This document shows, piece after piece, positions 1-64,000 of a stretch of 64,000 bases of DNA. Numbering within the stretch: position 1 is the first letter of the stretch; every line of letters begins with the position of its first letter. The notes beneath the pieces are model-generated. The model was not told the origin of the DNA. It did no database searches and saw only the letters and a program-made list of their open reading frames with translations. The DNA is from Stegostoma tigrinum (lineage: Eukaryota): positions 58,947,909 through 59,011,908 of the forward strand of contig NC_081355.1 of the NCBI RefSeq assembly GCF_030684315.1, read 5' to 3'. A program made the translations under genes and the position numbers.

Positions 1-234
1 TTTTGGAAAAACTACCTTGTTTGCTCACTGACACCCTGTTATCTGGCAGCACATTGTTGATCCTTACATTTATTTATGTAATTTATGTATATTGATATTG
101 ATTTTATCTTTCTTTTATTTCTCCCATTTGCATCTCTATCCCGGAAGCAATGACTCATACTTGCGTATGGTTCTGCAGAGAGCGCAGAGCTTTGATATCT
201 TGCATGTGGTTATTCGTCCATTCTGACGCTTACC

Positions 235-377
235 ACTGGCATTCTCTCCCTAAAGGCATTGTGGGTTCACCTACAGCCAACAGACCGCTTCAGTTCAAGA
301 GAGCAGCTCAGAATGAGCAATGTAGGCTGGCCCAGGCAGCAACGCACATGTCCCATCAATAAACTTTTTAAAAAAAT
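235..377 (+). mobile_element. LINE 3' tail fragment (same family as 59040-60055)
   Basis: 'ctccctaaaggcattgtggg...cagttcaagagagcagctca' aligns by eye with 59908-59978; A-rich end. Confidence 0.55.
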
Positions 378-593
378 GCTGGACAGAGATTCAAATTAAC
401 AGCTGTATGTGATCTTGACCTTTCCCAAAAATCCCACACAGCTTCCGAAGGGAGGCACGGGACAAAACAGAGAGAGAGCCTGACTTTTATTTATCTAGTA
501 AGTCAATTGTCTAAATTCATTGAGGCTAATTTAGTACCCAGTGCCAATTGACAACACTGTGTTATCCAAAGTGTTCAGCTGATCAGTTATAAA

Positions 594-778
594 GTCATAG
601 AGTTGAACAGCATAGAAACAGACCCTTCAGCCCAACTCATCCATTCCAACCAGATATAGACCCTTCAGTTTAAGTTGCCCATGCAACTAAGTATTCTAAA
701 ATAATCTAGCCCCATTTGCCGGCATTTGGCCCATATCTCTCTAAACCTTTCCTATTCATGTTCCCATCCAGATGCCAG
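594..778 (-). mobile_element. CR1-type LINE 3' end fragment
   Basis: 'gtcatagagttgaacagcatagaaacagacccttcagcccaac...ggcccatatctctctaaacc' resembles a reverse CR1 3' UTR; a related ORF2 C-terminal piece lies at about 2340-2475. Confidence 0.55.
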
Positions 779-1139
779 TTGGAAAGCATTGTGGGAATTA
801 CAGCAGGATTCCTAGCAAACAGTCTATTAAAATCCATTTACTCAGTAGTGTCCATTTAAACAGCACAAAATAGCAACCAGTCTGCATTGGATAACGAAGA
901 GTCTATTTTAATAAAATGTATAAACTACATCAAGCAGGATTCATGGCCAAATCTGCATTTAGGAGAAATGTTAACAGACATGAAAGGGTTGGTTGGGAAT
1001 GGATAAGTAGTTAAATTTGGAAAAACTAAGTCATGACTGTGAGATAATGGGAACTGCAGATGCTGGAGATTCCAAGATAATAAAATGTGAGGCTGGATGA
1101 ACACAGCAGGCCAAGCAGCATCTCAGGAGCACAAAAGCT

Positions 1140-1167
1140 GACGTTTCGGGCCTAGACCCTTCATCAG
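1140..1167 (-). ncRNA. Minimal type I hammerhead-ribozyme-like motif, intact core
   Basis: Reverse complement reads CTGATGA a GGG tctagg CCC GAAA CG TC; stem III is the palindrome ACGU with no loop; stem I is only 2 bp. Confidence 0.65.
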
Positions 1168-1391
1168 AGAGGGGGATGGGGGGAGGGAACTGGAATAAAT
1201 AGGGAGAGAAGGGGAGGCGGACCGAAGATGGAGAGTAAAGAAGATAGGTGGAGAGAGTGTAGGTGGGGAGGTAGGGAGGGGATAGGTCAGTCCAGGGGAG
1301 ACGGACAGGTCAGGGAGGTGGGATGAGGTTAGTAGGTAGCTGGGGGTGCGGCTTGGGGTGGGAGGAAGGGATGGGTGAGAGGAAGAACCGG

Positions 1392-2261
1392 TTAGGGAGG
1401 CAGAGACAGGTTGGACTGGTTTTGGGATGCAGTGGGTGGGGGGGAAGAGCTGGGCTGGTTGTGTGGTGCAGTGGGGGGAGGGGATGAACTGGGCTGGTTT
1501 AGGGATGCAGTAGGGGAAGGGGAGATTTTGAAACTGGTGAAGTCCACATTGATACCATATGGCTGCAGGGTTCCCAGGCGGAATATGAGTTGCTGTTCCT
1601 GCAACCTTCGGGTGGCATCATTGTGGCAGTGCAGGAGGCCCATGATGGACATGTCATCAAGAGAATGGGAGGGGGAGTGGAAATGGTTTGCGACTGGGAG
1701 GTGCAGTTGTTTGTTGCGAACTGAGCAGAGGTGTTCTGCAAAGCGGTCCCCAAGCCTCCGCTTGGTTTCCCCAATGTAGAGGAAGCCGCACCGGGTACAG
1801 TGGATGCAGTATACCACATTGGCAGATGTGCAGGTGAACCTCTGCTTGATGTGGAATGTCATCTTGGGGCCTGGGATGGGGGTGAGGGAGGAGGTGTGGG
1901 GACAAGTGTAGCATTTCCTGCGGTTGCAGGGGAAGGTGCCGGGTGTGGTGGGGTTGGAGGGCAGTGTGGAGCGAACAAGGGAGTCATGGAGAGAGTGGTC
2001 TCTCCGGAAAGCAGACAGGGGAGGGGATGGAAAAATGTCTTGGGTGGTGGGGTCGGATTGTAAATGGCGGAAGTGTCGGAGGATAATGCGTTGTATCCGG
2101 AGGTTGGTAGGGTGGTGTGTGAGAACGAGGGGGATCCTCTTGGGGCGGTTGTGGCGGGGGCGGGGTGTGAGGGATGTGTCGCGGGAAATGCGGGAGACGT
2201 GGTCAAGGGCGTTCTCGATCACCGTGGGGGGAAAGTTGCGGTCCTTAAAGAACTTGGACAT
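1392..2261 (-). CDS. PLE ORF C-terminal part: RT thumb/linker plus GIY-YIG endonuclease (fragment)
   Basis: 289-aa ORF with Cys linker CNRRKCYTC (Neptune hallmark), VVYCIHCTRCGFLYIGET, FAEHL..ANHF (CCHH) and EQQLIFRLGTLQPYGIN. Confidence 0.9.
   Translation of the reverse strand: MSKFFKDRNFPPTVIENALDHVSRISRDTSLTPRPRHNRPKRIPLVLTHHPTNLRIQRIILRHFRHLQSDPTTQDIFPSPPLSAFRRDHSLHDSLVRSTLPSNPTTPGTFPCNRRKCYTCPHTSSLTPIPGPKMTFHIKQRFTCTSANVVYCIHCTRCGFLYIGETKRRLGDRFAEHLCSVRNKQLHLPVANHFHSPSHSLDDMSIMGLLHCHNDATRRLQEQQLIFRLGTLQPYGINVDFTSFKISPSPTASLNQPSSSPPPTAPHNQPSSSPPPTASQNQSNLSLPP
1416..1516. repeat. 39-bp tandem repeat (about 2.6 units) in the PLE ORF C-terminus
   Basis: Units start at 1416, 1455 and 1494 ('ctggtt..gatgcagt..gggg'); encodes PTAxxNQPSSSPP repeats. 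Confidence 0.8.
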
Positions 2262-2615
2262 CTGGGATGTGCGGGAGTGGAATGTCTTATCGTGGGAGCA
2301 GATGCGGCGGAGGCGGAGGAATTGGCTTACCTTAAACCTATTCTCTACTTTTGGACTCCCCTAACCTGGGAAAAAGACCTTGGCTATTCATCCTATCCAT
2401 ACCCCCCATGATTTTATAAATTTCTATAAAGTCACCCCTCAGCCTCTGATACTTCAGGGAAAAATGCTCCAGTCCTTATGACTCAAATGGTAGCCTTCTT
2501 AAAGGATTTTAACTTTCCTTTGAATACAACTTCCAGTACAGATGAAAAAGAAAAGTGTGTTTTAATGTCTTTCGTGTGGATGCATCAACTTCAGATAAGC
2601 TGAATTTAGTGGAGG

Positions 2616-4685
2616 AGTCCCAAACCATCCACAACCTCATCACCTCTGGTGACCTCCCATCCATAGCCTACAACCTCATTATTCCTCAACCCCGCAACAC
2701 CCGCTTCTATCTCCTTCCCAAAATCCACAAACCGGACTGCCTTGGTCGACCCATTGTCTCCACCTGCACCTGCTCCGTCGAACTTATCTCCACCTATCTC
2801 AACTCCATTTTCTCCCCCTTGACCCAGGAACTCCCTACCTACATCTGTAATACCACCCACGCCCTCCACCTCCTCCAAAATTTCCAATTCCCTGGCCTCC
2901 AACACCTCATCTTTACCATGGACATCCAGTCCCTATATACCTGCATTCCCCATGCAGATGGCCTAAAGGCCCTCTGCTTCTCCTGTCCCACAGGCCCAAA
3001 CAGTCCCCCTCCACGGACACCCTCAACCACTTAGCCGAACTCATCCTCACCCTCAACAACTTCTCTTTCAATTCCTCCCATTTCCTACAGACAAAGGGGG
3101 TGGCCATGGGTACCCGCATGGGCCCAAGCTATGCCTGCCTCTTTGTAGGGCATGTGGAACAATCCCTCTTCTGTAGCTACACTGGCACTAAACCCCACCT
3201 CTTCCTCCGTTACTTTTAAAAACTGTATTGACGCCACATGCTCCTACGAGGAGCTCGAACAGTTCATCCACTTCACCAACACCTTCCACCCCAAGCTTAA
3301 GTTCACCTGGACCATCTCTGATACCTCTCTCTCCATCGTGGACCTCTCTATTTCCATCTCTGGCAACCAGCTGGAAACCGATATCCATTTCAAGCCCACT
3401 GACTCCCACAGCTACCTAGAATACACCTCCCCCCACCCACGTTCCTGCAATAATGCTATGCCCCATTCCCAATTCCTTCGCCTCTGCCGCATCTGCTCCC
3501 AGGATGAGGCATTCCACTCCTGTACATCTCAGATGTCCTTGTTTTTCAAGGACCACAATTTCCCCTGCAGAGTGGTTGAGAACGCCTTCGACCGTCTCTC
3601 CCGCATTTCCCGCAATGCATCCTTCACACCCCCTCCCCACAATAACAACCAAAACAGAATCCCCCTCATCCTTACATACCATCCCACCAACCTCCAGATC
3701 CAACGCATCATCCTCCACACTTCCACCACCTGCAATCCGACCCCACCACCAAAGACAATTTTCCTCCCCACCCTTATCTGCTTTCTGGAGGGACCACTCT
3801 CTCCGGGACTCCTTTGTCTACTCCACACTCCCCTCCAGCCCCACCACACCTGGTACTTTTCCCTGCAACCACAGGAAGTGCTACACTTGCCCCTACACCT
3901 CCTCCCTCACCTCCATCCCAGGCTCCAAGAAGATTTTCCACATCAAGCAGAGGTTCACTTGCACATCTGCTAATGTGGTACACTGCATCCACTGTACCCA
4001 TTGTGGACTCTCTACATTGGGGAAACCAAGTGGAAGCTTGGGGACCACTTTGCAAAACACCTCCGCTCAGTTTGCGCGAAACAACTGCACCTCCCAGTTG
4101 CGAACCATTTCAACTCCCCCTCCCATTCCTTAGATGACTTGTCCATTCTGAGCCTCCTGCAGTGCCACAATGATGCCACCTGAAGGTTGCAGAAACAGCA
4201 ACTCATATGCTGCTTGGGAACCCCGCAGCCCAATGATATCGATGTGGACTTCACAAGCTTCAAAATCTCGCCTCCTCCTTCTGCATCCCAAAACCAGCCC
4301 AGCTTGTCCCCGCTTCCCTAACCTGTCCTTCCTCCCACCTATACCCTCTTCCCACCTTAAGCCCCACCCCCATCTCCTACCTACTGTCCTCATCCTGCCC
4401 CCTTGACCTGTCCATCCTCCCTGGACTGACCTATCTCCTCCCTAACTCCCCACCTACACTCACCTTTACTGGCTCCATCCCCACCTCTTTGACCTGTCTG
4501 TCTCCTCTCCATCTATCTCCTCCTCCATCCATCTCCTATCCACCTCCCTGTCTATCTCTATTTATTTCAGAACCCCCTTCCCTCCCCCATTTCTGAAGAA
4601 GGGTCTCGGCCCAAAACGCCAGCCTCCCTGCTCTTCTGATGCTGCTTGGCCTGCTGTATTCTCCCAGCTCTACACCTTGTTATCT
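2616..4685 (+). mobile_element. Penelope-like element (Neptune-type, subfamily A2), 5'-truncated, frameshifted RT plus GIY-YIG
   Basis: RT motifs FYLLPKIHK, GRPIVS, MDIQSLYTCIP, QTKGVAMGTRMGPSYA; linker CNHRKCYTC; LYIGETK. Flanked by a 16-bp direct repeat ctgaatttagtggagg (2600-2615, 4686-4701). Decayed hammerhead motif at 4593-4620. Confidence 0.93.
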
Positions 4686-4724
4686 CTGAATTTAGTGGAG
4701 GCTAGCTTCTTAAAGTTGCTTGAG

Positions 4725-5590
4725 TATTGATGAGAAAAACAGACATTCTGTCAAAGATAATCAATCAGATCATTTCTTGCTGTATATTGCACAAACACAT
4801 GAATGGGCCTTATGCTGAAACCTTCAATTCTGAAAAACTAGTTTACCTGAAGTTACCCTTTAGCTGTTTCACACTGCTGTTATACAATAGCAAAAGAAGA
4901 TATTCTGCCAATCACAACAATTAATACTGTGTTATTTGAGTTTTAATGCCCTTGTAATGGCAGGTTCGTATGTTATACTTCACAACAATTGGCGGGTTGC
5001 ATCAAAATGCATGTTCTTTCAGCTGTTTACAACAGGCAGAGTTTAGACAGTATTTAACCAGCCCATGCTTGCAAACTGACAAGCATTTTGTCCAATGTTA
5101 GATGTGATTCCACGAATGGAAAGCACTTATAGAACAATCTCAATGTGCTGAGATTTTTTTCTAACAACCAAGTTAAGATTATCAGTCAAGCTTGCAATGT
5201 GACTCACTTACCTGAATGAGTAGCTACATATAATCAAATGCAGGACCTTGTCCTCTATAAATAGAAAGTAAATGTTGAGGCATTACACTTTTTTAATAAA
5301 ACAAGAGCATGGGGCACAACAGTTCTTTGGTGCCTTCCCATGGCAATGACCTGACCAATCAAATATGACTTACCATTTTTGAATTTAAACAAAAGCTTGG
5401 GGAATAACTGTTCTCAGGGTACATTCTGCATATCATGATAACAACTCAACCTTTCAGAGTATACTTGCCAGCCAATCAGCATGCTTTTCTTAAGCTGTTC
5501 CTGTGAAGTTTGTTATTATTGCCCCTATCCTGACAAATGCAGGATGCAAAGCTTCAATAGTTTGGCCTTTTTTCACTAATATTTTAGATC
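4725..5590 (+). mobile_element. Old, degraded PLE (Penelope/Poseidon-type), linker plus GIY-YIG plus 3' UTR
   Basis: Remnants 'NGP..EKLVYLKLP', a GIY-YIG-like 'VLFEF*CPC' segment and 'ATYNQMQDLVL'; the 3' UTR with catggcaatg/ccaatc resembles 27600-27890. Confidence 0.55.
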
Positions 5591-5835
5591 CATAATGCTA
5601 AGTAACTATTAACATAGAATTTTGTCAAGTACTGTGTACAAACCCTCAGTGAATTGCAATTTGTTTAAATTGTACCTTTGACCACTTATACATGGTGCAT
5701 TCTGAACTGGTGTATTGGTTTAAGTGGAGGCAGACAGTCCAGATCCCTACCATGACTGTTGGACTGCCTTTGTTTTGTTTGCTGGGCCTCAGAAGCTCTT
5801 GGAGGATCGTCAAAGGCTGCTTCACCAGCACCTAC

Positions 5836-5975
5836 AGCGGGAGCATTTAAGGCTGAGATAGATAATTGATCAATAGGGGAGGCAAGGGTTATGGGGAAAA
5901 CACAGGAAATTGGATGTAAGGAATGTTGGATCAGCCATAATCCAATTGAATGGAAAAGCCCATATAGGGGAGGCA
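5836..5975 (+). mobile_element. CR1 3' end fragment
   Basis: 'atttaaggctgagatagat...gggttatgggga...gatcagccat..ttgaatgg', the same 3' UTR as 62620-62780. Confidence 0.55.
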
Positions 5976-6582
5976 ATGGCGTAGTGTTATTTCCCTGCTA
6001 TCAGTGTCTGCTCATGCTCACTTGTAGATTGAATAAGCAAGTGCAAACCGCTCTAAATGTCTAACTAAGGTCCCCAAAGTACAAGGTGTGTGCATGTTCA
6101 TGGCTGTATGTTCTGTCCTGGTTCACCATCCAAAGGAATGAGCTCCTTTGAAGAATTGTTCTGATTACACTTGCTGTACGTGTAATGGTCTTTGAAGACA
6201 AATGAAAGCAGCATGTATTAGTTAAGGCAAAATAATAATCATCATACTCAATCTTCTGGTACTTCAGGCATTGAAATGAAATATGTATAAGAGGAATTTG
6301 TAAATCTGTCACCAACTATCTGCAGGCTCCTTGAAGCTCTGTTACAAATCAAAGGGGACACTGATGTGCCACTTAGCTGGAGGGCCTGTCCTCTGTGGCC
6401 AGACATGCTTGTGCTTGGCCACCTCCAATCTTTTCTCTCCCCCTAAAATGTTATGCTGTCTTCTGCTACAAGAAGTGATCAAGAGATCCAATGAGTTAGT
6501 TAACATGAGGTATCCATTCAATGCATGCTGTTTAAATTGGTGAGGCTGTCTCAGAGATAGGTACATCACACTGCATAAGGAT

Positions 6583-6818
6583 TGTGAAATAACTCCACAG
6601 AGGCTGGTATCCCGTCATCAAGTCATCCTTTATTTACACATGGAAAGTCCCTGACACCGACCTGGATCTCTCAGGGCCAGCTCTGAGAGTGAATAGAACC
6701 TCTGACATTCCTGCCTATATCTGTCAGAAAGGGCTTCCTGACTGGACCAGATTTATAACCCCAATCAGGGAATTCATTCTGTGAGGCCCACATGGCTGAC
6801 CAAGTTACAATCAATGCA
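6583..6818 (-). mobile_element. Probable solo LTR
   Basis: About 235 bp bounded by TG...CA; AATAAA on the minus strand; resembles shark Gypsy LTRs as I recall them; no clean TSD. Confidence 0.4.
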
Positions 6819-8339
6819 GATTGGAGTGAGTGGGAACTGTAGATAGGTAACTGAGAAAATAATGAAGTGCACAGAAAGTGAAGGCCAAGTGAATTTTTGT
6901 TGCATACTGCTCATGGGCCGGTAGATATCATGCATTCAGACATCATGCATTTCTGTTTAGGAGGCTGACATCTGGGGCAAAATCTATGTTTAACCTGTCT
7001 ACCAATAGTCAGAAGTCCAGATCAGGGATTGAAAAAATGGCACCTCTTCCACTTGACCATCTAATCAATGTGTTAGGTATTTCTGGACTATCCACTAAAT
7101 TCCACCTAGTTTGAACCATTTGATTGCAGGCTTATGCTTTCAATGGTCTTGTAATGCACCCAAAATTGTGAAGAAACAATGGTAACTGATTATGATTTGA
7201 TTGCTGTTAGAGTGCGACACTGTTGCTCCCTGTGGAAATAATTGGCAAATGAAATGGCCAAGTATTTTTTGGAAGATGATGGACATGAAATATTTTACTT
7301 ACGTTTGAAATCCCAAATATAAAAAAACACTGGAGTGCAATCTGTTTTCTTTTATTGTTACTTTATAAAGAAAATCCATGTCATTCTCCTACACTTCACA
7401 GATACAAAACATACAATGGTAGAATAACATAATTTTATTATGATTTTATTCATTGAGCGAACAGCTTTTCAAGAACATATGATTGAGAAGAATAAGTAAT
7501 GTAGTTGTTGATAGGAGAGCATATATTTGGCAAAATAAGCATAAAATATCAGCCATTCTTAGCATTATTTCATTAGTAAATGAAGCTTTCTTCAAAGCAT
7601 ATTGTATTCATTGCCAGTATTGCTTGCATGAGTGAATATTTTAGCCAATTAAATTGACAGTAACCTGAATTAAGGTGCTGCAGGTAACTCTGCAATCCTT
7701 GTCTTGTGCAACATAAATGTCCCATGTACAATGCATGCTATAATGGGTTATTGAGAACACTTGTCCGTCATAGGTATGGAATAAGATTGTGTTCTGTGAA
7801 TGCCGTATGTCTTTGGCTCAAGCCAGCTGGTTTTTTTTATATTTTCAGTGACCCTTTTTCCTTTGGTTCTCGATGAAACAAAGTTCAATTGAAATATGCT
7901 TTTTGCCCTCTGAGACCAAACCTAAAAAGAATATGGACCTATTTAGAAATTCACTTCTTAAAAATATTGTAAAAGAAGTAGTTTTCACAGACTTTATAAA
8001 AGGTCTTGATGGGGACTTTTTATTAGAAACCTGAGTAATTTGGAGTTGCTAAAAAGCAAAATTGGAATAATTCTTTCAAACCTTCAGGCTATAGTTTCTG
8101 GCTAAAGTGTCCAATTTCTTTGTAGCTTACTCTGAAGAATATTAACATTGAAATTAAACTAAATTAAGAAGTACTGAGAAATGTATTTCATGTATTAGTC
8201 TTAGAGCAATTGTGCTGATTCTAGAAAATAATCTGAAATACTTAAAACAAATAAGTCAATTCTTCCATGACGATAGTGGAGGGTTTTCAGGTGAATTTTC
8301 ATCAGTTGGTGCCCCACAACAGATTTTTAGGATCTATTA

Positions 8340-9850
8340 CAAAACAACATGCATTTATAAAGGTCCCATAAGGGAATAAAATGTCCCAAGGCATGTTCAC
8401 AGGAGCATTATCAAACAAAATGACATTGTGTGGAATCAAGGAATAGCTGGTCAAATTTTTGATCATAGTTGTAGATTTTAAAGGGCACCTTGAAGGATAA
8501 AAATGAATTAGATGGCAGACAGTTTTAGGGAGATAATATCAAAATTTAGAATTTACACAGACGATGCATGGCCAGTTATGGTGGAATAAATGCAATTGGG
8601 TTGCACAGGAAGAAAGAATTACAAGAACACAGAGATGGTGGTGACCAGGAAGTAAAAGTAGCGTGTGGTTGGTGAAATCGATAACTACAGAGGTTTATTG
8701 TGAATAGATGAAATAAGGCTGGAGAGTTGGGACTTTTGCAAATGCAAATGTAAGATAATTGGGAGACAGTTTCTTTTTCCCCGTTGGCAGACACAGAAAG
8801 TAGAGTTGGGATGTGGAAGGGAGATATGACTGGAATGTAATGTATGGAAGTGATTAGTTATTATCTTATCCAGGATTGATACAATTGCCATTGTGAAGTC
8901 ATTTAAAGTAGCAAGGTCAAGGTTGCCCACGATTAAAGAATGGGGAGTTGGCATGGAGGGAAAGATTAGATGGAGTGATTAAGGTAGGTTTGGAGGGCAG
9001 TAATGTCAGGAGAGAGAGGAGCAGAATATCATAAATTGAGACAGAGTCTGAAATGATGGAGGATGAGCAGTCAACTGGTACAGAAATTGAAATAGATCAG
9101 GTAACATAGCTTGACAACCAAATGGATATGGGAGTAAAGAATAAGGATTTTAACTAGGAGGTGTGGGGGTGAAACAGTTGAGATGACCAATAGAGGAGAA
9201 AATGCTGAAACAATGACGAAATAGCACAAGGTGAGGCTTGGTAAGAAGTCACCCAACCACTCTGAGTCTGCATGAGGCAAGTATTAAAAGTGATAACCAG
9301 GAAGAGAGGCTTCATTTATTAGAAACGTATCATGATCTCTCAGTCTGGCTTCATTTATGGTTTTAAGTGTTGGTATGGACTTTGTTCACAAGTGAATGGA
9401 TATTCTGAAAGGAAATGTGAAGAAGGGTGGTAATCAGTGATCTACTGACTTAATCTCAGGGTCAGCACTAGGATCAGTAAACTGGATACAGCGGCAATTA
9501 TGAACATTAGCCTCCAGTGGATGCATTCGATGGAAAGATCGATGACAAACCAGGATAGGTAATTTGAGGTTGCTGTTTATAAGAAAGCAGTGACAGTGCC
9601 TTGACAAACTTTTCAGAGGGCTTCAACAGAAAGGCACAGAGGGAAGTTATAAGCTCATTGAAGACAGTGTTGGACTTAGCTCAGCAGGAGGAAAGGCTAG
9701 GGTAAAGATCTGAGTGAGACAAAGCGTGCAAGGAAGAGATGATGGGAGGCTTGGCGGCAGAAGCAAGGGCCTGAGAAGAGCCAAGGAAAAAGGACATAGA
9801 ATTGTTTGTTGGAAGTGGTAGAGGTAAAAGGAGGGTAGGTGAATGTAAAT
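8340..9850 (-). mobile_element. Degraded L2-type LINE
   Basis: Reverse L2-like 3' end 'caacatgcatttata...tgtcccaaggc' followed by a long G/A-rich + strand. Confidence 0.5.
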
Positions 9851-10103
9851 AGAAGTGGAAATCTTTCATTCCTACAGTTTTTTTTGTTCTTTAGACAATT
9901 TGTATCTCTACTGCCATTGTCCTTTAATCCCATGGATTTTCATTTTACTAATAAGTTTATTAGGTGGCCCAAATCAAGTGCCTTTTGCAAATCTGTACAA
10001 ACAACATCAGTCACATTATCCTCAATTTACTGCATCAAAGAGCTCTATCAAATTAGTGAAACATAAATTGCCTTTAACAAATGTGCTGACTGTTGTTGGT
10101 TGG

Positions 10104-10393
10104 CTGGGTAACATCATCAGTGCAGCCTCCGCTGAAGCGCTGTTGTGTTTTCTCGCTTGTTATTTGAACTTGACCCCATATATACCCATCTGCGAAGGAA
10201 AACCGGACGTGAGGTAATCCAGCTCAATGGACTCCAGAGTTTAAAAGCCAGGTGGGAAAACACAACGGCACTTCAGCGGAGGCTAAACTGAGGATATTAC
10301 CTGGCAGGGTAATGAAATGCCTGCGGAACAACGACGAACCAGCTCAGCAAGCTAACCATCCACAACCCGAGCTAGAAATCTACTCCAGCACCT
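10104..10393 (+). mobile_element. PLE 3' end (Poseidon-like family) with inverted duplicated arm and hammerhead-like motif
   Basis: Inverted repeat 10104-10170 / 10238-10305; spacer reads ELDPIYTHLRRKTG (PLE EN C-terminus-like); CTGAGGA t attacc-tggcag-ggtaat GAAA at 10288-10317. Confidence 0.7.
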
Positions 10394-10819
10394 TAGTGCA
10401 AACTGTCATTTATTAGACTATTTTCCAAATTCTAGATAATTTTGCCCTAGATTATTTGTTCTAAAAGATTTGCTACCTCCAGTGTAAGGCTGCCTGGTCT
10501 ATAGTTGCCAGGCTCATTCATCCCTCACCCCTTTTTTCCAAAGAATATTATAACATTTACAACTCTTCAGTCATCTGGTACCACATCCATATGGAAGAAG
10601 CAGGAGAAAAGTGATACCAGAACCTGGGTCGGTTTTACTTTTAATTATCTCAGTAACATAGGAAGTATCCTATCTAATCTTTGGGACCTTTCTAATTGGA
10701 AAGCTGCCAACCTTTTAATTTATATTCGAATTCTACTTCAATTTTAATCATATTGAGCATCTCTGCTACTTGGTGCCAGTGTAGCATAATCCTCATCTCT
10801 AGTGAGACAAATGTGAAGG

Positions 10820-11130
10820 ACTCATTTCTCCATGTTGAACAATATTTGGAAGAGGTACTGAGGGTGGTAAGGGCATAGAATGCACCCAGGTTGAGGCAGT
10901 AACCACCAAGAATGGCTTATGGGCCCATTATTGACTGAGCTATTCGAATCCTGAAGGACATAACTGCTACATTTGATCTGTGGCAGATGGTGAGGGAAGA
11001 ATCTACTTGATTTCCTCCTCACTACCCTCCTGTCACACATGCGTCTGTCCAGGACAGCACTGTGATCTCTTCATTGAGTTCTGTGTTACTGTTGAATGCT
11101 AGTTGGGATAGATTTTAAACAGTTCTAAAT
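10820..11130 (+). mobile_element. LINE AP-endonuclease-region remnant
   Basis: Degenerate 'HVEQYLEEVLRV', 'HQEWL', 'LKDITA', 'NLLD' motifs. Confidence 0.45.
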
Positions 11131-12439
11131 GGTTATTTTGAGTGAGTTGTACAGCAAGCTGAAAATCCATCAGGAGACAGTCCTTTGATAAATGTCAGCA
11201 ATACTGCTGTGGTGAAGAGCTTGAACAGAATGTATAGGAAGTTAAACAACACATAAAGCAGAAAGTAGAAGAAGACCAGTCATCAAAGGGGTCAAAAAGA
11301 TGTTGGAGAGTCTGAACAGTTGCTCGAACAGGTTCTGAGGGAGGGAATATACTGGACTGATAGAAGGCTAAAAAATTAATTGAATCTGAAGGATCCAAGG
11401 TGTAAAACTAGAAACTTGAAATGAGCTGTAAGTTCATACAGGACAAAACAATAAATGCCAAGTGGATTTGAACCACTCAACAGCTGAAAAAATGAGATCA
11501 GTTTGTGGCCAATCTTGAATAAAACCTGGCTGTATTGCATCAACATAAGCAAATTCTGAAAAACTAACTGTAGCCCAGGAAAGAAAACTTGACAACACCT
11601 CCAGACCATCATGAGATTTGGGCCTGTCAATGAATTACCTATGAATTATGGAGGCTCATAGACTCACTTGTTATTGTAAATAATGAAACTTTCTTCTGGA
11701 AGAAAAGGGGTTTGTTGAATACTTACTTTGCTTTAAAGAAAGAGCTTGCCTTTGAGGATACCATGTGTTATGTATATACAAAGTTTGTGACAGTTAATCT
11801 GCTGGATTTTCCAGCAGCACATGTAGCGATCAGTTGATTAATGTAATGTCAGCTTCATAAGTTGAAATGTGTTTTCCTGTGTTAAATAAATTAACTCAAG
11901 GAATGAATCAATCTCTGAAGCAATAGATTATTAGATCATTGTCATTAACATGGGCCTCTTGGCTCCCACGAAAATATAATGCTCTTCTTTCTGCTTGGCT
12001 CTGTGACTAAGGCTTTGGTGTGATTTCTGTGAACCATGATGACATCCACCATTCTGCTGATTCACCTCTATTTATTCAATTTCTCACTGTAGCAGAAACC
12101 ACTAGCTATCTTTTAATTTAGTGCAGCTTCCCTTTCAAGAGGGACATGTCAGAGATGGGAGGTTAACTGGAATATATGTTAACCTTGCATACTTTTGAGT
12201 CTCCCTTTTTGTGCATGCAACTAGTAAGCAGCCTGGTCTTACTGGTTGCATGGAGAAATAATTGAAGTGAGCATCCAACATAAAGTCTGCTGACTGATTC
12301 TCCATACTTCCCCTTTGTCCTCCTTATGTGCTTAAGTGTAAATCTCCTCTGAACTTTCTGTATTTGACTTGAGTATCTGCCGTGTTAAGAACCTAGAATG
12401 TCATTAGCCTTCTTTTATTGTCCAATGTTTGTATTTATT

Positions 12440-12662
12440 GTCATCCAGCCAACTCTCTCCTTGAATGTTCTTCCGTTCCACCTGTGGCCAATTTTTATAC
12501 TTCAATCAATTTCTCTTAAAAAAAAATCTCATCAGTCATCACTTGGTGGGAATGTTCTCTGCACAGTTTGCCTGCCATGTCCTACATTACAACAGGACTA
12601 CACTTGAAAAGCACTTAAAATTTGTTAATATTTCTGTAGTTGTAAAAGGAACATAAAATAAT
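12440..12662 (+). mobile_element. DeuSINE-like SINE fragment
   Basis: Similar to the reverse complement of 21795-22030 and 29000-29300. Confidence 0.4.
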
Positions 12663-13689
12663 TTTGGCATGCAGGTGAGCCAGTGGTGCAATACTCACCT
12701 TGTTAGTAAGGATGGGGAAAAGAAATCATCATTCTGCTCTTTATTCTCCAAAAGTAGAAATCCTGAACCTCTGCTAGTTTATCTGACACCCATTAACTTT
12801 TGCCTGGACTCAGTAGGGTTACTCTTGTAAGTGGTTATGAGCCTAACTGTACTAAGATGGAGTACAAATTGTACTCACCTGGCAGCATCAGCCCTCAACC
12901 AAAGGTTCCAGGATTTATAATATGTTAATTTAACTTGAGGTGTCAGAAACACCTCATATTGAGACATAGTCCATTGTGGAATGTTTGGAAAAAGTATATC
13001 TCTGTGGAGGATCTGTTTGTTTGGGGCAGATGCCTTACTAGTTATTTTTGATTCAGTAACCAAAGTTCAGAAAAGAACAATCAATAGGCTTGTAAGACTG
13101 CTGAGAGCCCCAGATTTGCAGATGTAGAACTGTGGCAGAAAGCATATTAGGACTGAGACTGTCTTTGACACAGAGCACTATAGTGGTACCTCTGTGAAAC
13201 CACCTTAGGTGTGAAGGACAATTGATCAATGTGTGACTGAGAAGGAACATCTCGAAAGAAAGAAAGAGCTTACATTTATATAGCGCTTTTCTTGACCTCA
13301 GACCTCCCAAAGAATCTGAAATGAAAGTTTGTACTCTCAGTGTATGCTACCTCATTCTTACTAGATGACTGCTGTGCTTTTGCTCACTTCCTTGTCACTG
13401 ATGAAAAGGGTTTTCTTAAAAGGAAAGACATGTAGAATGTGGCATTCAATCCTTGAGGCACAACAGTAAAGGATGGAGAAAAATAGCCTAACTGTGTTCT
13501 ACAAAATATGGAATGGATTGTTGGGAATTGACAGAAAGAAGTGCCTGGTGCCCTCAGGTAATGACAAAACATGAGGTGACCATTCACACAAGCTACAAGT
13601 GCCATATGTTTACAAGATAGAGTCAACAATCTTTCTTCCAAGGTCAATTCCACAATGGAACATTCTGCCATAGTCACAGCTCCATCACT

Positions 13690-13965
13690 TGAGATCTTCC
13701 AAGACCGTCTTTAGAAACTGAAGATATAATGAAACATCTTGCCTGTTTCTACTCTATGAATTCCCTCCATAGTTTTAAAGGTCACTCTCAGAATTATGTC
13801 TTTTGGAAAAAGAGTCACAGCCTGTTTAAAATTTCTTGGCCAAAAGAATTCTTGCACTGGCCATGTAAATAGTTTCTGCACTTTCTGTAATGCCTCCATA
13901 TCCTTTAGTGTGAAATTCTTCATTTTAAGAGGAAGGGTCAAATGTTTTGAGACTGACATTAATAC
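13690..13965 (-). mobile_element. CR1 ORF2 C-terminal fragment
   Basis: Minus-strand ORF 'KDMEALQKVQKLFT..RVTFKTMEGIHRVETGKMF'. Confidence 0.6.
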
Positions 13966-14039
13966 AGTTTATAATGGTGATTTGTTAACATGGTAAAAAC
14001 ATTTAAGAACTTCAGTGAAAGTGAACATTTATGATTGTG

Positions 14040-15266
14040 TTAAGGCACAATGCCTCATTCACTAGTCACCTGTCAAACTGTGTCTTCACTGTACCCTCCT
14101 TTTTGTGTGATTGCCTGTTTTAATCCTACGCCTTAAACTACTAATTTGTCGTTGACCCCAGCTGTATACTGCCATCTTGCCTTTAGACGGTTCGTTGCTT
14201 GAGCAATACTCTCATCTCATCTCCCAAACTGTCGGTGTATTCTGCAGATAAAGGACACACTGGTTGTTTGACCTTTGCTCAGCTTAATCTGAAACTTCCG
14301 GTCAAAGGAACTTAAGACCAAACCAGATGATTAATGCAACCACATCTTTTGAATACATACATCAGTTTTCACTTGTACAATGATGACACTCATCTTTAAT
14401 TTACCACTACTTTCAACTTTTCCACTGTATCTAAATTATCAGATCATTTATTCATCAGCCAGTACTGGGTGACAAAAGATTTCCTCCAATTAAATGTTTG
14501 GAGGACCAAACAAACTTGTGTTGGATTCCAGCAGAAAACTCTGTTCTGTCACTACTAACGTCTTGTCTCTTCTTGGCAATGTTCTGAGGCTGAACCAGAC
14601 TGTCAACAATCTTGATATCATATTTGGCCCTGATATGGCCTTTGAACCACTTAGGAATACTATCAAAGTTCATGCAATACATGCCTGTGTTTTATCGGCC
14701 ATTCACACTCCTCCCTCAGCTTATCTGCCGCTGAAACACTCATTCATGCCTTTGCTAGCTTCAAACTTGATGATCCAAGAGACTCCTGTCTGCTCCCCAC
14801 ACTCTGCTCTGAAGCTTGATGTTATCCAAAATTCTGCTGTCCATGCCATTTGGACCAAGTCATGTTCACCTGACACCCTTGGCTATTCTATATTGGTTTG
14901 CTTTGTTTTAAAATCTCATATTGCCCTTGCCCCTCTCTATTTTTGTAATCTCCTCCAACCCCTCCACTTTCTGAGTAACCTGTGGCCATCTAATTCTAGT
15001 CTCTTGAGCATCTCCAATTTCAGTTGTTCCAAAGTTAGTGGTCACCCCTTAGCTTACTTAACCTCTAAGCTCTGGATTCCCCTCAATAAATTTCTTCATC
15101 TGTAGACCTCTCCTCCTTCAAGACATCTGTATATCATGTCTTTAACCAAGATTGATCCAATATCTCGTCTGTAGCTTGGTGTCAAATGTTGCTTCATAAC
15201 ATCCCATGAAGCACCCTGGAATATTTTATCTATGTTAAAGGCTCAAGATTTTAAAAAAAACAGTTG
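14040..15266 (+). mobile_element. Degraded L2-type LINE (ORF2 C-terminus plus 3' UTR)
   Basis: ORF 14494-15105: LRLNQTVNNLDIIF, KLDVIQNSAV, LAPLYFCNLLQP, KLWIPL; L2-like end 'gaagcaccctgga..tatgttaaagg'. Confidence 0.7.
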
Positions 15267-15929
15267 TTTCTAGATGCGTTGATAATATTAAAAATGATTA
15301 CTTAATGGAATATATACTGAATGAGTTAATCGTTGAAGATTTTAAGAAGTTGATATTTAAAGCTTGGTTCAGTGGTAACGTGAATTGTCAATCAGAAAAT
15401 TCTGCCATGTAAGGAAATGGTTGTGAACCTCCACCCAAGCTGATGATGCCACATAGTCTTTGGATAGATAAATGGTTAGCCTTGCACAAATTCCTGATGG
15501 GAATGGATGTAACTATTGCTATCATGGAATAACCCGCGCCTTGTTATTTCAAGATAAGTACCCTAACGCTGACAGATAGGTCTTTCAACTCAGCATAGAT
15601 TTAGTGGGATAATGTCAAGAGGGCTTTATTCCGTATCTAATTCAATGCTGTACCTACCCTGGGAGTGTTTGATGGTGACAGTGTCAACAGAACTCTACCT
15701 TTAGTTTAAAAGTGTAGGAAGAGAATTGGCATTAGCGAACTACACCAGGCACAAACCACCAGTGGTTAATATCCAGATAAGACAACAGTTTAAAGCCCCA
15801 TTGCAGGATTTGAGTCGATCCAGTATGACAAGGTTCTGCACAACGGGAGGTCTAATCCTATGTTTGTTACTTTAGGCCAACATATAGTCTGTTTGCTCAT
15901 TGGAATTTAGAGTTGCTGTGCAAGTAAAG

Positions 15930-16136
15930 GGATTTTTCTGATAGCTTGGCCAGTACCACCAAAAATAATGTAACTGGTCAATCACCACATTACTATTAGC
16001 GGGATCTTTGCACATTAACAAATGGCTAGCATGTTGAATTATGTGAGAGAGACCTCGTTTCAGTATAGCTCATAGTACATGAAGCACTTTGGGATGTTTT
16101 ATAAGATGTGGTGAAGCACCATATAAATGCAACTTT
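15930..16136 (+). mobile_element. DeuSINE-like SINE 3' part
   Basis: Ends 'gaagcactttgggatgtttt..atataaatgcaac', an L2-derived tail. Confidence 0.5.
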
Positions 16137-18049
16137 TACAATAAATATTTGCCAGCATCATGCGGTAGATTAATTTAAATTGTTCGAAACCTCTTAAACC
16201 TTAATGAGACAAAAGGAATGAATTTGATTAAACTATTTGTTCTGAGTCACTGTTGGCACGGTATAAGTGTCATTGACTGATAGCAGCCCAGAAAGATCAA
16301 GTTTCAAAAAAAATGAGTTAAACAGAGGAGATGATAATGTTAACAGTATGTGAAGCACTGATGTCTGTCTTATCTGATTACTGTGATGATGTACAGTTGT
16401 TAAGCTAGTACTGATGGAATCTGGCTGTAGAATTTGATTCTGTAGCCTTGTGTATTCTAAGCGTGCTGTGCTGCTTTGGATGCAAATTTACATCTAAGCC
16501 ACATGCACATATTTTCAGTTCAACTTGTGTGAATGCAAAGTTGTTCAGTATGTTTGTATGGGTGGTAGAAGCGTACTCCAGAAATATGCTGAGTAGACAT
16601 ATTATGTTATGTAAATTTCACCTTCAGTCCCATTTTCAACTTCATTGTTCCAACTAACTCTTTCTCATGAACACGTGCAGCTGAATATACATTTGGCAGA
16701 ATGACTCTCCCCTCCAATGCTATTTAAAAGGATCAGCTCAGTCTCATTGATATTTCAATCTTGCTGTGTTTGTAGAAAGGCAGTTAGTTTTTCACTACAG
16801 TCGGTGATATCAGTCGGGAGTGGAGTTACACATGATGAAGGCCTTGGTTGTGACAGGATTCTATTCAAGTATCTCACTCCCAGTTCTGGGTGCTGAAGTT
16901 ACTATCCCTATTGTCCTGTAGTGTGTCAGATTGATTAAATGGAGGCAACACAGAGGAGGCAAAGTTATTTAAAAAGCAGAGAGGGGAGGAGGAAAAGGCA
17001 TCTCAGCAACTGGTCCATAACTATCCAGAATGTTTGGGAAAATTTCCCTTACCCTGGCAATGAATAGGTTAAACAGCAGTTCTATTTTACAAAGGAGCTG
17101 TTCACTGAAATTTACCTCATGTTTGCAGGCAGCTTCAGGACAGAGTGCGAATATTGCAACCAGTCGGTTTCAAGATTACTATTGCAATGAACTTCTTCAA
17201 GTTAGGATCCTTCCCAGGTTGACCAGGCAATACCTTGTTTTCCATCCATTGCTGTACAATGGAGGTATCCATTGTTCTGAATGCTGAAAGGGGAGTATAG
17301 AGTGGTCAGTGTGGCATGCACAAAGCTTTGCCAGGATAGCACACTTCCACATGGCGCTCGGTGCCACTGGCTACATACATTTCAATTAGTAGGTGCAGCA
17401 TTTGAGTAAGCGGTGCATTGAAACCAAAAGGGAACCCACTCCCTTTACGCACATTTGGTGTCCAATCAATATATCATCAGGTGCTCGGTACGCCATGTGT
17501 CTTATCCTGGCAGCCATCATGACACCTTTATTCTGTGTCTGTCTCTGGGACTGTATCTATTTAAGCCATCCTATCAACTGAGAGGGTGGCTCCTGGGGAA
17601 TGCAGGCTTCTGCTGGCTACTTGGTTCATGATTTTTGTTGCACAAGCACATATAGTCAGCGTGGTGCTTAAGCACAATTTTTGTGCTTAAGTTGCTATGG
17701 AGGAGCGCATCACTCTTCTCTAGAACAAGAGTCATCATTCATCATTGTTTGCTACTTGTTAACAAAAACATCATTCTGATGATAAACCCTATGCCACCAG
17801 GTCAACAGTGAACAGTTGAGGAAAAGGAAGAGAAGCAAACCTAAAGAGGAATAGGAAAAATAAAGGAGGTAACCAACATATTCATGGTCTAGTCAGGCTG
17901 TCCATGATCAATGGCAAATCTGTGAACAGAGATCCAATTCCCCATTAAACAACAATACCACACATTTGTTTCATTCTATTGCAATACAGAGACTGCTTGA
18001 CCATAATGCTTTACCTTGAAGGCCATTATCAGTCGTGTTGTGTCATTGA

Positions 18050-18390
18050 GGGAGGTGATGGCCTAGTGGTATTGTCGCTGGAGTGTTAATCCAGAGACCC
18101 AGATAATGTTCTGGGGACCTGGATTTGAATCTCACCATGGCAAATGGTGAAATTCGACTTCAATAAATACTGGAATTAAAAGTCTAATAATGACCACAAA
18201 GCCATTATCGATAGTTGGAAAACCCCATCTGCTTCACTAAGGTTCTTCAGATAAGGAAACTGCCATCCTTGCCTGGCCTGGCCTATATATGTCTGGGGAC
18301 ACACGGCAATGACTCTTATCTGCCATCTGGATGATTAGGATAGGCAAGAAATTTTGGCCTAACCAGTAACCTGTGAAAGAATTTTTAAAA
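18050..18390 (+). mobile_element. tRNA-derived SINE with LINE-derived tail
   Basis: A-box-like tggcctagtgg and B-box-like gatttgaatc; the tail matches the LINE end at 59990-60050; reverse copy at 57775-58115. Confidence 0.75.
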
Positions 18391-19229
18391 ATTCCAGTAC
18401 TTTTCTTGGGACAAAGTCATTTCTGCAGCCACTTCCAGCATGTGCTCCATCTAGAACACACCTCGCTTTTAAGAGGTGTAGATTTATTTTAACTACCATT
18501 GAAATTCATGATAAGCTCTCAGATTTTGTATCACCTATTCGGGCGTGCAGCCACTCACATTAGTGATGGCCTGCATACTGTGGCCATTGCAATGAGCTAG
18601 CAGCACAAAGTTAGTGTGCTTATTGAATTGCAGTGAACCAGAACTGGTCAGTCATGCATCATGATCCCTGCACTATTTTCAGGCTTTATCCAAATTTGTA
18701 CCCTCTGTCTCTCTATCTCTGATGTCAACTCATTTACTTCTGTAATAATGCCCAACTTAATCTTTTACTGTGTTGTTACATTCAGTTTCACTCCAAATCG
18801 TTGAAATAATTATGTCTGGACAGGGGGAAATCCACTTTTGGGAATTGATAACCCATCTCCTAATAATAAAACTGTACCTCTCTAGTTATGTTGTGAATTG
18901 AAATTTGAACTGAATTTTGATTTGTAAACGTTAACACAGAAGGGCAGGTGTTTGTGCAATTTAAATTAATTATACCTTTAATGTTTTTGCATTGTTAACT
19001 GCAACATTTTGGAAATGGAAATAAGGTAGATTATTGCTGGTATTAACATGTATTACCTTAAAAATGATTGTCTTACAGCTCATTAGACATTATTGAGTCA
19101 ACAGCATTGTAAATCTAAAGCAACAAGCTAACTAGAATAGGAGAACCAGGAATTTGAGGATATGTTCTCCAAAATCTCTTTCCTGCCTACTTCATTGTCT
19201 TCTGCACCATCGTGTGCAAAAACCTTGTG

Positions 19230-19720
19230 CATTGCTGTGTCCAGAAGTTTAAATCCATCAATGTTGCTGCCTCTGCTGTTCCCCCGGTTGCATTGTCTCA
19301 CCAGGCCAAAATCCTCTCTGGCTTACACCAATCCCTACCCTTGATTGCCATTGCCACAACATTGCAACTTTAGCTCAATTCGCCTAATTTACAAATTTCC
19401 TACCATCTCAAAAAGATTTTGAAAGTTTTATAATCTCGCAAAGGCATCATTATCCTTTGCGATTGTGAAATGATACATTTTTCAGCTATGTCCTTTACAT
19501 TTTCTCTCCTTCAAAACCTCTCCTTCACTATCAGCTCAGTTAAATTCCCCAGCTTGATTCCATTGCAACTAAACAGATGATAGCCAAAGCATCTGCAGCA
19601 ATAGTTTCTTCATGCCAATTTACCATTACCTCTAGAATTCCCCAAGCTTTATTCCTTGGACCCATTCACTTCTTACTCATCATGCTGTTCTTTGGCAACA
19701 TCACAAATGCCACAGGAGCC
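19230..19720 (+). mobile_element. L2-type LINE RT fragment
   Basis: Pyrimidine-rich degenerate RT region including a 'PQ.FILGP..FL' motif near 19640. Confidence 0.4.
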
Positions 19721-20221
19721 AAATTCTAATATTTGTTTAAAATTTAAGACGTTTATTGAAAGAAATTTATATCTCTAAACACGAACAATAAATAGTGTGC
19801 TTGAGGAAACAATATTCAGTTCTAAAAAAAATAACTGTGAATAAATGTAAATGTTCACTGTTTCAGTTTGCAAGACCAACTATGGCCCAAATTTTTGACA
19901 CCATGGAGAGCATATCTGATATTATGAAAATGCTGGAAGAACTCAGGAATTTCAAGTCCTGCTCTCGAACCAGGCTTCTCTTATTTTCATGGGGGCAGGA
20001 TTGGAGACTGTAGTTCACAGAAGTGTGCTTCCTGGAGAAAACTGGCCATTTAAATGACCAGCTGCCTCTGGTGAGTCCCTGGAGTATGGAGTGGTGACAT
20101 ATAGACCAAGTAAGAGCAGGCTTGTTTTTGTGCATTTGTTTGAGATGGCCAGGGCACCCATTTTGTGTGGAAGTAAGGTATCCTTTTACATGTGGTCCTG
20201 GAATACCTGTTATGGGGAGAA

Positions 20222-20892
20222 CAATAATTGCTGGGAATCACAGGTGGTCAGTCAGCATCCATGGAGAGAAAGCAAGCTAATGTTTTGAGTCTAGATGAGT
20301 CTTCATCAGAACTGGAGTAAAGTGTGGAGGGGGCAGCATTTATGCAATAGTGGGGCGGTGGGGTGGAGATGCAGTTTGGAGTGCTGGGGGAGAAAGAATG
20401 CTGATAGAGCAGATTAAGTGATCTGAATGTGAGAATGGCAGAACTACGGTGTGTCGACCTGCCAGACTGGGAAGAACAGTCAGTCCCATTGGTGTTGGAG
20501 GAAGGAGAGAGAGGATACGGTGACAGGAAATGTGTCAAGCAAAGCTAAAAGAAAGGAAAGGAATGAGTTCACAATCTTGAAGGTGATGAACTGAATATTG
20601 AGCCTGGAAGGTTGTAGAGTGCCTAGTTTGAAGATGAGATGTTGTTCCTCCAGTTTTCACTGTGAATTGCTGGACCATTGTAGCATGCTGAGGACAGATA
20701 AGTGGGTAGTGAGCAAAACGCTGTGTTAAAATGATCGGTCATAGGAAGGTCTGGGCATGCTTGTACACAGACCTAGAGGTGTTCTGCAAAATAGTCACAC
20801 AGTCCGTGTTTCGTTTCGCTGACCTGCTGTGATCTCCAGCACTTTTTGCTTTCAGTACAGATTCCAGCATCTGCAGTAATTTGCACCTACCT
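20222..20892 (-). mobile_element. PLE family B: GIY-YIG C-terminus and 3' UTR on minus strand, plus inverted tail (20818-20892)
   Basis: Minus strand reads ETKHGLCDYFAEHL..LPMTDHFN..LEEQHLIFKLGTLQPSRLNI; hammerhead-like motif at about 20275-20312; 20229-20255 is an inverted repeat of 20818-20841. Confidence 0.8.
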
Positions 20893-21029
20893 TTTCAGGA
20901 GGTAAGCAGACCTTTGGCGAAAGGTAAAGCACCCTTTGGGATGGTGGAATGTAGGTGTTCTTGTGAGTAATAAGTGCATAAGCTCATCTTTTTTGGTTTG
21001 ATTTCGAGATGAGCGCATCATTATTTGGG

Positions 21030-21295
21030 CCTGCTCTTGTAGCCAGAGTATCCTTAGCCACAGTATCCTGCTCAGTAGTAATATCTAGAATATTTGATAG
21101 TCGGGGATTCAGCAATGGTAATGCCACTGAACATCAAAGGCAATGGTTTGGCACTTGTTGCAGGTGCTCATTGTCTGGTACTTGTAATTGAATGTTACTA
21201 GTTGTTTATCAGCTTAAACCTGGATATTACACGACTCTTGCTACGTATGGATGTCGGCTGCTTCAATATCTGGGGAGTGTGGTGCTGAACACTTT
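21030..21295 (-). mobile_element. LINE RT-downstream fragment (family of 59040-60055)
   Basis: Reverse complement resembles 59200-59460. Confidence 0.45.
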
Positions 21296-21794
21296 GTATC
21301 ACAGAGGGGGAAAAGCAATTGATCCAAATATTAATTGTGACCAGTTACATTATGAAAAAATAGTCTGATTAACTGTAATAGCATGAGCCCAGGCATATCT
21401 GTTTATGCTGGGCAAAATTAAAACTGCAGATTTATTTTGCCAACCATTTGCTGAGATTAGAAACAAACACCCAGTGAGATAGTCTCATCCCTTAGTGAGG
21501 TCTGTTTTGATCGCTTTTCTCACACAGTGTCAGAATACCAAAACACACATTTAATTTCTGTCGTTTTGCCATTTCCCATCAAGGTATCCCTCTGGCATCA
21601 TTAGCAGCTTAACACTACCCTGTGGATCTTATAGAAATAATTTTATGATGTTGTTCTGCTGGAAAGGAGAATTATGAATTAGATTTGAAAAAGATCATTG
21701 GTACTTGTCCCAGGAGTTTAGTTGTTAGGAAACAATGAAACAGATGAATAGAATGACAGTTGTTATCATAAACCTGCATCTGCAACACAGAAGG

Positions 21795-22035
21795 AAAGAA
21801 CTACCTTGCATGATATCATTTCTCACCCTCAGGAATTCATAAACAATAAATTACTTCTTAAGAGCTGTTGCTGTTATGTTGGCAAATGCAGCAACCAGTT
21901 TTCACAGGACAAAGTTGCATAAACAATAAATGCAATGAATGACCAGTTAATCTGCTTTTTGTGTTGTTGGAAGAAGGATCATTGCTGACTTGGCTGCCAG
22001 GAGAACTCCCTGCCCACTTTTCAATCGTATACCTT
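21795..22035 (-). mobile_element. DeuSINE-like SINE
   Basis: 'cagcaaccagttttcac..aatgaccagttaatctg..ggagaactccctgc' is shared with 29000-29300 and 42940-43240. Confidence 0.55.
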
Positions 22036-23410
22036 TTGAATAAGGTACTGAAAGGTTTTCTACTGAAGACTCCGTCACCTCCAACCAATCTCATAATCTC
22101 AAACAATCTTGATGGGCAAAGGAGGAGTTTTGTTCGAGATCCCAATGTGTCAACAATATCTCAGTGACGTTTTAGTTATTGGCCAATGTAACTCGTACCT
22201 GTTACATACCTGTATAATGTATATTCTGTTCAGAAGAATACCTCTTTTCATTAAGACCTACCAGACCCTTAGATCCAGAATGGAGAAGAGGAATTGGTGA
22301 CCACATTCTATCCCAACCATTAGCTGGTTGTAATTAGTTCCACAGAATGTACAAGGTGGTGATCAGCAGTGGGCATCATTCTTTAAATACCACACAGTAA
22401 GAGTAAAAATCCGCTGGACTTGAGAGAAAAGAAAGCTCAAAAGACAAGTGAGTTTACCGCTTTAAATATTTTACTGTCTTACTCCATCAATCAACACCTG
22501 CGAGCATGTGAGCAAGCATGCAGTTAGCAGAAAGCACAACACAGAAATAGCACTCTAGGCTATAGCTTTCACTTCAGATCTGGTAAGGAGCAGGAAAAGT
22601 GACAAAATGGCAAGGTAAAACATAAAGAAGACAGAGGATGACAGAAGAAGAAGATATTTAAAAGATTTTTAACACTGATTGTGACCATGGAGCTTACTGG
22701 AAAGCTGGAATGTAGAGGCATTATGTTTCAGGCAGGAAAGTAGAGTGAATACTCATTCTACTCACAAAAATACCTTTATCTTGGCTGGTGGAAATAAGGA
22801 AAACCTTCACTAATAATTTGGCTGGCAAATGGGCAAGTATATGCCCAGTAAGCAGTCCAATACAGCATGCTTTAATAAGAATTTAAAGCTTTAAAATAAA
22901 TAAAATTATGAAGCATTGCTACAATACAAGTTCTAAAGCTCTTTTTTCTATTGCAGAGTTAAACAACTTATAAAGCAAAGTGCAACAGCATTGCTATTTG
23001 TGGAATTGAAAGTCTTCAATAAAATGAAATTTAAATAATGTTTATTTACTGCAGGATTTAAAGCCATAAATATAACAGCATTTACATACAGTAGAATTTG
23101 CAGGACAGCTGTGAGCTAAGAAGAATAGACAAATATATTAAGAGGATATAGCAAGATAAGTAATATTACCTCAAAAGATTCAAAACCAAAGATAGTCCAA
23201 ATGGAACACACGATTGAACATCTTGGATAAAACAGTTTTTAAGTTCCAGAATTCCTTCAAACTTAAACAAAATAACAAGCTGGATGACTAAATACAATAT
23301 TGTATTCTAAAGGACCCGCAGTTGATGACATTCTTATTCGCTTAAATACAAAGGAAGGAACAGATGCTCTTGAAGATATTCTTCAACCTTCTAATGATTA
23401 TTAATGAGCT

Positions 23411-23739
23411 GGCACGGTGGCTGAGTATCATAGCACCAGGGACCTTCTGACTGCCTCAGGTGACAGTCTGTATGGATTTCGCATGTTCTCCACATATCTG
23501 CTTGGGTCTCCTCTGGGTGCTCCAGTTTCCTTCCACAGTCCAAAGTGCTAGTCAGGTGGATTGGCTGTGCTAAATTATCCATTGTCTTCAGGGATGTGTA
23601 GGTTAGGTGTGTTAGCCATGTGAAATGCAGGTTTTCAGGGGTAGGGCGATGGGTCTGGGTGGGATGCTCTTCAGAGTGGTGTGGACTTGTTGGGCCAAAT
23701 GGTCTGTTTCTGCACTGTAGGGACTCTATGCATTCTATG
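23411..23739 (+). mobile_element. HE1-like V-SINE inserted in Gypsy gag
   Basis: ggcacggtggct head, V-domain 'ctcctctgggtgctccagtttccttccacagtccaaag', CR1-type tail 'gggccaaatggtctgtttctgcactgtagggactctatg'. Confidence 0.85.
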
Positions 23740-24811
23740 GACTTCAATCTGAGAACAAATACAATTCTTAAAACAATGAAATTTAGCAGAAATATTTAAC
23801 ATTAAGGGAAATCCATGGATATTTCTACAGATTAAAAAAAAAGCTTTGACTACGGAGTTTTGAAAACAGGATTCATAACGTTTAGAATGATTGATGAATG
23901 TTTGTCAGATATATTACAGTTCAAAGAAGGTTTGATGTTGGAGAAAACTATTCAAGTTTTTCTGTAAGTAGAAAGCAAGATGATTTGCAGACAAATTTTG
24001 ATATCAGAAGGACAATATTATTACAAAAGAGCAGCAAAATTAATTCACGTTATAAGGTATAAACACTCTAAAGACACACATGACGACAAGCCAGCACATA
24101 CAGTGGGCCCATTCCTGTGCTGTACTGTTATGTTCCATGATCCAGTGGACCAAGCAATCGGCACAAAGTCTGTGCCATCACTGTGGAACAAAAAGTCTCA
24201 CAGGCACAAGCAGTGTTCAGATGTGACAAAAGGTTGTTACATCTGTAGAACTGTATGTCTGTTTCAAAGCATATGCAGCAGTAGGATATGGTTTCAGAGC
24301 AGCAAAACACCAAGTGCTTATACATGCAAAGGTGTTAATACAATAGTACAATCATACTTAGAAAAGATACCTGAGGCATTTCAAGGAAAAATTGTGAATC
24401 AACCAGCTGGAGTTTTACAGAACCTGTTTTGTGTCTTTGGATATCTCATTAATTTTAAGCTTGATACACAGTGAGCATCACTGTCTTATCTGATCAAATG
24501 CCATGGATGAAGAAATAGATGCAATAATATACAGAAATGAATTTGCATGTTCCAGATGATAGACTTCTCTGTAACAAAAACATAAGTGAGTTGAGAATGT
24601 AAATATGCTTCACAATCAATGCTTCTCACTTTTAAGCCTGCATGAATGTCTTGACCTCAACATTTTTGAGGTATCAGAATAGGATCAATTGATTGTAAGT
24701 GTGCAACTGGTACAGGAACAAACTGCTGTTGACTAAGTGGTCAAGGGGCAACCGGCAGAAGATTTCATCGGTTTGACTGGATTCATGGCATAACCCAAAA
24801 GAAAGATTATC

Positions 24812-24900
24812 TGAGATAACAAGGTGTAGAGCTAGATAAACACAGCAGGCCAAGCAGCATCAGAGGAGCAGAAAGACTGACATTTCGGGCCTAGAGCCTT
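24812..24900 (-). mobile_element. Isolated PLE family A terminal fragment
   Basis: 'gagataacaaggtgtagagct..cagcaggccaagcagcatc..gacatttcgggcctag' matches 1070-1160. Confidence 0.8.
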
Positions 24901-26489
24901 AGGAAATATTTAACATGGCCAAGAAGAACCAATAGCCAACAAACCAGAAGAATCTCTAGCAAATTTAATGAGAAGAAAGAAGTGACCAAGTATGTGCTAC
25001 CATTTGCTGGTATTTCGTTGAAGGGAGGCCAAGCAAAACATCCAGCAAATTTGTCAAGAATACATTTTTTTGAGGGCTGACAGCATTTCAAAATCATAGA
25101 TGACTCACTAGCATTTGACAGAAGGCTAACTAACCCAGTTTTCCTTTGGGACAATATCTTAGCAAGGATTACCAAAGACATTTAGGATTGCCAGGTGTAC
25201 AGCCAGGACTCACTCAATGGTGTGGTGGCCAGAGATCTCAAAACTCATTGAAAATTCTGCAGTTATACAGCATTGTCATTTCCAGACAATCCTCCTACCA
25301 TTATTTATGATACGTCGGAAGACTAAAATCAGCAAAGTCCTCCCGAAGAAGCAAATACTGAAAGTAAAAATGAACAGTACTACCTATTTGAGTAATGTGG
25401 TTCATGCTGTATCACCTTGAACCAAACGTATGCTAAGACCCAATACAGGAAGGAAGATTGATAACAGCACACTACTCCAACCATTAGCTGATATTTGTTG
25501 CTTTCACAGCACCAACAATTGACAACTACCAAAATGTAAGCACCTACCTAAAACACCAGAATAATCTCATATGAAAGGTAATAAATACCTCATGTTACAC
25601 CTAGATGACACTCTGGATTATGTGCACTTTTTCTCAAATAGGGCTTGTAACTACTAAATCAAAGGCAAGAATGCTACCAACTGCATTAAGCTGACTCTAG
25701 TTAGAAATTTCCTGATATCACACTTTCTGTGGCTAAGACTCCTTTATTGCAACATAACGTCATAATATCACTGACGTAAGTTTCATATGGTGGCTTTAAA
25801 CTGATAGGCAAAAATGTCGGCATTTGTTGTACATTCAGCTCATTCACAGCATATAGTTTTTATAGGATTTTAAATAAATAAATCTCATTCTGAAAATCTT
25901 TTTTGTTTTTTTTAAGTCAAGCTAAATATTCAGTAAATGCGTACAGGTATTTTATTAGTTTATTCAAAACAATTGCCAAGACAGTATGGGATTTTATTTA
26001 CTTCGTCCGCATGAACCACAGACTGGAATAATCATTCTAGATGCCAGTGCTGTGTTGCTAGAAGTCATCAGAAATACAATCTCCAGGCACAATAGAGAAA
26101 GGAATTTGCAGCAGGCTAGCCAGCTTTGGAGTAAGTATCAGAAATTCTTCCACTGGTTGATCTCAAAGAAAGCATGGGTACTTCCCCTATCATTATATCT
26201 CCATTACATAGTTGAAAAGCTTTTGAAGCTGTCAAACATTAAATACCATGGAAAGCAGTGGATCAGTTTACGGAAAATACAGTGAAGGACAATGGATGAA
26301 GAGGATTTTGAAGTAGGTGGAAGTGGACACTGTTCAAGAAGGAATGTTATGCTGCCACCAGCAGGTGGTTCAGGAGACTGGTTTAATATGAAACCATAAA
26401 TGACACCGAAGAGCAAAAGACGTTTGCAAGAGGAGTAGGTCCAAAAGGCAAGTAGGGAACTGTTAAGGAGCAGAAGGAGAATATTGTAT

Positions 26490-27362
26490 CATAGATAGTA
26501 GGAACTGCAGATGCTGGAAAATCCAAGATAACAAGGTGTTGTGCCAGATGAACACAGCAGGCCAAGCAGCATCTTAGGAGCAGGAAAGCTGACGTTTTGG
26601 GCCTAGACCCTTCATCAGAAATGGGGGAGGGGAAGAAGGTTCTGAAATAAATAGGGAGACGGGGAGGCGGATTGAAGATAGATAGAGAAGATACACTCAG
26701 CACTTTTCCCTGCAACCGCAGGAAGTGCTATACCTGCCCCCACACCTACCCCCTCAACCCCATCCCAGGCCCCAAGAAGACTTTCCACATCAAGCAGATG
26801 TTCACCTGCACATCTGCTAATGTGGTATACTGCATCCGCTGTACCCATTGTGGCCTCCCCTACATCGGGGAAACCAAGCAGAGGCTTGGGGACCACTTTG
26901 CAGAACACCTACACTCAGTTTGCAATAAACAGCTGCACCTCCCAGTCACGAACTATTTCAACTCCCCCTCCCATTCCTCAGATGACATGTACATCCTGGG
27001 CCTCCTGCAGTGCCACAACAATGCCACCCGAAGGTTGTAGGAACAGCAACTCATATTCCGCTTGGGAACCCTGCAGCCCAATAGTATCAATGTGGATTTC
27101 ACAAGCTTCAAAATCTCCCCTCCCGCCATCACATCCCAAAATCTGCCAAACTCGTCTCCACCTCCCTAACCTGTTCTTACTCTCACCTATCCCCTCCTCC
27201 CACCTCAATCCTCACCCCCATTTCCTACCTACTAACCTCATCCTGCCCCCTTGACCTGTCCATCCTCCCTGGGCTGACCTATCCCCTCCCCACCTACACT
27301 CCCCTCTACTGGCTCCATCTGCACCACTTTAACTTGTCTGTCTCCTCTCCACTTATCTTCTC
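26490..27362. mobile_element. PLE subfamily A2 with internal inversion: 3' end on minus strand (26490-26690), GIY-YIG on plus strand (26693-27362)
   Basis: ORF 26672-27040: TFPCNRRKCYTC..VVYCIRCTHCGLPYIGETK with a premature stop; hammerhead-like motif at 26591-26618 (-). Confidence 0.9.
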
Positions 27363-27439
27363 CCAGCATTTGTTGCCCACCCCTAATTTTTCTGGAGAAG
27401 GTATCGGCGATGTACCTTCTTGAATCAAAACAATTCTTG

Positions 27440-27890
27440 AGGTATAGGGACACTCACAGTTAGGAAGGGAACTCCAGCATTTGCACTTGCATGCATTGGA
27501 AACTATGTGTTTAAGTATAATTAATTAATACGCAGCGCCTGTTAGTTGCAGACCAAAAGAACAAGTTCACGGATTACATTAGTTTCAATTGAACAAAAGA
27601 AACAACAGACATTTTTTGGTTCATTCCTTAGGGCAATGACTTGACCAGCCAGAATTGACCTGCGTGGTTTAAATCTAAACAAAATATGGAGAAGTTAATG
27701 TGAGTCATAATCTAGCCAGTGCATCCTCCATGGCAATGTCCCTAACAATCAGAGTCCACTTCTTAAAGAATTAGCATGTTCTTCTAATGCAGTGTAAATA
27801 TATTGTTCCCCTTTGCACAGATCTTCTTGCAGGTGTCCTGATGAATACAAAACAAAAAAACTTCAACAGAATGTGTTCATTTTCACCAAA
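27440..27890 (+). mobile_element. Old Poseidon-type PLE 3' end (family of 4725-5590)
   Basis: 'HLHALET', 'cctgttagttgcagaccaaaagaa' and the shared 3' UTR; decayed 'ctgatga' at 27838. Confidence 0.5.
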
Positions 27891-28994
27891 GCTTTGTTCA
27901 CTGATTATAAGGGGGTACAGTGTTGTTATACATATGACAGGTTAGACTCATTAAAAGAAAGGTTGATTATCATGCTGGGACAGTGTGGCTATGAGCAGTA
28001 TTATTTTGGAAAACCTCTTGTACTTATTATAAAAAAAGGCAGAAAAAGATTTTGTAGAGAAAAAGTCAGTCACCAGCACTAAACAAATACTCATTTCTGT
28101 TTATTTTTGGACAGTTGGCAAATATTTTTCAAATGCTAAAGTTTAAACTTCACAATAGGGCATTTGGAAGAGAAATTGAAACACTGGAGACTTCAGGAGA
28201 ATTACGGATTGATTGATAGGTATAATGTTATAACAAACAACCCTTTGTTTTATTCCAGACCTGGGTGTCACCAAGGTAGGATATTGCCCTATCAAAATTG
28301 GTTTCAAGCAGTAGTATAAATTGCCCTATTTCATGTAACTACACTTTAGCCAGTGACCTTTCAAATCTCAAGGGTGTAATAATGTTGTGTCTGTACTACT
28401 GTCAGATCTGATGATGGGTAATTGATTACTTGAGACCGCAGGGAGAATCAGCTGTGGTAAAGCTCTCATTGGCAGTACACAGATAAATAGTTCACAGGGT
28501 AGTTAGGATTTTAGTGCATATTTAATGATTCTTCATAATAAAACCTCATGTTAGCATGCTGCATCCAAAATAATTCTCATAGATTGCTCCACTGTTGAGA
28601 ACAATTTTGCAGATCACAACCTTCCGAGGTTTTAAAAGTAATTAAACAGAAAAGCAATTCTGTGATATGGTGGAGAAGCAATAAATTGAAAATGTGTTTC
28701 ATAAAAACATGGTTCTGATAATTATTTAGCTGAAGCAATGGGGTGGAGCTGGTTATTGTAGTGCAACGTATTAGAACAAGTCCACTGCAGGGACTTGGAT
28801 TTGAGTGCAATTCAAACCAAGCATGATGAGTTCATGAGTCCTGATAGAATTTAAAACGTAAATATGAATTCACAGCAACATTCCAGTCATGATAGATTCC
28901 TGAAAATGACCCCCTGGGGTTCAGCCCACTGATTATCCATATTTGTTTTTAAAACCCTACTAATGCCTGGCTGTATCTCTAGATTTACCAAGCT

Positions 28995-29597
28995 AACTTA
29001 AAAATATATCATTTATGTAATTCCCCTCATAACCTCAGGATGTCTCAAAGTGTTTCACAGCCAATTAAGTCCCTTTGAACCATAGTTAATGTTGTAATGT
29101 TGTAATATAACGCAACATGGCAGCACACTGCAGGACTCCAGAAAGAACATCGAAATAAATGACCATTTTATGTGTTGACTGGAGGGGTAAATGTTGACCA
29201 GGTCTCACTAAAAAATATTCTGCATTTCTTTAAATAGTGAGTAACATTCTAAAATTTCACTGAAGAGAGCCACTGAAGATCAGTTTAACATCTCATCCGA
29301 AAAACAGTGCAAAATCAGAAATTGCGGGAAGAGCTGAGCAGGACAGAGAGCATCTGTGGAGGGAAAGCTGAGTTGATGTTTTGGGCCCAGTGACACATCT
29401 TTGGAACTGTTCTGAATTTTTACAGAAATTTCTGATTTTATTTCTGATTTCCAGTATTCTCAGATCTTTTTGATTTTTTTTGCTCAGTTTGAAGAACAAT
29501 ACAACTCTCCTTTAGTGCCAGTCCAAATTATCTGCTGAAATCTCAGGAGTGGGACCTGAACCCACAAATTTCTGACATTGTACTTAGAGTGCTACCT
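28995..29597 (-). mobile_element. DeuSINE-like SINE interrupted by a PLE-terminus insertion
   Basis: Reverse tRNA head 'gggacctgaacccac..ttctgac..gagtgctacc' at 29550-29597; core 'gtttaacatctcatccgaaa'. Confidence 0.6.
29311..29480. mobile_element. PLE family C terminal fold-back fragment
   Basis: 'aaaatcagaaattgc' versus 'aaatttctgatttt' inverted, followed by a PLE-like tail 'tttccagtattctcag'; related to 43245-43335. Confidence 0.55.
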
Positions 29598-29989
29598 TAT
29601 ATTTAATCATAATTTCCATCATAATATAATATCCATCAATAATATCAATTTGCCATTTCTTAACATATCTACATAGCAAGTGGAAATTGACCTGATGATT
29701 ATTAATTTCCTTTCTGATCATTATACACTCAAAACATTTTGTGTTATCAGAAAATTTTAGTGCTAAAGAGACTCTGATCTATTCTATTCACGTATATAAA
29801 TATAAAGAGTCTCAGAACTGGTCCCCTTGGAACCCCACTTTGGTACATTGTCTCAATATAAGCATTTCCCTTTGCCTTCTATCTTCTCTCCGCAAATCAG
29901 TTTTTAATCCACCTAGGCAGTTTTTCAGTTATTTTAAGAGTTCAATAATTAGGGGCATTATTTAGAGATTGCCGGTTGCTTTTTTCGAA

Positions 29990-30242
29990 CCGAGAAGTTT
30001 TTTTTTCCCCACAGAGGTTTGTGTGACTTTGGCCTCTCTGTCTACAGAAGACGATGGAGGTGGAGTCATTGAAAACTTTTAAGGCAGAGGCAGATAAATT
30101 GTTGGGTCAGGGAAACAGATGTTATCAGAGATGAGAGAGATGTAAAATTCAAAACACTAACAGATCTGCCATGACCTTATGGCATGTGGAGCAGGCTTGA
30201 GGGGCTGAATGGCCTATTGCTTCTAATTCATATGTTCATACT
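29990..30242 (+). mobile_element. CR1 3' end
   Basis: 'tttaaggcagaggcagat..gagcaggcttgaggggctgaatggcctattg..tatgttc'. Confidence 0.65.
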
Positions 30243-33200
30243 TGAATAGTTTCATTTGCTAGTTCACTTACTTCCCTAAGTCATTCTCATAATATTGTTT
30301 AGTACAGCCTAAAATTGCTAAGACTGGTTACTGCTTCCTCTGAATGCTTATTTATAACATTCTGTAGATGCCCTTGAGCAGTTTCCCATGATGGATCTGC
30401 AGCTAATGGTTTTGTAATTTATAGGTTTGTGTCTCATTAATTTTTGAAGATTGGAATTGTATTTACTATCTTCATTTCTTGGGCATCCTCCAGGAGCAGA
30501 GGAACGCTTATAAAATTTCCAACTGAACATCGCTCATTTTCTCCTTGTTGAGAGTGGTAAGATCAAACCCATCTGTTCCAGATAACAGTTATAAACTATT
30601 CGAGCTTTGATCTTAAACTTTATGGCATTATCTATGTTGCTCAATTAGTTGACTGCCTTACAGTTCATTCCCTTCTTTTCATTATACATGAGACACAATC
30701 TAGACTGAAGTTTATTCTTCATAGGCCTTCATATTATCAGGATTATAACTTTGGTGACTAATGTGATTTTGCTTTCTGAACAAATAATGGCGTGCTATGT
30801 GAGAAACTTTAGCATTTTAAGTCTAAGTCAACAAACTCTTGTGATGTCACTCATTAATCATTAAGAGTGAAAATATCAGATAGTTTCTAAGTAGTTTTTG
30901 CTTTTTATAACAATACAATGAAAAAATACTTGAAATCAGCAGTGTGATTTTTGATAGCATGTATCAATTTTACCAGTGTACATTTGCATAGAATAATGCA
31001 TTACTGCATTAATAGTACTACTGCATTAGTACATCTCTGAGAAGATAACGTGTTTCCACATATAAGTTAGTAGCAATGGGTTTTCAGCACTCGTCCATCA
31101 AAACTGATCAAATCTAACTTTTTGCTGCAATTTTTATAATGGTGGTAAGGGTTATTCTTCCATACACTTGCTTGGTACTTGTTTTGGTAAGAATGTAAAT
31201 ATCCTGTTATTTCAAAGATGAATGAGGTCTATGTGTGTAAAGTAACTTGTACACACTGGGATGTAGTCAGTAAATTCTTACAGATGTGCAAAAAATGTAG
31301 TTTATTTCATTTCATTTTTCTGAATCAGAATGGTAGAGCTCACTCATTAATCTGGCAAAAAATGAAGCTTTTGTAAGCAAGTTTTTCCACAACATCTGTC
31401 TGAATAGAGGCATTGTCAGAGGGTGAGGTCACTGGAGAAGGAAGGTGAGGTAACTGCACACAGCTGAATCTACAGAGTGCAGGCCGGGACTTATTAATAC
31501 AACTGGCTAGTGTTTCTTTAACGGTGCAAGACACTCTCACCACTGACATCCACAGAAAATATAATTCAGGTAGAACAACCTCAACATTAAACTGTGTATT
31601 AAATTTGCAAACTAAACATTAGTTCAATGTGATGTATAGTTGAAACATTTAAAAATAATTCTTGTATGAGTACTGTTTAATTAATTAAAGCCATCATGAA
31701 AACATTATTGCATAATGAAAATTGAAATTTGGTACATCATTGCTGACTAATTGGTATTGTTTTCCTCATTACCCCCAAAAGTTTTCTGAGTTTTCTCCAA
31801 AATTGATGGTGAAGGAGATTTTAGATGTAAGACAATGTCGAAGATAACATTTCAATGAATCTAAATATACTGAATCTAACAGTGCAGGTGCCAATTATTT
31901 TAAGGTTTTTTTTAAACTTAAAACAAGAAACCAGAAAGTGGGAAACAGCATTTTCATAATAACTTGGTAGTATATGAATAATTTTTATATTTCAGTTGGA
32001 TTGTCATGCATGTTGCTGCTATAGTTAGTCTGTTGTTTGTGAGTTTTGCATAATTTGCAGAACGTGTTGAATTCATAAGATCTGCATTGAGTCAACGCTG
32101 TTTTTCATGCTGCAAGCGTTACAATGCAGTGCTTTATGAAAGCTATTGTTTGGAAATCCCCAAACATATTACTTTTATCTACACTGAGACTGCGATATCT
32201 CTTTGTGTCTATTATGTAATTGCTTAAAAGCCCAGGAATCTAACAGGCTTGTGCAGCATACATGTTGTGTTGTGTGGCAGAAACTTTTGTTAATGGTCTT
32301 TTGGTCTTAACTGTACACAATGGAATGAATTGTGTTTGGATTAGTAATCCTATGTTTGCTTAGCAATTCTACTATATCCAGCAGTTATGATGTTGCTGGT
32401 TATAAGACTTTAGAAATGACTGTTTACACGTTACAAACAATCTGTTTTCAATAGCACTTGGCTAAAATATTTTTTAAAAACTGTAGGATCCAGGTTTAGT
32501 GAATATTCTATGGAAGTATAATTTTTTTCCCAGGCTGTGCCAACTTTCTGATTAATTTGAATTTATTACTACCATTTTTATTTTGAAACAGGTCTACAGG
32601 TTGATTTTTATTCTGTCAATTTGTACTGAGTTCATGATCAGTAAAATTAGAATCAGAAGGTCCAGCTGGGACACTTATCCTGTTTTCGTATAAAGTTACT
32701 TTGAAAAAGATCCACTTGGACGTAAGGTGACCCAAATTTAATCTAACACATGAGTCTTTCAAAGCAGCACACACATGGTTTCCAGGCCCCAGCCTACTTG
32801 GTTATTTTGAAAGAAAGGGGAAAAAAATGCAATTATTTAAAATAGTCGTCGCATTGCTGTTTAAATCTGCTGGAAAGAAACTGAATTTCTTTGCATCTTT
32901 TTGGCATCACAAAGTGGACTTTGAGCTCCAAAATGGTACATATGGGACCATGTGAATAGTTCTGGTGAGAGTCTCATGAATGCCGTATTTATGAGGGGGT
33001 AGCAGATGCAGAGTAATGTCCACTGAAAGTATGCACAGCTGGCATATCGTGACAACATTGTGTGCAACATTGATTTGACTAATAATGTCACTTTGAAACA
33101 GTATTTCATGAATCAATATCCACCTGATGTCTGATGTCATTATCATCACCAAATCCCTCATCATCCACATCTTAGGGCTTACCATTGTTATGATCCAAGT

Positions 33201-34597
33201 TACTGGACAGGTCAGATCCAAGAGTTAAGTCTCACTATCAAGTTTTATGTTTATGTTTTATTTTTGCTATTTGTAATGCATGATGATCAGTCACTGAATG
33301 TATTCATAAGATGCTGTCAATGTACCTCAATGTTTATTGCATACAAATAAAAACACACAATATTTTACAGCACATGAACTGGTTGAAATGGTTTTCTTTC
33401 CAATACCAGAAATAAAGATTCACCCTTTTTACCCTCAACAGCAATCTTACAGATACTCTAACCCTCAGTGAAAGATCTGTCCCCATTTTAAACTACCTTG
33501 TTCAGTTGGAATGGCTGTAACTGGTTTCTGGAGCTTTCTTCTTGCTGACTTGTAAGCACCTTTGGGGCAAACACAAGAGTTTTCCATACCCGCAGCTGTT
33601 CTCTGTTTTTGGAGTATTCTTCAAAGGCTCTTGAACTTTTATTCCCAGCCCTGACTTTTTGGAGACCACTAAACCACCAGAGAAAAGTTAATAATTTTAT
33701 GAATCATGGAGCCGTGGCCATTCCCCTGGGGCTGTGCCTCAGCAAACCTAAGAATCTGTTGGAAGACATATTGTTGAACTGCTGTAACATTATATAAACT
33801 GCTGTGTGCACTGTAATCTACAACCAAAATGGTAGCATTCTGAGCTTGCATGGCAAATGGTTCACTATGAGCTTCCAATTCAGATGTGGGTGACTGTTAC
33901 TTGTGTCACAGAGTAAAATGTGGCATTAGTATTATGTGCTGCACCCTGATTTGGTCCACCAATAGGCCACATTGTAAAGGATGAACTCCAAGCTCTGTGC
34001 CAAATTGATGATGATCATCTCCCTGTTCCTTAACATTGTGTGCTTTCTGGCAGGCTTTATGGTACATACCTACCAACGGATTTTGTGTATGATTTGCCAT
34101 CTGCTGAGCAGGCACCTATGTTATCCTTGCCCTCTGCATTGGCTACCAGCTATTAGGGGCCAAGGTCTCATAATTCTTGCATCCAATCTCTATGCTGTCC
34201 TATGAATTAAGTGCAGTGTCAATATCTGAACAATGGCTGAAAATGTGGCACCTTCCTCTTCAGTGTCCCCTGGCTTTTCCTCCACTGCCTGGGTAGATTA
34301 CACATCTAGGGCAGCTGTAAGGAGAAATGTACGTGAATAAGTTGTGTTTTCTTAAGCCATCAGCAGCTTTTAAACCATAGAAGATTGGAGGACGTTTGGG
34401 AGCTGGCATGTGAGGAGGAGGAATAAGTGTGCCAGTATCATCATCTTCAATGTTTTCAGCCTTACTGTCTGACCACAGTTTCCACAAATATATTGTAATA
34501 ATAGTGAACACTAATTTCTCCATCAAGACATGAATATATGTCTGTTCCCCACTGTTTGGCTCTCGTGCTGCCTTTGCTCATGCCACTTTGCCCTGTG

Positions 34598-34600
<3 letters not shown>

Positions 34601-34628
<28 letters not shown>
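34601..34628. repeat. (GA)14 microsatellite
   Basis: Read directly. Confidence 0.95.
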
Positions 34629-34632
<4 letters not shown>

Positions 34633-36257
34633 GCTCAGTGAATGCCATGTAATCTTCTTGTGCGATGTAACTGACATGGTTGAATAATTGACAGCGTGTG
34701 CAACCTGCACGATGAGGACGTAAAGCTTCACTGTTTTCTAAATCACACACTTTTTGTATAACTGTCAGAACCAGCTGTACCTTTAGTGCACCACAGCTTG
34801 AAGAAGTGAAGATTGTCTTTGAATAATGCAAGCTCTGTGTCAAGTGATATTAACCCCCTGTTGATAAGTACAACCAATCAACAGTGCAGTTAATATTGTG
34901 AATTGGTGCGGAAATTATTGAAATGAGCAGGAAGCATGAAGTTGGCTTGCTGCACATATGGCAATCAGTGGACAAGTTAATCATGCAGCTTTAGGCCCGT
35001 TTTCAGGGAAATCAAATTTACACCCCCATTTCATCAAGGTAACAGGTAATTCTTTTAAAACAATTCTAGAACTTTTATTTGTTAATTAAAGTTAACAGTG
35101 ATGCTGAGCGGAGATGAGATCACTGTAATAATCTTTTAAATTAGAAAGATTATACTAGAAAAATCAATAGGTGAGACAGGGTTTATCAGTTACGAGTATG
35201 AACAGACCATAGTTTCAGTTCACTTGGGCTTGAATTGAAGATCCACTTCTCTAGCTTCGCTCACGATATTCATACTTAGATTTTAGCATCATGTGAACAT
35301 TTATATTACATTAAAGTTTGACTTCATATTTATTAAATGCAGACATGCATGTGTGTTGCATGAAAGATTCAAATTGTGCAATATCTCAACGTTTTGAGAT
35401 TTCAATTTTGCAGTGTTAATTGTCGAGCTGTACAATTAGTGTACTATAGTAGTTGAGATCTGGGTAAGACTAGGATTTTTTTACCCATTACTAATAAATG
35501 AGTTGTCTGCTAGACCACCACAGAAGACAAGGGGATTGAAATCAGATAAAGGCAGCCTTGGGAAGGAGTTTTTGTACAACAATTCATTTGTACCAATATT
35601 ACTTACTTTTGCTGTGTAGCTTTTTTGTTTAAACAATCTGCCAGATAAATGAATGCCTTTGATGTTTGGAGTGCAGGAAATGGCAATCATTGTCTTACTT
35701 AGTGGAGTAGATATTCATCAGCCCCTGATTCTGGCTGCGGAAGTGTTATGGCTGTATCATGCATAGTGATGTATGACTGAACTCACAGTATCATGGGTAA
35801 TGTGCCCACTTAAGATCTGGACATTTTTCTTACCTTCTGGCTTACTTTTACATCTGCTGTTGTTTTTTTTAAATTCTGGTTTTGTAACCAAGATGCCACT
35901 GGAGAATGGTGACTTTGTACACTTTTCAGTGTACTTGTGTATTCCTATATTTGAGTACATGTGACAATAAAATCTAATTCTAAAAATCTAAAATTCAGTA
36001 TATTAAAATATCAAGGCACTTGGACGAATAGACACCCGGAACTGGGTAATATATATCAATATATAACAAAACAACATAGGACCTTTTCCTGCATAATTAT
36101 GCCAGAATTTTGAAAGAGCTGTTCAATTATTCCCTTCTCCTAAGACCCTATCAATTTCTTCTGCCACTCTCTCAGAGAGTCCTATTCATATTACACTAAT
36201 TTGCTATGTTTAAAAAAAAGTCTTGATATTGCCACAGGTTAGTTTGCTAAACTCATT

Positions 36258-36478
36258 TGGGTCAGTTAACTCAGTTAGTTGGACAGCTGGGTTGCAAGGC
36301 ACAGCAACACCAATAGCGTGCATTCAAATCCCACGCTGGCTGAGGGAACCGTGAAGGTCCCTCCCTTTCAACCTTGTTCCTCATCTGAGGCATCGTGGTC
36401 CTCAGGTTAAGCCATCATCAGTCATTCCTGCCTAATCAGGCAGCAGCCCAATTCTGCTCAGGGGCTATAGTGACCTTT
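36258..36478 (+). mobile_element. tRNA-derived SINE (third family)
   Basis: A-box-like taactcagttag and B-box-like attcaaatccc, then a body with internal inverted repeat ctgagg/cctcag. Confidence 0.55.
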
Positions 36479-37139
36479 TTTATTCTCTCTGCTCCAGGGG
36501 GAGATTGAAGCTGGCAGAAGTGGTGATAGGTGTGGAGTGTTGTCAGGATTGGCTGGGGGGACGTCAGGGATATGGTTCAGGCCGATGACAAAAACAGCAA
36601 GTGATGGTGATGCAGAGTCAGGAGCTTGAGACTTGGGAGAGAAGCAGACAAATGCGCAAATGGAGCTGAAGAATAGTGTGTAGGAGAAAGGAGAACTTGT
36701 GAATAGTGGAAATGAATGAGATTTTTGATGCGAGTGAGGGAAAAACTGTGGACTCGGAGTTGGTGGAATTTGGACTTAGATAGCAGGGAGAAAAAGAGAA
36801 CGGAGAAGAGAAAAGCAACCAATAAAGAAGTGAATGATACTTTGCCCTGGGTAAATAATGAAAGATTATTTCCAGTGATTATCAAGCAGGGAACAACAGT
36901 GTATAGATTGATGAATATTACAAGAAGAACCAAGAAGAAACTGTTTTAACGCTGAGAGCTATGAGATCATGGAGTGCTTCATCTCAAATTTCGTAGGTAC
37001 TAAAGATTGGATCATCATTTAAAGAGTAGGAGCCGCAGAAAGATAACATTCCCTGTGTCTATTCGATGGGCACCGGCAATTATCAAGCGCAGGAACAATA
37101 GCTCATTCCCTCATTCTATACCAGATCAACAAGGGTTAC

Positions 37140-38690
37140 ATACATACATTTGAACAAGGAGCAGTAGTGTGCCATTCTGTCCCTCGGACTTGCTCTGCCA
37201 CTCAATAAGATCATGGTTGATCTGATTGAAACCTTGTTGTGCAGTGGTAGTATCCCTATTTTTGATCCTGGAGGCCCAGGTTTATGTCCCACCTGTTCCA
37301 GAGATTATGTAATAACATCTCTAAGCAAGTTAAGTAGAAAATAGTTTGCTTTTCAATCTGTATTCTCACCTACCCTTGATGGCACTTGCTTAAAGCAAAT
37401 CTACCTATCTCTGTTTTAAAAATATTCAAGACTCTGCTTCCATCACACTTTTAGGAAGGGAGTTTCAACAACATTCAATTGGCTGAGATGAAATATTTTC
37501 TGTTTTCTGATCTATTTAAAATGAGGACCACTGATTTTTAAGAAGTGACCCCTTGTTCTGGATCCTCCCATACGCGGCAGCATTCTTTCTGCATCAAACT
37601 CAACAAGATGTCTCAGAATCTTGTATGTTTCCAGCAAGTGGCATCTCACTTTTCTGAACACTCATAGGTAGAAGTGATACCTGTTACACCTTCCCGCGTA
37701 AGCCAACCCTCCCATTTCTGATATAAGTCCAGTAAACTTTGGAAATGCCTCCAATGTATCAACATCTTTAATAATGCGAAGAGTACTTCAGCTGTAGTTT
37801 TATCAGTGCCCTTTGTAACTGAATCATAACCTTGCTACATTTGTATTCAGTTCCTGTCATAATAAATGATAACATTTTATTCATTTTCCTAGCTACTTGC
37901 TGCACCCACTTACTAACCTGTTGTGAATTGTACACACGGGCATCCAGATTCCTCTCATCTTAGAGCTCTGCAATTCTTCACCTTTGAAATAATATTCACA
38001 TTTCCCAATACTATACTCCATTGCCACATCTTTGTCCACTCATCAAACCTATATACATTTTTTCTGGCATCCCTCTGTCCTCTACATAGGTATTTTTCCA
38101 ACCATATTTCTGTTGTCAGCAAATTTGCCAACTGTACATTCCATCCTTTCATCTAAGTAATTTATGTAATCTGTAAACAGTTGAAATCCCAGCACAAAAC
38201 TTTATAACATGCCACTTATTACACAGTTCAAATCTGAAACAGGCCTATCCAGCTTCTCCTGATAACTCAAAGCCTCCATTCCCAGCAACATAATGGTAAA
38301 TCATCTGAACCCTCTCCAACTTAATAATAACAGGGAATAATAACTTCCTATAGCAGGGAAAATAGAACTAGACACAGTACACCAGAAGAGGCTTCACCAA
38401 TGTCTTCTACAACCTCAACATAATGAGCCTTCTCCTGTAATCAAAGGTTTGAGCAGTGAAGTCAAGCCTATCTTCACGTGATGCAAACTCCAAAGAATTA
38501 CATGTCTGAACCCCTAGGTCTCTCTGTTCTACAACACTGCCCAAAGCCCCATTTTTAATTGTGTAAGTCTTGTTCTTTTTTAACCAAAATGCAATACCTC
38601 GCCTTTATCCAAAATAAACTCCATTTACCACTCTTCAGCCTATTAACCCAGTTCATCAAGATCTCTTTATAATCTTAGATAGCCAATAGG
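37140..38690 (-). mobile_element. CR1 LINE remnants (two pieces) with a small tRNA-SINE inside (about 37235-37340)
   Basis: Reverse CR1 3' UTR at 37140-37230; minus-strand 'YRFDEWTKMWQ' (CR1 W..WQM motif). Confidence 0.65.
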
Positions 38691-39559
38691 ACCACCCAGA
38701 TTAGGGGATTTTTGCAAACTTAAAACAAATGCTCAACTGTCTTAGTAGTCAGTTCTTTTAAGACCCTTCAAAGCCCATGAGCACCCACCACTTGTCAGCC
38801 TGCAACCCCATCAAATTACTCATTATGACTTTTCTGGTGAATGTGATTTTATTGAGTTTTCCCCACTCTTCTATTTCCTAATTTTGTTGCTGCTTCCATC
38901 CTCAACTGCGAAAGCTATGGGCTCAGCTTGCCTCCAAGATTATCTGGGAATCTTCAGAAATTGATGATTATTCATCCGGAATGATTACCTCAGAGAAAAC
39001 TTGAGTTCTTGTTTCACATCAACAGTTTGTACTAATGTTTGGTTCAAGTGTACTTTCTTTGTGTTCCCTATGGGTGGTCTAACCTGACAGATGTCAGGAC
39101 AAAACCACAAGCAATGTTCCAACATCTCCAAAGTCTCAATGCCCTTTGTAAACTCTGAATAAATGTCATGTGGTCAGATGTCATGTAGTCAACCCTCCAT
39201 GAATATCTCCCAACTAGAGATGACAACTTTAATTTTATTGGAGATGAAACAACTGATTTTGCTGGGAACTCCTAGTTTTAACAAGCATATTAGAGAACTC
39301 AGAATGAATTAAAATCACCCTTTTATTAATTCTTTGTTTGGAACAATGCATAATAGGGTAATACTTAAGATAGGTTGTACTGGAACTGCTCATTGAAAGG
39401 CATCTGGGGTTTTGGAAACTGTACTCCTTTCCTGACGCTACAATGTTGGCTTCATACACTTGCCAAAATACCAATGTAAACAAATGTGTGGATAGTTTTT
39501 CTGTGAATACATCTGGATAAGCAACTGAATAAATAGTCTAAGTAAACAATTTGGAAGTA

Positions 39560-40055
39560 CAAACCTGCTCTTATCCTTGTGTTCTCTGCCCAAAACCAGT
39601 TCCAGCTCACAACACCACCATCTCCACCACAATTAGGACGAGGTGACCCATGCTGTTGGCACCAAACCGTGCCACACCAACCATATAGTTGACTGAGTCA
39701 ATCAGCATCCCCAAAGGAGTACAAATTTCCATAGTAACCTACACCTGTCCTTAGGAGAGAGATGCAGTAGGTTTTGCTGAAGTTTGACACAAGCAGCTCA
39801 GTGGCATAGGACTCTGCATTATATGGGGTGTTCCCTGGGACATACACCAAGACAAGCAACGACGGCACCAGGAGAACAGTCAATCCAGTGAACAATGCTC
39901 TTTGGTCTGCCCAAAGCATATTGGTCTTCCAGTGCAAAAAATTAAGCTTGGCTGAGTCGTTCAGGCTGGCACATTGCAAGGTCCTGGACAATGTGCCGAG
40001 GGGTGCAATTGCCGCCAAGTGGGGAAGGTCCACAATCTACAGTCTTTCAGCCAAA
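39560..40055 (+). mobile_element. Tx1/L1-clade LINE ORF2 C-terminal remnant
   Basis: 'DSALYGVFPGTYTKT..VNNALWSAQSILVFQ..RLAHCKV' resembles Tx1 C-termini. Confidence 0.6.
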
Positions 40056-40289
40056 ATATAGTGGGGTCCTGTTAAGTTTGAGATACTCTGTTGCCTTGGT
40101 GGGAATTAAAATAGCTTCCTTTTGTGATTAAAAAATGCATTTTTTGTTGGAACTGGATTGAAACGCTAATGAGGAGTATCCAAACTCCACCATGCATTTT
40201 GCTTAAAGTCTGGACTGAACTGTTTTGGCCAACTGTTTCGACATTGTTGGTCAGGAACCTGTTGTTACTAAATATTGAAAGGATGTACA

Positions 40290-40412
40290 AGTTGATATTC
40301 AACCAGTTTGGCCACATCATGAGCATACCTTCCTTGGTCGAGTCCTGGATTGGGACTTAACCTGTAACCTCTGGCTTGAAGGTGGGGATGCTGCCCACTG
40401 TGCCACAAGACC
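40290..40412 (-). mobile_element. tRNA-derived SINE head
   Basis: Reverse complement starts ggtcttgtggcacagtgg...ggttaagtccc; same type as 37235-37340. Confidence 0.5.
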
Positions 40413-42939
40413 TGTACATTAATCTGTTATTTACCCTCTAAATAGTAGCTGCTGTTGACTTACTACTAAATAAATTGCACCTGTTGTAAACAAGTACATT
40501 ATTAAGTAATTCATTGATGTATTGAACTGCATTTTATGTTGTGTATACTTGAGCAATCAAGGATGCATTGAATATTTTCCTGAAAAGTGTGCGGCAATTT
40601 TGGGACAGCAATTAAAGACCATTCTTATGTTGTGGAGAATGTAAGTGCTTTTGCAGACTTGGCTTTGCTTGGCCACAAGTGATTTGTGACATGACAAAAA
40701 AAGGACAAATTTATCAAGTAAAAATAAATTATTATCCACAAAGAGACAAAAGGACAGCTCTCCATATGTAAGTGGTATGACTTAAATGGCTTTATATTTA
40801 GGGAATTTAGCAAAGGGTGCTTACTTTTCCAAATGTATTTCCCATGGCATCATCTAGTGGTCAGATGTGTTATTACCCGCTGTTTATAGCTAGTTGACTA
40901 ATGCACAGAAATCAATCCTGCTTTCCTGCAGAAATCAATCGGGAAAATAAATATAATTGCTCTGTCCATATTATTGCATGATCTAAAGTGAAGTATTCTT
41001 TCTTTTAGTAATGGATACAACCTCTAACTCAGGATTTGTGGTTGAACAGCATAGTTTGTTTTCGCTATTAAAAATACAGCAAATTTCAATTGTATGTGTA
41101 TTATGTCAGAATATATACAGGCATTGGAATGAAAAGGAACTAACAGCATAGTTTCATAATTAACAGTGGAGAACAACAGTAACATAATTATATAACAGCG
41201 CTGTTAATCCTGCGTTATCTGTTAACACAGAAATAAATAAAGATGAATAAAATCACATGAAAAATTAGCTGACAGGAGAGCTTATCATTTGATGAATGTC
41301 TGCTTTCATAATACTGTTAAAAGCATTCTGGTGATGTAATTAATGTCAAGTGTGTAAATCAAACTGAATATAGAATTAAGAAGCCTAAAGTCATTTTATT
41401 ATTTTCTGAATTAAAATATTAATTTAAATTGATTAAGATTTAATTCATTTTTCAGTTTGAATTCCTGTCTTCAATTAAGTTGCTACAAGTTTTGCATCCT
41501 TCTTCCTGACAACAATTGAAATTCTGTACATGACTGGAAAATTACTGTTGAAGTATTATACTGAAGGTACTATTTTGCAAAGCAGATTTATGTCTAAAAA
41601 TATTATACAAGAAAACTTGAATTCTTTAAGCAGGATTTTCATTCTCTTCAGTGTGCTTACATATATAGGCTTAGAAAAGGCATCTCTGAAGAATTTAAGG
41701 GCAATGGTTTCATCACACATTCAGCTAACATATCCAACTGCTACTACGATAAAGATTATCTTGATATGTATTGCATCTGTCTATGAACACAAACTAAGGA
41801 ACATGTTAAAACTGCTAGCAATTTTGAATATGTAGAATAGGACTGGTCAACAATTTGAAAATCCTTTGGAGAAAATGCCAGGCCCATCACATTCTTGATT
41901 TCAGAAGTTTGCTGCAGCTCAACAAGTTGCTGTCAGTTGCAAGGGGTATCCCAGAAGTCAGTTCTAGGGAAGGGTGGACTGCCTACAGAGAAAGAACACA
42001 CTCTGGCAACTAGTCCAAAATGTTTTAGAACTGGCCCAAAGCTCGAGTTTAAACTGGTCTCGGGCCTGTGTGTTAGGATGTGCATTGTTCACACAGCACC
42101 AACTGTCACCCAGTCATGGGGTGCAGGCTAATTTTTTCCTAATTAAATTTTGTGCCATGAGCCAAAAGGCACTTGCCTTGTTTTTAGCATGATGTCTTAA
42201 AACAAGATCCGACATATTTTGAGAAAACATGCGTATTTCCATTGTGTAATCATAAAAGGAGAGACTTGAATTAGGTAGTGACTGGACTGGGTGGAGGAGG
42301 AGGAACATAAAATCCAGTGGGTGGCCTTCCTGCTGTCTCTTTCTGAAATGTTATGGCAGTGGTGGACAGGATCCGCAGCTTACCCTCAGACCTGTTGAAG
42401 CCTTTATGTGTTCAATGAATGGTTGTTTAACTGTTTCAGTCATACTGTTTCTTTGGTGGAGTGAGGTCTGCACCATCCAGAAGGCCAACAGGAGTTAATA
42501 TGCCAGCTGGTGTTGGGCAAGGGGGCCATCCTTTGTGGGTCCCCTGGACCTGTTGGATTGATGCACAAGTGACGAATGTCCAAATTTTACTGTATTTTCG
42601 GCAAAGCCTGGAATGAACTGTTCTGCCTTTAAATCCGAGCCATAGTCAGTCCACACCCATCTCAGCCCCACTTCTCACGGCTCGCTGAGATCTCCTGTCC
42701 TGGTCTTAGCTGGGCTCTTTGGCATGAAGAGACTGCCTGAGATCCAAGCAGTTGCCACCGCTCCTTATCCAGTTAGCCAGTAACTCTCTAAGGCATGACA
42801 TCTTGCTGATCTGGGCCACAAATCTCCCCGGAAAACAATTATTTCTATAGCCAACATTAAGCTGCTGCAAAGCAGCTGACAGGTCCATTTGTGGTCACCT
42901 GCAAAAACTTCACTTGCGTGGTATTGTTGTGGGGAGGTT

Positions 42940-43422
42940 GATTTGTCTATAGTGCCTCATAACCTCCAACCCAGTGCGTTTCAGAGCTACAACATTTCTG
43001 AAATCACTGAACTGCCAATAAGGTACCTTTGAAATGTAGTCACTGATGAACTACAGTAAACCCAGCTGTCAATTTGTACAGAAAGCTCTCACAAGCAACA
43101 AGCAGACAGTTAATCCTTAATAAATGTTAATAACGATGCTTGAGGGTGAAATATTTGTCAAGATGTTGAAGAGAACATTCTAGCTCCTCTTCCTGATATG
43201 GTGGTGAATTTCTTCAGGCCCCACACAAGAGTAAGGATGGGTTACAAAACCAGAAATTGGTGGAAAAATTCAGCAGGTCTGGGAGCATGTTAAGAGAGAA
43301 AGCAGATGTTTTGGGTCCAGGGACTCCCTCAAAATTGCACTGAACTGCTAACCTAGATTTGTGTGTTAAGTTCTGTTTCTGAACTTCGACTCAGAAGCAA
43401 GAGTGTGACTTGCTGAGCTATC
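42940..43422 (-). mobile_element. DeuSINE-like SINE with a PLE family C terminal fragment (43245-43335) inside
   Basis: 'tttgaaatgtagtcactg', reverse head 'gactcagaagcaagagtg..ctgagcta'. Confidence 0.55.
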
Positions 43423-44046
43423 CATATATGTTATGAGGCTTGATTCTGGTATCCCAGGAGTGGCTTAATCTATAAATTTAAAAACAACAGCTCATACAAA
43501 CATCAGCTGCAGGTGGGCACTGTATCACTGACCTAGAATTTGAAACTCAGCAAGGTGAGGATTTTAATGTACTCTTCGTAACCTTAGAGCTAAGATTATT
43601 TACAAACTCATTACTTCTGCTCTTTCAGACATTTCTTAGTGGATTAGAATGGAGAAGAAAGAAGAGCAGAAATCCAGTATGCATTGTTTGAATAGTTGTT
43701 CTCCTGTATGTCCTTAGTAATTATTCTGCAGTGATAGAGGTAACAGTGAAGGTTGCTAAAATGCCTGGAAAATTGTTTACATTTTTCTATAAAAAGAGCA
43801 GAAAAAGACTGAGAAGTGGACAATAGTTTGTATTCGACGTAAAATAATTTCTCGGCAGTAGGTAACAGCGAGGATGCTTTCCAAACTTGGAGTGTAACAG
43901 TTACTTCTGCAGAAAAAAATGGCTCGTATGTGTCAAAAGGCTGGAATTGTGAATTGATTTTGAATCCTTTTGCACACTGAATATTTGTGTTCTGTATAAA
44001 TCAGTCCAAGGGTGGTGCATGAATGAAACATATTTAAGCCTCAACT

Positions 44047-44265
44047 CCGGTGTGGAGTTTGCACATTTTCCCTGTGTCTGTGTGAGTTTCCTCCGGGTGC
44101 TCTGGTTCCCTCCCACAGTCCAAAAATGTGCAGTTTAGGTGGATTGGCTAAGCTAAATTGCCCGTAGTGCCCAGGGGTGTATGAATTTGGGTGGAATGCT
44201 CCAAGGGTCAGTGTGGACTTGTTGGGCTGAAGGGCCTGTTTCCACACTGTAGGGAATCTAATATA
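44047..44265 (+). mobile_element. HE1-like V-SINE, 5'-truncated
   Basis: 'gtgtggagtttgcacattttccctgtgtctg..ggcctgtttccacactgtaggg'. Confidence 0.85.
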
Positions 44266-44336
44266 ACCTAATATATTGAGTGAGGTGAGTATGCATCCAT
44301 AAGCAAGGTTCTCCTCTTTCAGAGATAAATTTCAAT

Positions 44337-44750
44337 AACATAAGAATATAAGAAATGGGAGCTGGGTAGGCCATTTGACTCAGCAGCCTGGTCTATCATT
44401 CAAAAAAATTATGACTTATTTTCTACCTTGACTTCACCTCCCAGTACTAATTATATATTCCTTAATTTGCTTAGTACGCAAAAATATATCAATCACAGTC
44501 TTGAATTTATTCAATAATTGAGTACTGACAAACTTCTGGGGTGCAGAATCCCAGAGATTCACAACCCCTAGAGTGCAGAAATTTCTGCCCATCTCAGTCC
44601 TAATGACTGAGACTTTTTAATGAGACTGCGACCCAATGTCCTAGATTCTACAACCTATAGAAGCTCTTCTTCATCGTTTACTCTGTCAAAATCCTTAAAA
44701 AAGTTTTGTACGTTTCAACTAAATCACTTTCATCCACCTTATTTCCTCAA
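44337..44750 (-). mobile_element. CR1 3' region
   Basis: Reverse tail 'acataagaatataagaaatgggagc..ggccatt' and 'cccagagattcacaaccc'. Confidence 0.7.
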
Positions 44751-44939
44751 GAAATAGAATGTTTTGATTCAAAATAGTATCCTGGGAGAACTGCAACCTC
44801 CAAGGAATCAGTCAAAGCAAGTTTGGGAGGAAAGAAATCAGAGGGGATCATATTTAGATCATTGTATGCATACACTGTTCAATGGCCAACTTCAGATACC
44901 ATATAATCCAATCAAGAAAGGGTTACATATATATTCTAT

Positions 44940-46868
44940 TTAGCAGGAAAGGTTGAAGAGATGAAAGAAATTAAGAAGATTGTGGTAGAGAAATTAGTGG
45001 GATTAAAAGCTGATAAATCCCCAGAACCTGATAGTCTATCACCCCTGAGTGTTAAAGGACATGTCTGCAGGGATAATTGATGCACTGGTGATTCTCTCCC
45101 AAATTCTGTAGTTTTTGGAATGATTCCCATGGATTGAAAGGTAATGACCTCACTATTTGAGAAGGAAGCAAGAGGGAAAACAGGCAAATACAGACTGATA
45201 ATCTTACAGTGTGAGTAAGAAAAATGCTGGAATCTATTACAAAGGAAAAGATAAACAGACACCTCCCACCCCAAGCCGCACCCCCATTTCCTACCTACTA
45301 ACCTCATCCCACCCCCTTGACCTGTCCGTCCTCCGTGGACTGACCTATCTCCTCCTTACTTCCCCACCTACACTCACCTTTACTGGCTCCATCCCCGCCT
45401 CTTTAACTTGTCTGTCTGTCTCCTCTCCACCTAGCTTCCCCTCTATCCATCTTCGATCTGCCTCCCCCTCTCTCCCTATTTATTTCAGGACCCTCTCCCT
45501 GTCCCCCATTTTTGATGAAGGGTCTAGGCCCGAAATGTCAGCCTTCCTGCTCCTATGAAGCTGCTTGTGTTCATCCAGTTCTATACCTTGTTAACTTGAA
45601 TGTTAATGATGTGATTGAACATAGCATGGATTTCTGAATGGGAAATTGTGTTTGACAAATGCCTTGGGGTGTTGTTTGAAGTGTGTTGGTAACAAAATTG
45701 ATAGAGTTGATGGACGTGGTATACTTAGATCTTCAGAAAGCTTTTGATAAAATCTCCCACAGGAGACGAAAGCACGTGGGACGGGAGGTAATGTACTGGC
45801 ATGGGTTAATAGTTAGCTAACAGACAGAAAACAGCAGGAATAACAGTAGGACATTCTTACAATGGCAGGCTGAGACTAGTAGAATACCATAAAGATCAGT
45901 GTTTGGGCCCCGCAGTTCACCATAAATGTCAATGTTTTGGAGATGGGGACCAACTATAAAATCTCCAAATTTGCAGATGATACAAAACTAAGCAGGAATG
46001 TGTTTTACGAGGAAGATGTAAAGTGATTTCAGGAAGATTTGGGCAGGTTTTGTGAATAGACAAGAACGTGGCATGTGGAACATAATGCCGAAAAATGTGA
46101 GTTTATCCACTTTGGGTTCGGAGATGTGCAGAGTATTTCTTAAACGATAAGAGGTTGGGAATATAGATGTACAAAGCGACCTAGATGTCTTTGTTGATAA
46201 CTCACTCATGGCTAACATGCCAGCTATTAGGGAGACTAATGAAATGTTAGCCTTTATTGCAAAGGGATTTGCCTCCAGGATGAGTGAAGTTTTGCTTCAA
46301 ATATGTAGGAGATTAGTTAGACTGCACCTGGAGTACTTTATGCAGGTTTGCTCTCCTTTTCTCAGAAAAGACACTATTGCATACAGGAAGTACAATAATG
46401 GTTCATCAGACTTGTTCCTGGGATGACAGGCATGTCCTATGAAGAGAGATTGTGAAAAATGGGACAGTTTTCTCTAGACTTTCGAAGAATAAGAAGTGAC
46501 CTCATTGAAAACCACTGATTATCTCTTAAAGGGATAATCAGTGTGGATGCAAGTAAGATGTTTTCCCTGGTTGAGGAGTGAGGACCAGAAGACACAATTT
46601 AAAATAAGGGGGTGCCACTTTGCTCTGAGATGAGAACTTTTTTTATATATGGAGAGTTGTGAATCTTTGGAATTCTCTATCACAGAGAACCGTGGAGGCT
46701 GAGTCTTTGAGTATATTTGAGGTAGGGATTGATAGATTTCTGATTATTCATGGAATTCAGGGTAATGGGTATAGAATGGGTAAAAGGCATTTAAGAGCTT
46801 GACCGTATTAAATGGTAGGACAGGATCAATGGGGCAGAATGGCCCCACCTCTGATTCCATGTTCCTTC
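44940..46868 (+). mobile_element. CR1 LINE ORF2 RT region and 3' UTR, degraded
   Basis: LKADKSPEPD, MDVVYLDLQKAFDK, ISKFADDTKL, MLAFIAKG..LVRLHLEY; CR1 3' end near 46860. Confidence 0.88.
45259..45592 (+). mobile_element. PLE A2 3' UTR fragment inserted in CR1
   Basis: Matches 4345-4685; hammerhead-like TTGATGA..CGAAATGTC at 45512-45539. Confidence 0.88.
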
Positions 46869-47837
46869 GTATGTAGTACAGAAAGAGGAAAGGGGAATAG
46901 TAAGGGAAAAAATAACGTGCTGGCACAGATTAATGATTTGCTTTCCTTTCCATCCATTTGGTTCAGCTTCTAATTATGTCGTGATTTTTTTACAAATATT
47001 CAAACCAAGTTGAATAGTGCTTCCTTCATCTACAATTCATTTATAATGCTGCCTCTAGTTGTCAAGTAAGCTAGGTACTACTGAATTCACATTTCATGAG
47101 ACAATGAATTTTGAAAGCAGCTGCAAATTTAATGGAACAGAGCTTTTTTATTGGGATGATTTGATTTTAGAGTTCAACAGCTTCTTGTCAACAGTACAAG
47201 TCTTTAGAAAATGATGGAAGTAGTAATTACTAGGTGTCTACACTGGTTAAAGACACAAATGAATTAGGTAGGTGTTAGCAAGTAACTGTCCTCTCTTAAT
47301 TGTCTCAAGATGGCAGGGAAGACTTTCTGCAGAATAAGCATGTTCCTCAATTCAGTGATTACCATATAAATGAATGATGGAGAATTATATTAATGTTGGT
47401 CTGTTTATCTTAACAATGTTTCATTCAGAGCTTTCAAATGCAAAGAAACACACAAAAATGCTGAATATAATAATCCAGAATGACAGCATATGGAAACACT
47501 AGGTCTCTTTCTATTTGTAAGAATCTAAGATTAAATTTGAAAATTTCAACTTGATTAATTGTGGTACAAGCATTTTCTAAAATTTTACAATGAGTTTGCT
47601 TCTCAACTCAGAAGACAATAAAATTACTGTCTCTGCACAGAAAATTCAAGTCCAAATTTTTAAAAATCCCTGTTCAACCATTGACATTTTTCCCTTCTTG
47701 TCTGAAGGGATTGAGTCTTGCTCGGATGTGCTTTCATAGGATGCCCTGTTGGTTCTCCTATTCAAATGGCCAATCTTTGCCTGAACCCGAAGAGAGCATC
47801 ACAACTTGACTAGGAAAGACATCATAGTTGAATCCAA

Positions 47838-48006
47838 GATAGTATCAGAGATAATGGGAACTGCAGATGCTGGAGAATTCCAAGATAATAAAATGTGAGG
47901 CTGGATGAACACAGCAGGCCAAGCAGCATCTCAGGAGCACAAAAGCTTTTGTGCTCCTGAGATGCTGCTTGGCCTGCTGTGTTCATCCAGCCTCACATTT
48001 TATTAT
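47838..48006. mobile_element. PLE family A fold-back mini-insertion containing a perfect 122-bp palindrome
   Basis: Arms 47885-47945 / 47946-48006; 14-bp direct repeat atagttgaatccaa at 47824-47837 and 48005-48018. Confidence 0.92.
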
Positions 48007-48064
48007 AGTTGAATCCAAACTGATTCAAAATGAACTTCCAATTACATCACTGTACCATTACTTG

Positions 48065-48622
48065 ACTTTGCCTCAGCTCATCTCTTGTTGAAATCCTCAA
48101 ATCCTCTTGCCTGCCTTTATTACTTTTAAACTTGATCATTCCAAATCACTCCCGTTCATTCAAAACTCTTTTGCCCAGATCTTAAATTGCACCAAGTCCT
48201 GTGCAATCATCAACCCTAAGCTCACTGACAAGCATTATCTGCTGGTTAAGCAATGGTTTGTTTTAAAATTCTTGTCCTTGCTTTTAATCTCTCCATAACT
48301 TCAACCCTCTCTACCTGTGTAATCTCTTCCAGCATCACAACCTTTCAGCACATCTATTTTGCTTTTATCTGGCCTTCTGACCATCCCCAATTTTAATTGC
48401 TACATTTGGGCATCCATATTTTGAGCTGCCAAAGCCCTAAGTTCTGGAACTCCCTGCCCCTCTAACTCTCTTTCAACTCTAAAATGTTCCTTAAAACCTA
48501 GTTCTATCTGCTGCAATATTTCTTCAGGTACCTCTAATACTATTTTATTTTATAATGCTCCTATAAAGCATTGATATGTTTTATTATGTTCAAGGATGCA
48601 ATATGTGTTGTAAGTGTTGTTC
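48065..48622 (+). mobile_element. L2-type LINE 3' part
   Basis: AFITFKLDHS..IQNSFAQILNCTKS; homologous to 14730-15260. Confidence 0.65.
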
Positions 48623-49561
48623 TTGCTATCCACAAACATGTTATTATCTACTTTCCAACAAAAAGAGACTCTATAACTGGAACTAGAAATGTCAGAGAGC
48701 AATGAGGGGCTGTTTAAATTGATTTCTGGTTGGTGGCTTTTTTCAGCAGGTAATATCACGAGCAAGCAGCATGAAGCAAATTGCCAAAAATTAACAAGCT
48801 TAATTGATAATGAAAGTGAAGAGCATTATTTTATAACATCAGTTTGTTTTGTTAATGCTCTGATTATAAAGTAAAACTGGCCTTGCTAGCAACACCTTGG
48901 ATCCTTGAATGAAGAAATGAAAATGTTGAATTGATGGGAAGCATTGAAATATAGTGACATTAAAATGAGTTAAATCGCAGGGGATCAGCTCACAAATTCC
49001 TGCTAAATGGAGCTTAGAAAAAGCCAAGGGGACCTCCACACAACCCAATTTGCCTTGCAAATGTGCTCTATGTAAAAAAAATCCTAAATGCAAACACAGT
49101 AAAGCAATCAATATGTCTTTATTTCAAATTTGTTCACAGTTTACAATGGCCTGAACTTGTACAGTAAAAAGGATTGGAAAATGAGGGGCATTTAATCCAC
49201 AAAATCTCAGTAATTTTATTATTCCTGAACATACTGTTTTTGGTCAACATGCTGTCAATGCAGTCAAATGTGTTTTCTATGTTCTCGTGCTGTAGCAAAA
49301 TCCTGGGGCATCTCTACAGCCTTTGCAGCTTCAACAAAGGAAGTAAGCTAGTGAGACTTGCCAGACTCTTCAGAATCATCCGCCCCCTGGCTTAAGAATG
49401 TTTTGCAACCACGATTGAGTCATCTATCAGCTCAATTGTGTAGGACATTATCTTGCCTAACCTGATTTAATTTTCCATGATGGTTTCTGCTGGGCTATTC
49501 ATGCCATTGATCAAAAAGGGCATTTGTATTTGTGTTATTAAGAACTGCCGTTGCTGGAGTC

Positions 49562-49730
49562 AGAGATAACACAGTGTGGAGCTGGAGGAATACAGCAGGC
49601 CAGGCATCATCATCATCAGAGGAAGAAAGCTGACATTTCAGGTTGGGTCCTGACCCAAAACATCAGCTTTCCTGCTCCTCTGATGCTGCCTTGCTTGCTG
49701 TGTTCCTCCAGCTCCACACTGTTTTGTCTT
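49562..49730. mobile_element. Older PLE-terminus fold-back element
   Basis: 'acagtgtggagctggaggaatacagcaggc' versus 'gcttgctgtgttcctccagctccacactgt' inverted arms, meeting in hammerhead stem II remnants. Confidence 0.8.
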
Positions 49731-52700
49731 TGGGTTGACTGGTTCACCCTGCTCCTGCTTGTTCTCAGCAACTTGTGCAGAGGTAACATGGGTGAACCCA
49801 GTGTGGCGGATGCAGCTCAAAAATGTGGCTTCCATCACCACCTTCCATGCCTCCTTTATCATGAAAATGGCCTCTGAAGTGATTGGGAAGTTCTTCTTAT
49901 CAAAGAGACAGCAGATGATCTCTCAGCTGCTATTAGTAAAGGATTTTCAGATTCCTAATCACCCCTTAAATCCATTGGCAGGATCCTAGCTAGGTATTGG
50001 GAGACATGAGCATCAACTTTACTCTCAAAGCCAGCAATGTCCAGGTGCACAGGGATACTCTCCGTAATGCTGAAACCTTCCATTACATTTGTTGGTGCAT
50101 TTCCTCATTCACCCCTCAAATATTTTGGACCTCATCCTGACAGTTTTGTTAACCTTATACGGAATGTGTAGTGCATTGACTTTTGCAAAGCAACATGAGT
50201 AATTGAACTTTCCTGTCACAGAAACCGCAGCTAATGTGTTCCTTTCTTCACTTTTAACTATTGAACTCTCTTGTTCTTTAAACATTGAATGCAATTAGTG
50301 AAAGACACTCAAACTGTCTGCTTCATCTGCAAAAAAAAGCTTTCATCCATACTTTTTCAGCACATTGGTATGACTATTTTGTAACCAGTCATCTGTCATC
50401 TGTCATTGAGGCCATAAATCCCACACTTTCATCACTTACCACCCTGAAGATTTGCCTTGAATTGGTCCAGCCATCCCTCCCAGCAGGTGAACCCCTTGTA
50501 GCCCAGCTTCTCTGACAGGATGATTACCCTTTCTTGTAGGATCTACTTACTTTATCAACTTCACTTTCTCTCTGACTGTCTATACTTTTCTTTAATTTTC
50601 TCACAAGCTTAGCCATACTTCCAAAGTTTGTCCATTTTTTCATAGGGAGATCTTGATGTAAAATGCTGTCATGCCCAGAGCTCCATGACACTGCTCTTTA
50701 GCGTGGCCTAATATAGTTGCAGTTGTTTGATGGGATCGTTTGATAATCTCGTACAGGCTCGGCTAATCCAAAATTATCAGTTTTGAATGAGAAACTGCTG
50801 GTTAATAAACTGGGATTATGCAATAATGAGGGTAACAATAAGAGATCATCCATGCAAATAGGCCTCTCGCTGCTCAATAGTGAGAACCTTACCTTGTCAA
50901 ATACTTGGAAAATGGTTCTTTTTGATCTTGATGTTAAGAAAATCCCAATTGGTCATCTCACTTGATTTTCCATAATTTCTTGCTATGTCCTATATTGTTT
51001 GGGACTGGGGAAAATTTTGCCCCAGAAAGACTCAATGTTCTACTCTCTGTGTGTGCACAGCTGTACAATTGACATGGCTGCAAGAAGTGTGAGTTAAATT
51101 GAAGTTTTTACTTATGTCCTGTTGCTCTGTTACTGGTTTGGATATTCAACGACCAACCCTTTTATGACATAATTAGCTGAGCATTGTGGAAAGACCCATA
51201 ATTGCATTATCAGCCACATAATAGCCCACATCATGTTTTTTTATTTCATCACAAGTATAATTAGTAAGTTTGTGGATAGATAAAAGAGGTTGTTGTTTCT
51301 AAATTAGGAAATGGCCAGACTGCTATCACTTAACTCCCCAGTTAATTTGGTAAATGGTACAATTAACAATAGGAAGCATAGGAACAGCAATAGACCAGTT
51401 AATTCCTCAAGTCTATTCAATGAGATAATTGTAACACTTCTGTTTACGATTGGGGATTAAGACCCCCATCAAAACATTTTTAGAACTTTAGAGAATATTT
51501 TGGAATCACCATTCTCAACTGCACAGTGTGGTGGGCCTGTATTTGCATAATTGAGCCTCCATGTAGCTGAGTTACAAGTCTCAGTTCTTCCATGTGGGGA
51601 TCCCAAGTAAAGGGCTCAAAGGTGCAGAAAATAACCAAATGGGAGTTAGCATTGCCTGCCTAATAAACCTTCAGGCAGTTGGCTCAAATATCATGACTAA
51701 AGGTCTGGATAGTCACCCTTCTCAATACAGGTGGTACATTACACAAGCATACCTCAAAGACAAGTGAAAGAATTTACTTGTTGTGTCCTGCAATGTACAA
51801 AGCTGCTTTTGTTGAACTAGAAATGCTCCACTGTACAGAAAATATTTCAGTGTACAACTTTTGATTCACCCCAGTGCTACTTCTTGTACTATTGGAAATT
51901 TCCTCTTTGGAAAATAAGCTGCTACTTCCAATTTTTTTGCTGGTTCCCATCTTCTTTTCCAGATCAACAAAATCAGATTTTTTTTTATGTGTTTTGGGTT
52001 TACAAACAGTGCATAAGTGAAAGGATGCAGAACAGGGAGTATGAATAGGAGAATTAAAAACTTCAGTGGAGGATGCATAAAAATCTGGATAGTATTGCCT
52101 GTAACCAGGAGCATGAAGTTTTGAGCAGTTTGAAAGTCAGACAGAAATAGTTTGAATATTTACGAGCCTTGCTGTATTATTTAGTGTACTGCAGGTGCTT
52201 CTTTCTATAAATCCTACCAAGGCACTGCCACAAATGAGTGTCAGTGCACCTGCCTGACAGAGTGAAATTAATAACATTTACAGTCTCTGGTAAACCAAAT
52301 TATAGCCTCGGGGGAGTTAAGTATCACCTCACCCAAAGAAGCAAAGCAGCAAAGGATCTGATAAGAGTAATTAATGCATTGAATTTGAAAGTTAATGCTT
52401 ATAATTAGCCTTAGGGTGGAGTGTAGTAGAAGCACGGCAGATGGCATATCCATACTCAAGAGATTGTTTCAGTGAAAGTCTCAACCAGGGAAAAGCAACT
52501 AGCCTGATTTATTGTGGCAATTTTAGGACCAGTTACATAAGCCTATTTAATATCTATATTTTACTTTGGAGTAAAAAAGCCATTAAATAATTTTTGCAAC
52601 ATATTTAGACAATATGTAAAAATACTTTCCTTGATAATGGAAAGCTACCGATAAACATTTTGCATTAGTATTTTTAATTCATTTCAGTTTTTTAGCTTAG

Positions 52701-55700
52701 CTTATTCTTTCCAAGCTTTTTTTTTAGATAGTATGATTGCATTCTCAAATAAATAACTACAACTATAATCTAAGGCATTTCATTTCAGTTACATGGCTGA
52801 TAATACGATATTCTTATTAAAATTTTCATGGCACGATATAATTTTATGTTCATTATCATACCTAAATATTCATACTGTAACTTTGAATATAACTGCAAAT
52901 ACTCTCCCTTTCATCTGGATATTTCTAAGTTATGGACAGATCCTTATTAAATTTGGGAAAGGGGCCCCCAAGTAGAATATAGTAAGGTGCCAAAGGAGTT
53001 TAAATTAGCACACAGTAAATCCTTATGAAGGTAACTTGCAGTTTGTGGTTTTGAGATGGGCAAACTTTTAAACTTATTTTACTATAACTGTAATACACAG
53101 TTTACGGCACCGTTCATTTTCTTCTTATTTCCATCAAACAGCTTGCTAGATGCCTACAACTGTAAGGGTTTAGCCAGGCATCCAGAATTAGCAACACTAT
53201 TTATCAAATGATGACTAGAAAATGAATATATAAGAAACACTTACCTTAGAAATGGAGGCATCTCATTAATAATACAATGATTCTTTATGCAATATTGAAG
53301 AAGTTTGCATTAGTTCACCCATCATAAAGTTACTGGATTTTCTCCACAAAACACACATTATCCACTATATAAATATTGCGCAGATATGTCCCAGGGGTTT
53401 GTGATGAAAGTCAAATGACAGAAGAGGTAAGAAGTCACATTTAAAAATTTCACACAGGGAGTGACAAATGATTGGAATGCACAGCCTCAAGGTGATTGAA
53501 GTCAGAAACATCAGTTAAATTAATTGAAGAAATAAGATAAATTTAAATTATCTGCACTGATATAAGTTCAAATCCTGTTAATTCTTAAGTTGCTAATGCG
53601 CAAAATGCGGGATTTGTATCACACTGTTTATTTTATAATTATAATCTAAAATAGGATTAGAGATTATATAGTGTGTACACGTGTATATGTGTCTTTATGA
53701 TAAATGCTATTTGGCAGCTATAATCTGGTAGAATAGAGCAATAAAAGGTTACAGTCTAGATCTGACTGCCATAGTCGGAAGGGGACTGTATTGGGAACTG
53801 AGGAGAGGTACTAAATCCCAACTCAAATTTGGAAATTTAAAACTGCTGGCATACCTAGAATGAAGGCTGAACTGGAATTCACATACACTTCAGACTAAAT
53901 CAGGGAGCTACATATGGGTGATGGTGATCCCAAGGAGTCTAGTAGAGGCAGTGCTACAAAGCTACATTGGTTGGCCTGAAAATGTTTGATGCAGTGATTC
54001 ATGATCTCCTGTTGTCATTCTTGATTTTGAACATTTTCTTTTAATGTATTGAAAACATTTGCTAACATTCATCTATTTGAGTATCAAATCTACTCTTGTG
54101 TCCTTAAAGCTAAAATCTAAAAGTAAGCTTTGCATTTTGTTATTTATAACTGACATGTTTTCAGAGTTGTTTTTGATTATTTTTAATTACTTTTTAGTAA
54201 AATTAGAAATGTTCATTAAATAGAATTATGTTCCAGCAAGCACATTCCAAAAGCTTACTCATTCAAATATGTTGGATTCAATTTATCTTTAAATTTTATC
54301 CCTCTATTGCACAGAGGCTTGATGGACTAAATAGCCCATTTCTGTGCTATAACATTCTATTAAATTATAACAATTATGGATTAGTTAACAACATGCTGGT
54401 AGAGTCAACAATCAGCACTGTAAAAATGCCATTAAAAACAGTTTGTTGCAGACAATAAGTAATAAATATGGGAAAATGTATTTTGGTGTTACAATTCAGT
54501 GTGTATGTATTGATAGATACTGTCTATCTCCCTTTCTCAGCCCTCCATTAGAATCACAACCACAACTTCTGTCAATATTTTTTCTTTTAACCTATCCTTC
54601 TGACATTATTGCCAAGATCAGGCAAGTCTTATGTTGAAAAATGAAGGAATGAGCCCGCATTCCTTCAGTGCATAACACAGGAGCTTATACTTGGTTATGC
54701 TCACTATTCTTACATAGATCATGTTACAATTTTGAATTTTTTTTATCTTTCCCTGGAATCAATATCACAGGCTACTCGAATAAACAAACTTCTTTTCTCA
54801 TGTGCGATAGCATTTGCTTTTATTTGACTGATATCAAGGTAAATCTATCCAGACCTGAGTTAGAAGGAGACTCTTCGTCACTTATAAGATCATAATCATC
54901 CTACCATTGCAATGTGCTAGAAATCATCCCATGTAGGATTGCAGCTGAGGCTAAAAAAATGCTCAGTTCATTTCTTAAACAATGAAGAAGTCAGTACATG
55001 AATAGTAGCTGAAAGTTTCTGCTGAGATTATGATATCTGATACAGAGGTGGCATTGAGTGATGTTTCGACAGTAGGCATAAATAATCTTTAATAGATTAG
55101 GCACATGCTTGGAAGCTCACCTCAGTCGGATATCAAGCCATAGTAGTGAACTAAATGGTTTAACCTGAGGCAAAGACAAGGAAAACGGATAGAATTAGTG
55201 AACAGGGATCAAAAAATGGCTTCAGTGATCCCAAGAGTTATAGGTGGAAGACTCTGTTCATCTAATACTGGATGTTGAACACATTTGATGATTTAACTCT
55301 TTTGTGGAAATCCACCATTATGGAAACATTGGTCCCTTATGTTTTCTGCTTCCAAAAAGATTACAATCTACATGCACTTCTGCCCAAGATGTAATAATAA
55401 ATGCGGCGACATGGACAATATCTTATTGGGCACAAATCCAGAGCTGTGATTTCAAATTCCATCATGGCAGCTTGAGAATTCGACTGTGTACTTGTGAGCA
55501 TTATTGAAGTATTAATGTATATTCTAGTTAGCTTTTCAAATCCTTTAGGGATGGGAATGTGCCAGCTAACCGGGATGCACCTGCATCTGACGCCAGGTCC
55601 CCCACCAATGCAGTTTCACAATTATCAATTCCAAACATTTTGAAAGTTTTCCCTGATATATATCTCAATTCAGGGGCAATACAGTTACTCATCCACTTTT

Positions 55701-55769
55701 AGCAATTTCTTAACAGTATATGGAGAAAACTGATACAGTTGAAAACTGACTTCTATAATAATGGAGCCC

Positions 55770-56325
55770 TCAGGAGGTGGCTGAGGTGGGACATTCACTC
55801 AGCATTTCTAACTCGTGATAGTAACAAAGACTTCAGCCTTCTATTTTGTGCCTGTGCAGGACTCTGCCATTTTTGAAGATACGTAACTGGGTGTGACAGG
55901 ACTGTAGAGCCCTCATCTGTTCCATTGGCTGTGGGATCTTTTAGCTCTGTCCACAATATGCTGCTTCTACTATTTAATATGTTATGTAGTTGCGTGTCGC
56001 AACATTATCAGGTTGGCACCTCAGGTTTCTTTATACCTGTTATTGCTCCTAGCATACTGCTGCACACTCCTCATCAAATCAAGGTTGGTCCCTGGCTTCT
56101 TGGTAATGGCATAGTGGATCAATACGTTATGGATTGTGGAGAAAACTGTTCTGCTGCAGCCGATGATGGCCCACAGAATCGAAGGATATCCAGCTTTGAG
56201 CTGCTAGATCTTATCTGATTCAATTCCATGTGGTTTGCCGCACAGTATCGTGAAGGACCTCGTCAGTGTGAAGGTAGAACTTCATCACCACGAGGACTAT
56301 GCAGTGGTCACACTGACCTACGTTG
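55770..56325 (-). mobile_element. LINE fragment (EN-RT linker region)
   Basis: Degenerate reverse-strand similarity continuing the 10820-11130 type sequence. Confidence 0.4.
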
Positions 56326-56834
56326 TCCTACTAGACACAACTGTGGTTTGCTCTTTGACTTTCAGACCTCCCTTTTTCTCTTTGAGGATTCCATTGCTGA
56401 TCTCTTCCACTGTAAATTCCTTGTGCATTTTGACATTTTATTTGCAGTGTGGGCCCCCACTCATAATTCTGGTTTGGCAATTCCAGATCCAGGACATCTT
56501 TGATTTCTAATGGCCTGTATGCTCATCATTATTATAATAATTATTATTGTGACAGATACACACTGCCCTTTCTCAGTCTTCCAAGCTAATGTAGCTGGCA
56601 ATTTTCTTAAGGCCTTCCAAGTTGACTCTGCTTGTGTGTCTGAGAAAATGTACAGATAAATGCTACATAAATGTGTAGCTGTTTGCACCCAATCCCCATG
56701 GCAGCATTACACCTAGGATATCCCAGACACAGATTTAGATGAATTATCTATTACCTTGAAAGCAATCCTTTGTTTGTGTGACTCACATGAATACTTTATA
56801 TCTGTAATGGAGATAATGGCCCTCTTAGTGGACT

Positions 56835-57053
56835 GAGAGATAATGGGAACTGCAGATGCTAGGGAATCCAAGATAACAAAGTGTGTAGCTGGATAAACAC
56901 AGCAGGCCAAGCAGCATCTCAGGAGCACAAAAGCTGACGTTTCGGGCCTAGACCCTTCATCCTCTCTGATGAAGGATCTAGGCCTGAAACATCAACTTTT
57001 GTGCTCCTGAGATGCTGCTTGGCCTGCTGTGTTCATCCAGCTACACACTTTGT
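56835..57053. mobile_element. PLE family A fold-back mini-element, 219 bp
   Basis: 86-bp arms 56876-56961 / 56968-57053 with a 6-nt loop; 14-bp TSD cctcttagtggact at 56821-56834 and 57054-57067. Confidence 0.93.
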
Positions 57054-57144
57054 CCTCTTAGTGGACTTACTGGTTTCATCAAGAAATCCAATGTTCACGA
57101 GTTGCTTTTACACTCTTTGATATGGAAGCTTAAATGAATTTTAT

Positions 57145-58352
57145 CTGGAAGAGTCCCAAATTGGAATGTAGTTAATGTAACACTAATATTCAAAATAAGA
57201 AGGGTGAGCAACTATGAGCTGAGAGTCTAACATCCACCACAGGGCAATTACTAGAATATATAATTAAGGAAAGTATAGCAGGATGCTTCCAAATCTTAAT
57301 GTTACCAGGCAAAGTCCACATGGTTTTGTGAAAGGCAAGATGTGCATAACTAATTTATTTGAGCGTTTTAAGGAAGTACCAAGGTGGAAATAGAATGACC
57401 TGTGGAAGTGGTCTATTTGGATTTCCAAAAGACATTTCACATTGCACAACCTCAAAAGTTGCTACACAATTTAAGAGGTCTTAGTGTAAAGGATAACAAA
57501 TAAACATGGAATAAAGAATTTATTAGATAACAGAAGGCAGATAAAAGGACAAATGGGTTATTCCATAGGTTGGAAAGCAGCTACTAGTGCTACAGCTCTT
57601 AGTACAAAGGCCTGTAAATTTATATCAATGACTTGGATGAAGGTACCAGATCTATGGTCGCTGAGTTTGCTGGTGAAACAAAAAAGGTATGAAAGTAAAT
57701 TGCCAAGAGGAGGTTCAGAGGCTGGAAAAAATGATATAAACAGGTTAAGTGAGTGGAATGAATTTGACAGATTGCTTTTTTTTACAGTTGTTCATGGGAT
57801 GTGGATGTTGCTGGCTAGGCCAGCATTTATTGCAAGTCCCTAATTACCAGAGGGCAGTTAAGAATCAAACACATTACAGTAGAACTGGAGTCACAGATAG
57901 ACCAGATAAAGTAATGCAAAGATGTCCTTCCCTAAAGGACATTAGCAAATCAGATATGTTTTTACAATAATTGACAGCAGTTAACTATTAGGTTAGCCTT
58001 TTATTCTAAAATTTTATTGAATTCAAATTTCACCATCTAACATGTGGGATTTGAACCCATATCCCTGGAACATTAGTCTGGGGCTCTGGATTACTTGTCC
58101 TGTGGCATTATCACCTACTAAAATGTGCACTTGTCCTCTTTTGCAGGAAGAATAGAAAAGCAGTATATTAAATGGAGGAGGTTTGCAGGTATTGATGATA
58201 CAGAGGGAATGCTGGCTAGCCAGTGACATCCATATTCCATGAATGAATAAATTAAGAAAAAATTGATTAGGATATAATTGGAATGTTGGTGTTTATTGTT
58301 AGGAGAATGGAATATTAAAATGCGGAGGTTTTACTGCAGCTATACAGAGCCT
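57145..58352 (+). mobile_element. CR1 ORF2 remnant, interrupted; continues at 60056-60330 and 62071-62098
   Basis: HGFVKGKMCITNLFE, VYLDFQK, DINRLSEW motifs. Confidence 0.75.
57775..58115 (-). mobile_element. tRNA-derived SINE (family of 18050-18390)
   Basis: Reverse tail 'catgggatgtggatgttgctggctaggccagcatttattg'; B box ggatttgaaccc. Confidence 0.8.
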
Positions 58353-58379
58353 TTCAAGGTAGCCTTTGAGATAGGCACC

Positions 58380-59038
58380 AATGTTGAGCAGAAACTGATA
58401 GCTAAGTTCTGTACCCAAGAAGACGACCTCAACCATGATCTTGGGCTCATGTCGTGCTACATGTAACCCTCACCATACTGTTCTTTGTCTGTAAAATCTT
58501 CCTTACTGTTCCAGTTTAACGCCATCTCCTTGATAACTTGTAATGATCTTGCTACCTTTTGTCAGTTTGTATAGTTTTGGATTATTTCATACTTTGTTTT
58601 GACCCTCAACATGTGACTCTTACATGTATCATGTTATTCCAGTCATTTAGTTTGTTTTTAGCACCATCTTATTTTACAATTTTGTAATTATCTCTCTACC
58701 TCAATTAATTGGAGCAGAGGTCATCCCTTCACTTACTATTCAGCTGTTAACACTTTACTCACACCATTTGACACTTTTGATCACCTGCAGATTTGTTGTT
58801 CAGCTTGTTAACACTACACTCACTCCAATTGTACTATCTTTTGACATTCTTAATTACCTGAAATTATCTTACAATGATGTCTCCACCTATAAATTCTGTG
58901 CCTGTGTACTTCTCTCCACTTCACCCGATGAAGGAGCAGCACTCCAAAAGCTTGTGATTTCAAATAAACCTGTTCGACTATTACCTGGTGTCATGTGACT
59001 TCCAACTTCATCCACTCCAGTCCAACATCAACACTTTC
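58380..59038 (+). mobile_element. PLE family D 3' end
   Basis: EQKLIAKFCTQEDDLNHDLGLMSCYM* (PLE GIY-YIG C-terminal E..I...GLN motif); hammerhead-like motif at 58921-58957. Confidence 0.72.
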
Positions 59039-59039
59039 A

Positions 59040-60055
59040 CACAAAGGAAGATGGTTGGAGCTGTTGGAGGTCAACGACCTCAACTGCAGGACTCTAGAGG
59101 AGCTCCTCAGGGAACAGTTCTATGCCAAACCATCTTGAGCTGCTTCATCAATGACCTTCCCTCATCATAAGATCAGAAATATTAGTTGATGATTGCATGA
59201 TGTTCATCACCATTCCTGACTCAGATACTGAGGTAGACCATATCCTAATGCAGCTGGACAATATTCAAGCTTGGGTTGACAAATGGCAAATGATATTCTC
59301 ACTACACAAGCACCAGGCAATGATCATCTCCAAATAAAGAGAATATAAGTATCACCCTTGACATTTAATGTCTAAACCATCACTGAATTTCTCCTCCATC
59401 AACATCTTAGTGGTTACTATTGAATAGAAACTGAACTGGACTAATTATATAAATGCTGTGGTTACAAGAGCATATCAGAGACTAGGAATCCTGCAGCTAG
59501 TAACCCACCTCCTGACTCCTCAAAATCTGCCCACAACTTACAAGACACAAGATCGCATTGTGACTGAATACTTCCCATTTACCTGGATGTGTGCAGCTCC
59601 AACAAGATTCAAGAAGCTTGACGTCATTCAGGACAAAGCAGCCCACATTATTGGTACGACATCCACAAATATCCACTCCCTCCACCACTCAAACGCTAAC
59701 AGCAGTGTGTACCATCCATGCGATGCACGGCAAAAATTCACCAAGGCTCCTTAGACAGTACCCTCCAAACTCATGATCACCAGCATCCAGAAGGACTGCA
59801 CATCCATGGAAACACCACCAGCTGGAAGATCCCCCTCTAAGTTATTCACCAATCTGATTTGGAAATATATTGCTGTTCCTTCAGTTCTCATTGGGTCAAA
59901 ATCCAGGAACTCCCTCCCTACAGCATTATGGGTATACCTAAACCAAGTGGAATTCAGCAGTTCAAGAAGGCAGCTCACAATCACGTTCTCAAGGGCAACT
60001 AGGGATGGGTAATAAATTCTGGGCTAGCCAGCAATGCCCACATCCCACATGAAAG
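59040..60055 (+). mobile_element. CR1/L2-superfamily LINE, RT 3' half plus 3' UTR
   Basis: GAPQGTVL..SCFINDLPS; QRLGIL..EY..W..KLDVIQDKAA; tail gggcaactagggatggg..gcccacatccc. Confidence 0.8.
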
Positions 60056-60906
60056 CTAGAATCGTGGGCACAGCTCAAGAATAAGAGGTCTACCTTTCAG
60101 AAGGTGATGATGAAGGTGATTTTCTCAGAAGGTCGTTAGTATATGAAGTTCTCTTGCTCTGAAAAAACAATTGAGACTGATTCATGAATTTGTTCAAGGC
60201 AGGCTTAGATAGACTTTTAATAGACAAGGCAGTCAAGAGTTCTGATTGAGGCACATGGGGAAGTGGAGTTAAGGCCACTATCAGATGCCAGGATCCTGTT
60301 GAAAGACAAAGCTGGCTCAAAGGCTAAATATGTGATAATGGGAACTGCAGATGCTGGAGAATCCAAGATAATAAGGTGTGAAGCTGGATGAACACAGCAG
60401 GCCAAGCAGCATCTCAGGAGCACAAAAGCTGATGCTTCTCTTTCGATTCCTCCTACTTCCTACAGACAAAGGGGTTGGCCTTGGGCACCTGCATGGGCCC
60501 CAGCTATGCCTACCTCTTTGTAGGTTACGTGGAACCATCCTTCTTCCGCACCTACACAGGCCCCAAACCCCACCTCTTCCACCATTACATTGACTGTATC
60601 GGCGCTGCCTCTTGCTCCCCATAGGAGGTCGAACAGTTCATCCATTTCACCAACTCCTTCCACCCCAACCTTCAGTTCACTTGGGCCATCTCCAGCACAT
60701 CCCGCGCCTTCCTGGACCTCTCAGTCTCCATCTCAGGCAACCAGCTTGTAACTGATGTCCATTTCAAGCCCACCGACTCCCACAGTTACCTAGAGTACAC
60801 CTGCTCCCACCCACCCTCCTGCAAAAATTCCATCCCCTATTCCCAATTCCTCCACCTCCGCCACATCTGCTCCCACGATGAGACATTCCACTTCCGCACA
60901 TCCCAG

Positions 60907-61737
60907 ATGTCCAAGTTCTTCAAGGACCGCAACTTTCCCCCCACAGTGGTCGAGAACGCCCTTGACCGCGTCTCCCACATTTCCCACAACACATCCCTCA
61001 CACCCCGCCCCTGCCAAAACCGCCCAAAGAGGATCCCCCTCGTTCTCACACACCACTCCACCAACCTCTGGATACAATGCATCATCCTCCGACACTTCCG
61101 CCATCTACAATCCGACCCCACCACCCAAGACATTTTTCCATTCCCACCCTTGTCTTCCTTCCGGAGAGACCACTCTCTCCGCGACTCCCTTGTTCGCTCC
61201 ACACTGCCCTCCAACTCCACCACACCCAGCACCTTCCCCTGCAACTGCAGGAAATACTACACTTGCCCCCACACGTCCTCCCTCACCCCTATCCCAGGCC
61301 CCAAGATGACTTTCCACATTAAGCAGAGGTTCACCTGCACATCTGCCAATGTGGTATACTGCATCCATTGTACCCAGTGTGGCTTCCTCTACATTGGGGA
61401 AACCAAGTGGAGGCTTGGGGACCACTTTGCAGAACACCTCTGCTCGGTGCGCAATAAACAACTACACCTCCCAGTCGCGAACCAGTTCACCTCCCCCTCC
61501 CATTCTTTAGATGACATGTCCATCATGGGCCTCCTGCAGTGCCACAATGATGCCACCCGAAGGTTGCAGGAACAGCAACTCATATTCCGCTTGGGAACCC
61601 TGCAGCCCAATGGTATCGATGTGGACTTCACAAGCTTCAAAATCTCCCCTTCCCCCACCACATCCCAAAGCCAGCCCAGTTCGTCCCCTACCCCCACTGC
61701 ATCCCAAAACCAGCCCAGCCTGTCTCTGCCTCCCTAA
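60907..61737 (+). CDS. PLE ORF C-terminal part: linker plus GIY-YIG endonuclease (fragment)
   Basis: 276 aa; VVYCIHCTQCGFLYIGET; nearly identical to 1392-2261. Confidence 0.88.
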   Translation: MSKFFKDRNFPPTVVENALDRVSHISHNTSLTPRPCQNRPKRIPLVLTHHSTNLWIQCIILRHFRHLQSDPTTQDIFPFPPLSSFRRDHSLRDSLVRSTLPSNSTTPSTFPCNCRKYYTCPHTSSLTPIPGPKMTFHIKQRFTCTSANVVYCIHCTQCGFLYIGETKWRLGDHFAEHLCSVRNKQLHLPVANQFTSPSHSLDDMSIMGLLQCHNDATRRLQEQQLIFRLGTLQPNGIDVDFTSFKISPSPTTSQSQPSSSPTPTASQNQPSLSLPP

Positions 61738-61967
61738 CCTGTTCTTCCTCTCTCCTATCTCTTCCTCCCACCCCAAGCCGCACCACCATTTCCTACCTAC
61801 TAACCTCATCCCACCTCCTTGACCTGTCTGTCTTCCCTGGACTGACCTATCCCCTCCCTACCTCCCCACCTACACTCTCCTCTCCACCTATCTTCTTTTC
61901 TCTCCATCTTCGGTCCACCTCCCCCTCTCTCCCTATTTATTCCAGAACCCTCACCCCATCCCCCTCT

Positions 61968-61995
61968 CTGATGAAGGGTCTAGGCCCGAAACGTC
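61968..61995 (+). ncRNA. Minimal type I hammerhead-ribozyme-like motif, intact core
   Basis: CTGATGA a GGGtctaggCCC GAAA CG TC; predicted cleavage after 61995. Confidence 0.65.
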
Positions 61996-62454
61996 AGCTT
62001 TGTGCTCCTGAGATGCTGCTTGGCCTGCTGTGTTCATCCAGCTTCACACTTTATTATCAAAGGCTAAATACCCTACTCCTGTTCCTAGATGCTATATGAA
62101 TCCTTTGTCCTTTATATGCTCTTGTGAATAATTAAAACCTTCCTGGTTTATGCTGTAACTGCTAAGCCCTTTCCAAGATGTCTTGAGACAAACAGGCTCC
62201 TCCAGATAAATCCAAAGTAGCCATTATAATCCTATATATGTACCCTTTAACTAGCTTCCTACTAACATAACAAAAATTCCTTTTAAGCTGTAATTACCCA
62301 AGCTCCATTGAGTTGCACTTACTGCAAGGCTGTTTACCAGTTTCCCAAACCAGATGCTTCAACTACATTTTGTTTTAAAAAATTTAATCACAACCTAAAA
62401 GTTTTACTCTTAAATTGAACCATGAAATTAATCAGACATTTTCATAGTGAAACA

Positions 62455-62785
62455 AAATTCTGAAGGGGCTTGACACTGCTGGTGACTCTAGAATACATAC
62501 AGGATAAAGGCTGATCATTTAGGACCAAGAAAGGAAAATATTTCAAATTTCAAAGGGTGGTAAATTTTTGGAGTTTTCTTCTTTTAGAGGATTGTAAATG
62601 CTGCATTGCTGAAAGTATCTCAGACTGAGATAGACAGAATTTTGGCCTCTAAGGGAATCAAAGATTCATGGGAAATGAGCAGGAAAGTGGAGTTGAGATA
62701 AAAGATCAGCCATGATCATATTGAATGGCAAAGCCAGTTTGAGAGTTGGTATTGTTCACTCCTTCTATTGCTTATTTTGTTCTTA
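62455..62785 (+). mobile_element. CR1 3' end
   Basis: 'gactgagatagacaga..aagatcagccatgatcatattgaatggc'. Confidence 0.7.
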
Positions 62786-64000
62786 CCCCAGGTTAAGTCT
62801 GGCCTGATGCACTTAAGGACTCTGCCAGATCAGTTGGTAGCAGTGCTTCTGAGCAGATCTTGGTAATCAAGATCAAGGTCTCCCACCCAGAGCACATTCT
62901 CTAGCCCTATATGACCTGTGGTTTCTGCAGCCTGCTGAAATAGTGTGCAGTGACCAGTTGACAGGGGGAAAATCTAATGAAATGATCCATCACAACAGTG
63001 GCACTTTTTTCTCAAAATTAGAGACAAAGTAAAAAGTCAGTGTGGGTAACAGCAATATGTCATGGACTCCTGTGAACAGACTTTTTGTCAAACATGTCCA
63101 TAAGTTATGGAGGCAGACCAGGAGAATCCCCGAGGAAATTCACCCTCAATCATCACGTATGCTTTCAGCTTTGAAGAACTAAAACATTGAGGAAACCTCA
63201 GTGTGTTAGGATTTATTTTTAGGTCATAATTTCATTCAAAAGTTAAAGCTGATCTTTGAATATAAATAACTGGCTATGTCATTGTTTTCTGGTCACACCT
63301 GATAAAAGTCCTAAGTGCATGCAGTTTTACCCAGCCCAGTCCATACATTATTTGGCAGTGGTCTTTGCAGTTTTCATGTAAGTCATCTGAGCACAGCAGC
63401 AGACAGACTGGAACTAGCAGGGCTTGGCCTGTAACTGGAGGATGTAGCCTCTGCTGATAAACAAGTTGTATGATTCAATTAATAAACAGCTTTGACTGGA
63501 GCCAGCTGGCACACTATCAGAATGTGCAATAAATTATCACCCACTGCTGTAGCCTCACAAGTGAAAAAAATGAAGTGTCTACTCCTTTTTCTGGAGACGT
63601 TCCAACTAACCAGCCATGAGACAGCCTTATTTGCCATTTTGATAATGTATTATTAAGTTTCTAGACTGTAGTGATCATATAGTTCCAAGACATTCTGTAG
63701 GGAAAGTCTGCTTGGCTGCTGAAGCGTGTTCTATCCTGATTGTGTCAGTAAATTCTACATATTGACATGTTACTTGTTGAGCAGTTTTATTAAAGCCTGA
63801 CCTGATAACATAAGGGCTGTAGTTATTGCTTACTGTTACAATGAATTTATATGCTCATGCCAGTTTGTGTCTTGTAGACTATTGTTGAAATGAATATATA
63901 TTCCCTGAGTGTAAAGCTATCATTTTTTCCTGACATTAATATCAATACTAACCTAAATATGCATGTTCAGATATCCATAAAAGCTAAATTTATGTGCAGC

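Follow-up and report, generated by a model that had tools for sequence, protein, structure and literature searches.

Many short copies of the PLE families that carry a cysteine linker (A, D and E) begin, in this shark genome, just before the minimal hammerhead motif and not at its cut site, and this is the new lead here. Since the 5′ ends of such copies pile up at helix I, about 30 nt past a TATA-like box, and seldom fall at the cut, the pattern suggests that transcription may start at helix I in these families and that their templates are often uncut. We regard it as probable that the motifs are minimal type I hammerheads of PLE terminal repeats, slow cleavers dependent on a dimer or on protein, and that the 5′ end would be set by the transcription start. 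The motifs of the window, the whole stretch of 64,000 nucleotides analysed, are confirmed as PLE minimal hammerheads, copies of a known terminal motif that are mostly decayed here, and the presence of this motif in PLEs is largely known already.

The motifs of all four families in the original prediction were found where it had placed them, and the damage in its four decayed family A copies was verified position by position. A fifth family, E, a relative of A and B, was absent from its list. Its two intact family A copies stand where predicted, one of them on the minus strand, which had been left unstated, and they are the only copies in the window to pass the strict descriptor. The copies are as follows.

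61968-61995, plus strand: family A hammerhead core (C3 to C17), intact, with a 2-bp helix I (CU/AG), a 4-bp helix II and an ACGU helix III; predicted cut after 61995
1140-1167, minus strand: family A minimal hammerhead core, intact
4593-4620, plus strand: older family A core, decayed (G12A, U16.1C), terminating a longer RT/GIY-YIG remnant at 2546-4133
26591-26618, minus strand: family A core, decayed (G12A)
45512-45539, plus strand: family A core, decayed (C3U, C15.2U)
56966-56993, plus strand: family A core, decayed (helix II mismatch, G16.2A)
10288-10321, plus strand: family C (Poseidon-type) hammerhead core with a decayed helix III and a 6-bp helix II
20279-20309, minus strand: family B hammerhead core (G12A, G16.2A)
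20310-20313 and 20275-20278, minus strand: arms of the 4-bp helix I of family B
58925-58953, plus strand: family D hammerhead core (U4C, G12A) with a 4-bp helix I and an AGCU helix III
29369-29410, minus strand: family E copy, decayed
43299-43338, minus strand: second family E copy, decayed

Family majorities, taken over 30 genomic copies per family together with per-position counts, restore the full core C3UGANGA9 / G12AAA / U16.1 H17 in every family, and the invariant core expected of the consensuses is thus present in all. Families A and C have C at H17, families B and D have U. Helix III reads AGCU in D, where 27/33 copies keep a GC inner pair, and ACGU in A, B, C and E. The nucleotide between 9 and 10.1 is A in 69/69 young A and 33/33 D copies and U in 26/28 C2 copies, and the pair 10.1-11.1 is GC, or GU by CpG decay, in 13/13 and 33/33 copies. 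Intact natural copies were seen for A, C, C2, D and E, and for B only near-intact ones. N7 is frequently A, G or C, and on that ground a conserved upstream ORF opening with the AUG within the core was rejected.

In 100 evenly spaced 10-kb stretches of the genome (1 Mb) the strict descriptor gave 45 matches, and 79 when CpG-type changes were permitted, against 0 in each of five dinucleotide shuffles. Among 13 copies of A, B, C and E, a set hand-picked for motif fit, and in that respect circular, that leaves family D out and is uncorrected for relatedness, helix II is paired in 100% and helix I in 79%, slid controls reaching at most 37%, and 7 of 10 stem pairs are changed on both sides between families. 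The stem pairs of family D are kept in 25-33 of 33 copies, with letters unlike those of the other families. Paired-change counts and majorities agree with the proposal that stems vary between families while the core and a loop-less palindromic helix III stay constant. CpG decay accounts for most core losses, as had been claimed, only in young A, where 24 of 34 damaged copies have CpG-only damage; it does not do so in old A (19/43), E (7/31), C (11/22), C2 (4/15) or D (2/13).

The Rfam check of the prediction gave nothing: up to E 5 the window scan matched none of the hammerhead families, Hammerhead_1 (RF00163) included, with no match reaching its gathering threshold, and a genome-wide RF00163 search gave 0 matches, its controls being likewise silent. 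A covariance model built from copies of A, B, C and E found these families again, and in the window two copies of E, but it picked up no D motif either there or among 23 D loci. The miRNA matches of the window scan at 47906-47985 are merely a palindromic stub described below.

That all four motif families are PLEs is supported at the level of sequence, and their motifs all lie downstream of PLE RT/GIY-YIG remnants; for B, C, C2, D and E, RT or GIY-YIG remnants occur upstream of the motif on the sense strand. Pfam scores for RT and GIY-YIG are under the curated cut-offs. The family A and D remnants beside the motifs are these.

60625-61737, plus strand: family A ORF remnant, 5′-truncated, with the C-terminal part of RT, a C-x4-C-x2-C linker and the GIY-YIG nuclease; no Pfam match at E 0.01
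about 1392-2360, minus strand: family A ORF remnant with linker and GIY-YIG (Pfam GIY-YIG E 4e-4)
58380-58470, plus strand: C-terminal end of the family D ORF, decayed

A linker of the form C-x(2-5)-C-x2-C lies between RT and GIY-YIG in A, B (L040, L043), D (L089) and E (L177, L127), and is described as a Neptune/Nematis-type feature in PMC8557442; by this linker A, B, D and E appear to be Neptune/Nematis-type, and D may belong to either clade. Remnants of C and C2 (L104, L307, L270) pass into GIY-YIG without it, and these families appear by that token to be Penelope/Poseidon-type. The four families had been called unrelated, which is true of D and C, the only ones to stand apart from A and B at the DNA level, and not of A and B themselves, whose tails are homologous (score 60 against a shuffle maximum of 35) and whose protein remnants are 38-58% identical. 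This homology rules out four independent origins; judged from their sequences, the copies in the window are at least three DNA lineages. The C-terminal remnant of family A from the window gave no tblastn match in 30 D loci, and a comparison of the same type with the full A protein gave one match among D loci. In a full family A element (L373), intact cores at 1673 and 5285, on the same strand and about 3.6 kb apart, surround an open frame of 1085 codons, and same-strand motif pairs occur in L371 and L372 as well. The first ATG of the long family A ORF lies 139-140 nt past the cut site, with no intron evident.

Counted per insertion event, 5′ ends 1-8 nt before C3 compare with those 9-40 nt before it as 22 vs 0 in young A (87 events), 15 vs 8 in old A (62), 17 vs 0 in E (43) and 10 vs 2 in D (26); family B, with 2 vs 1 among 7 events, is too small a sample, and no pile-up is seen in the Poseidon-type C (0 vs 5) or C2 (1 vs 3). 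Uniform truncation gave a ratio of about 1 to 3-4 when simulated, and uncut copies yielded no false 5′ ends, which rules out an artefact of the end caller as the cause. Ends within 2 nt of the cut number 2/87 in young A, 3/62 in old A, 4/43 in E, 2/26 in D and 1/7 in B, with 0/31 and 1/31 in two further sets, and most short stubs retain at least part of the motif sequence that precedes the cut. The boxes and stub pairs of the window are listed here.

61934-61939, plus strand: TATTTA, a TATA-like hexamer; the modal 5′ end of family A stubs follows 30 nt later (predicted start 61964)
1196-1201, minus strand: TATA-like hexamer of the 1140 copy
20339-20344, minus strand: CATAAA, 31 nt before the first base of family B helix I
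58888-58893, plus strand: TATAAA; a YYANWYY initiator match has its A (58918) 30 nt downstream
56831-57061, both strands: back-to-back pair of family A stubs, the plus arm (core 56966-56993) from 5 nt before C3 and the minus arm from 2 nt after C3
47848-48015, both strands: palindromic pair of family A tails, both arms beginning at the predicted cut site and overlapping in the AGCT palindrome 47944-47947

On the scarcity of copy ends at the cut, cut-site-defined 5′ ends are rejected, and we hold it very improbable that the ribozyme cleaves efficiently and sets the template 5′ end in the manner of HDV-like ribozymes in R2. Such a role has been proposed (PMC4209133) and a few stubs, including the palindrome at 47848-48015, do start at the cut, but no family has more than 4 events within 2 nt of it and the young A cases overlap at an AGCT palindrome, which favours fold-back.

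In A, old A, B, D and E, the predicted start is preceded at 29-31 nt by the best TATAWA hexamer within 140 nt upstream (joint-best in B), the TATA-to-start spacing being taken from PMC4422821; since A, B and E share ancestry, this amounts to about two independent origins. Initiator or TCT-like matches fall at the predicted start in A, old A, D and E, not B, although such promoter motifs are short and degenerate and several of the initiator matches recur elsewhere in the same stretches. The A at 58918 is the modal 5′ end of family D stubs. The pile-up at helix I might instead come from RT stopping or switching template at an upstream pyrimidine tract or structure on a longer RNA, or from antisense self-priming as proposed in PMC3846280, and we consider this unlikely. 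The sequence just upstream of the motif is indeed pyrimidine-rich in A, B, D and E and not in C, which also lacks the pile-up, and head-to-head pairs are common among stubs. The pyrimidines, however, run for more than 100 nt upstream while the edge is sharp, young A and E having no end at all between 9 and 40 nt before C3; its distance from the TATA-like box is the canonical one in lineages A/B/E and D; and a hairpin that blocked RT would presumably do so at its 3′ foot, close to the cut, rather than on its 5′ side.

In the transcription-start reading, RNA polymerase II would start 4-7 nt before C3 in linker-bearing families, with 4 nt predicted for A, B and E and 7 nt for D, at the 5′ arm of helix I and some 30 nt past the TATA-like box in the upstream terminal repeat. 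The RNA would therefore begin with one hammerhead and meet a second past the ORF. RT would then begin at one of two tail sites; from the 3′ repeat it may yield the ordinary 5′-truncated copies, and from the 5′ repeat it may run off the uncut RNA end and leave short stubs beginning at helix I. Hammerhead cleavage would probably be infrequent or late and not what normally fixes the 5′ end of a copy. The copy 3′ ends lie 41-99 nt downstream of the cut site, and two clusters of them agree with two RT start sites in PMC11167929.

61996-62058, plus strand: family A tail to the first 3′-end cluster (+62 to +67)
1041-1139, minus strand: family A tail to the second 3′-end cluster (+97 to +99)

With 3′ ends so placed, the suggestion that the motif serves as an RT-binding signal is unsupported as stated; in the anole PLE, too, the sequence required for insertion, like the RT start sites, is downstream of the motif (PMC11167929).

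The architecture had also been called extreme, which it is not against PMC4209133, where the minimal motif is defined without helix III or loop 3, a palindromic 15.2-16.2 pair is noted and D. virilis has a 2-bp helix I. Family A monomers are predicted to lie 84% in an inactive helix pairing CUGAUG with CGUCAG, and nearest-neighbour energies put the active dimer 17 kcal/mol above two misfolded monomers, so family A may not cleave at all. Dependence of cleavage on a dimer or on protein is consistent with these folding predictions, family A being predicted to need protein most and D least. It is quite unlikely, in our judgement, that cleavage has been lost in these lineages and that the motif persists at the 5′ end of the RNA in a structural, promoter-proximal or protein-binding capacity. 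The inactive fold and the few copies ending at the cut would fit such a relic, as would the anole PLE, where catalytic mutants remained competent for insertion in vitro (PMC11167929), and the spread of Naiad PLEs without canonical hammerheads (PMC8557442). Against it, the catalytic positions, a non-G H17 and a free N7 (U, A, G or C) are preserved across lineages, helices I and II are compensated across lineages with no detectable tail similarity, as selection on catalysis predicts, and related motifs do cleave, weakly as dimers (PMC4209133) or aided by protein (PMC11167929). The favoured reading is that hammerheads likely act on the element RNA as slow, dimer- and protein-dependent self-cleavers.

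Much of this is shared with the minimal hammerheads described in the terminal repeats (pLTRs) of metazoan PLEs, including fish Xena, Poseidon and Neptune (PMC4209133): type I topology and full core, the nucleotide between 9 and 10.1, G10.1-C11.1, the loop-less palindromic 15.2-16.2 and a short helix I, many variable families per genome with mostly single motifs in truncated copies, and a few motif pairs about 3 kb apart around the RT ORF. Helix II differs, with 4-5 bp in A, B, D and E against 7-8 bp in the schistosome motifs, as does family A in combining a 2-bp helix I with no helix III insertion; a search of two of the three supplementary files of that source gave no shark entry. Work by Lunse (2016/2017) on dimer-cleaving PLE hammerheads, summarised in PMC6765202, may already cover shark-type motifs. 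PAc, a Poseidon of Anolis carolinensis (PMC11167929), likewise has two RT start sites bounding a 30-40-nt tail and uncut RNA as main template, and its hammerhead cleavage requires protein; in contrast to family A its ORF starts inside helix II, and its clade lacks the cysteine linker of A, B, D and E. A start inside the terminal repeat would be shared with D. virilis Penelope (PMC2377424) and the Adineta Pen2a pLTR (PMC3846280), and for Pen2a a putative TATA and initiator were noted, as here. Penelope itself uses an internal promoter that lacks a TATA box, and 46 bp past its start lies a 75-bp intron ending at helix I, whereas in the shark families the start would be helix I itself with a TATA-like box upstream. 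Non-LTR retrozymes (10.64898/2026.07.22.740005) are short tandem pLTR-derived units each with a hammerhead, as in L173 and L196 here, whereas the window has no same-strand tandem array, its copies being single or inverted stubs. In openly accessible texts we found no published link of a TATA box or of copy 5′ ends to PLE helix I.

The in vivo role of PLE hammerheads has been called unclear (PMC8557442). If transcripts begin at helix I and are mostly copied uncut, cleavage would not make the 5′ end as it does in R2; a part in regulating capping, translation or circularisation would be more likely. One may speculate further, as a tentative but quite conceivable extension, that a Neptune-type mRNA begins with a ribozyme, that tens of thousands of stubs are uncut run-off cDNAs, and that the first 34 nt of family A form an inactive hairpin acting as a protein-gated switch, in which cleavage would strip off the cap and convert the message to template or circle. 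By extrapolation of 45 per Mb over 3.2 Gb the genome holds roughly 140,000 intact motifs, and young elements with intact ORFs such as L373 would offer a direct test system in a vertebrate genome.

Every motif named in the original prediction was found in the window, where two family A hammerheads are intact:
1140-1167, minus strand, intact family A hammerhead
61968-61995, plus strand, intact family A hammerhead
Core damage is present in each remaining family A copy in the window and in the sole copies of families B, C and D. Since no strand of the window bears two intact motifs, a dimer in cis is impossible for any of these copies. An Rfam scan of the window did not recognise the motif. In 100 evenly spaced 10-kb stretches of the genome (3.2 Gb in 835 contigs), a strict descriptor gave 45 matches against 0 in each of five dinucleotide shuffles, and one tolerating CpG-type changes gave 79 against 0; family A and its older forms supplied about 41 of the 45.

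Family majorities, each drawn from that family's 30 best matches in the genome, and further counts from copies selected by their tail (the part 3′ of the cut), agree on one hammerhead design. Helix I is CU/AG in family A (2 bp; frequently UU/AR in older A), AGCU/AGCU in B, GCA/UGC in C, where it can lengthen to 5 bp, and UCAC/GUGA in D. Each of these families has CUGANGA, a single extra base (A in families A, B and D, U in C) and a helix II of 4-6 bp whose first pair is G-C, then GAA, the palindrome ACGU or AGCU, and C or U at H17. The core had been predicted to be kept while the stems differ, and the majorities bear this out, restoring one design with stem letters that vary by family. Clustering of relaxed matches added family E (helix I AGUU/AACU) and C2, a younger C-like family. 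In 13 copies of A, B, C and E, hand-picked for motif fit and thus illustration more than proof, 91% of 130 stem cells are paired, with both-sided changes in 7 of 10 stem pairs; this paired fraction was attained by 0 of 500 shuffles, and slid partners pair at 37% or less. Family D was excluded from this set because of its aligner offset, and a covariance model built without D did not detect it; counted apart, its helix I and II pairs are kept in 25-33 of 33 copies.

The minimal motif seen here is exactly the one defined in PMC4209133, which records it from Xena, Poseidon and Neptune elements of fish and names the extra base, G10.1-C11.1 and the palindrome among its emergent features. That paper also gives D. 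virilis a helix I of 2 bp, and it found weak cleavage, in multimers only. PMC11167929 describes protein-assisted cleavage, two internal sites where RT starts, and uncut RNA as the main template. The original prediction is therefore of an already known kind, and the hammerheads are almost certainly the known minimal hammerheads of Penelope-like elements (PLEs).

All families are PLEs, and full-length family A copies exist in the genome. At locus L373, two same-strand intact motifs (1673 and 5285) bracket a 1085-codon open frame containing YIDD, a Cys linker and GIY-YIG (Pfam RVT_1 E 1.8e-5, GIY-YIG E 0.0019, both below curated cut-offs); L371 and L372 have similar motif pairs with broken frames, and L374 an open frame with the 3′ motif only. 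In the long frame, the first ATG lies 139-140 nt 3′ of the cut site. About 900 nt after the cut, in the N-terminal region, the frame holds a variable-length GC-rich tandem repeat whose unit number differs between young copies (L342, L353, L354, L374). Families B, D and E have remnants of RT or GIY-YIG on the sense strand that carry the C-x4-C-x2-C linker assigned to Neptune and Nematis PLEs (PMC8557442), and by this linker they would resemble those groups; C and C2 are without it, like Penelope/Poseidon. The four families first named had been called unrelated. D and C/C2 are separate at the DNA level, but A, B and the added family E form one lineage: their tails align far above shuffles and their protein remnants are 38-66% identical. 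That most core losses look like CpG decay applies to young A, in which CpG transitions alone account for 24 of 34 damaged copies, and not to old A (19/43), E (7/31), C (11/22), C2 (4/15) or D (2/13).

Head-to-tail arrays of three family A terminal repeat units were seen at L173:7452-8440 (plus strand) and on the minus strand of L196, with units of about 440 bp and 301 bp, respectively, and an intact hammerhead in every unit. Such arrays resemble non-LTR retrozymes, and their motifs could dimerise in cis. An inverted partial family C copy (window 10082-10170, minus strand) appears as if helix II were fused straight to the tail by internal deletion, and the main B copy has an inverted family B tail stub, or short copy, about 500 nt away (20819-20890, plus strand). 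In family D an AATAAA within 15 nt past the predicted cut (58954-58966, plus strand) is a possible polyadenylation signal beside the ribozyme; it is absent from the tail majorities of A, B, E and C2.

Copies were found by tail-only queries, leaving 5′ extent unselected, and a copy end is the point where the match to the family reference ceases. One copy was counted per insertion event (the segmental duplicate L242 was removed), leaving out copies below 75-85% tail identity or close to locus edges; for A, B and E the copies are those of an even sample plus the window, and for D, C and C2 they are the top tail hits. Ends 1-8 against 9-40 nt before C3 numbered 22 against 0 in young A (87 events), 15 against 8 in old A (62), 17 against 0 in E (43) and 10 against 2 in D (26), an excess over even spread in all four (binomial p 4e-16 to 5e-6). 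The counts were 2 against 1 in B (7 events, not significant), 0 against 5 in C and 1 against 3 in C2 (31 each). In simulations, uniform truncation yielded 10-12 against 29-44, and no spurious ends arose from uncut copies. Few events end at most 2 nt away from the predicted cut: 2/87 in young A, 3/62 in old A, 4/43 in E, 1/7 in B, 2/26 in D, 0/31 in C and 1/31 in C2.

When the 140 nt preceding C3 are scanned, the top TATAWA match (joint-best in B) falls 29-31 nt upstream of the predicted start in young and old A, B, D and E. This start coincides with the modal stub end (-32/-31 from the cut in A, -34/-33 in E, -36/-35 in D). At that start, old A, D and E match YYANWYY, and young A has a TCT-like motif; such motifs are short and found elsewhere too, and A, B and E are not independent. 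An AT-rich hexamer in C and C2 would place their start some 16 nt 5′ of C3, and few ends lie near that point. The TATA spacing and initiator consensus are those of PMC4422821, and promoters in terminal repeats are already known from PMC2377424 and PMC3846280. In the part of the literature that was searched, no paper connects helix I with a start site or with the ends of copies. Judged from sequence, transcription probably starts at helix I.

The 3′ ends form two clusters in family A (+62 to +67, 50/113; +97 to +99, 47/113), D (+56 to +59; +88 to +98) and C (+43 to +47; +81 to +87), a tail pattern that PMC11167929 links to the sites where RT starts. Two family A tails meet in a perfect fold-back at window 47848-48015, at AGCT directly after the predicted cut, and another is joined at AGCT in L133; either may reflect cut templates or fold-back driven by the palindrome. 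Seven C2 stubs (L257-L260, L262, L266, L280) begin 11-17 nt 5′ of the cut, each right behind a common A-rich 3′ end that resembles the tail of another retroelement, which suggests a chimeric family.

The first 37 nt of family A are predicted to be 84% hairpin, with CUGAUG paired to CGUCAG and the core buried, at a z of only -1.8 and without being favoured in a 97-nt context. Against two misfolded monomers, the active dimer costs +17 kcal/mol in young A, +14.5 in old A, +7 in E, C and C2 and +3.5 in D, in energies that omit core tertiary contacts and Mg2+. These values would fit a need for protein help, greatest in A, or lost activity.

Most likely, the element RNA would begin at helix I and bear two hammerheads able to pair via helix III; uncut RNA would usually be reverse-transcribed from either of two tail sites, and cleavage would be slow and protein-assisted only. 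More speculatively, cleavage may act as a regulated switch that removes the cap.

What the first reader, a model, noticed from the sequence alone, without database searches (positions are those of the whole stretch)
47824..48018. Perfect 122-bp PLE palindrome centred at the predicted hammerhead cleavage site
Seen: a loop-less palindrome with 61-bp arms and no mismatches, built only from the family A 3' terminus. The left side has about 40 nt of extra tail, a 9-nt filler (gatagtatc, itself a mini inverted repeat) and a 14-bp TSD. In intact copies the sequence reads GAAACGTC^AGCTTTTGTG (cut predicted after 61995), and this palindrome is centred on that AGCT with nothing upstream of it. Established: PLE termini carry minimal hammerheads, and inverted termini with a short tail are described. 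Inference: the template was the 3' self-cleavage product, and the cDNA snapped back or joined through the self-complementary AGCT. That would be a genomic fossil of ribozyme cleavage and a route to ribozyme-defined hairpin mini-elements.
Basis: partly seen in the sequence, partly recalled or inferred. Interest (0 to 1): 0.85.

Follow-up and report, generated by a model that had tools for sequence, protein, structure and literature searches.

The report
Retroelement palindromes mark ribozyme cut site
This 122-base DNA palindrome, one of at least 682 alike in the genome, is a real insertion of a Penelope-like retroelement's end, likely made when both strands of the target were extended on an RNA that its own hammerhead ribozyme had likely already cut, which would be rare evidence that these ribozymes cut in living cells.

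Summary
Confirmed: perfect 61-bp arms (47885-48006), 14-bp target duplication, empty site in a related species. The '9-nt filler' is the element's own tail. The junction recurs: 682 exact genome-wide copies centred on the AGCT after GTC^, against 130, 36 and 21 at three other 4-bp palindromes. Numbering +1 = first base after the predicted cut, 5' ends of termini form two populations: a main one at -32 (9,356 arms; extra G in 82 of 100 listed, TATA-like box 30 nt upstream: likely a capped start) and a smaller one with an edge at +1 (3,552 arms; +2 712, +3 595). 83 of 89 inverted pairs join one long-tail and one short-tail end, and both arms usually belong to the same 5' population (p=2e-12). 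Best model: twin priming from both target strands on cut or uncut RNA, then end-joining; AGCT self-pairing gives the perfect palindrome. Snap-back and a self-propagating hairpin element are not supported. Cleavage itself is untested; stem I has only 2 bp; the step was not significant in the random-only sample. New variant of a known kind.

The parts
47824..47837 (+). left copy of the 14-bp target-site duplication
   Evidence: single copy at the empty site of a related species
47838..47838 (-). one base (C on the element strand) matching neither the element's usual +109 T nor the target; unexplained
47839..47947 (-). long arm: element terminus from +1 (47947) to +108 (47839), including the ~45-nt tail and the supposed 'filler'
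47885..48006 (.). perfect 122-bp palindrome
47944..47947 (.). AGCT shared by both arms = first four bases after the predicted hammerhead cut
   Evidence: 682 exact genome-wide junctions
47944..48006 (+). short arm: element terminus +1 to +63 (last two bases shared with the TSD)
48005..48018 (+). right copy of the target-site duplication
61934..61940 (+). reference copy: TATTTAT, TATA-like box 30 nt upstream of the -32 end (promoter role inferred)
   Evidence: sequence; conserved column counts
61964..61997 (+). reference copy: inferred transcript start (-32 = 61964) and minimal type I hammerhead motif, predicted cut after 61995
   Evidence: pair counts; end counts
1041..2360 (-). 5'-truncated parent-family copy with GIY-YIG endonuclease, intact hammerhead motif (cut after 1140) and long tail
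56836..57059 (.). sibling inverted insertion of the uncut class (arms reach about -26 and -41; one long, one short tail; 14-bp TSD)

Best explanation
The palindrome is a dead-end insertion of a Penelope-like element's terminus, likely made by twin priming on an RNA that had likely been cut by its own hammerhead ribozyme. Steps: (1) inferred: transcription starts at -32 inside the terminal repeat, so the hammerhead core begins at the fifth base of a capped RNA; (2) inferred: a minority of RNAs are cut at GUC^ (probably as a dimer, with protein help), leaving an uncapped end at +1; (3) TSD shown, cut inferred: the GIY-YIG endonuclease makes a staggered break of about 14 bp; (4) end positions shown, priming inferred: each target strand primes reverse transcription, one at the distal site (+97..+109), the other at the proximal site (+62..+68); (5) inferred: both cDNAs run off the same template end, -32 (adding a base opposite the cap) or +1; (6) inferred: the two cDNA 3' ends are trimmed and end-joined; when both keep AGCT they pair over 4 bp and give a perfect loop-less palindrome. 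Each palindrome is a separate event, not a replicating family.
For: Centre counts, exact 26-nt patterns, whole genome: AGCT(+1) 682; CTAG(-16) 130 with CpG decay allowed; ACGT(-5) 36; GGCC(+28) 21. Arm starts defined by two mismatched upstream bases, counts per upstream class: -3 40 (237/6), -2 49 (295/6), -1 103 (925/9), +1 395 (3552/9), +2 79 (712/9), +3 66 (595/9), of 182,755 arms holding +1..+24 exactly. Without the two overlap-ambiguous classes (AA 61, GG 12 of 100 listed) +1 is still about 137 per class (95% range 94-187). In 221 young arms the break rate is 2.5 per 1000 at -19..-3 and 8.7 at +2..+22 (p=0.001). Of 89 inverted pairs, 83 join a long-tail and a short-tail end (p=2e-18), 64 have a TSD of 10 bp or more; 27 have both arms at -2 or downstream, 51 both upstream, 11 mixed (p=2e-12; asymmetric junctions only p=1e-9). 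Non-inverted long copies use the same two 3' ends (42 short, 43 long of 90). Extra G before -32 in 82 of 100 listed, before +1 in 20 of 100 (hand counts; 25/34 vs 8/27 after removing overlap classes, p=0.0008). Junctions with linkers or with 5'-ORF sequence end exactly at A+1 (L253, L263, L269, L270). In vitro, a Poseidon PLE protein cleaves and extends both target strands from two start sites bounding the tail, and its hammerhead cuts only with protein (PMC11167929). In R2 the ribozyme cut site correlates with genomic 5' junction type (PMC3774820 abstract).
Against: No cleavage was tested and no RNA run was available. Stem I has only 2 bp (third pair formed in 2 of 199 copies) and the lowest-energy fold is a rival hairpin, -28..+2 (-11.4 vs -3.6 kcal/mol for the hammerhead monomer). 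In the 158 arms from randomly placed stretches alone the step at +1 is not significant (6.4 vs 9.3 per 1000, p=0.34); the larger sample is anchor-selected from the first 6 Mb of one contig and includes this locus. About 6 in 10 of the +1 arms carry the AA prefix typical of the perfect palindrome, which cannot fix the end between +1 and +3; the remaining excess over +2/+3 is only about 1.7-2 fold. +10 is as frequent as +1 in the sample (13 and 13 of 426). PMC11167929 found the hammerhead dispensable in vitro and no RNA-seq reads ending at the cut site.
Confidence: 0.68

Rival explanations
1. The RNA is never cut: reverse transcriptase stalls (or a nuclease clips the cDNA) at the foot of the hairpin formed by -28..+2, and two such ends join bluntly or with short overlap into the same palindrome.
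For: This hairpin is the predicted lowest-energy fold; blunt joining of two +3 ends yields a sequence identical to the observed palindrome; the broad tail of ends from +3 to +30 needs no cut.
Against: A stall at the foot predicts a peak at +3; +3 has 595 arms and +2 712, against 3,552 at +1, about 960 of them outside the ambiguous classes. The hairpin's -24/-3 pair is broken by the common A variant at core position 7 (159 of 197 paired). Most cDNAs pass the hairpin and end at -32.
Confidence: 0.14
2. All templates end at -32; longer inverted repeats are then shortened, at joining or later by slippage across the hairpin, with AGCT favoured simply as a self-complementary microhomology.
For: Most inverted junctions show short overlaps (gap distribution); symmetric shortening would also correlate the two arms; internal deletions across the stem exist (GG class; one row).
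Against: Three other 4-bp palindromes, two of them closer to the -32 end, give 130, 36 and 21; pairs leave a gap: the most upstream start lies between -11 and -2 in 1 of the 78 same-class pairs; solo and tandem junctions also end at +1.
Confidence: 0.1
3. +1 is a second, weaker transcription start (TCAG resembles an initiator), so the template end is capped and no ribozyme cut is involved.
For: TCA+1G is close to initiator consensus (recalled, not tested).
Against: The -32 end carries an extra G in 82 of 100, the +1 end in 20 of 100 (8 of 27 outside overlap classes, near background); no TATA-like box lies 30 nt upstream of +1.
Confidence: 0.04
4. One cDNA folds back on its terminal AGCT and copies itself (snap-back), making the second arm from DNA.
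For: Arms are often identical and share rare variants (9 shared vs 1.2 in shuffles); snap-back junctions are described for R2 (PMC11331408 passages).
Against: The short arm ends at +58..+75 in 83 of 89 pairs, the same site that 42 of 90 non-inverted long copies use as their 3' end; fold-back copying has no reason to stop there. Most inverted junctions have no self-complementary centre.
Confidence: 0.04

Closest known systems
Inverted 5'-truncated copies and the 30-40 bp 'tail' of endonuclease-bearing Penelope-like elements (PMC8557442 passages; PMC2377424 passages)
   Same: Inverted terminus, tail at only one end of the insertion, hammerhead motif in the terminal repeat, C-terminal GIY-YIG.
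   Different: Here the whole insertion is two termini; inversion points are not random but bounded by two template ends (-32 and +1), and one-long-one-short is a near rule (83 of 89).
PAc (Poseidon, Anolis carolinensis) in vitro mechanism (PMC11167929, parts 1-3 of 4 read)
   Same: Both target strands extended; two internal start sites downstream of the hammerhead bounding the tail; same GAAACGUC^AG core end.
   Different: That work saw no need for cleavage and no RNA ends at the cut; its ORF starts inside the hammerhead, here about 140 nt downstream of the cut; this family has the Neptune/Nematis-type linker.
Minimal hammerheads of metazoan PLEs (PMC4209133, parts 1-2 of 4 read)
   Same: CUGANGA core, extra base before stem II, G10.1-C11.1, palindromic CG in place of stem III.
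   Different: Stem I is 2 bp (as reported for D. virilis) rather than 4-5 bp; that paper states in vivo evidence is absent.
R2 HDV-like ribozyme defining genomic 5' junctions (PMC3774820 abstract)
   Same: A ribozyme-made RNA 5' end is read out in the genome's insertion junctions.
   Different: Different ribozyme and element class; R2 needs the cut to free its RNA from rRNA, whereas this element has its own likely start 32 nt upstream and only a minority of ends are at the cut.
L1 twin priming (recalled; the search gave no paper applying it to PLEs)
   Same: Both target strands prime, giving an inverted 5' segment joined by microhomology within a TSD.
   Different: Here both priming sites are fixed and 40 nt apart, so the two cDNAs overlap and form a palindrome.
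Non-LTR retrozymes (bioRxiv 10.64898/2026.07.22.740005, parts 1-3 of 5 read)
   Same: Short non-coding derivatives of PLE terminal repeats.
   Different: Retrozymes are head-to-tail units with whole hammerheads; this is head-to-head, has lost the ribozyme's 5' part and the promoter, and shows no sign of copying itself.

Membership tests
Penelope-like element, C-terminal EN+ (parent family) | Single ORF with RT followed by GIY-YIG endonuclease | tested here: met
   947-aa open frame in L232 with DKG and YIDD motifs then VVY...YIG; Pfam RVT_1 E=5e-5 and GIY-YIG E=4e-4, both just below curated cut-offs; ORF start found in other copies
Penelope-like element, C-terminal EN+ (parent family) | CCHH motif with two cysteines between GIY and YIG | tested here: met
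   CxxC lies between VVY and YIG, histidines downstream; definition from PMC8557442; read by eye, no alignment to reference PLEs
Penelope-like element, C-terminal EN+ (parent family) | Partial-tandem terminal repeats, inverted truncated copies, tail at one end | tested here: met
Neptune/Nematis clades | CX2-5CxxC linker between RT and EN | tested here: met
   C-x4-C-x2-C at the linker; definition
Neptune/Nematis clades | RT phylogeny placing it in the clade | not tested
   no reference RT set was fetched
Minimal type I hammerhead | Core CUGANGA...GAAA and GUC triplet, variation at N7 | tested here: met
   column counts (N7 T 180, A 44)
Minimal type I hammerhead | Stem II with G10.1-C11.1 and palindromic 15.2-16.2 | tested here: met
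   four pairs kept in 185-196 of 196-198 copies; only one-sided changes, no two-sided compensation of note
Minimal type I hammerhead | Stem I of 4-5 bp | tested here: not met
   2 bp only (196/199, 195/199; third pair 2/199); 2 bp is reported for D. virilis
Minimal type I hammerhead | Self-cleavage at GUC^ (as dimer or with protein) | not testable with these tools
   only indirect end counts; no Rfam match at gathering score
Non-LTR retrozyme | Head-to-tail units each with a whole hammerhead | tested here: not met
   head-to-head, hammerhead 5' part absent
MITE or self-propagating hairpin element | Copies share fixed ends and private variants | tested here: not met
   19 perfect-centre loci (junction-selected) show varied ends and three subfamily variants

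The most novel reading that the evidence does not exclude
Minimal PLE hammerheads cut in vivo inside the retrotransposition complex: the ribozyme sits at the start of a capped transcript, removes its 32-nt leader in a fraction of complexes, and a dimeric protein primes both target strands at two fixed sites on RNA that is either wholly cut or wholly uncut. The genome's thousands of inverted mini-insertions are then a readable record of cap site, cut site, cut fraction (about 2% at the exact base, up to about 25% with trimmed ends) and priming sites for any PLE family.
Probability: 0.55. Interest if true: 0.8.

Novelty: new variant of a known kind. Interest (0 to 1): 0.67.

Why it matters
Whether the minimal hammerheads of Penelope-like elements cut in cells is open: the papers read report weak cleavage in vitro, no in vivo evidence, no need for the cut in vitro and no RNA reads at the site. 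A second population of insertion ends bounded at the predicted cut, lacking the cap-type extra G of the main population, is the kind of in vivo trace that was missing, and it can be read from any assembled genome. The one-long-one-short rule also gives a simple account of two long-noted PLE oddities, the inverted copy and the tail on one end only, as products of twin priming.

Tried and rejected
Rfam scan of the window: no match at gathering score. Sequencing-run search: no RNA holder listed, so transcript ends could not be read. Laying contigs over the palindrome was swamped by other copies and cannot span it. Runs X7 and X19 laid nothing and X21 one partial read on the flank. The C-first pattern set is biased by its first letter; its loci were left out of the histograms, break rates and the 89 pairs, but used in the profile, the upstream-base table, the 98-pair counts and the fold counts. 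The 45 junction-selected loci L001-L045 were left out of all unbiased counts; 2 of 428 remaining arms were dropped for a weak anchor. A TSD-anchored test of the extra G on solo arms had too few cases (one clear G of three at -32). Looking for 5' ends of ORF-bearing copies mostly returned tandem and rearranged copies and gave no clean test. Arm concordance (57 of 678 diagnostic mismatches vs 212 shuffled) cannot separate one RNA from two of the same source or later conversion. Filler idea, snap-back, assembly artefact and self-propagating element were considered and rejected. No earlier scan notes were found. The Lunse 2016 dimer paper was not held; supplements of PMC11167929 held as text had no hits and its figures were not seen. 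PMC3877366 and PMC6155905 gave nothing relevant.

Full report
Observation. The window holds a perfect palindrome with 61-bp arms at 47885-48006; the next best in the window have 8-bp arms. It lies between two copies of a 14-bp sequence (47824-47837, 48005-48018). One contig of a related species runs through the site with a single copy and no insert, and both junctions stand in contigs of four runs of one study, so it is a real insertion. I number the terminus from the predicted cut: +1 is the A after GAAACGTC. The left arm runs +1 to +108 on the minus strand, the right arm +1 to +63, and they share AGCT. The supposed filler is the element's tail, which continues into the 5' leader and an ATG about 140 nt after the cut.

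Parent family. [quoted passage not shown] By the definitions in PMC8557442 (passages) this is a Neptune/Nematis-type PLE; no tree was built. The terminus is very abundant: 182,755 exact copies of +1..+24 in 3.2 Gb. The hammerhead motif has the full core, variation concentrated at N7, a 4-5 bp stem II and the palindromic CG, but only 2 bp of stem I, and its monomer fold loses to a hairpin pairing -28..-23 with -4..+2.

Self-complementarity alone does not explain the excess.

The second test: where arms begin. In 426 arms (158 from 88 randomly placed 10-kb stretches, 257 from anchor-selected loci in the first 6.2 Mb of contig C1, 11 from the window) break rates per 1000 at risk were 5.1 at -89..-45, 82.7 at -34..-28, 27.0 at -27..-20, 6.1 at -19..-3, 17.3 at -2..+1 and 10.1 at +2..+22. 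So the main peak is near -32, not at the cut. A second rise starts at +1: significant in 221 young arms (2.5 vs 8.7, p=0.001) but not in the 158 random arms alone (p=0.34). Whole-genome counts of arms starting at a base, by two mismatched upstream letters: -3 237 (6 classes), -2 295 (6), -1 925 (9), +1 3,552 (9), +2 712 (9), +3 595 (9). Of the first 100 listed +1 arms (hand count), 61 carry AA, mostly the perfect palindrome, and 12 GG, an AGC overlap with the partner; both are ambiguous by 2-3 bases. The rest extrapolate to about 137 per class (94-187), against 79 and 66 downstream and 49 and 40 upstream. The neighbouring counts hold their own artefact classes, which I did not remove. The +1 peak is therefore real but, outside the palindromes, modest.

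The -32 end looks like a capped start. 9,356 arms begin there; 82 of the first 100 listed have G before it although long copies have C (122 of 127). An extra G from copying the cap is described for L1-type RT (PMC4038843 passages). TATTTAT lies exactly 30 nt upstream. PLE promoters lie in the terminal repeat (PMC6765202, PMC2377424 passages), though the Drosophila one is TATA-less. At +1 the G is absent (20 of 100; 8 of 27 outside overlap classes, against 25 of 34; p=0.0008), as expected of a 5'-OH end. The promoter is inferred, not tested.

Pairs. Of 317 arms starting downstream of -45, 176 have an inverted partner. In 83 of 89 pairs one arm ends at the short site and the other at the long site; 64 have a TSD of 10 bp or more, mode 14-15. 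Non-inverted long copies use the same two ends equally (42 and 43 of 90). This matches the in vitro finding that a Poseidon protein extends both target strands from two start sites bounding the tail (PMC11167929) and argues for twin priming over snap-back. The two arms share their 5' class: 51 both upstream, 27 both at -2 or downstream, 11 mixed (p=2e-12). In the 27, the most upstream start is -1 once, +1 five times (one is this locus) and +3 to +24 otherwise; among the 51, only one pair has its most upstream start after -12. That is two template populations, each with an edge and a trimmed tail. One RNA copied twice, or two RNAs cut together as a double hammerhead, would both give this; shared rare variants do not decide.

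Not a family of its own. Nineteen perfect-centre loci differ in both ends, TSD and subfamily letters; they lack the promoter and the ribozyme's 5' part.

Model and odds. Capped RNA from -32; a minority cut at GUC^; staggered target break; both strands prime; both cDNAs run off the template end and are joined, AGCT pairing giving the perfect case (0.68). Rivals: stall or clipping at the -28..+2 hairpin, which predicts +3 (0.14); shortening at AGCT microhomology (0.10); second start site (0.04); snap-back (0.04). Long copies that pass through an intact hammerhead (90 of 426) may come from uncut or re-ligated RNA; these data cannot tell.

Prior art. Inverted copies, the tail and the hammerhead are established. 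PMC4209133 says in vivo evidence is absent; PMC11167929 found no RNA-seq ends at the cut; PMC8557442 calls the function unclear. Searches (listings only, open-licence library) returned no paper describing insertion ends bounded at a PLE hammerhead cut or twin priming in PLEs; subscription journals, the Lunse 2016 paper and unseen supplementary figures may bear on this. The closest precedent is R2 (PMC3774820, abstract only). Verdict: new variant of a known kind, interest 0.67.

Noticed in passing
G000:C1:49657797-49658678, 104860940-104862413, 110519952-110520695, 135852205-135853370, 140329028-140330181 (L292-L294): Head-to-tail arrays of the terminal repeat plus the first part of the ORF, periods about 166-362 bp, each unit with a hammerhead motif: retrozyme-like arrays that could supply the dimer needed for cleavage.
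   Followed up: partly
L104 (G000:C1:4383891-4384017); L262; G000:C1:149364522-149364692: Short tandem units running from +1 to about +99, joined with one extra C: likely template jumps from the +1 end to the distal start site.
   Followed up: no
L269, L270; G000:C1:100410381, 110402632: 5'-ORF sequence joined in direct orientation to a terminus that starts at +1, consistent with a jump after run-off.
   Followed up: no
G000:C1:68047475 and 98608830: Junctions with repeated copies of the first 6-8 bases from +1, resembling templated insertions of polymerase-theta-type joining (recalled).
   Followed up: no
window 47824-47838; L012, L014, L016, L026: Where the tail reaches +108, the target often resembles +61..+72 of the element, as if the primer first paired at the proximal site and then moved to the distal one; this may explain the odd base at 47838.
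   Followed up: no
listing: 57 of 100 arms starting at -32 are preceded by AG, again creating AGCT at the junction, though only 2 pairs are perfect palindromes.
   Followed up: no
window 49542-49730 and 60334-62059: Further inverted insertions of the same family: an older two-terminus copy and a 1.6-kb copy with an inverted long-tail terminus.
   Followed up: partly
window 23470-23728 and 44050-44260: Two diverged copies of another short repeat family (D11/D13/D14), probably a SINE or LINE end.
   Followed up: no
L232:6126-8966 (-); L284, L286, L302: The ORF carries a variable-number PTADGTP-type peptide repeat before the RT region.
   Followed up: no
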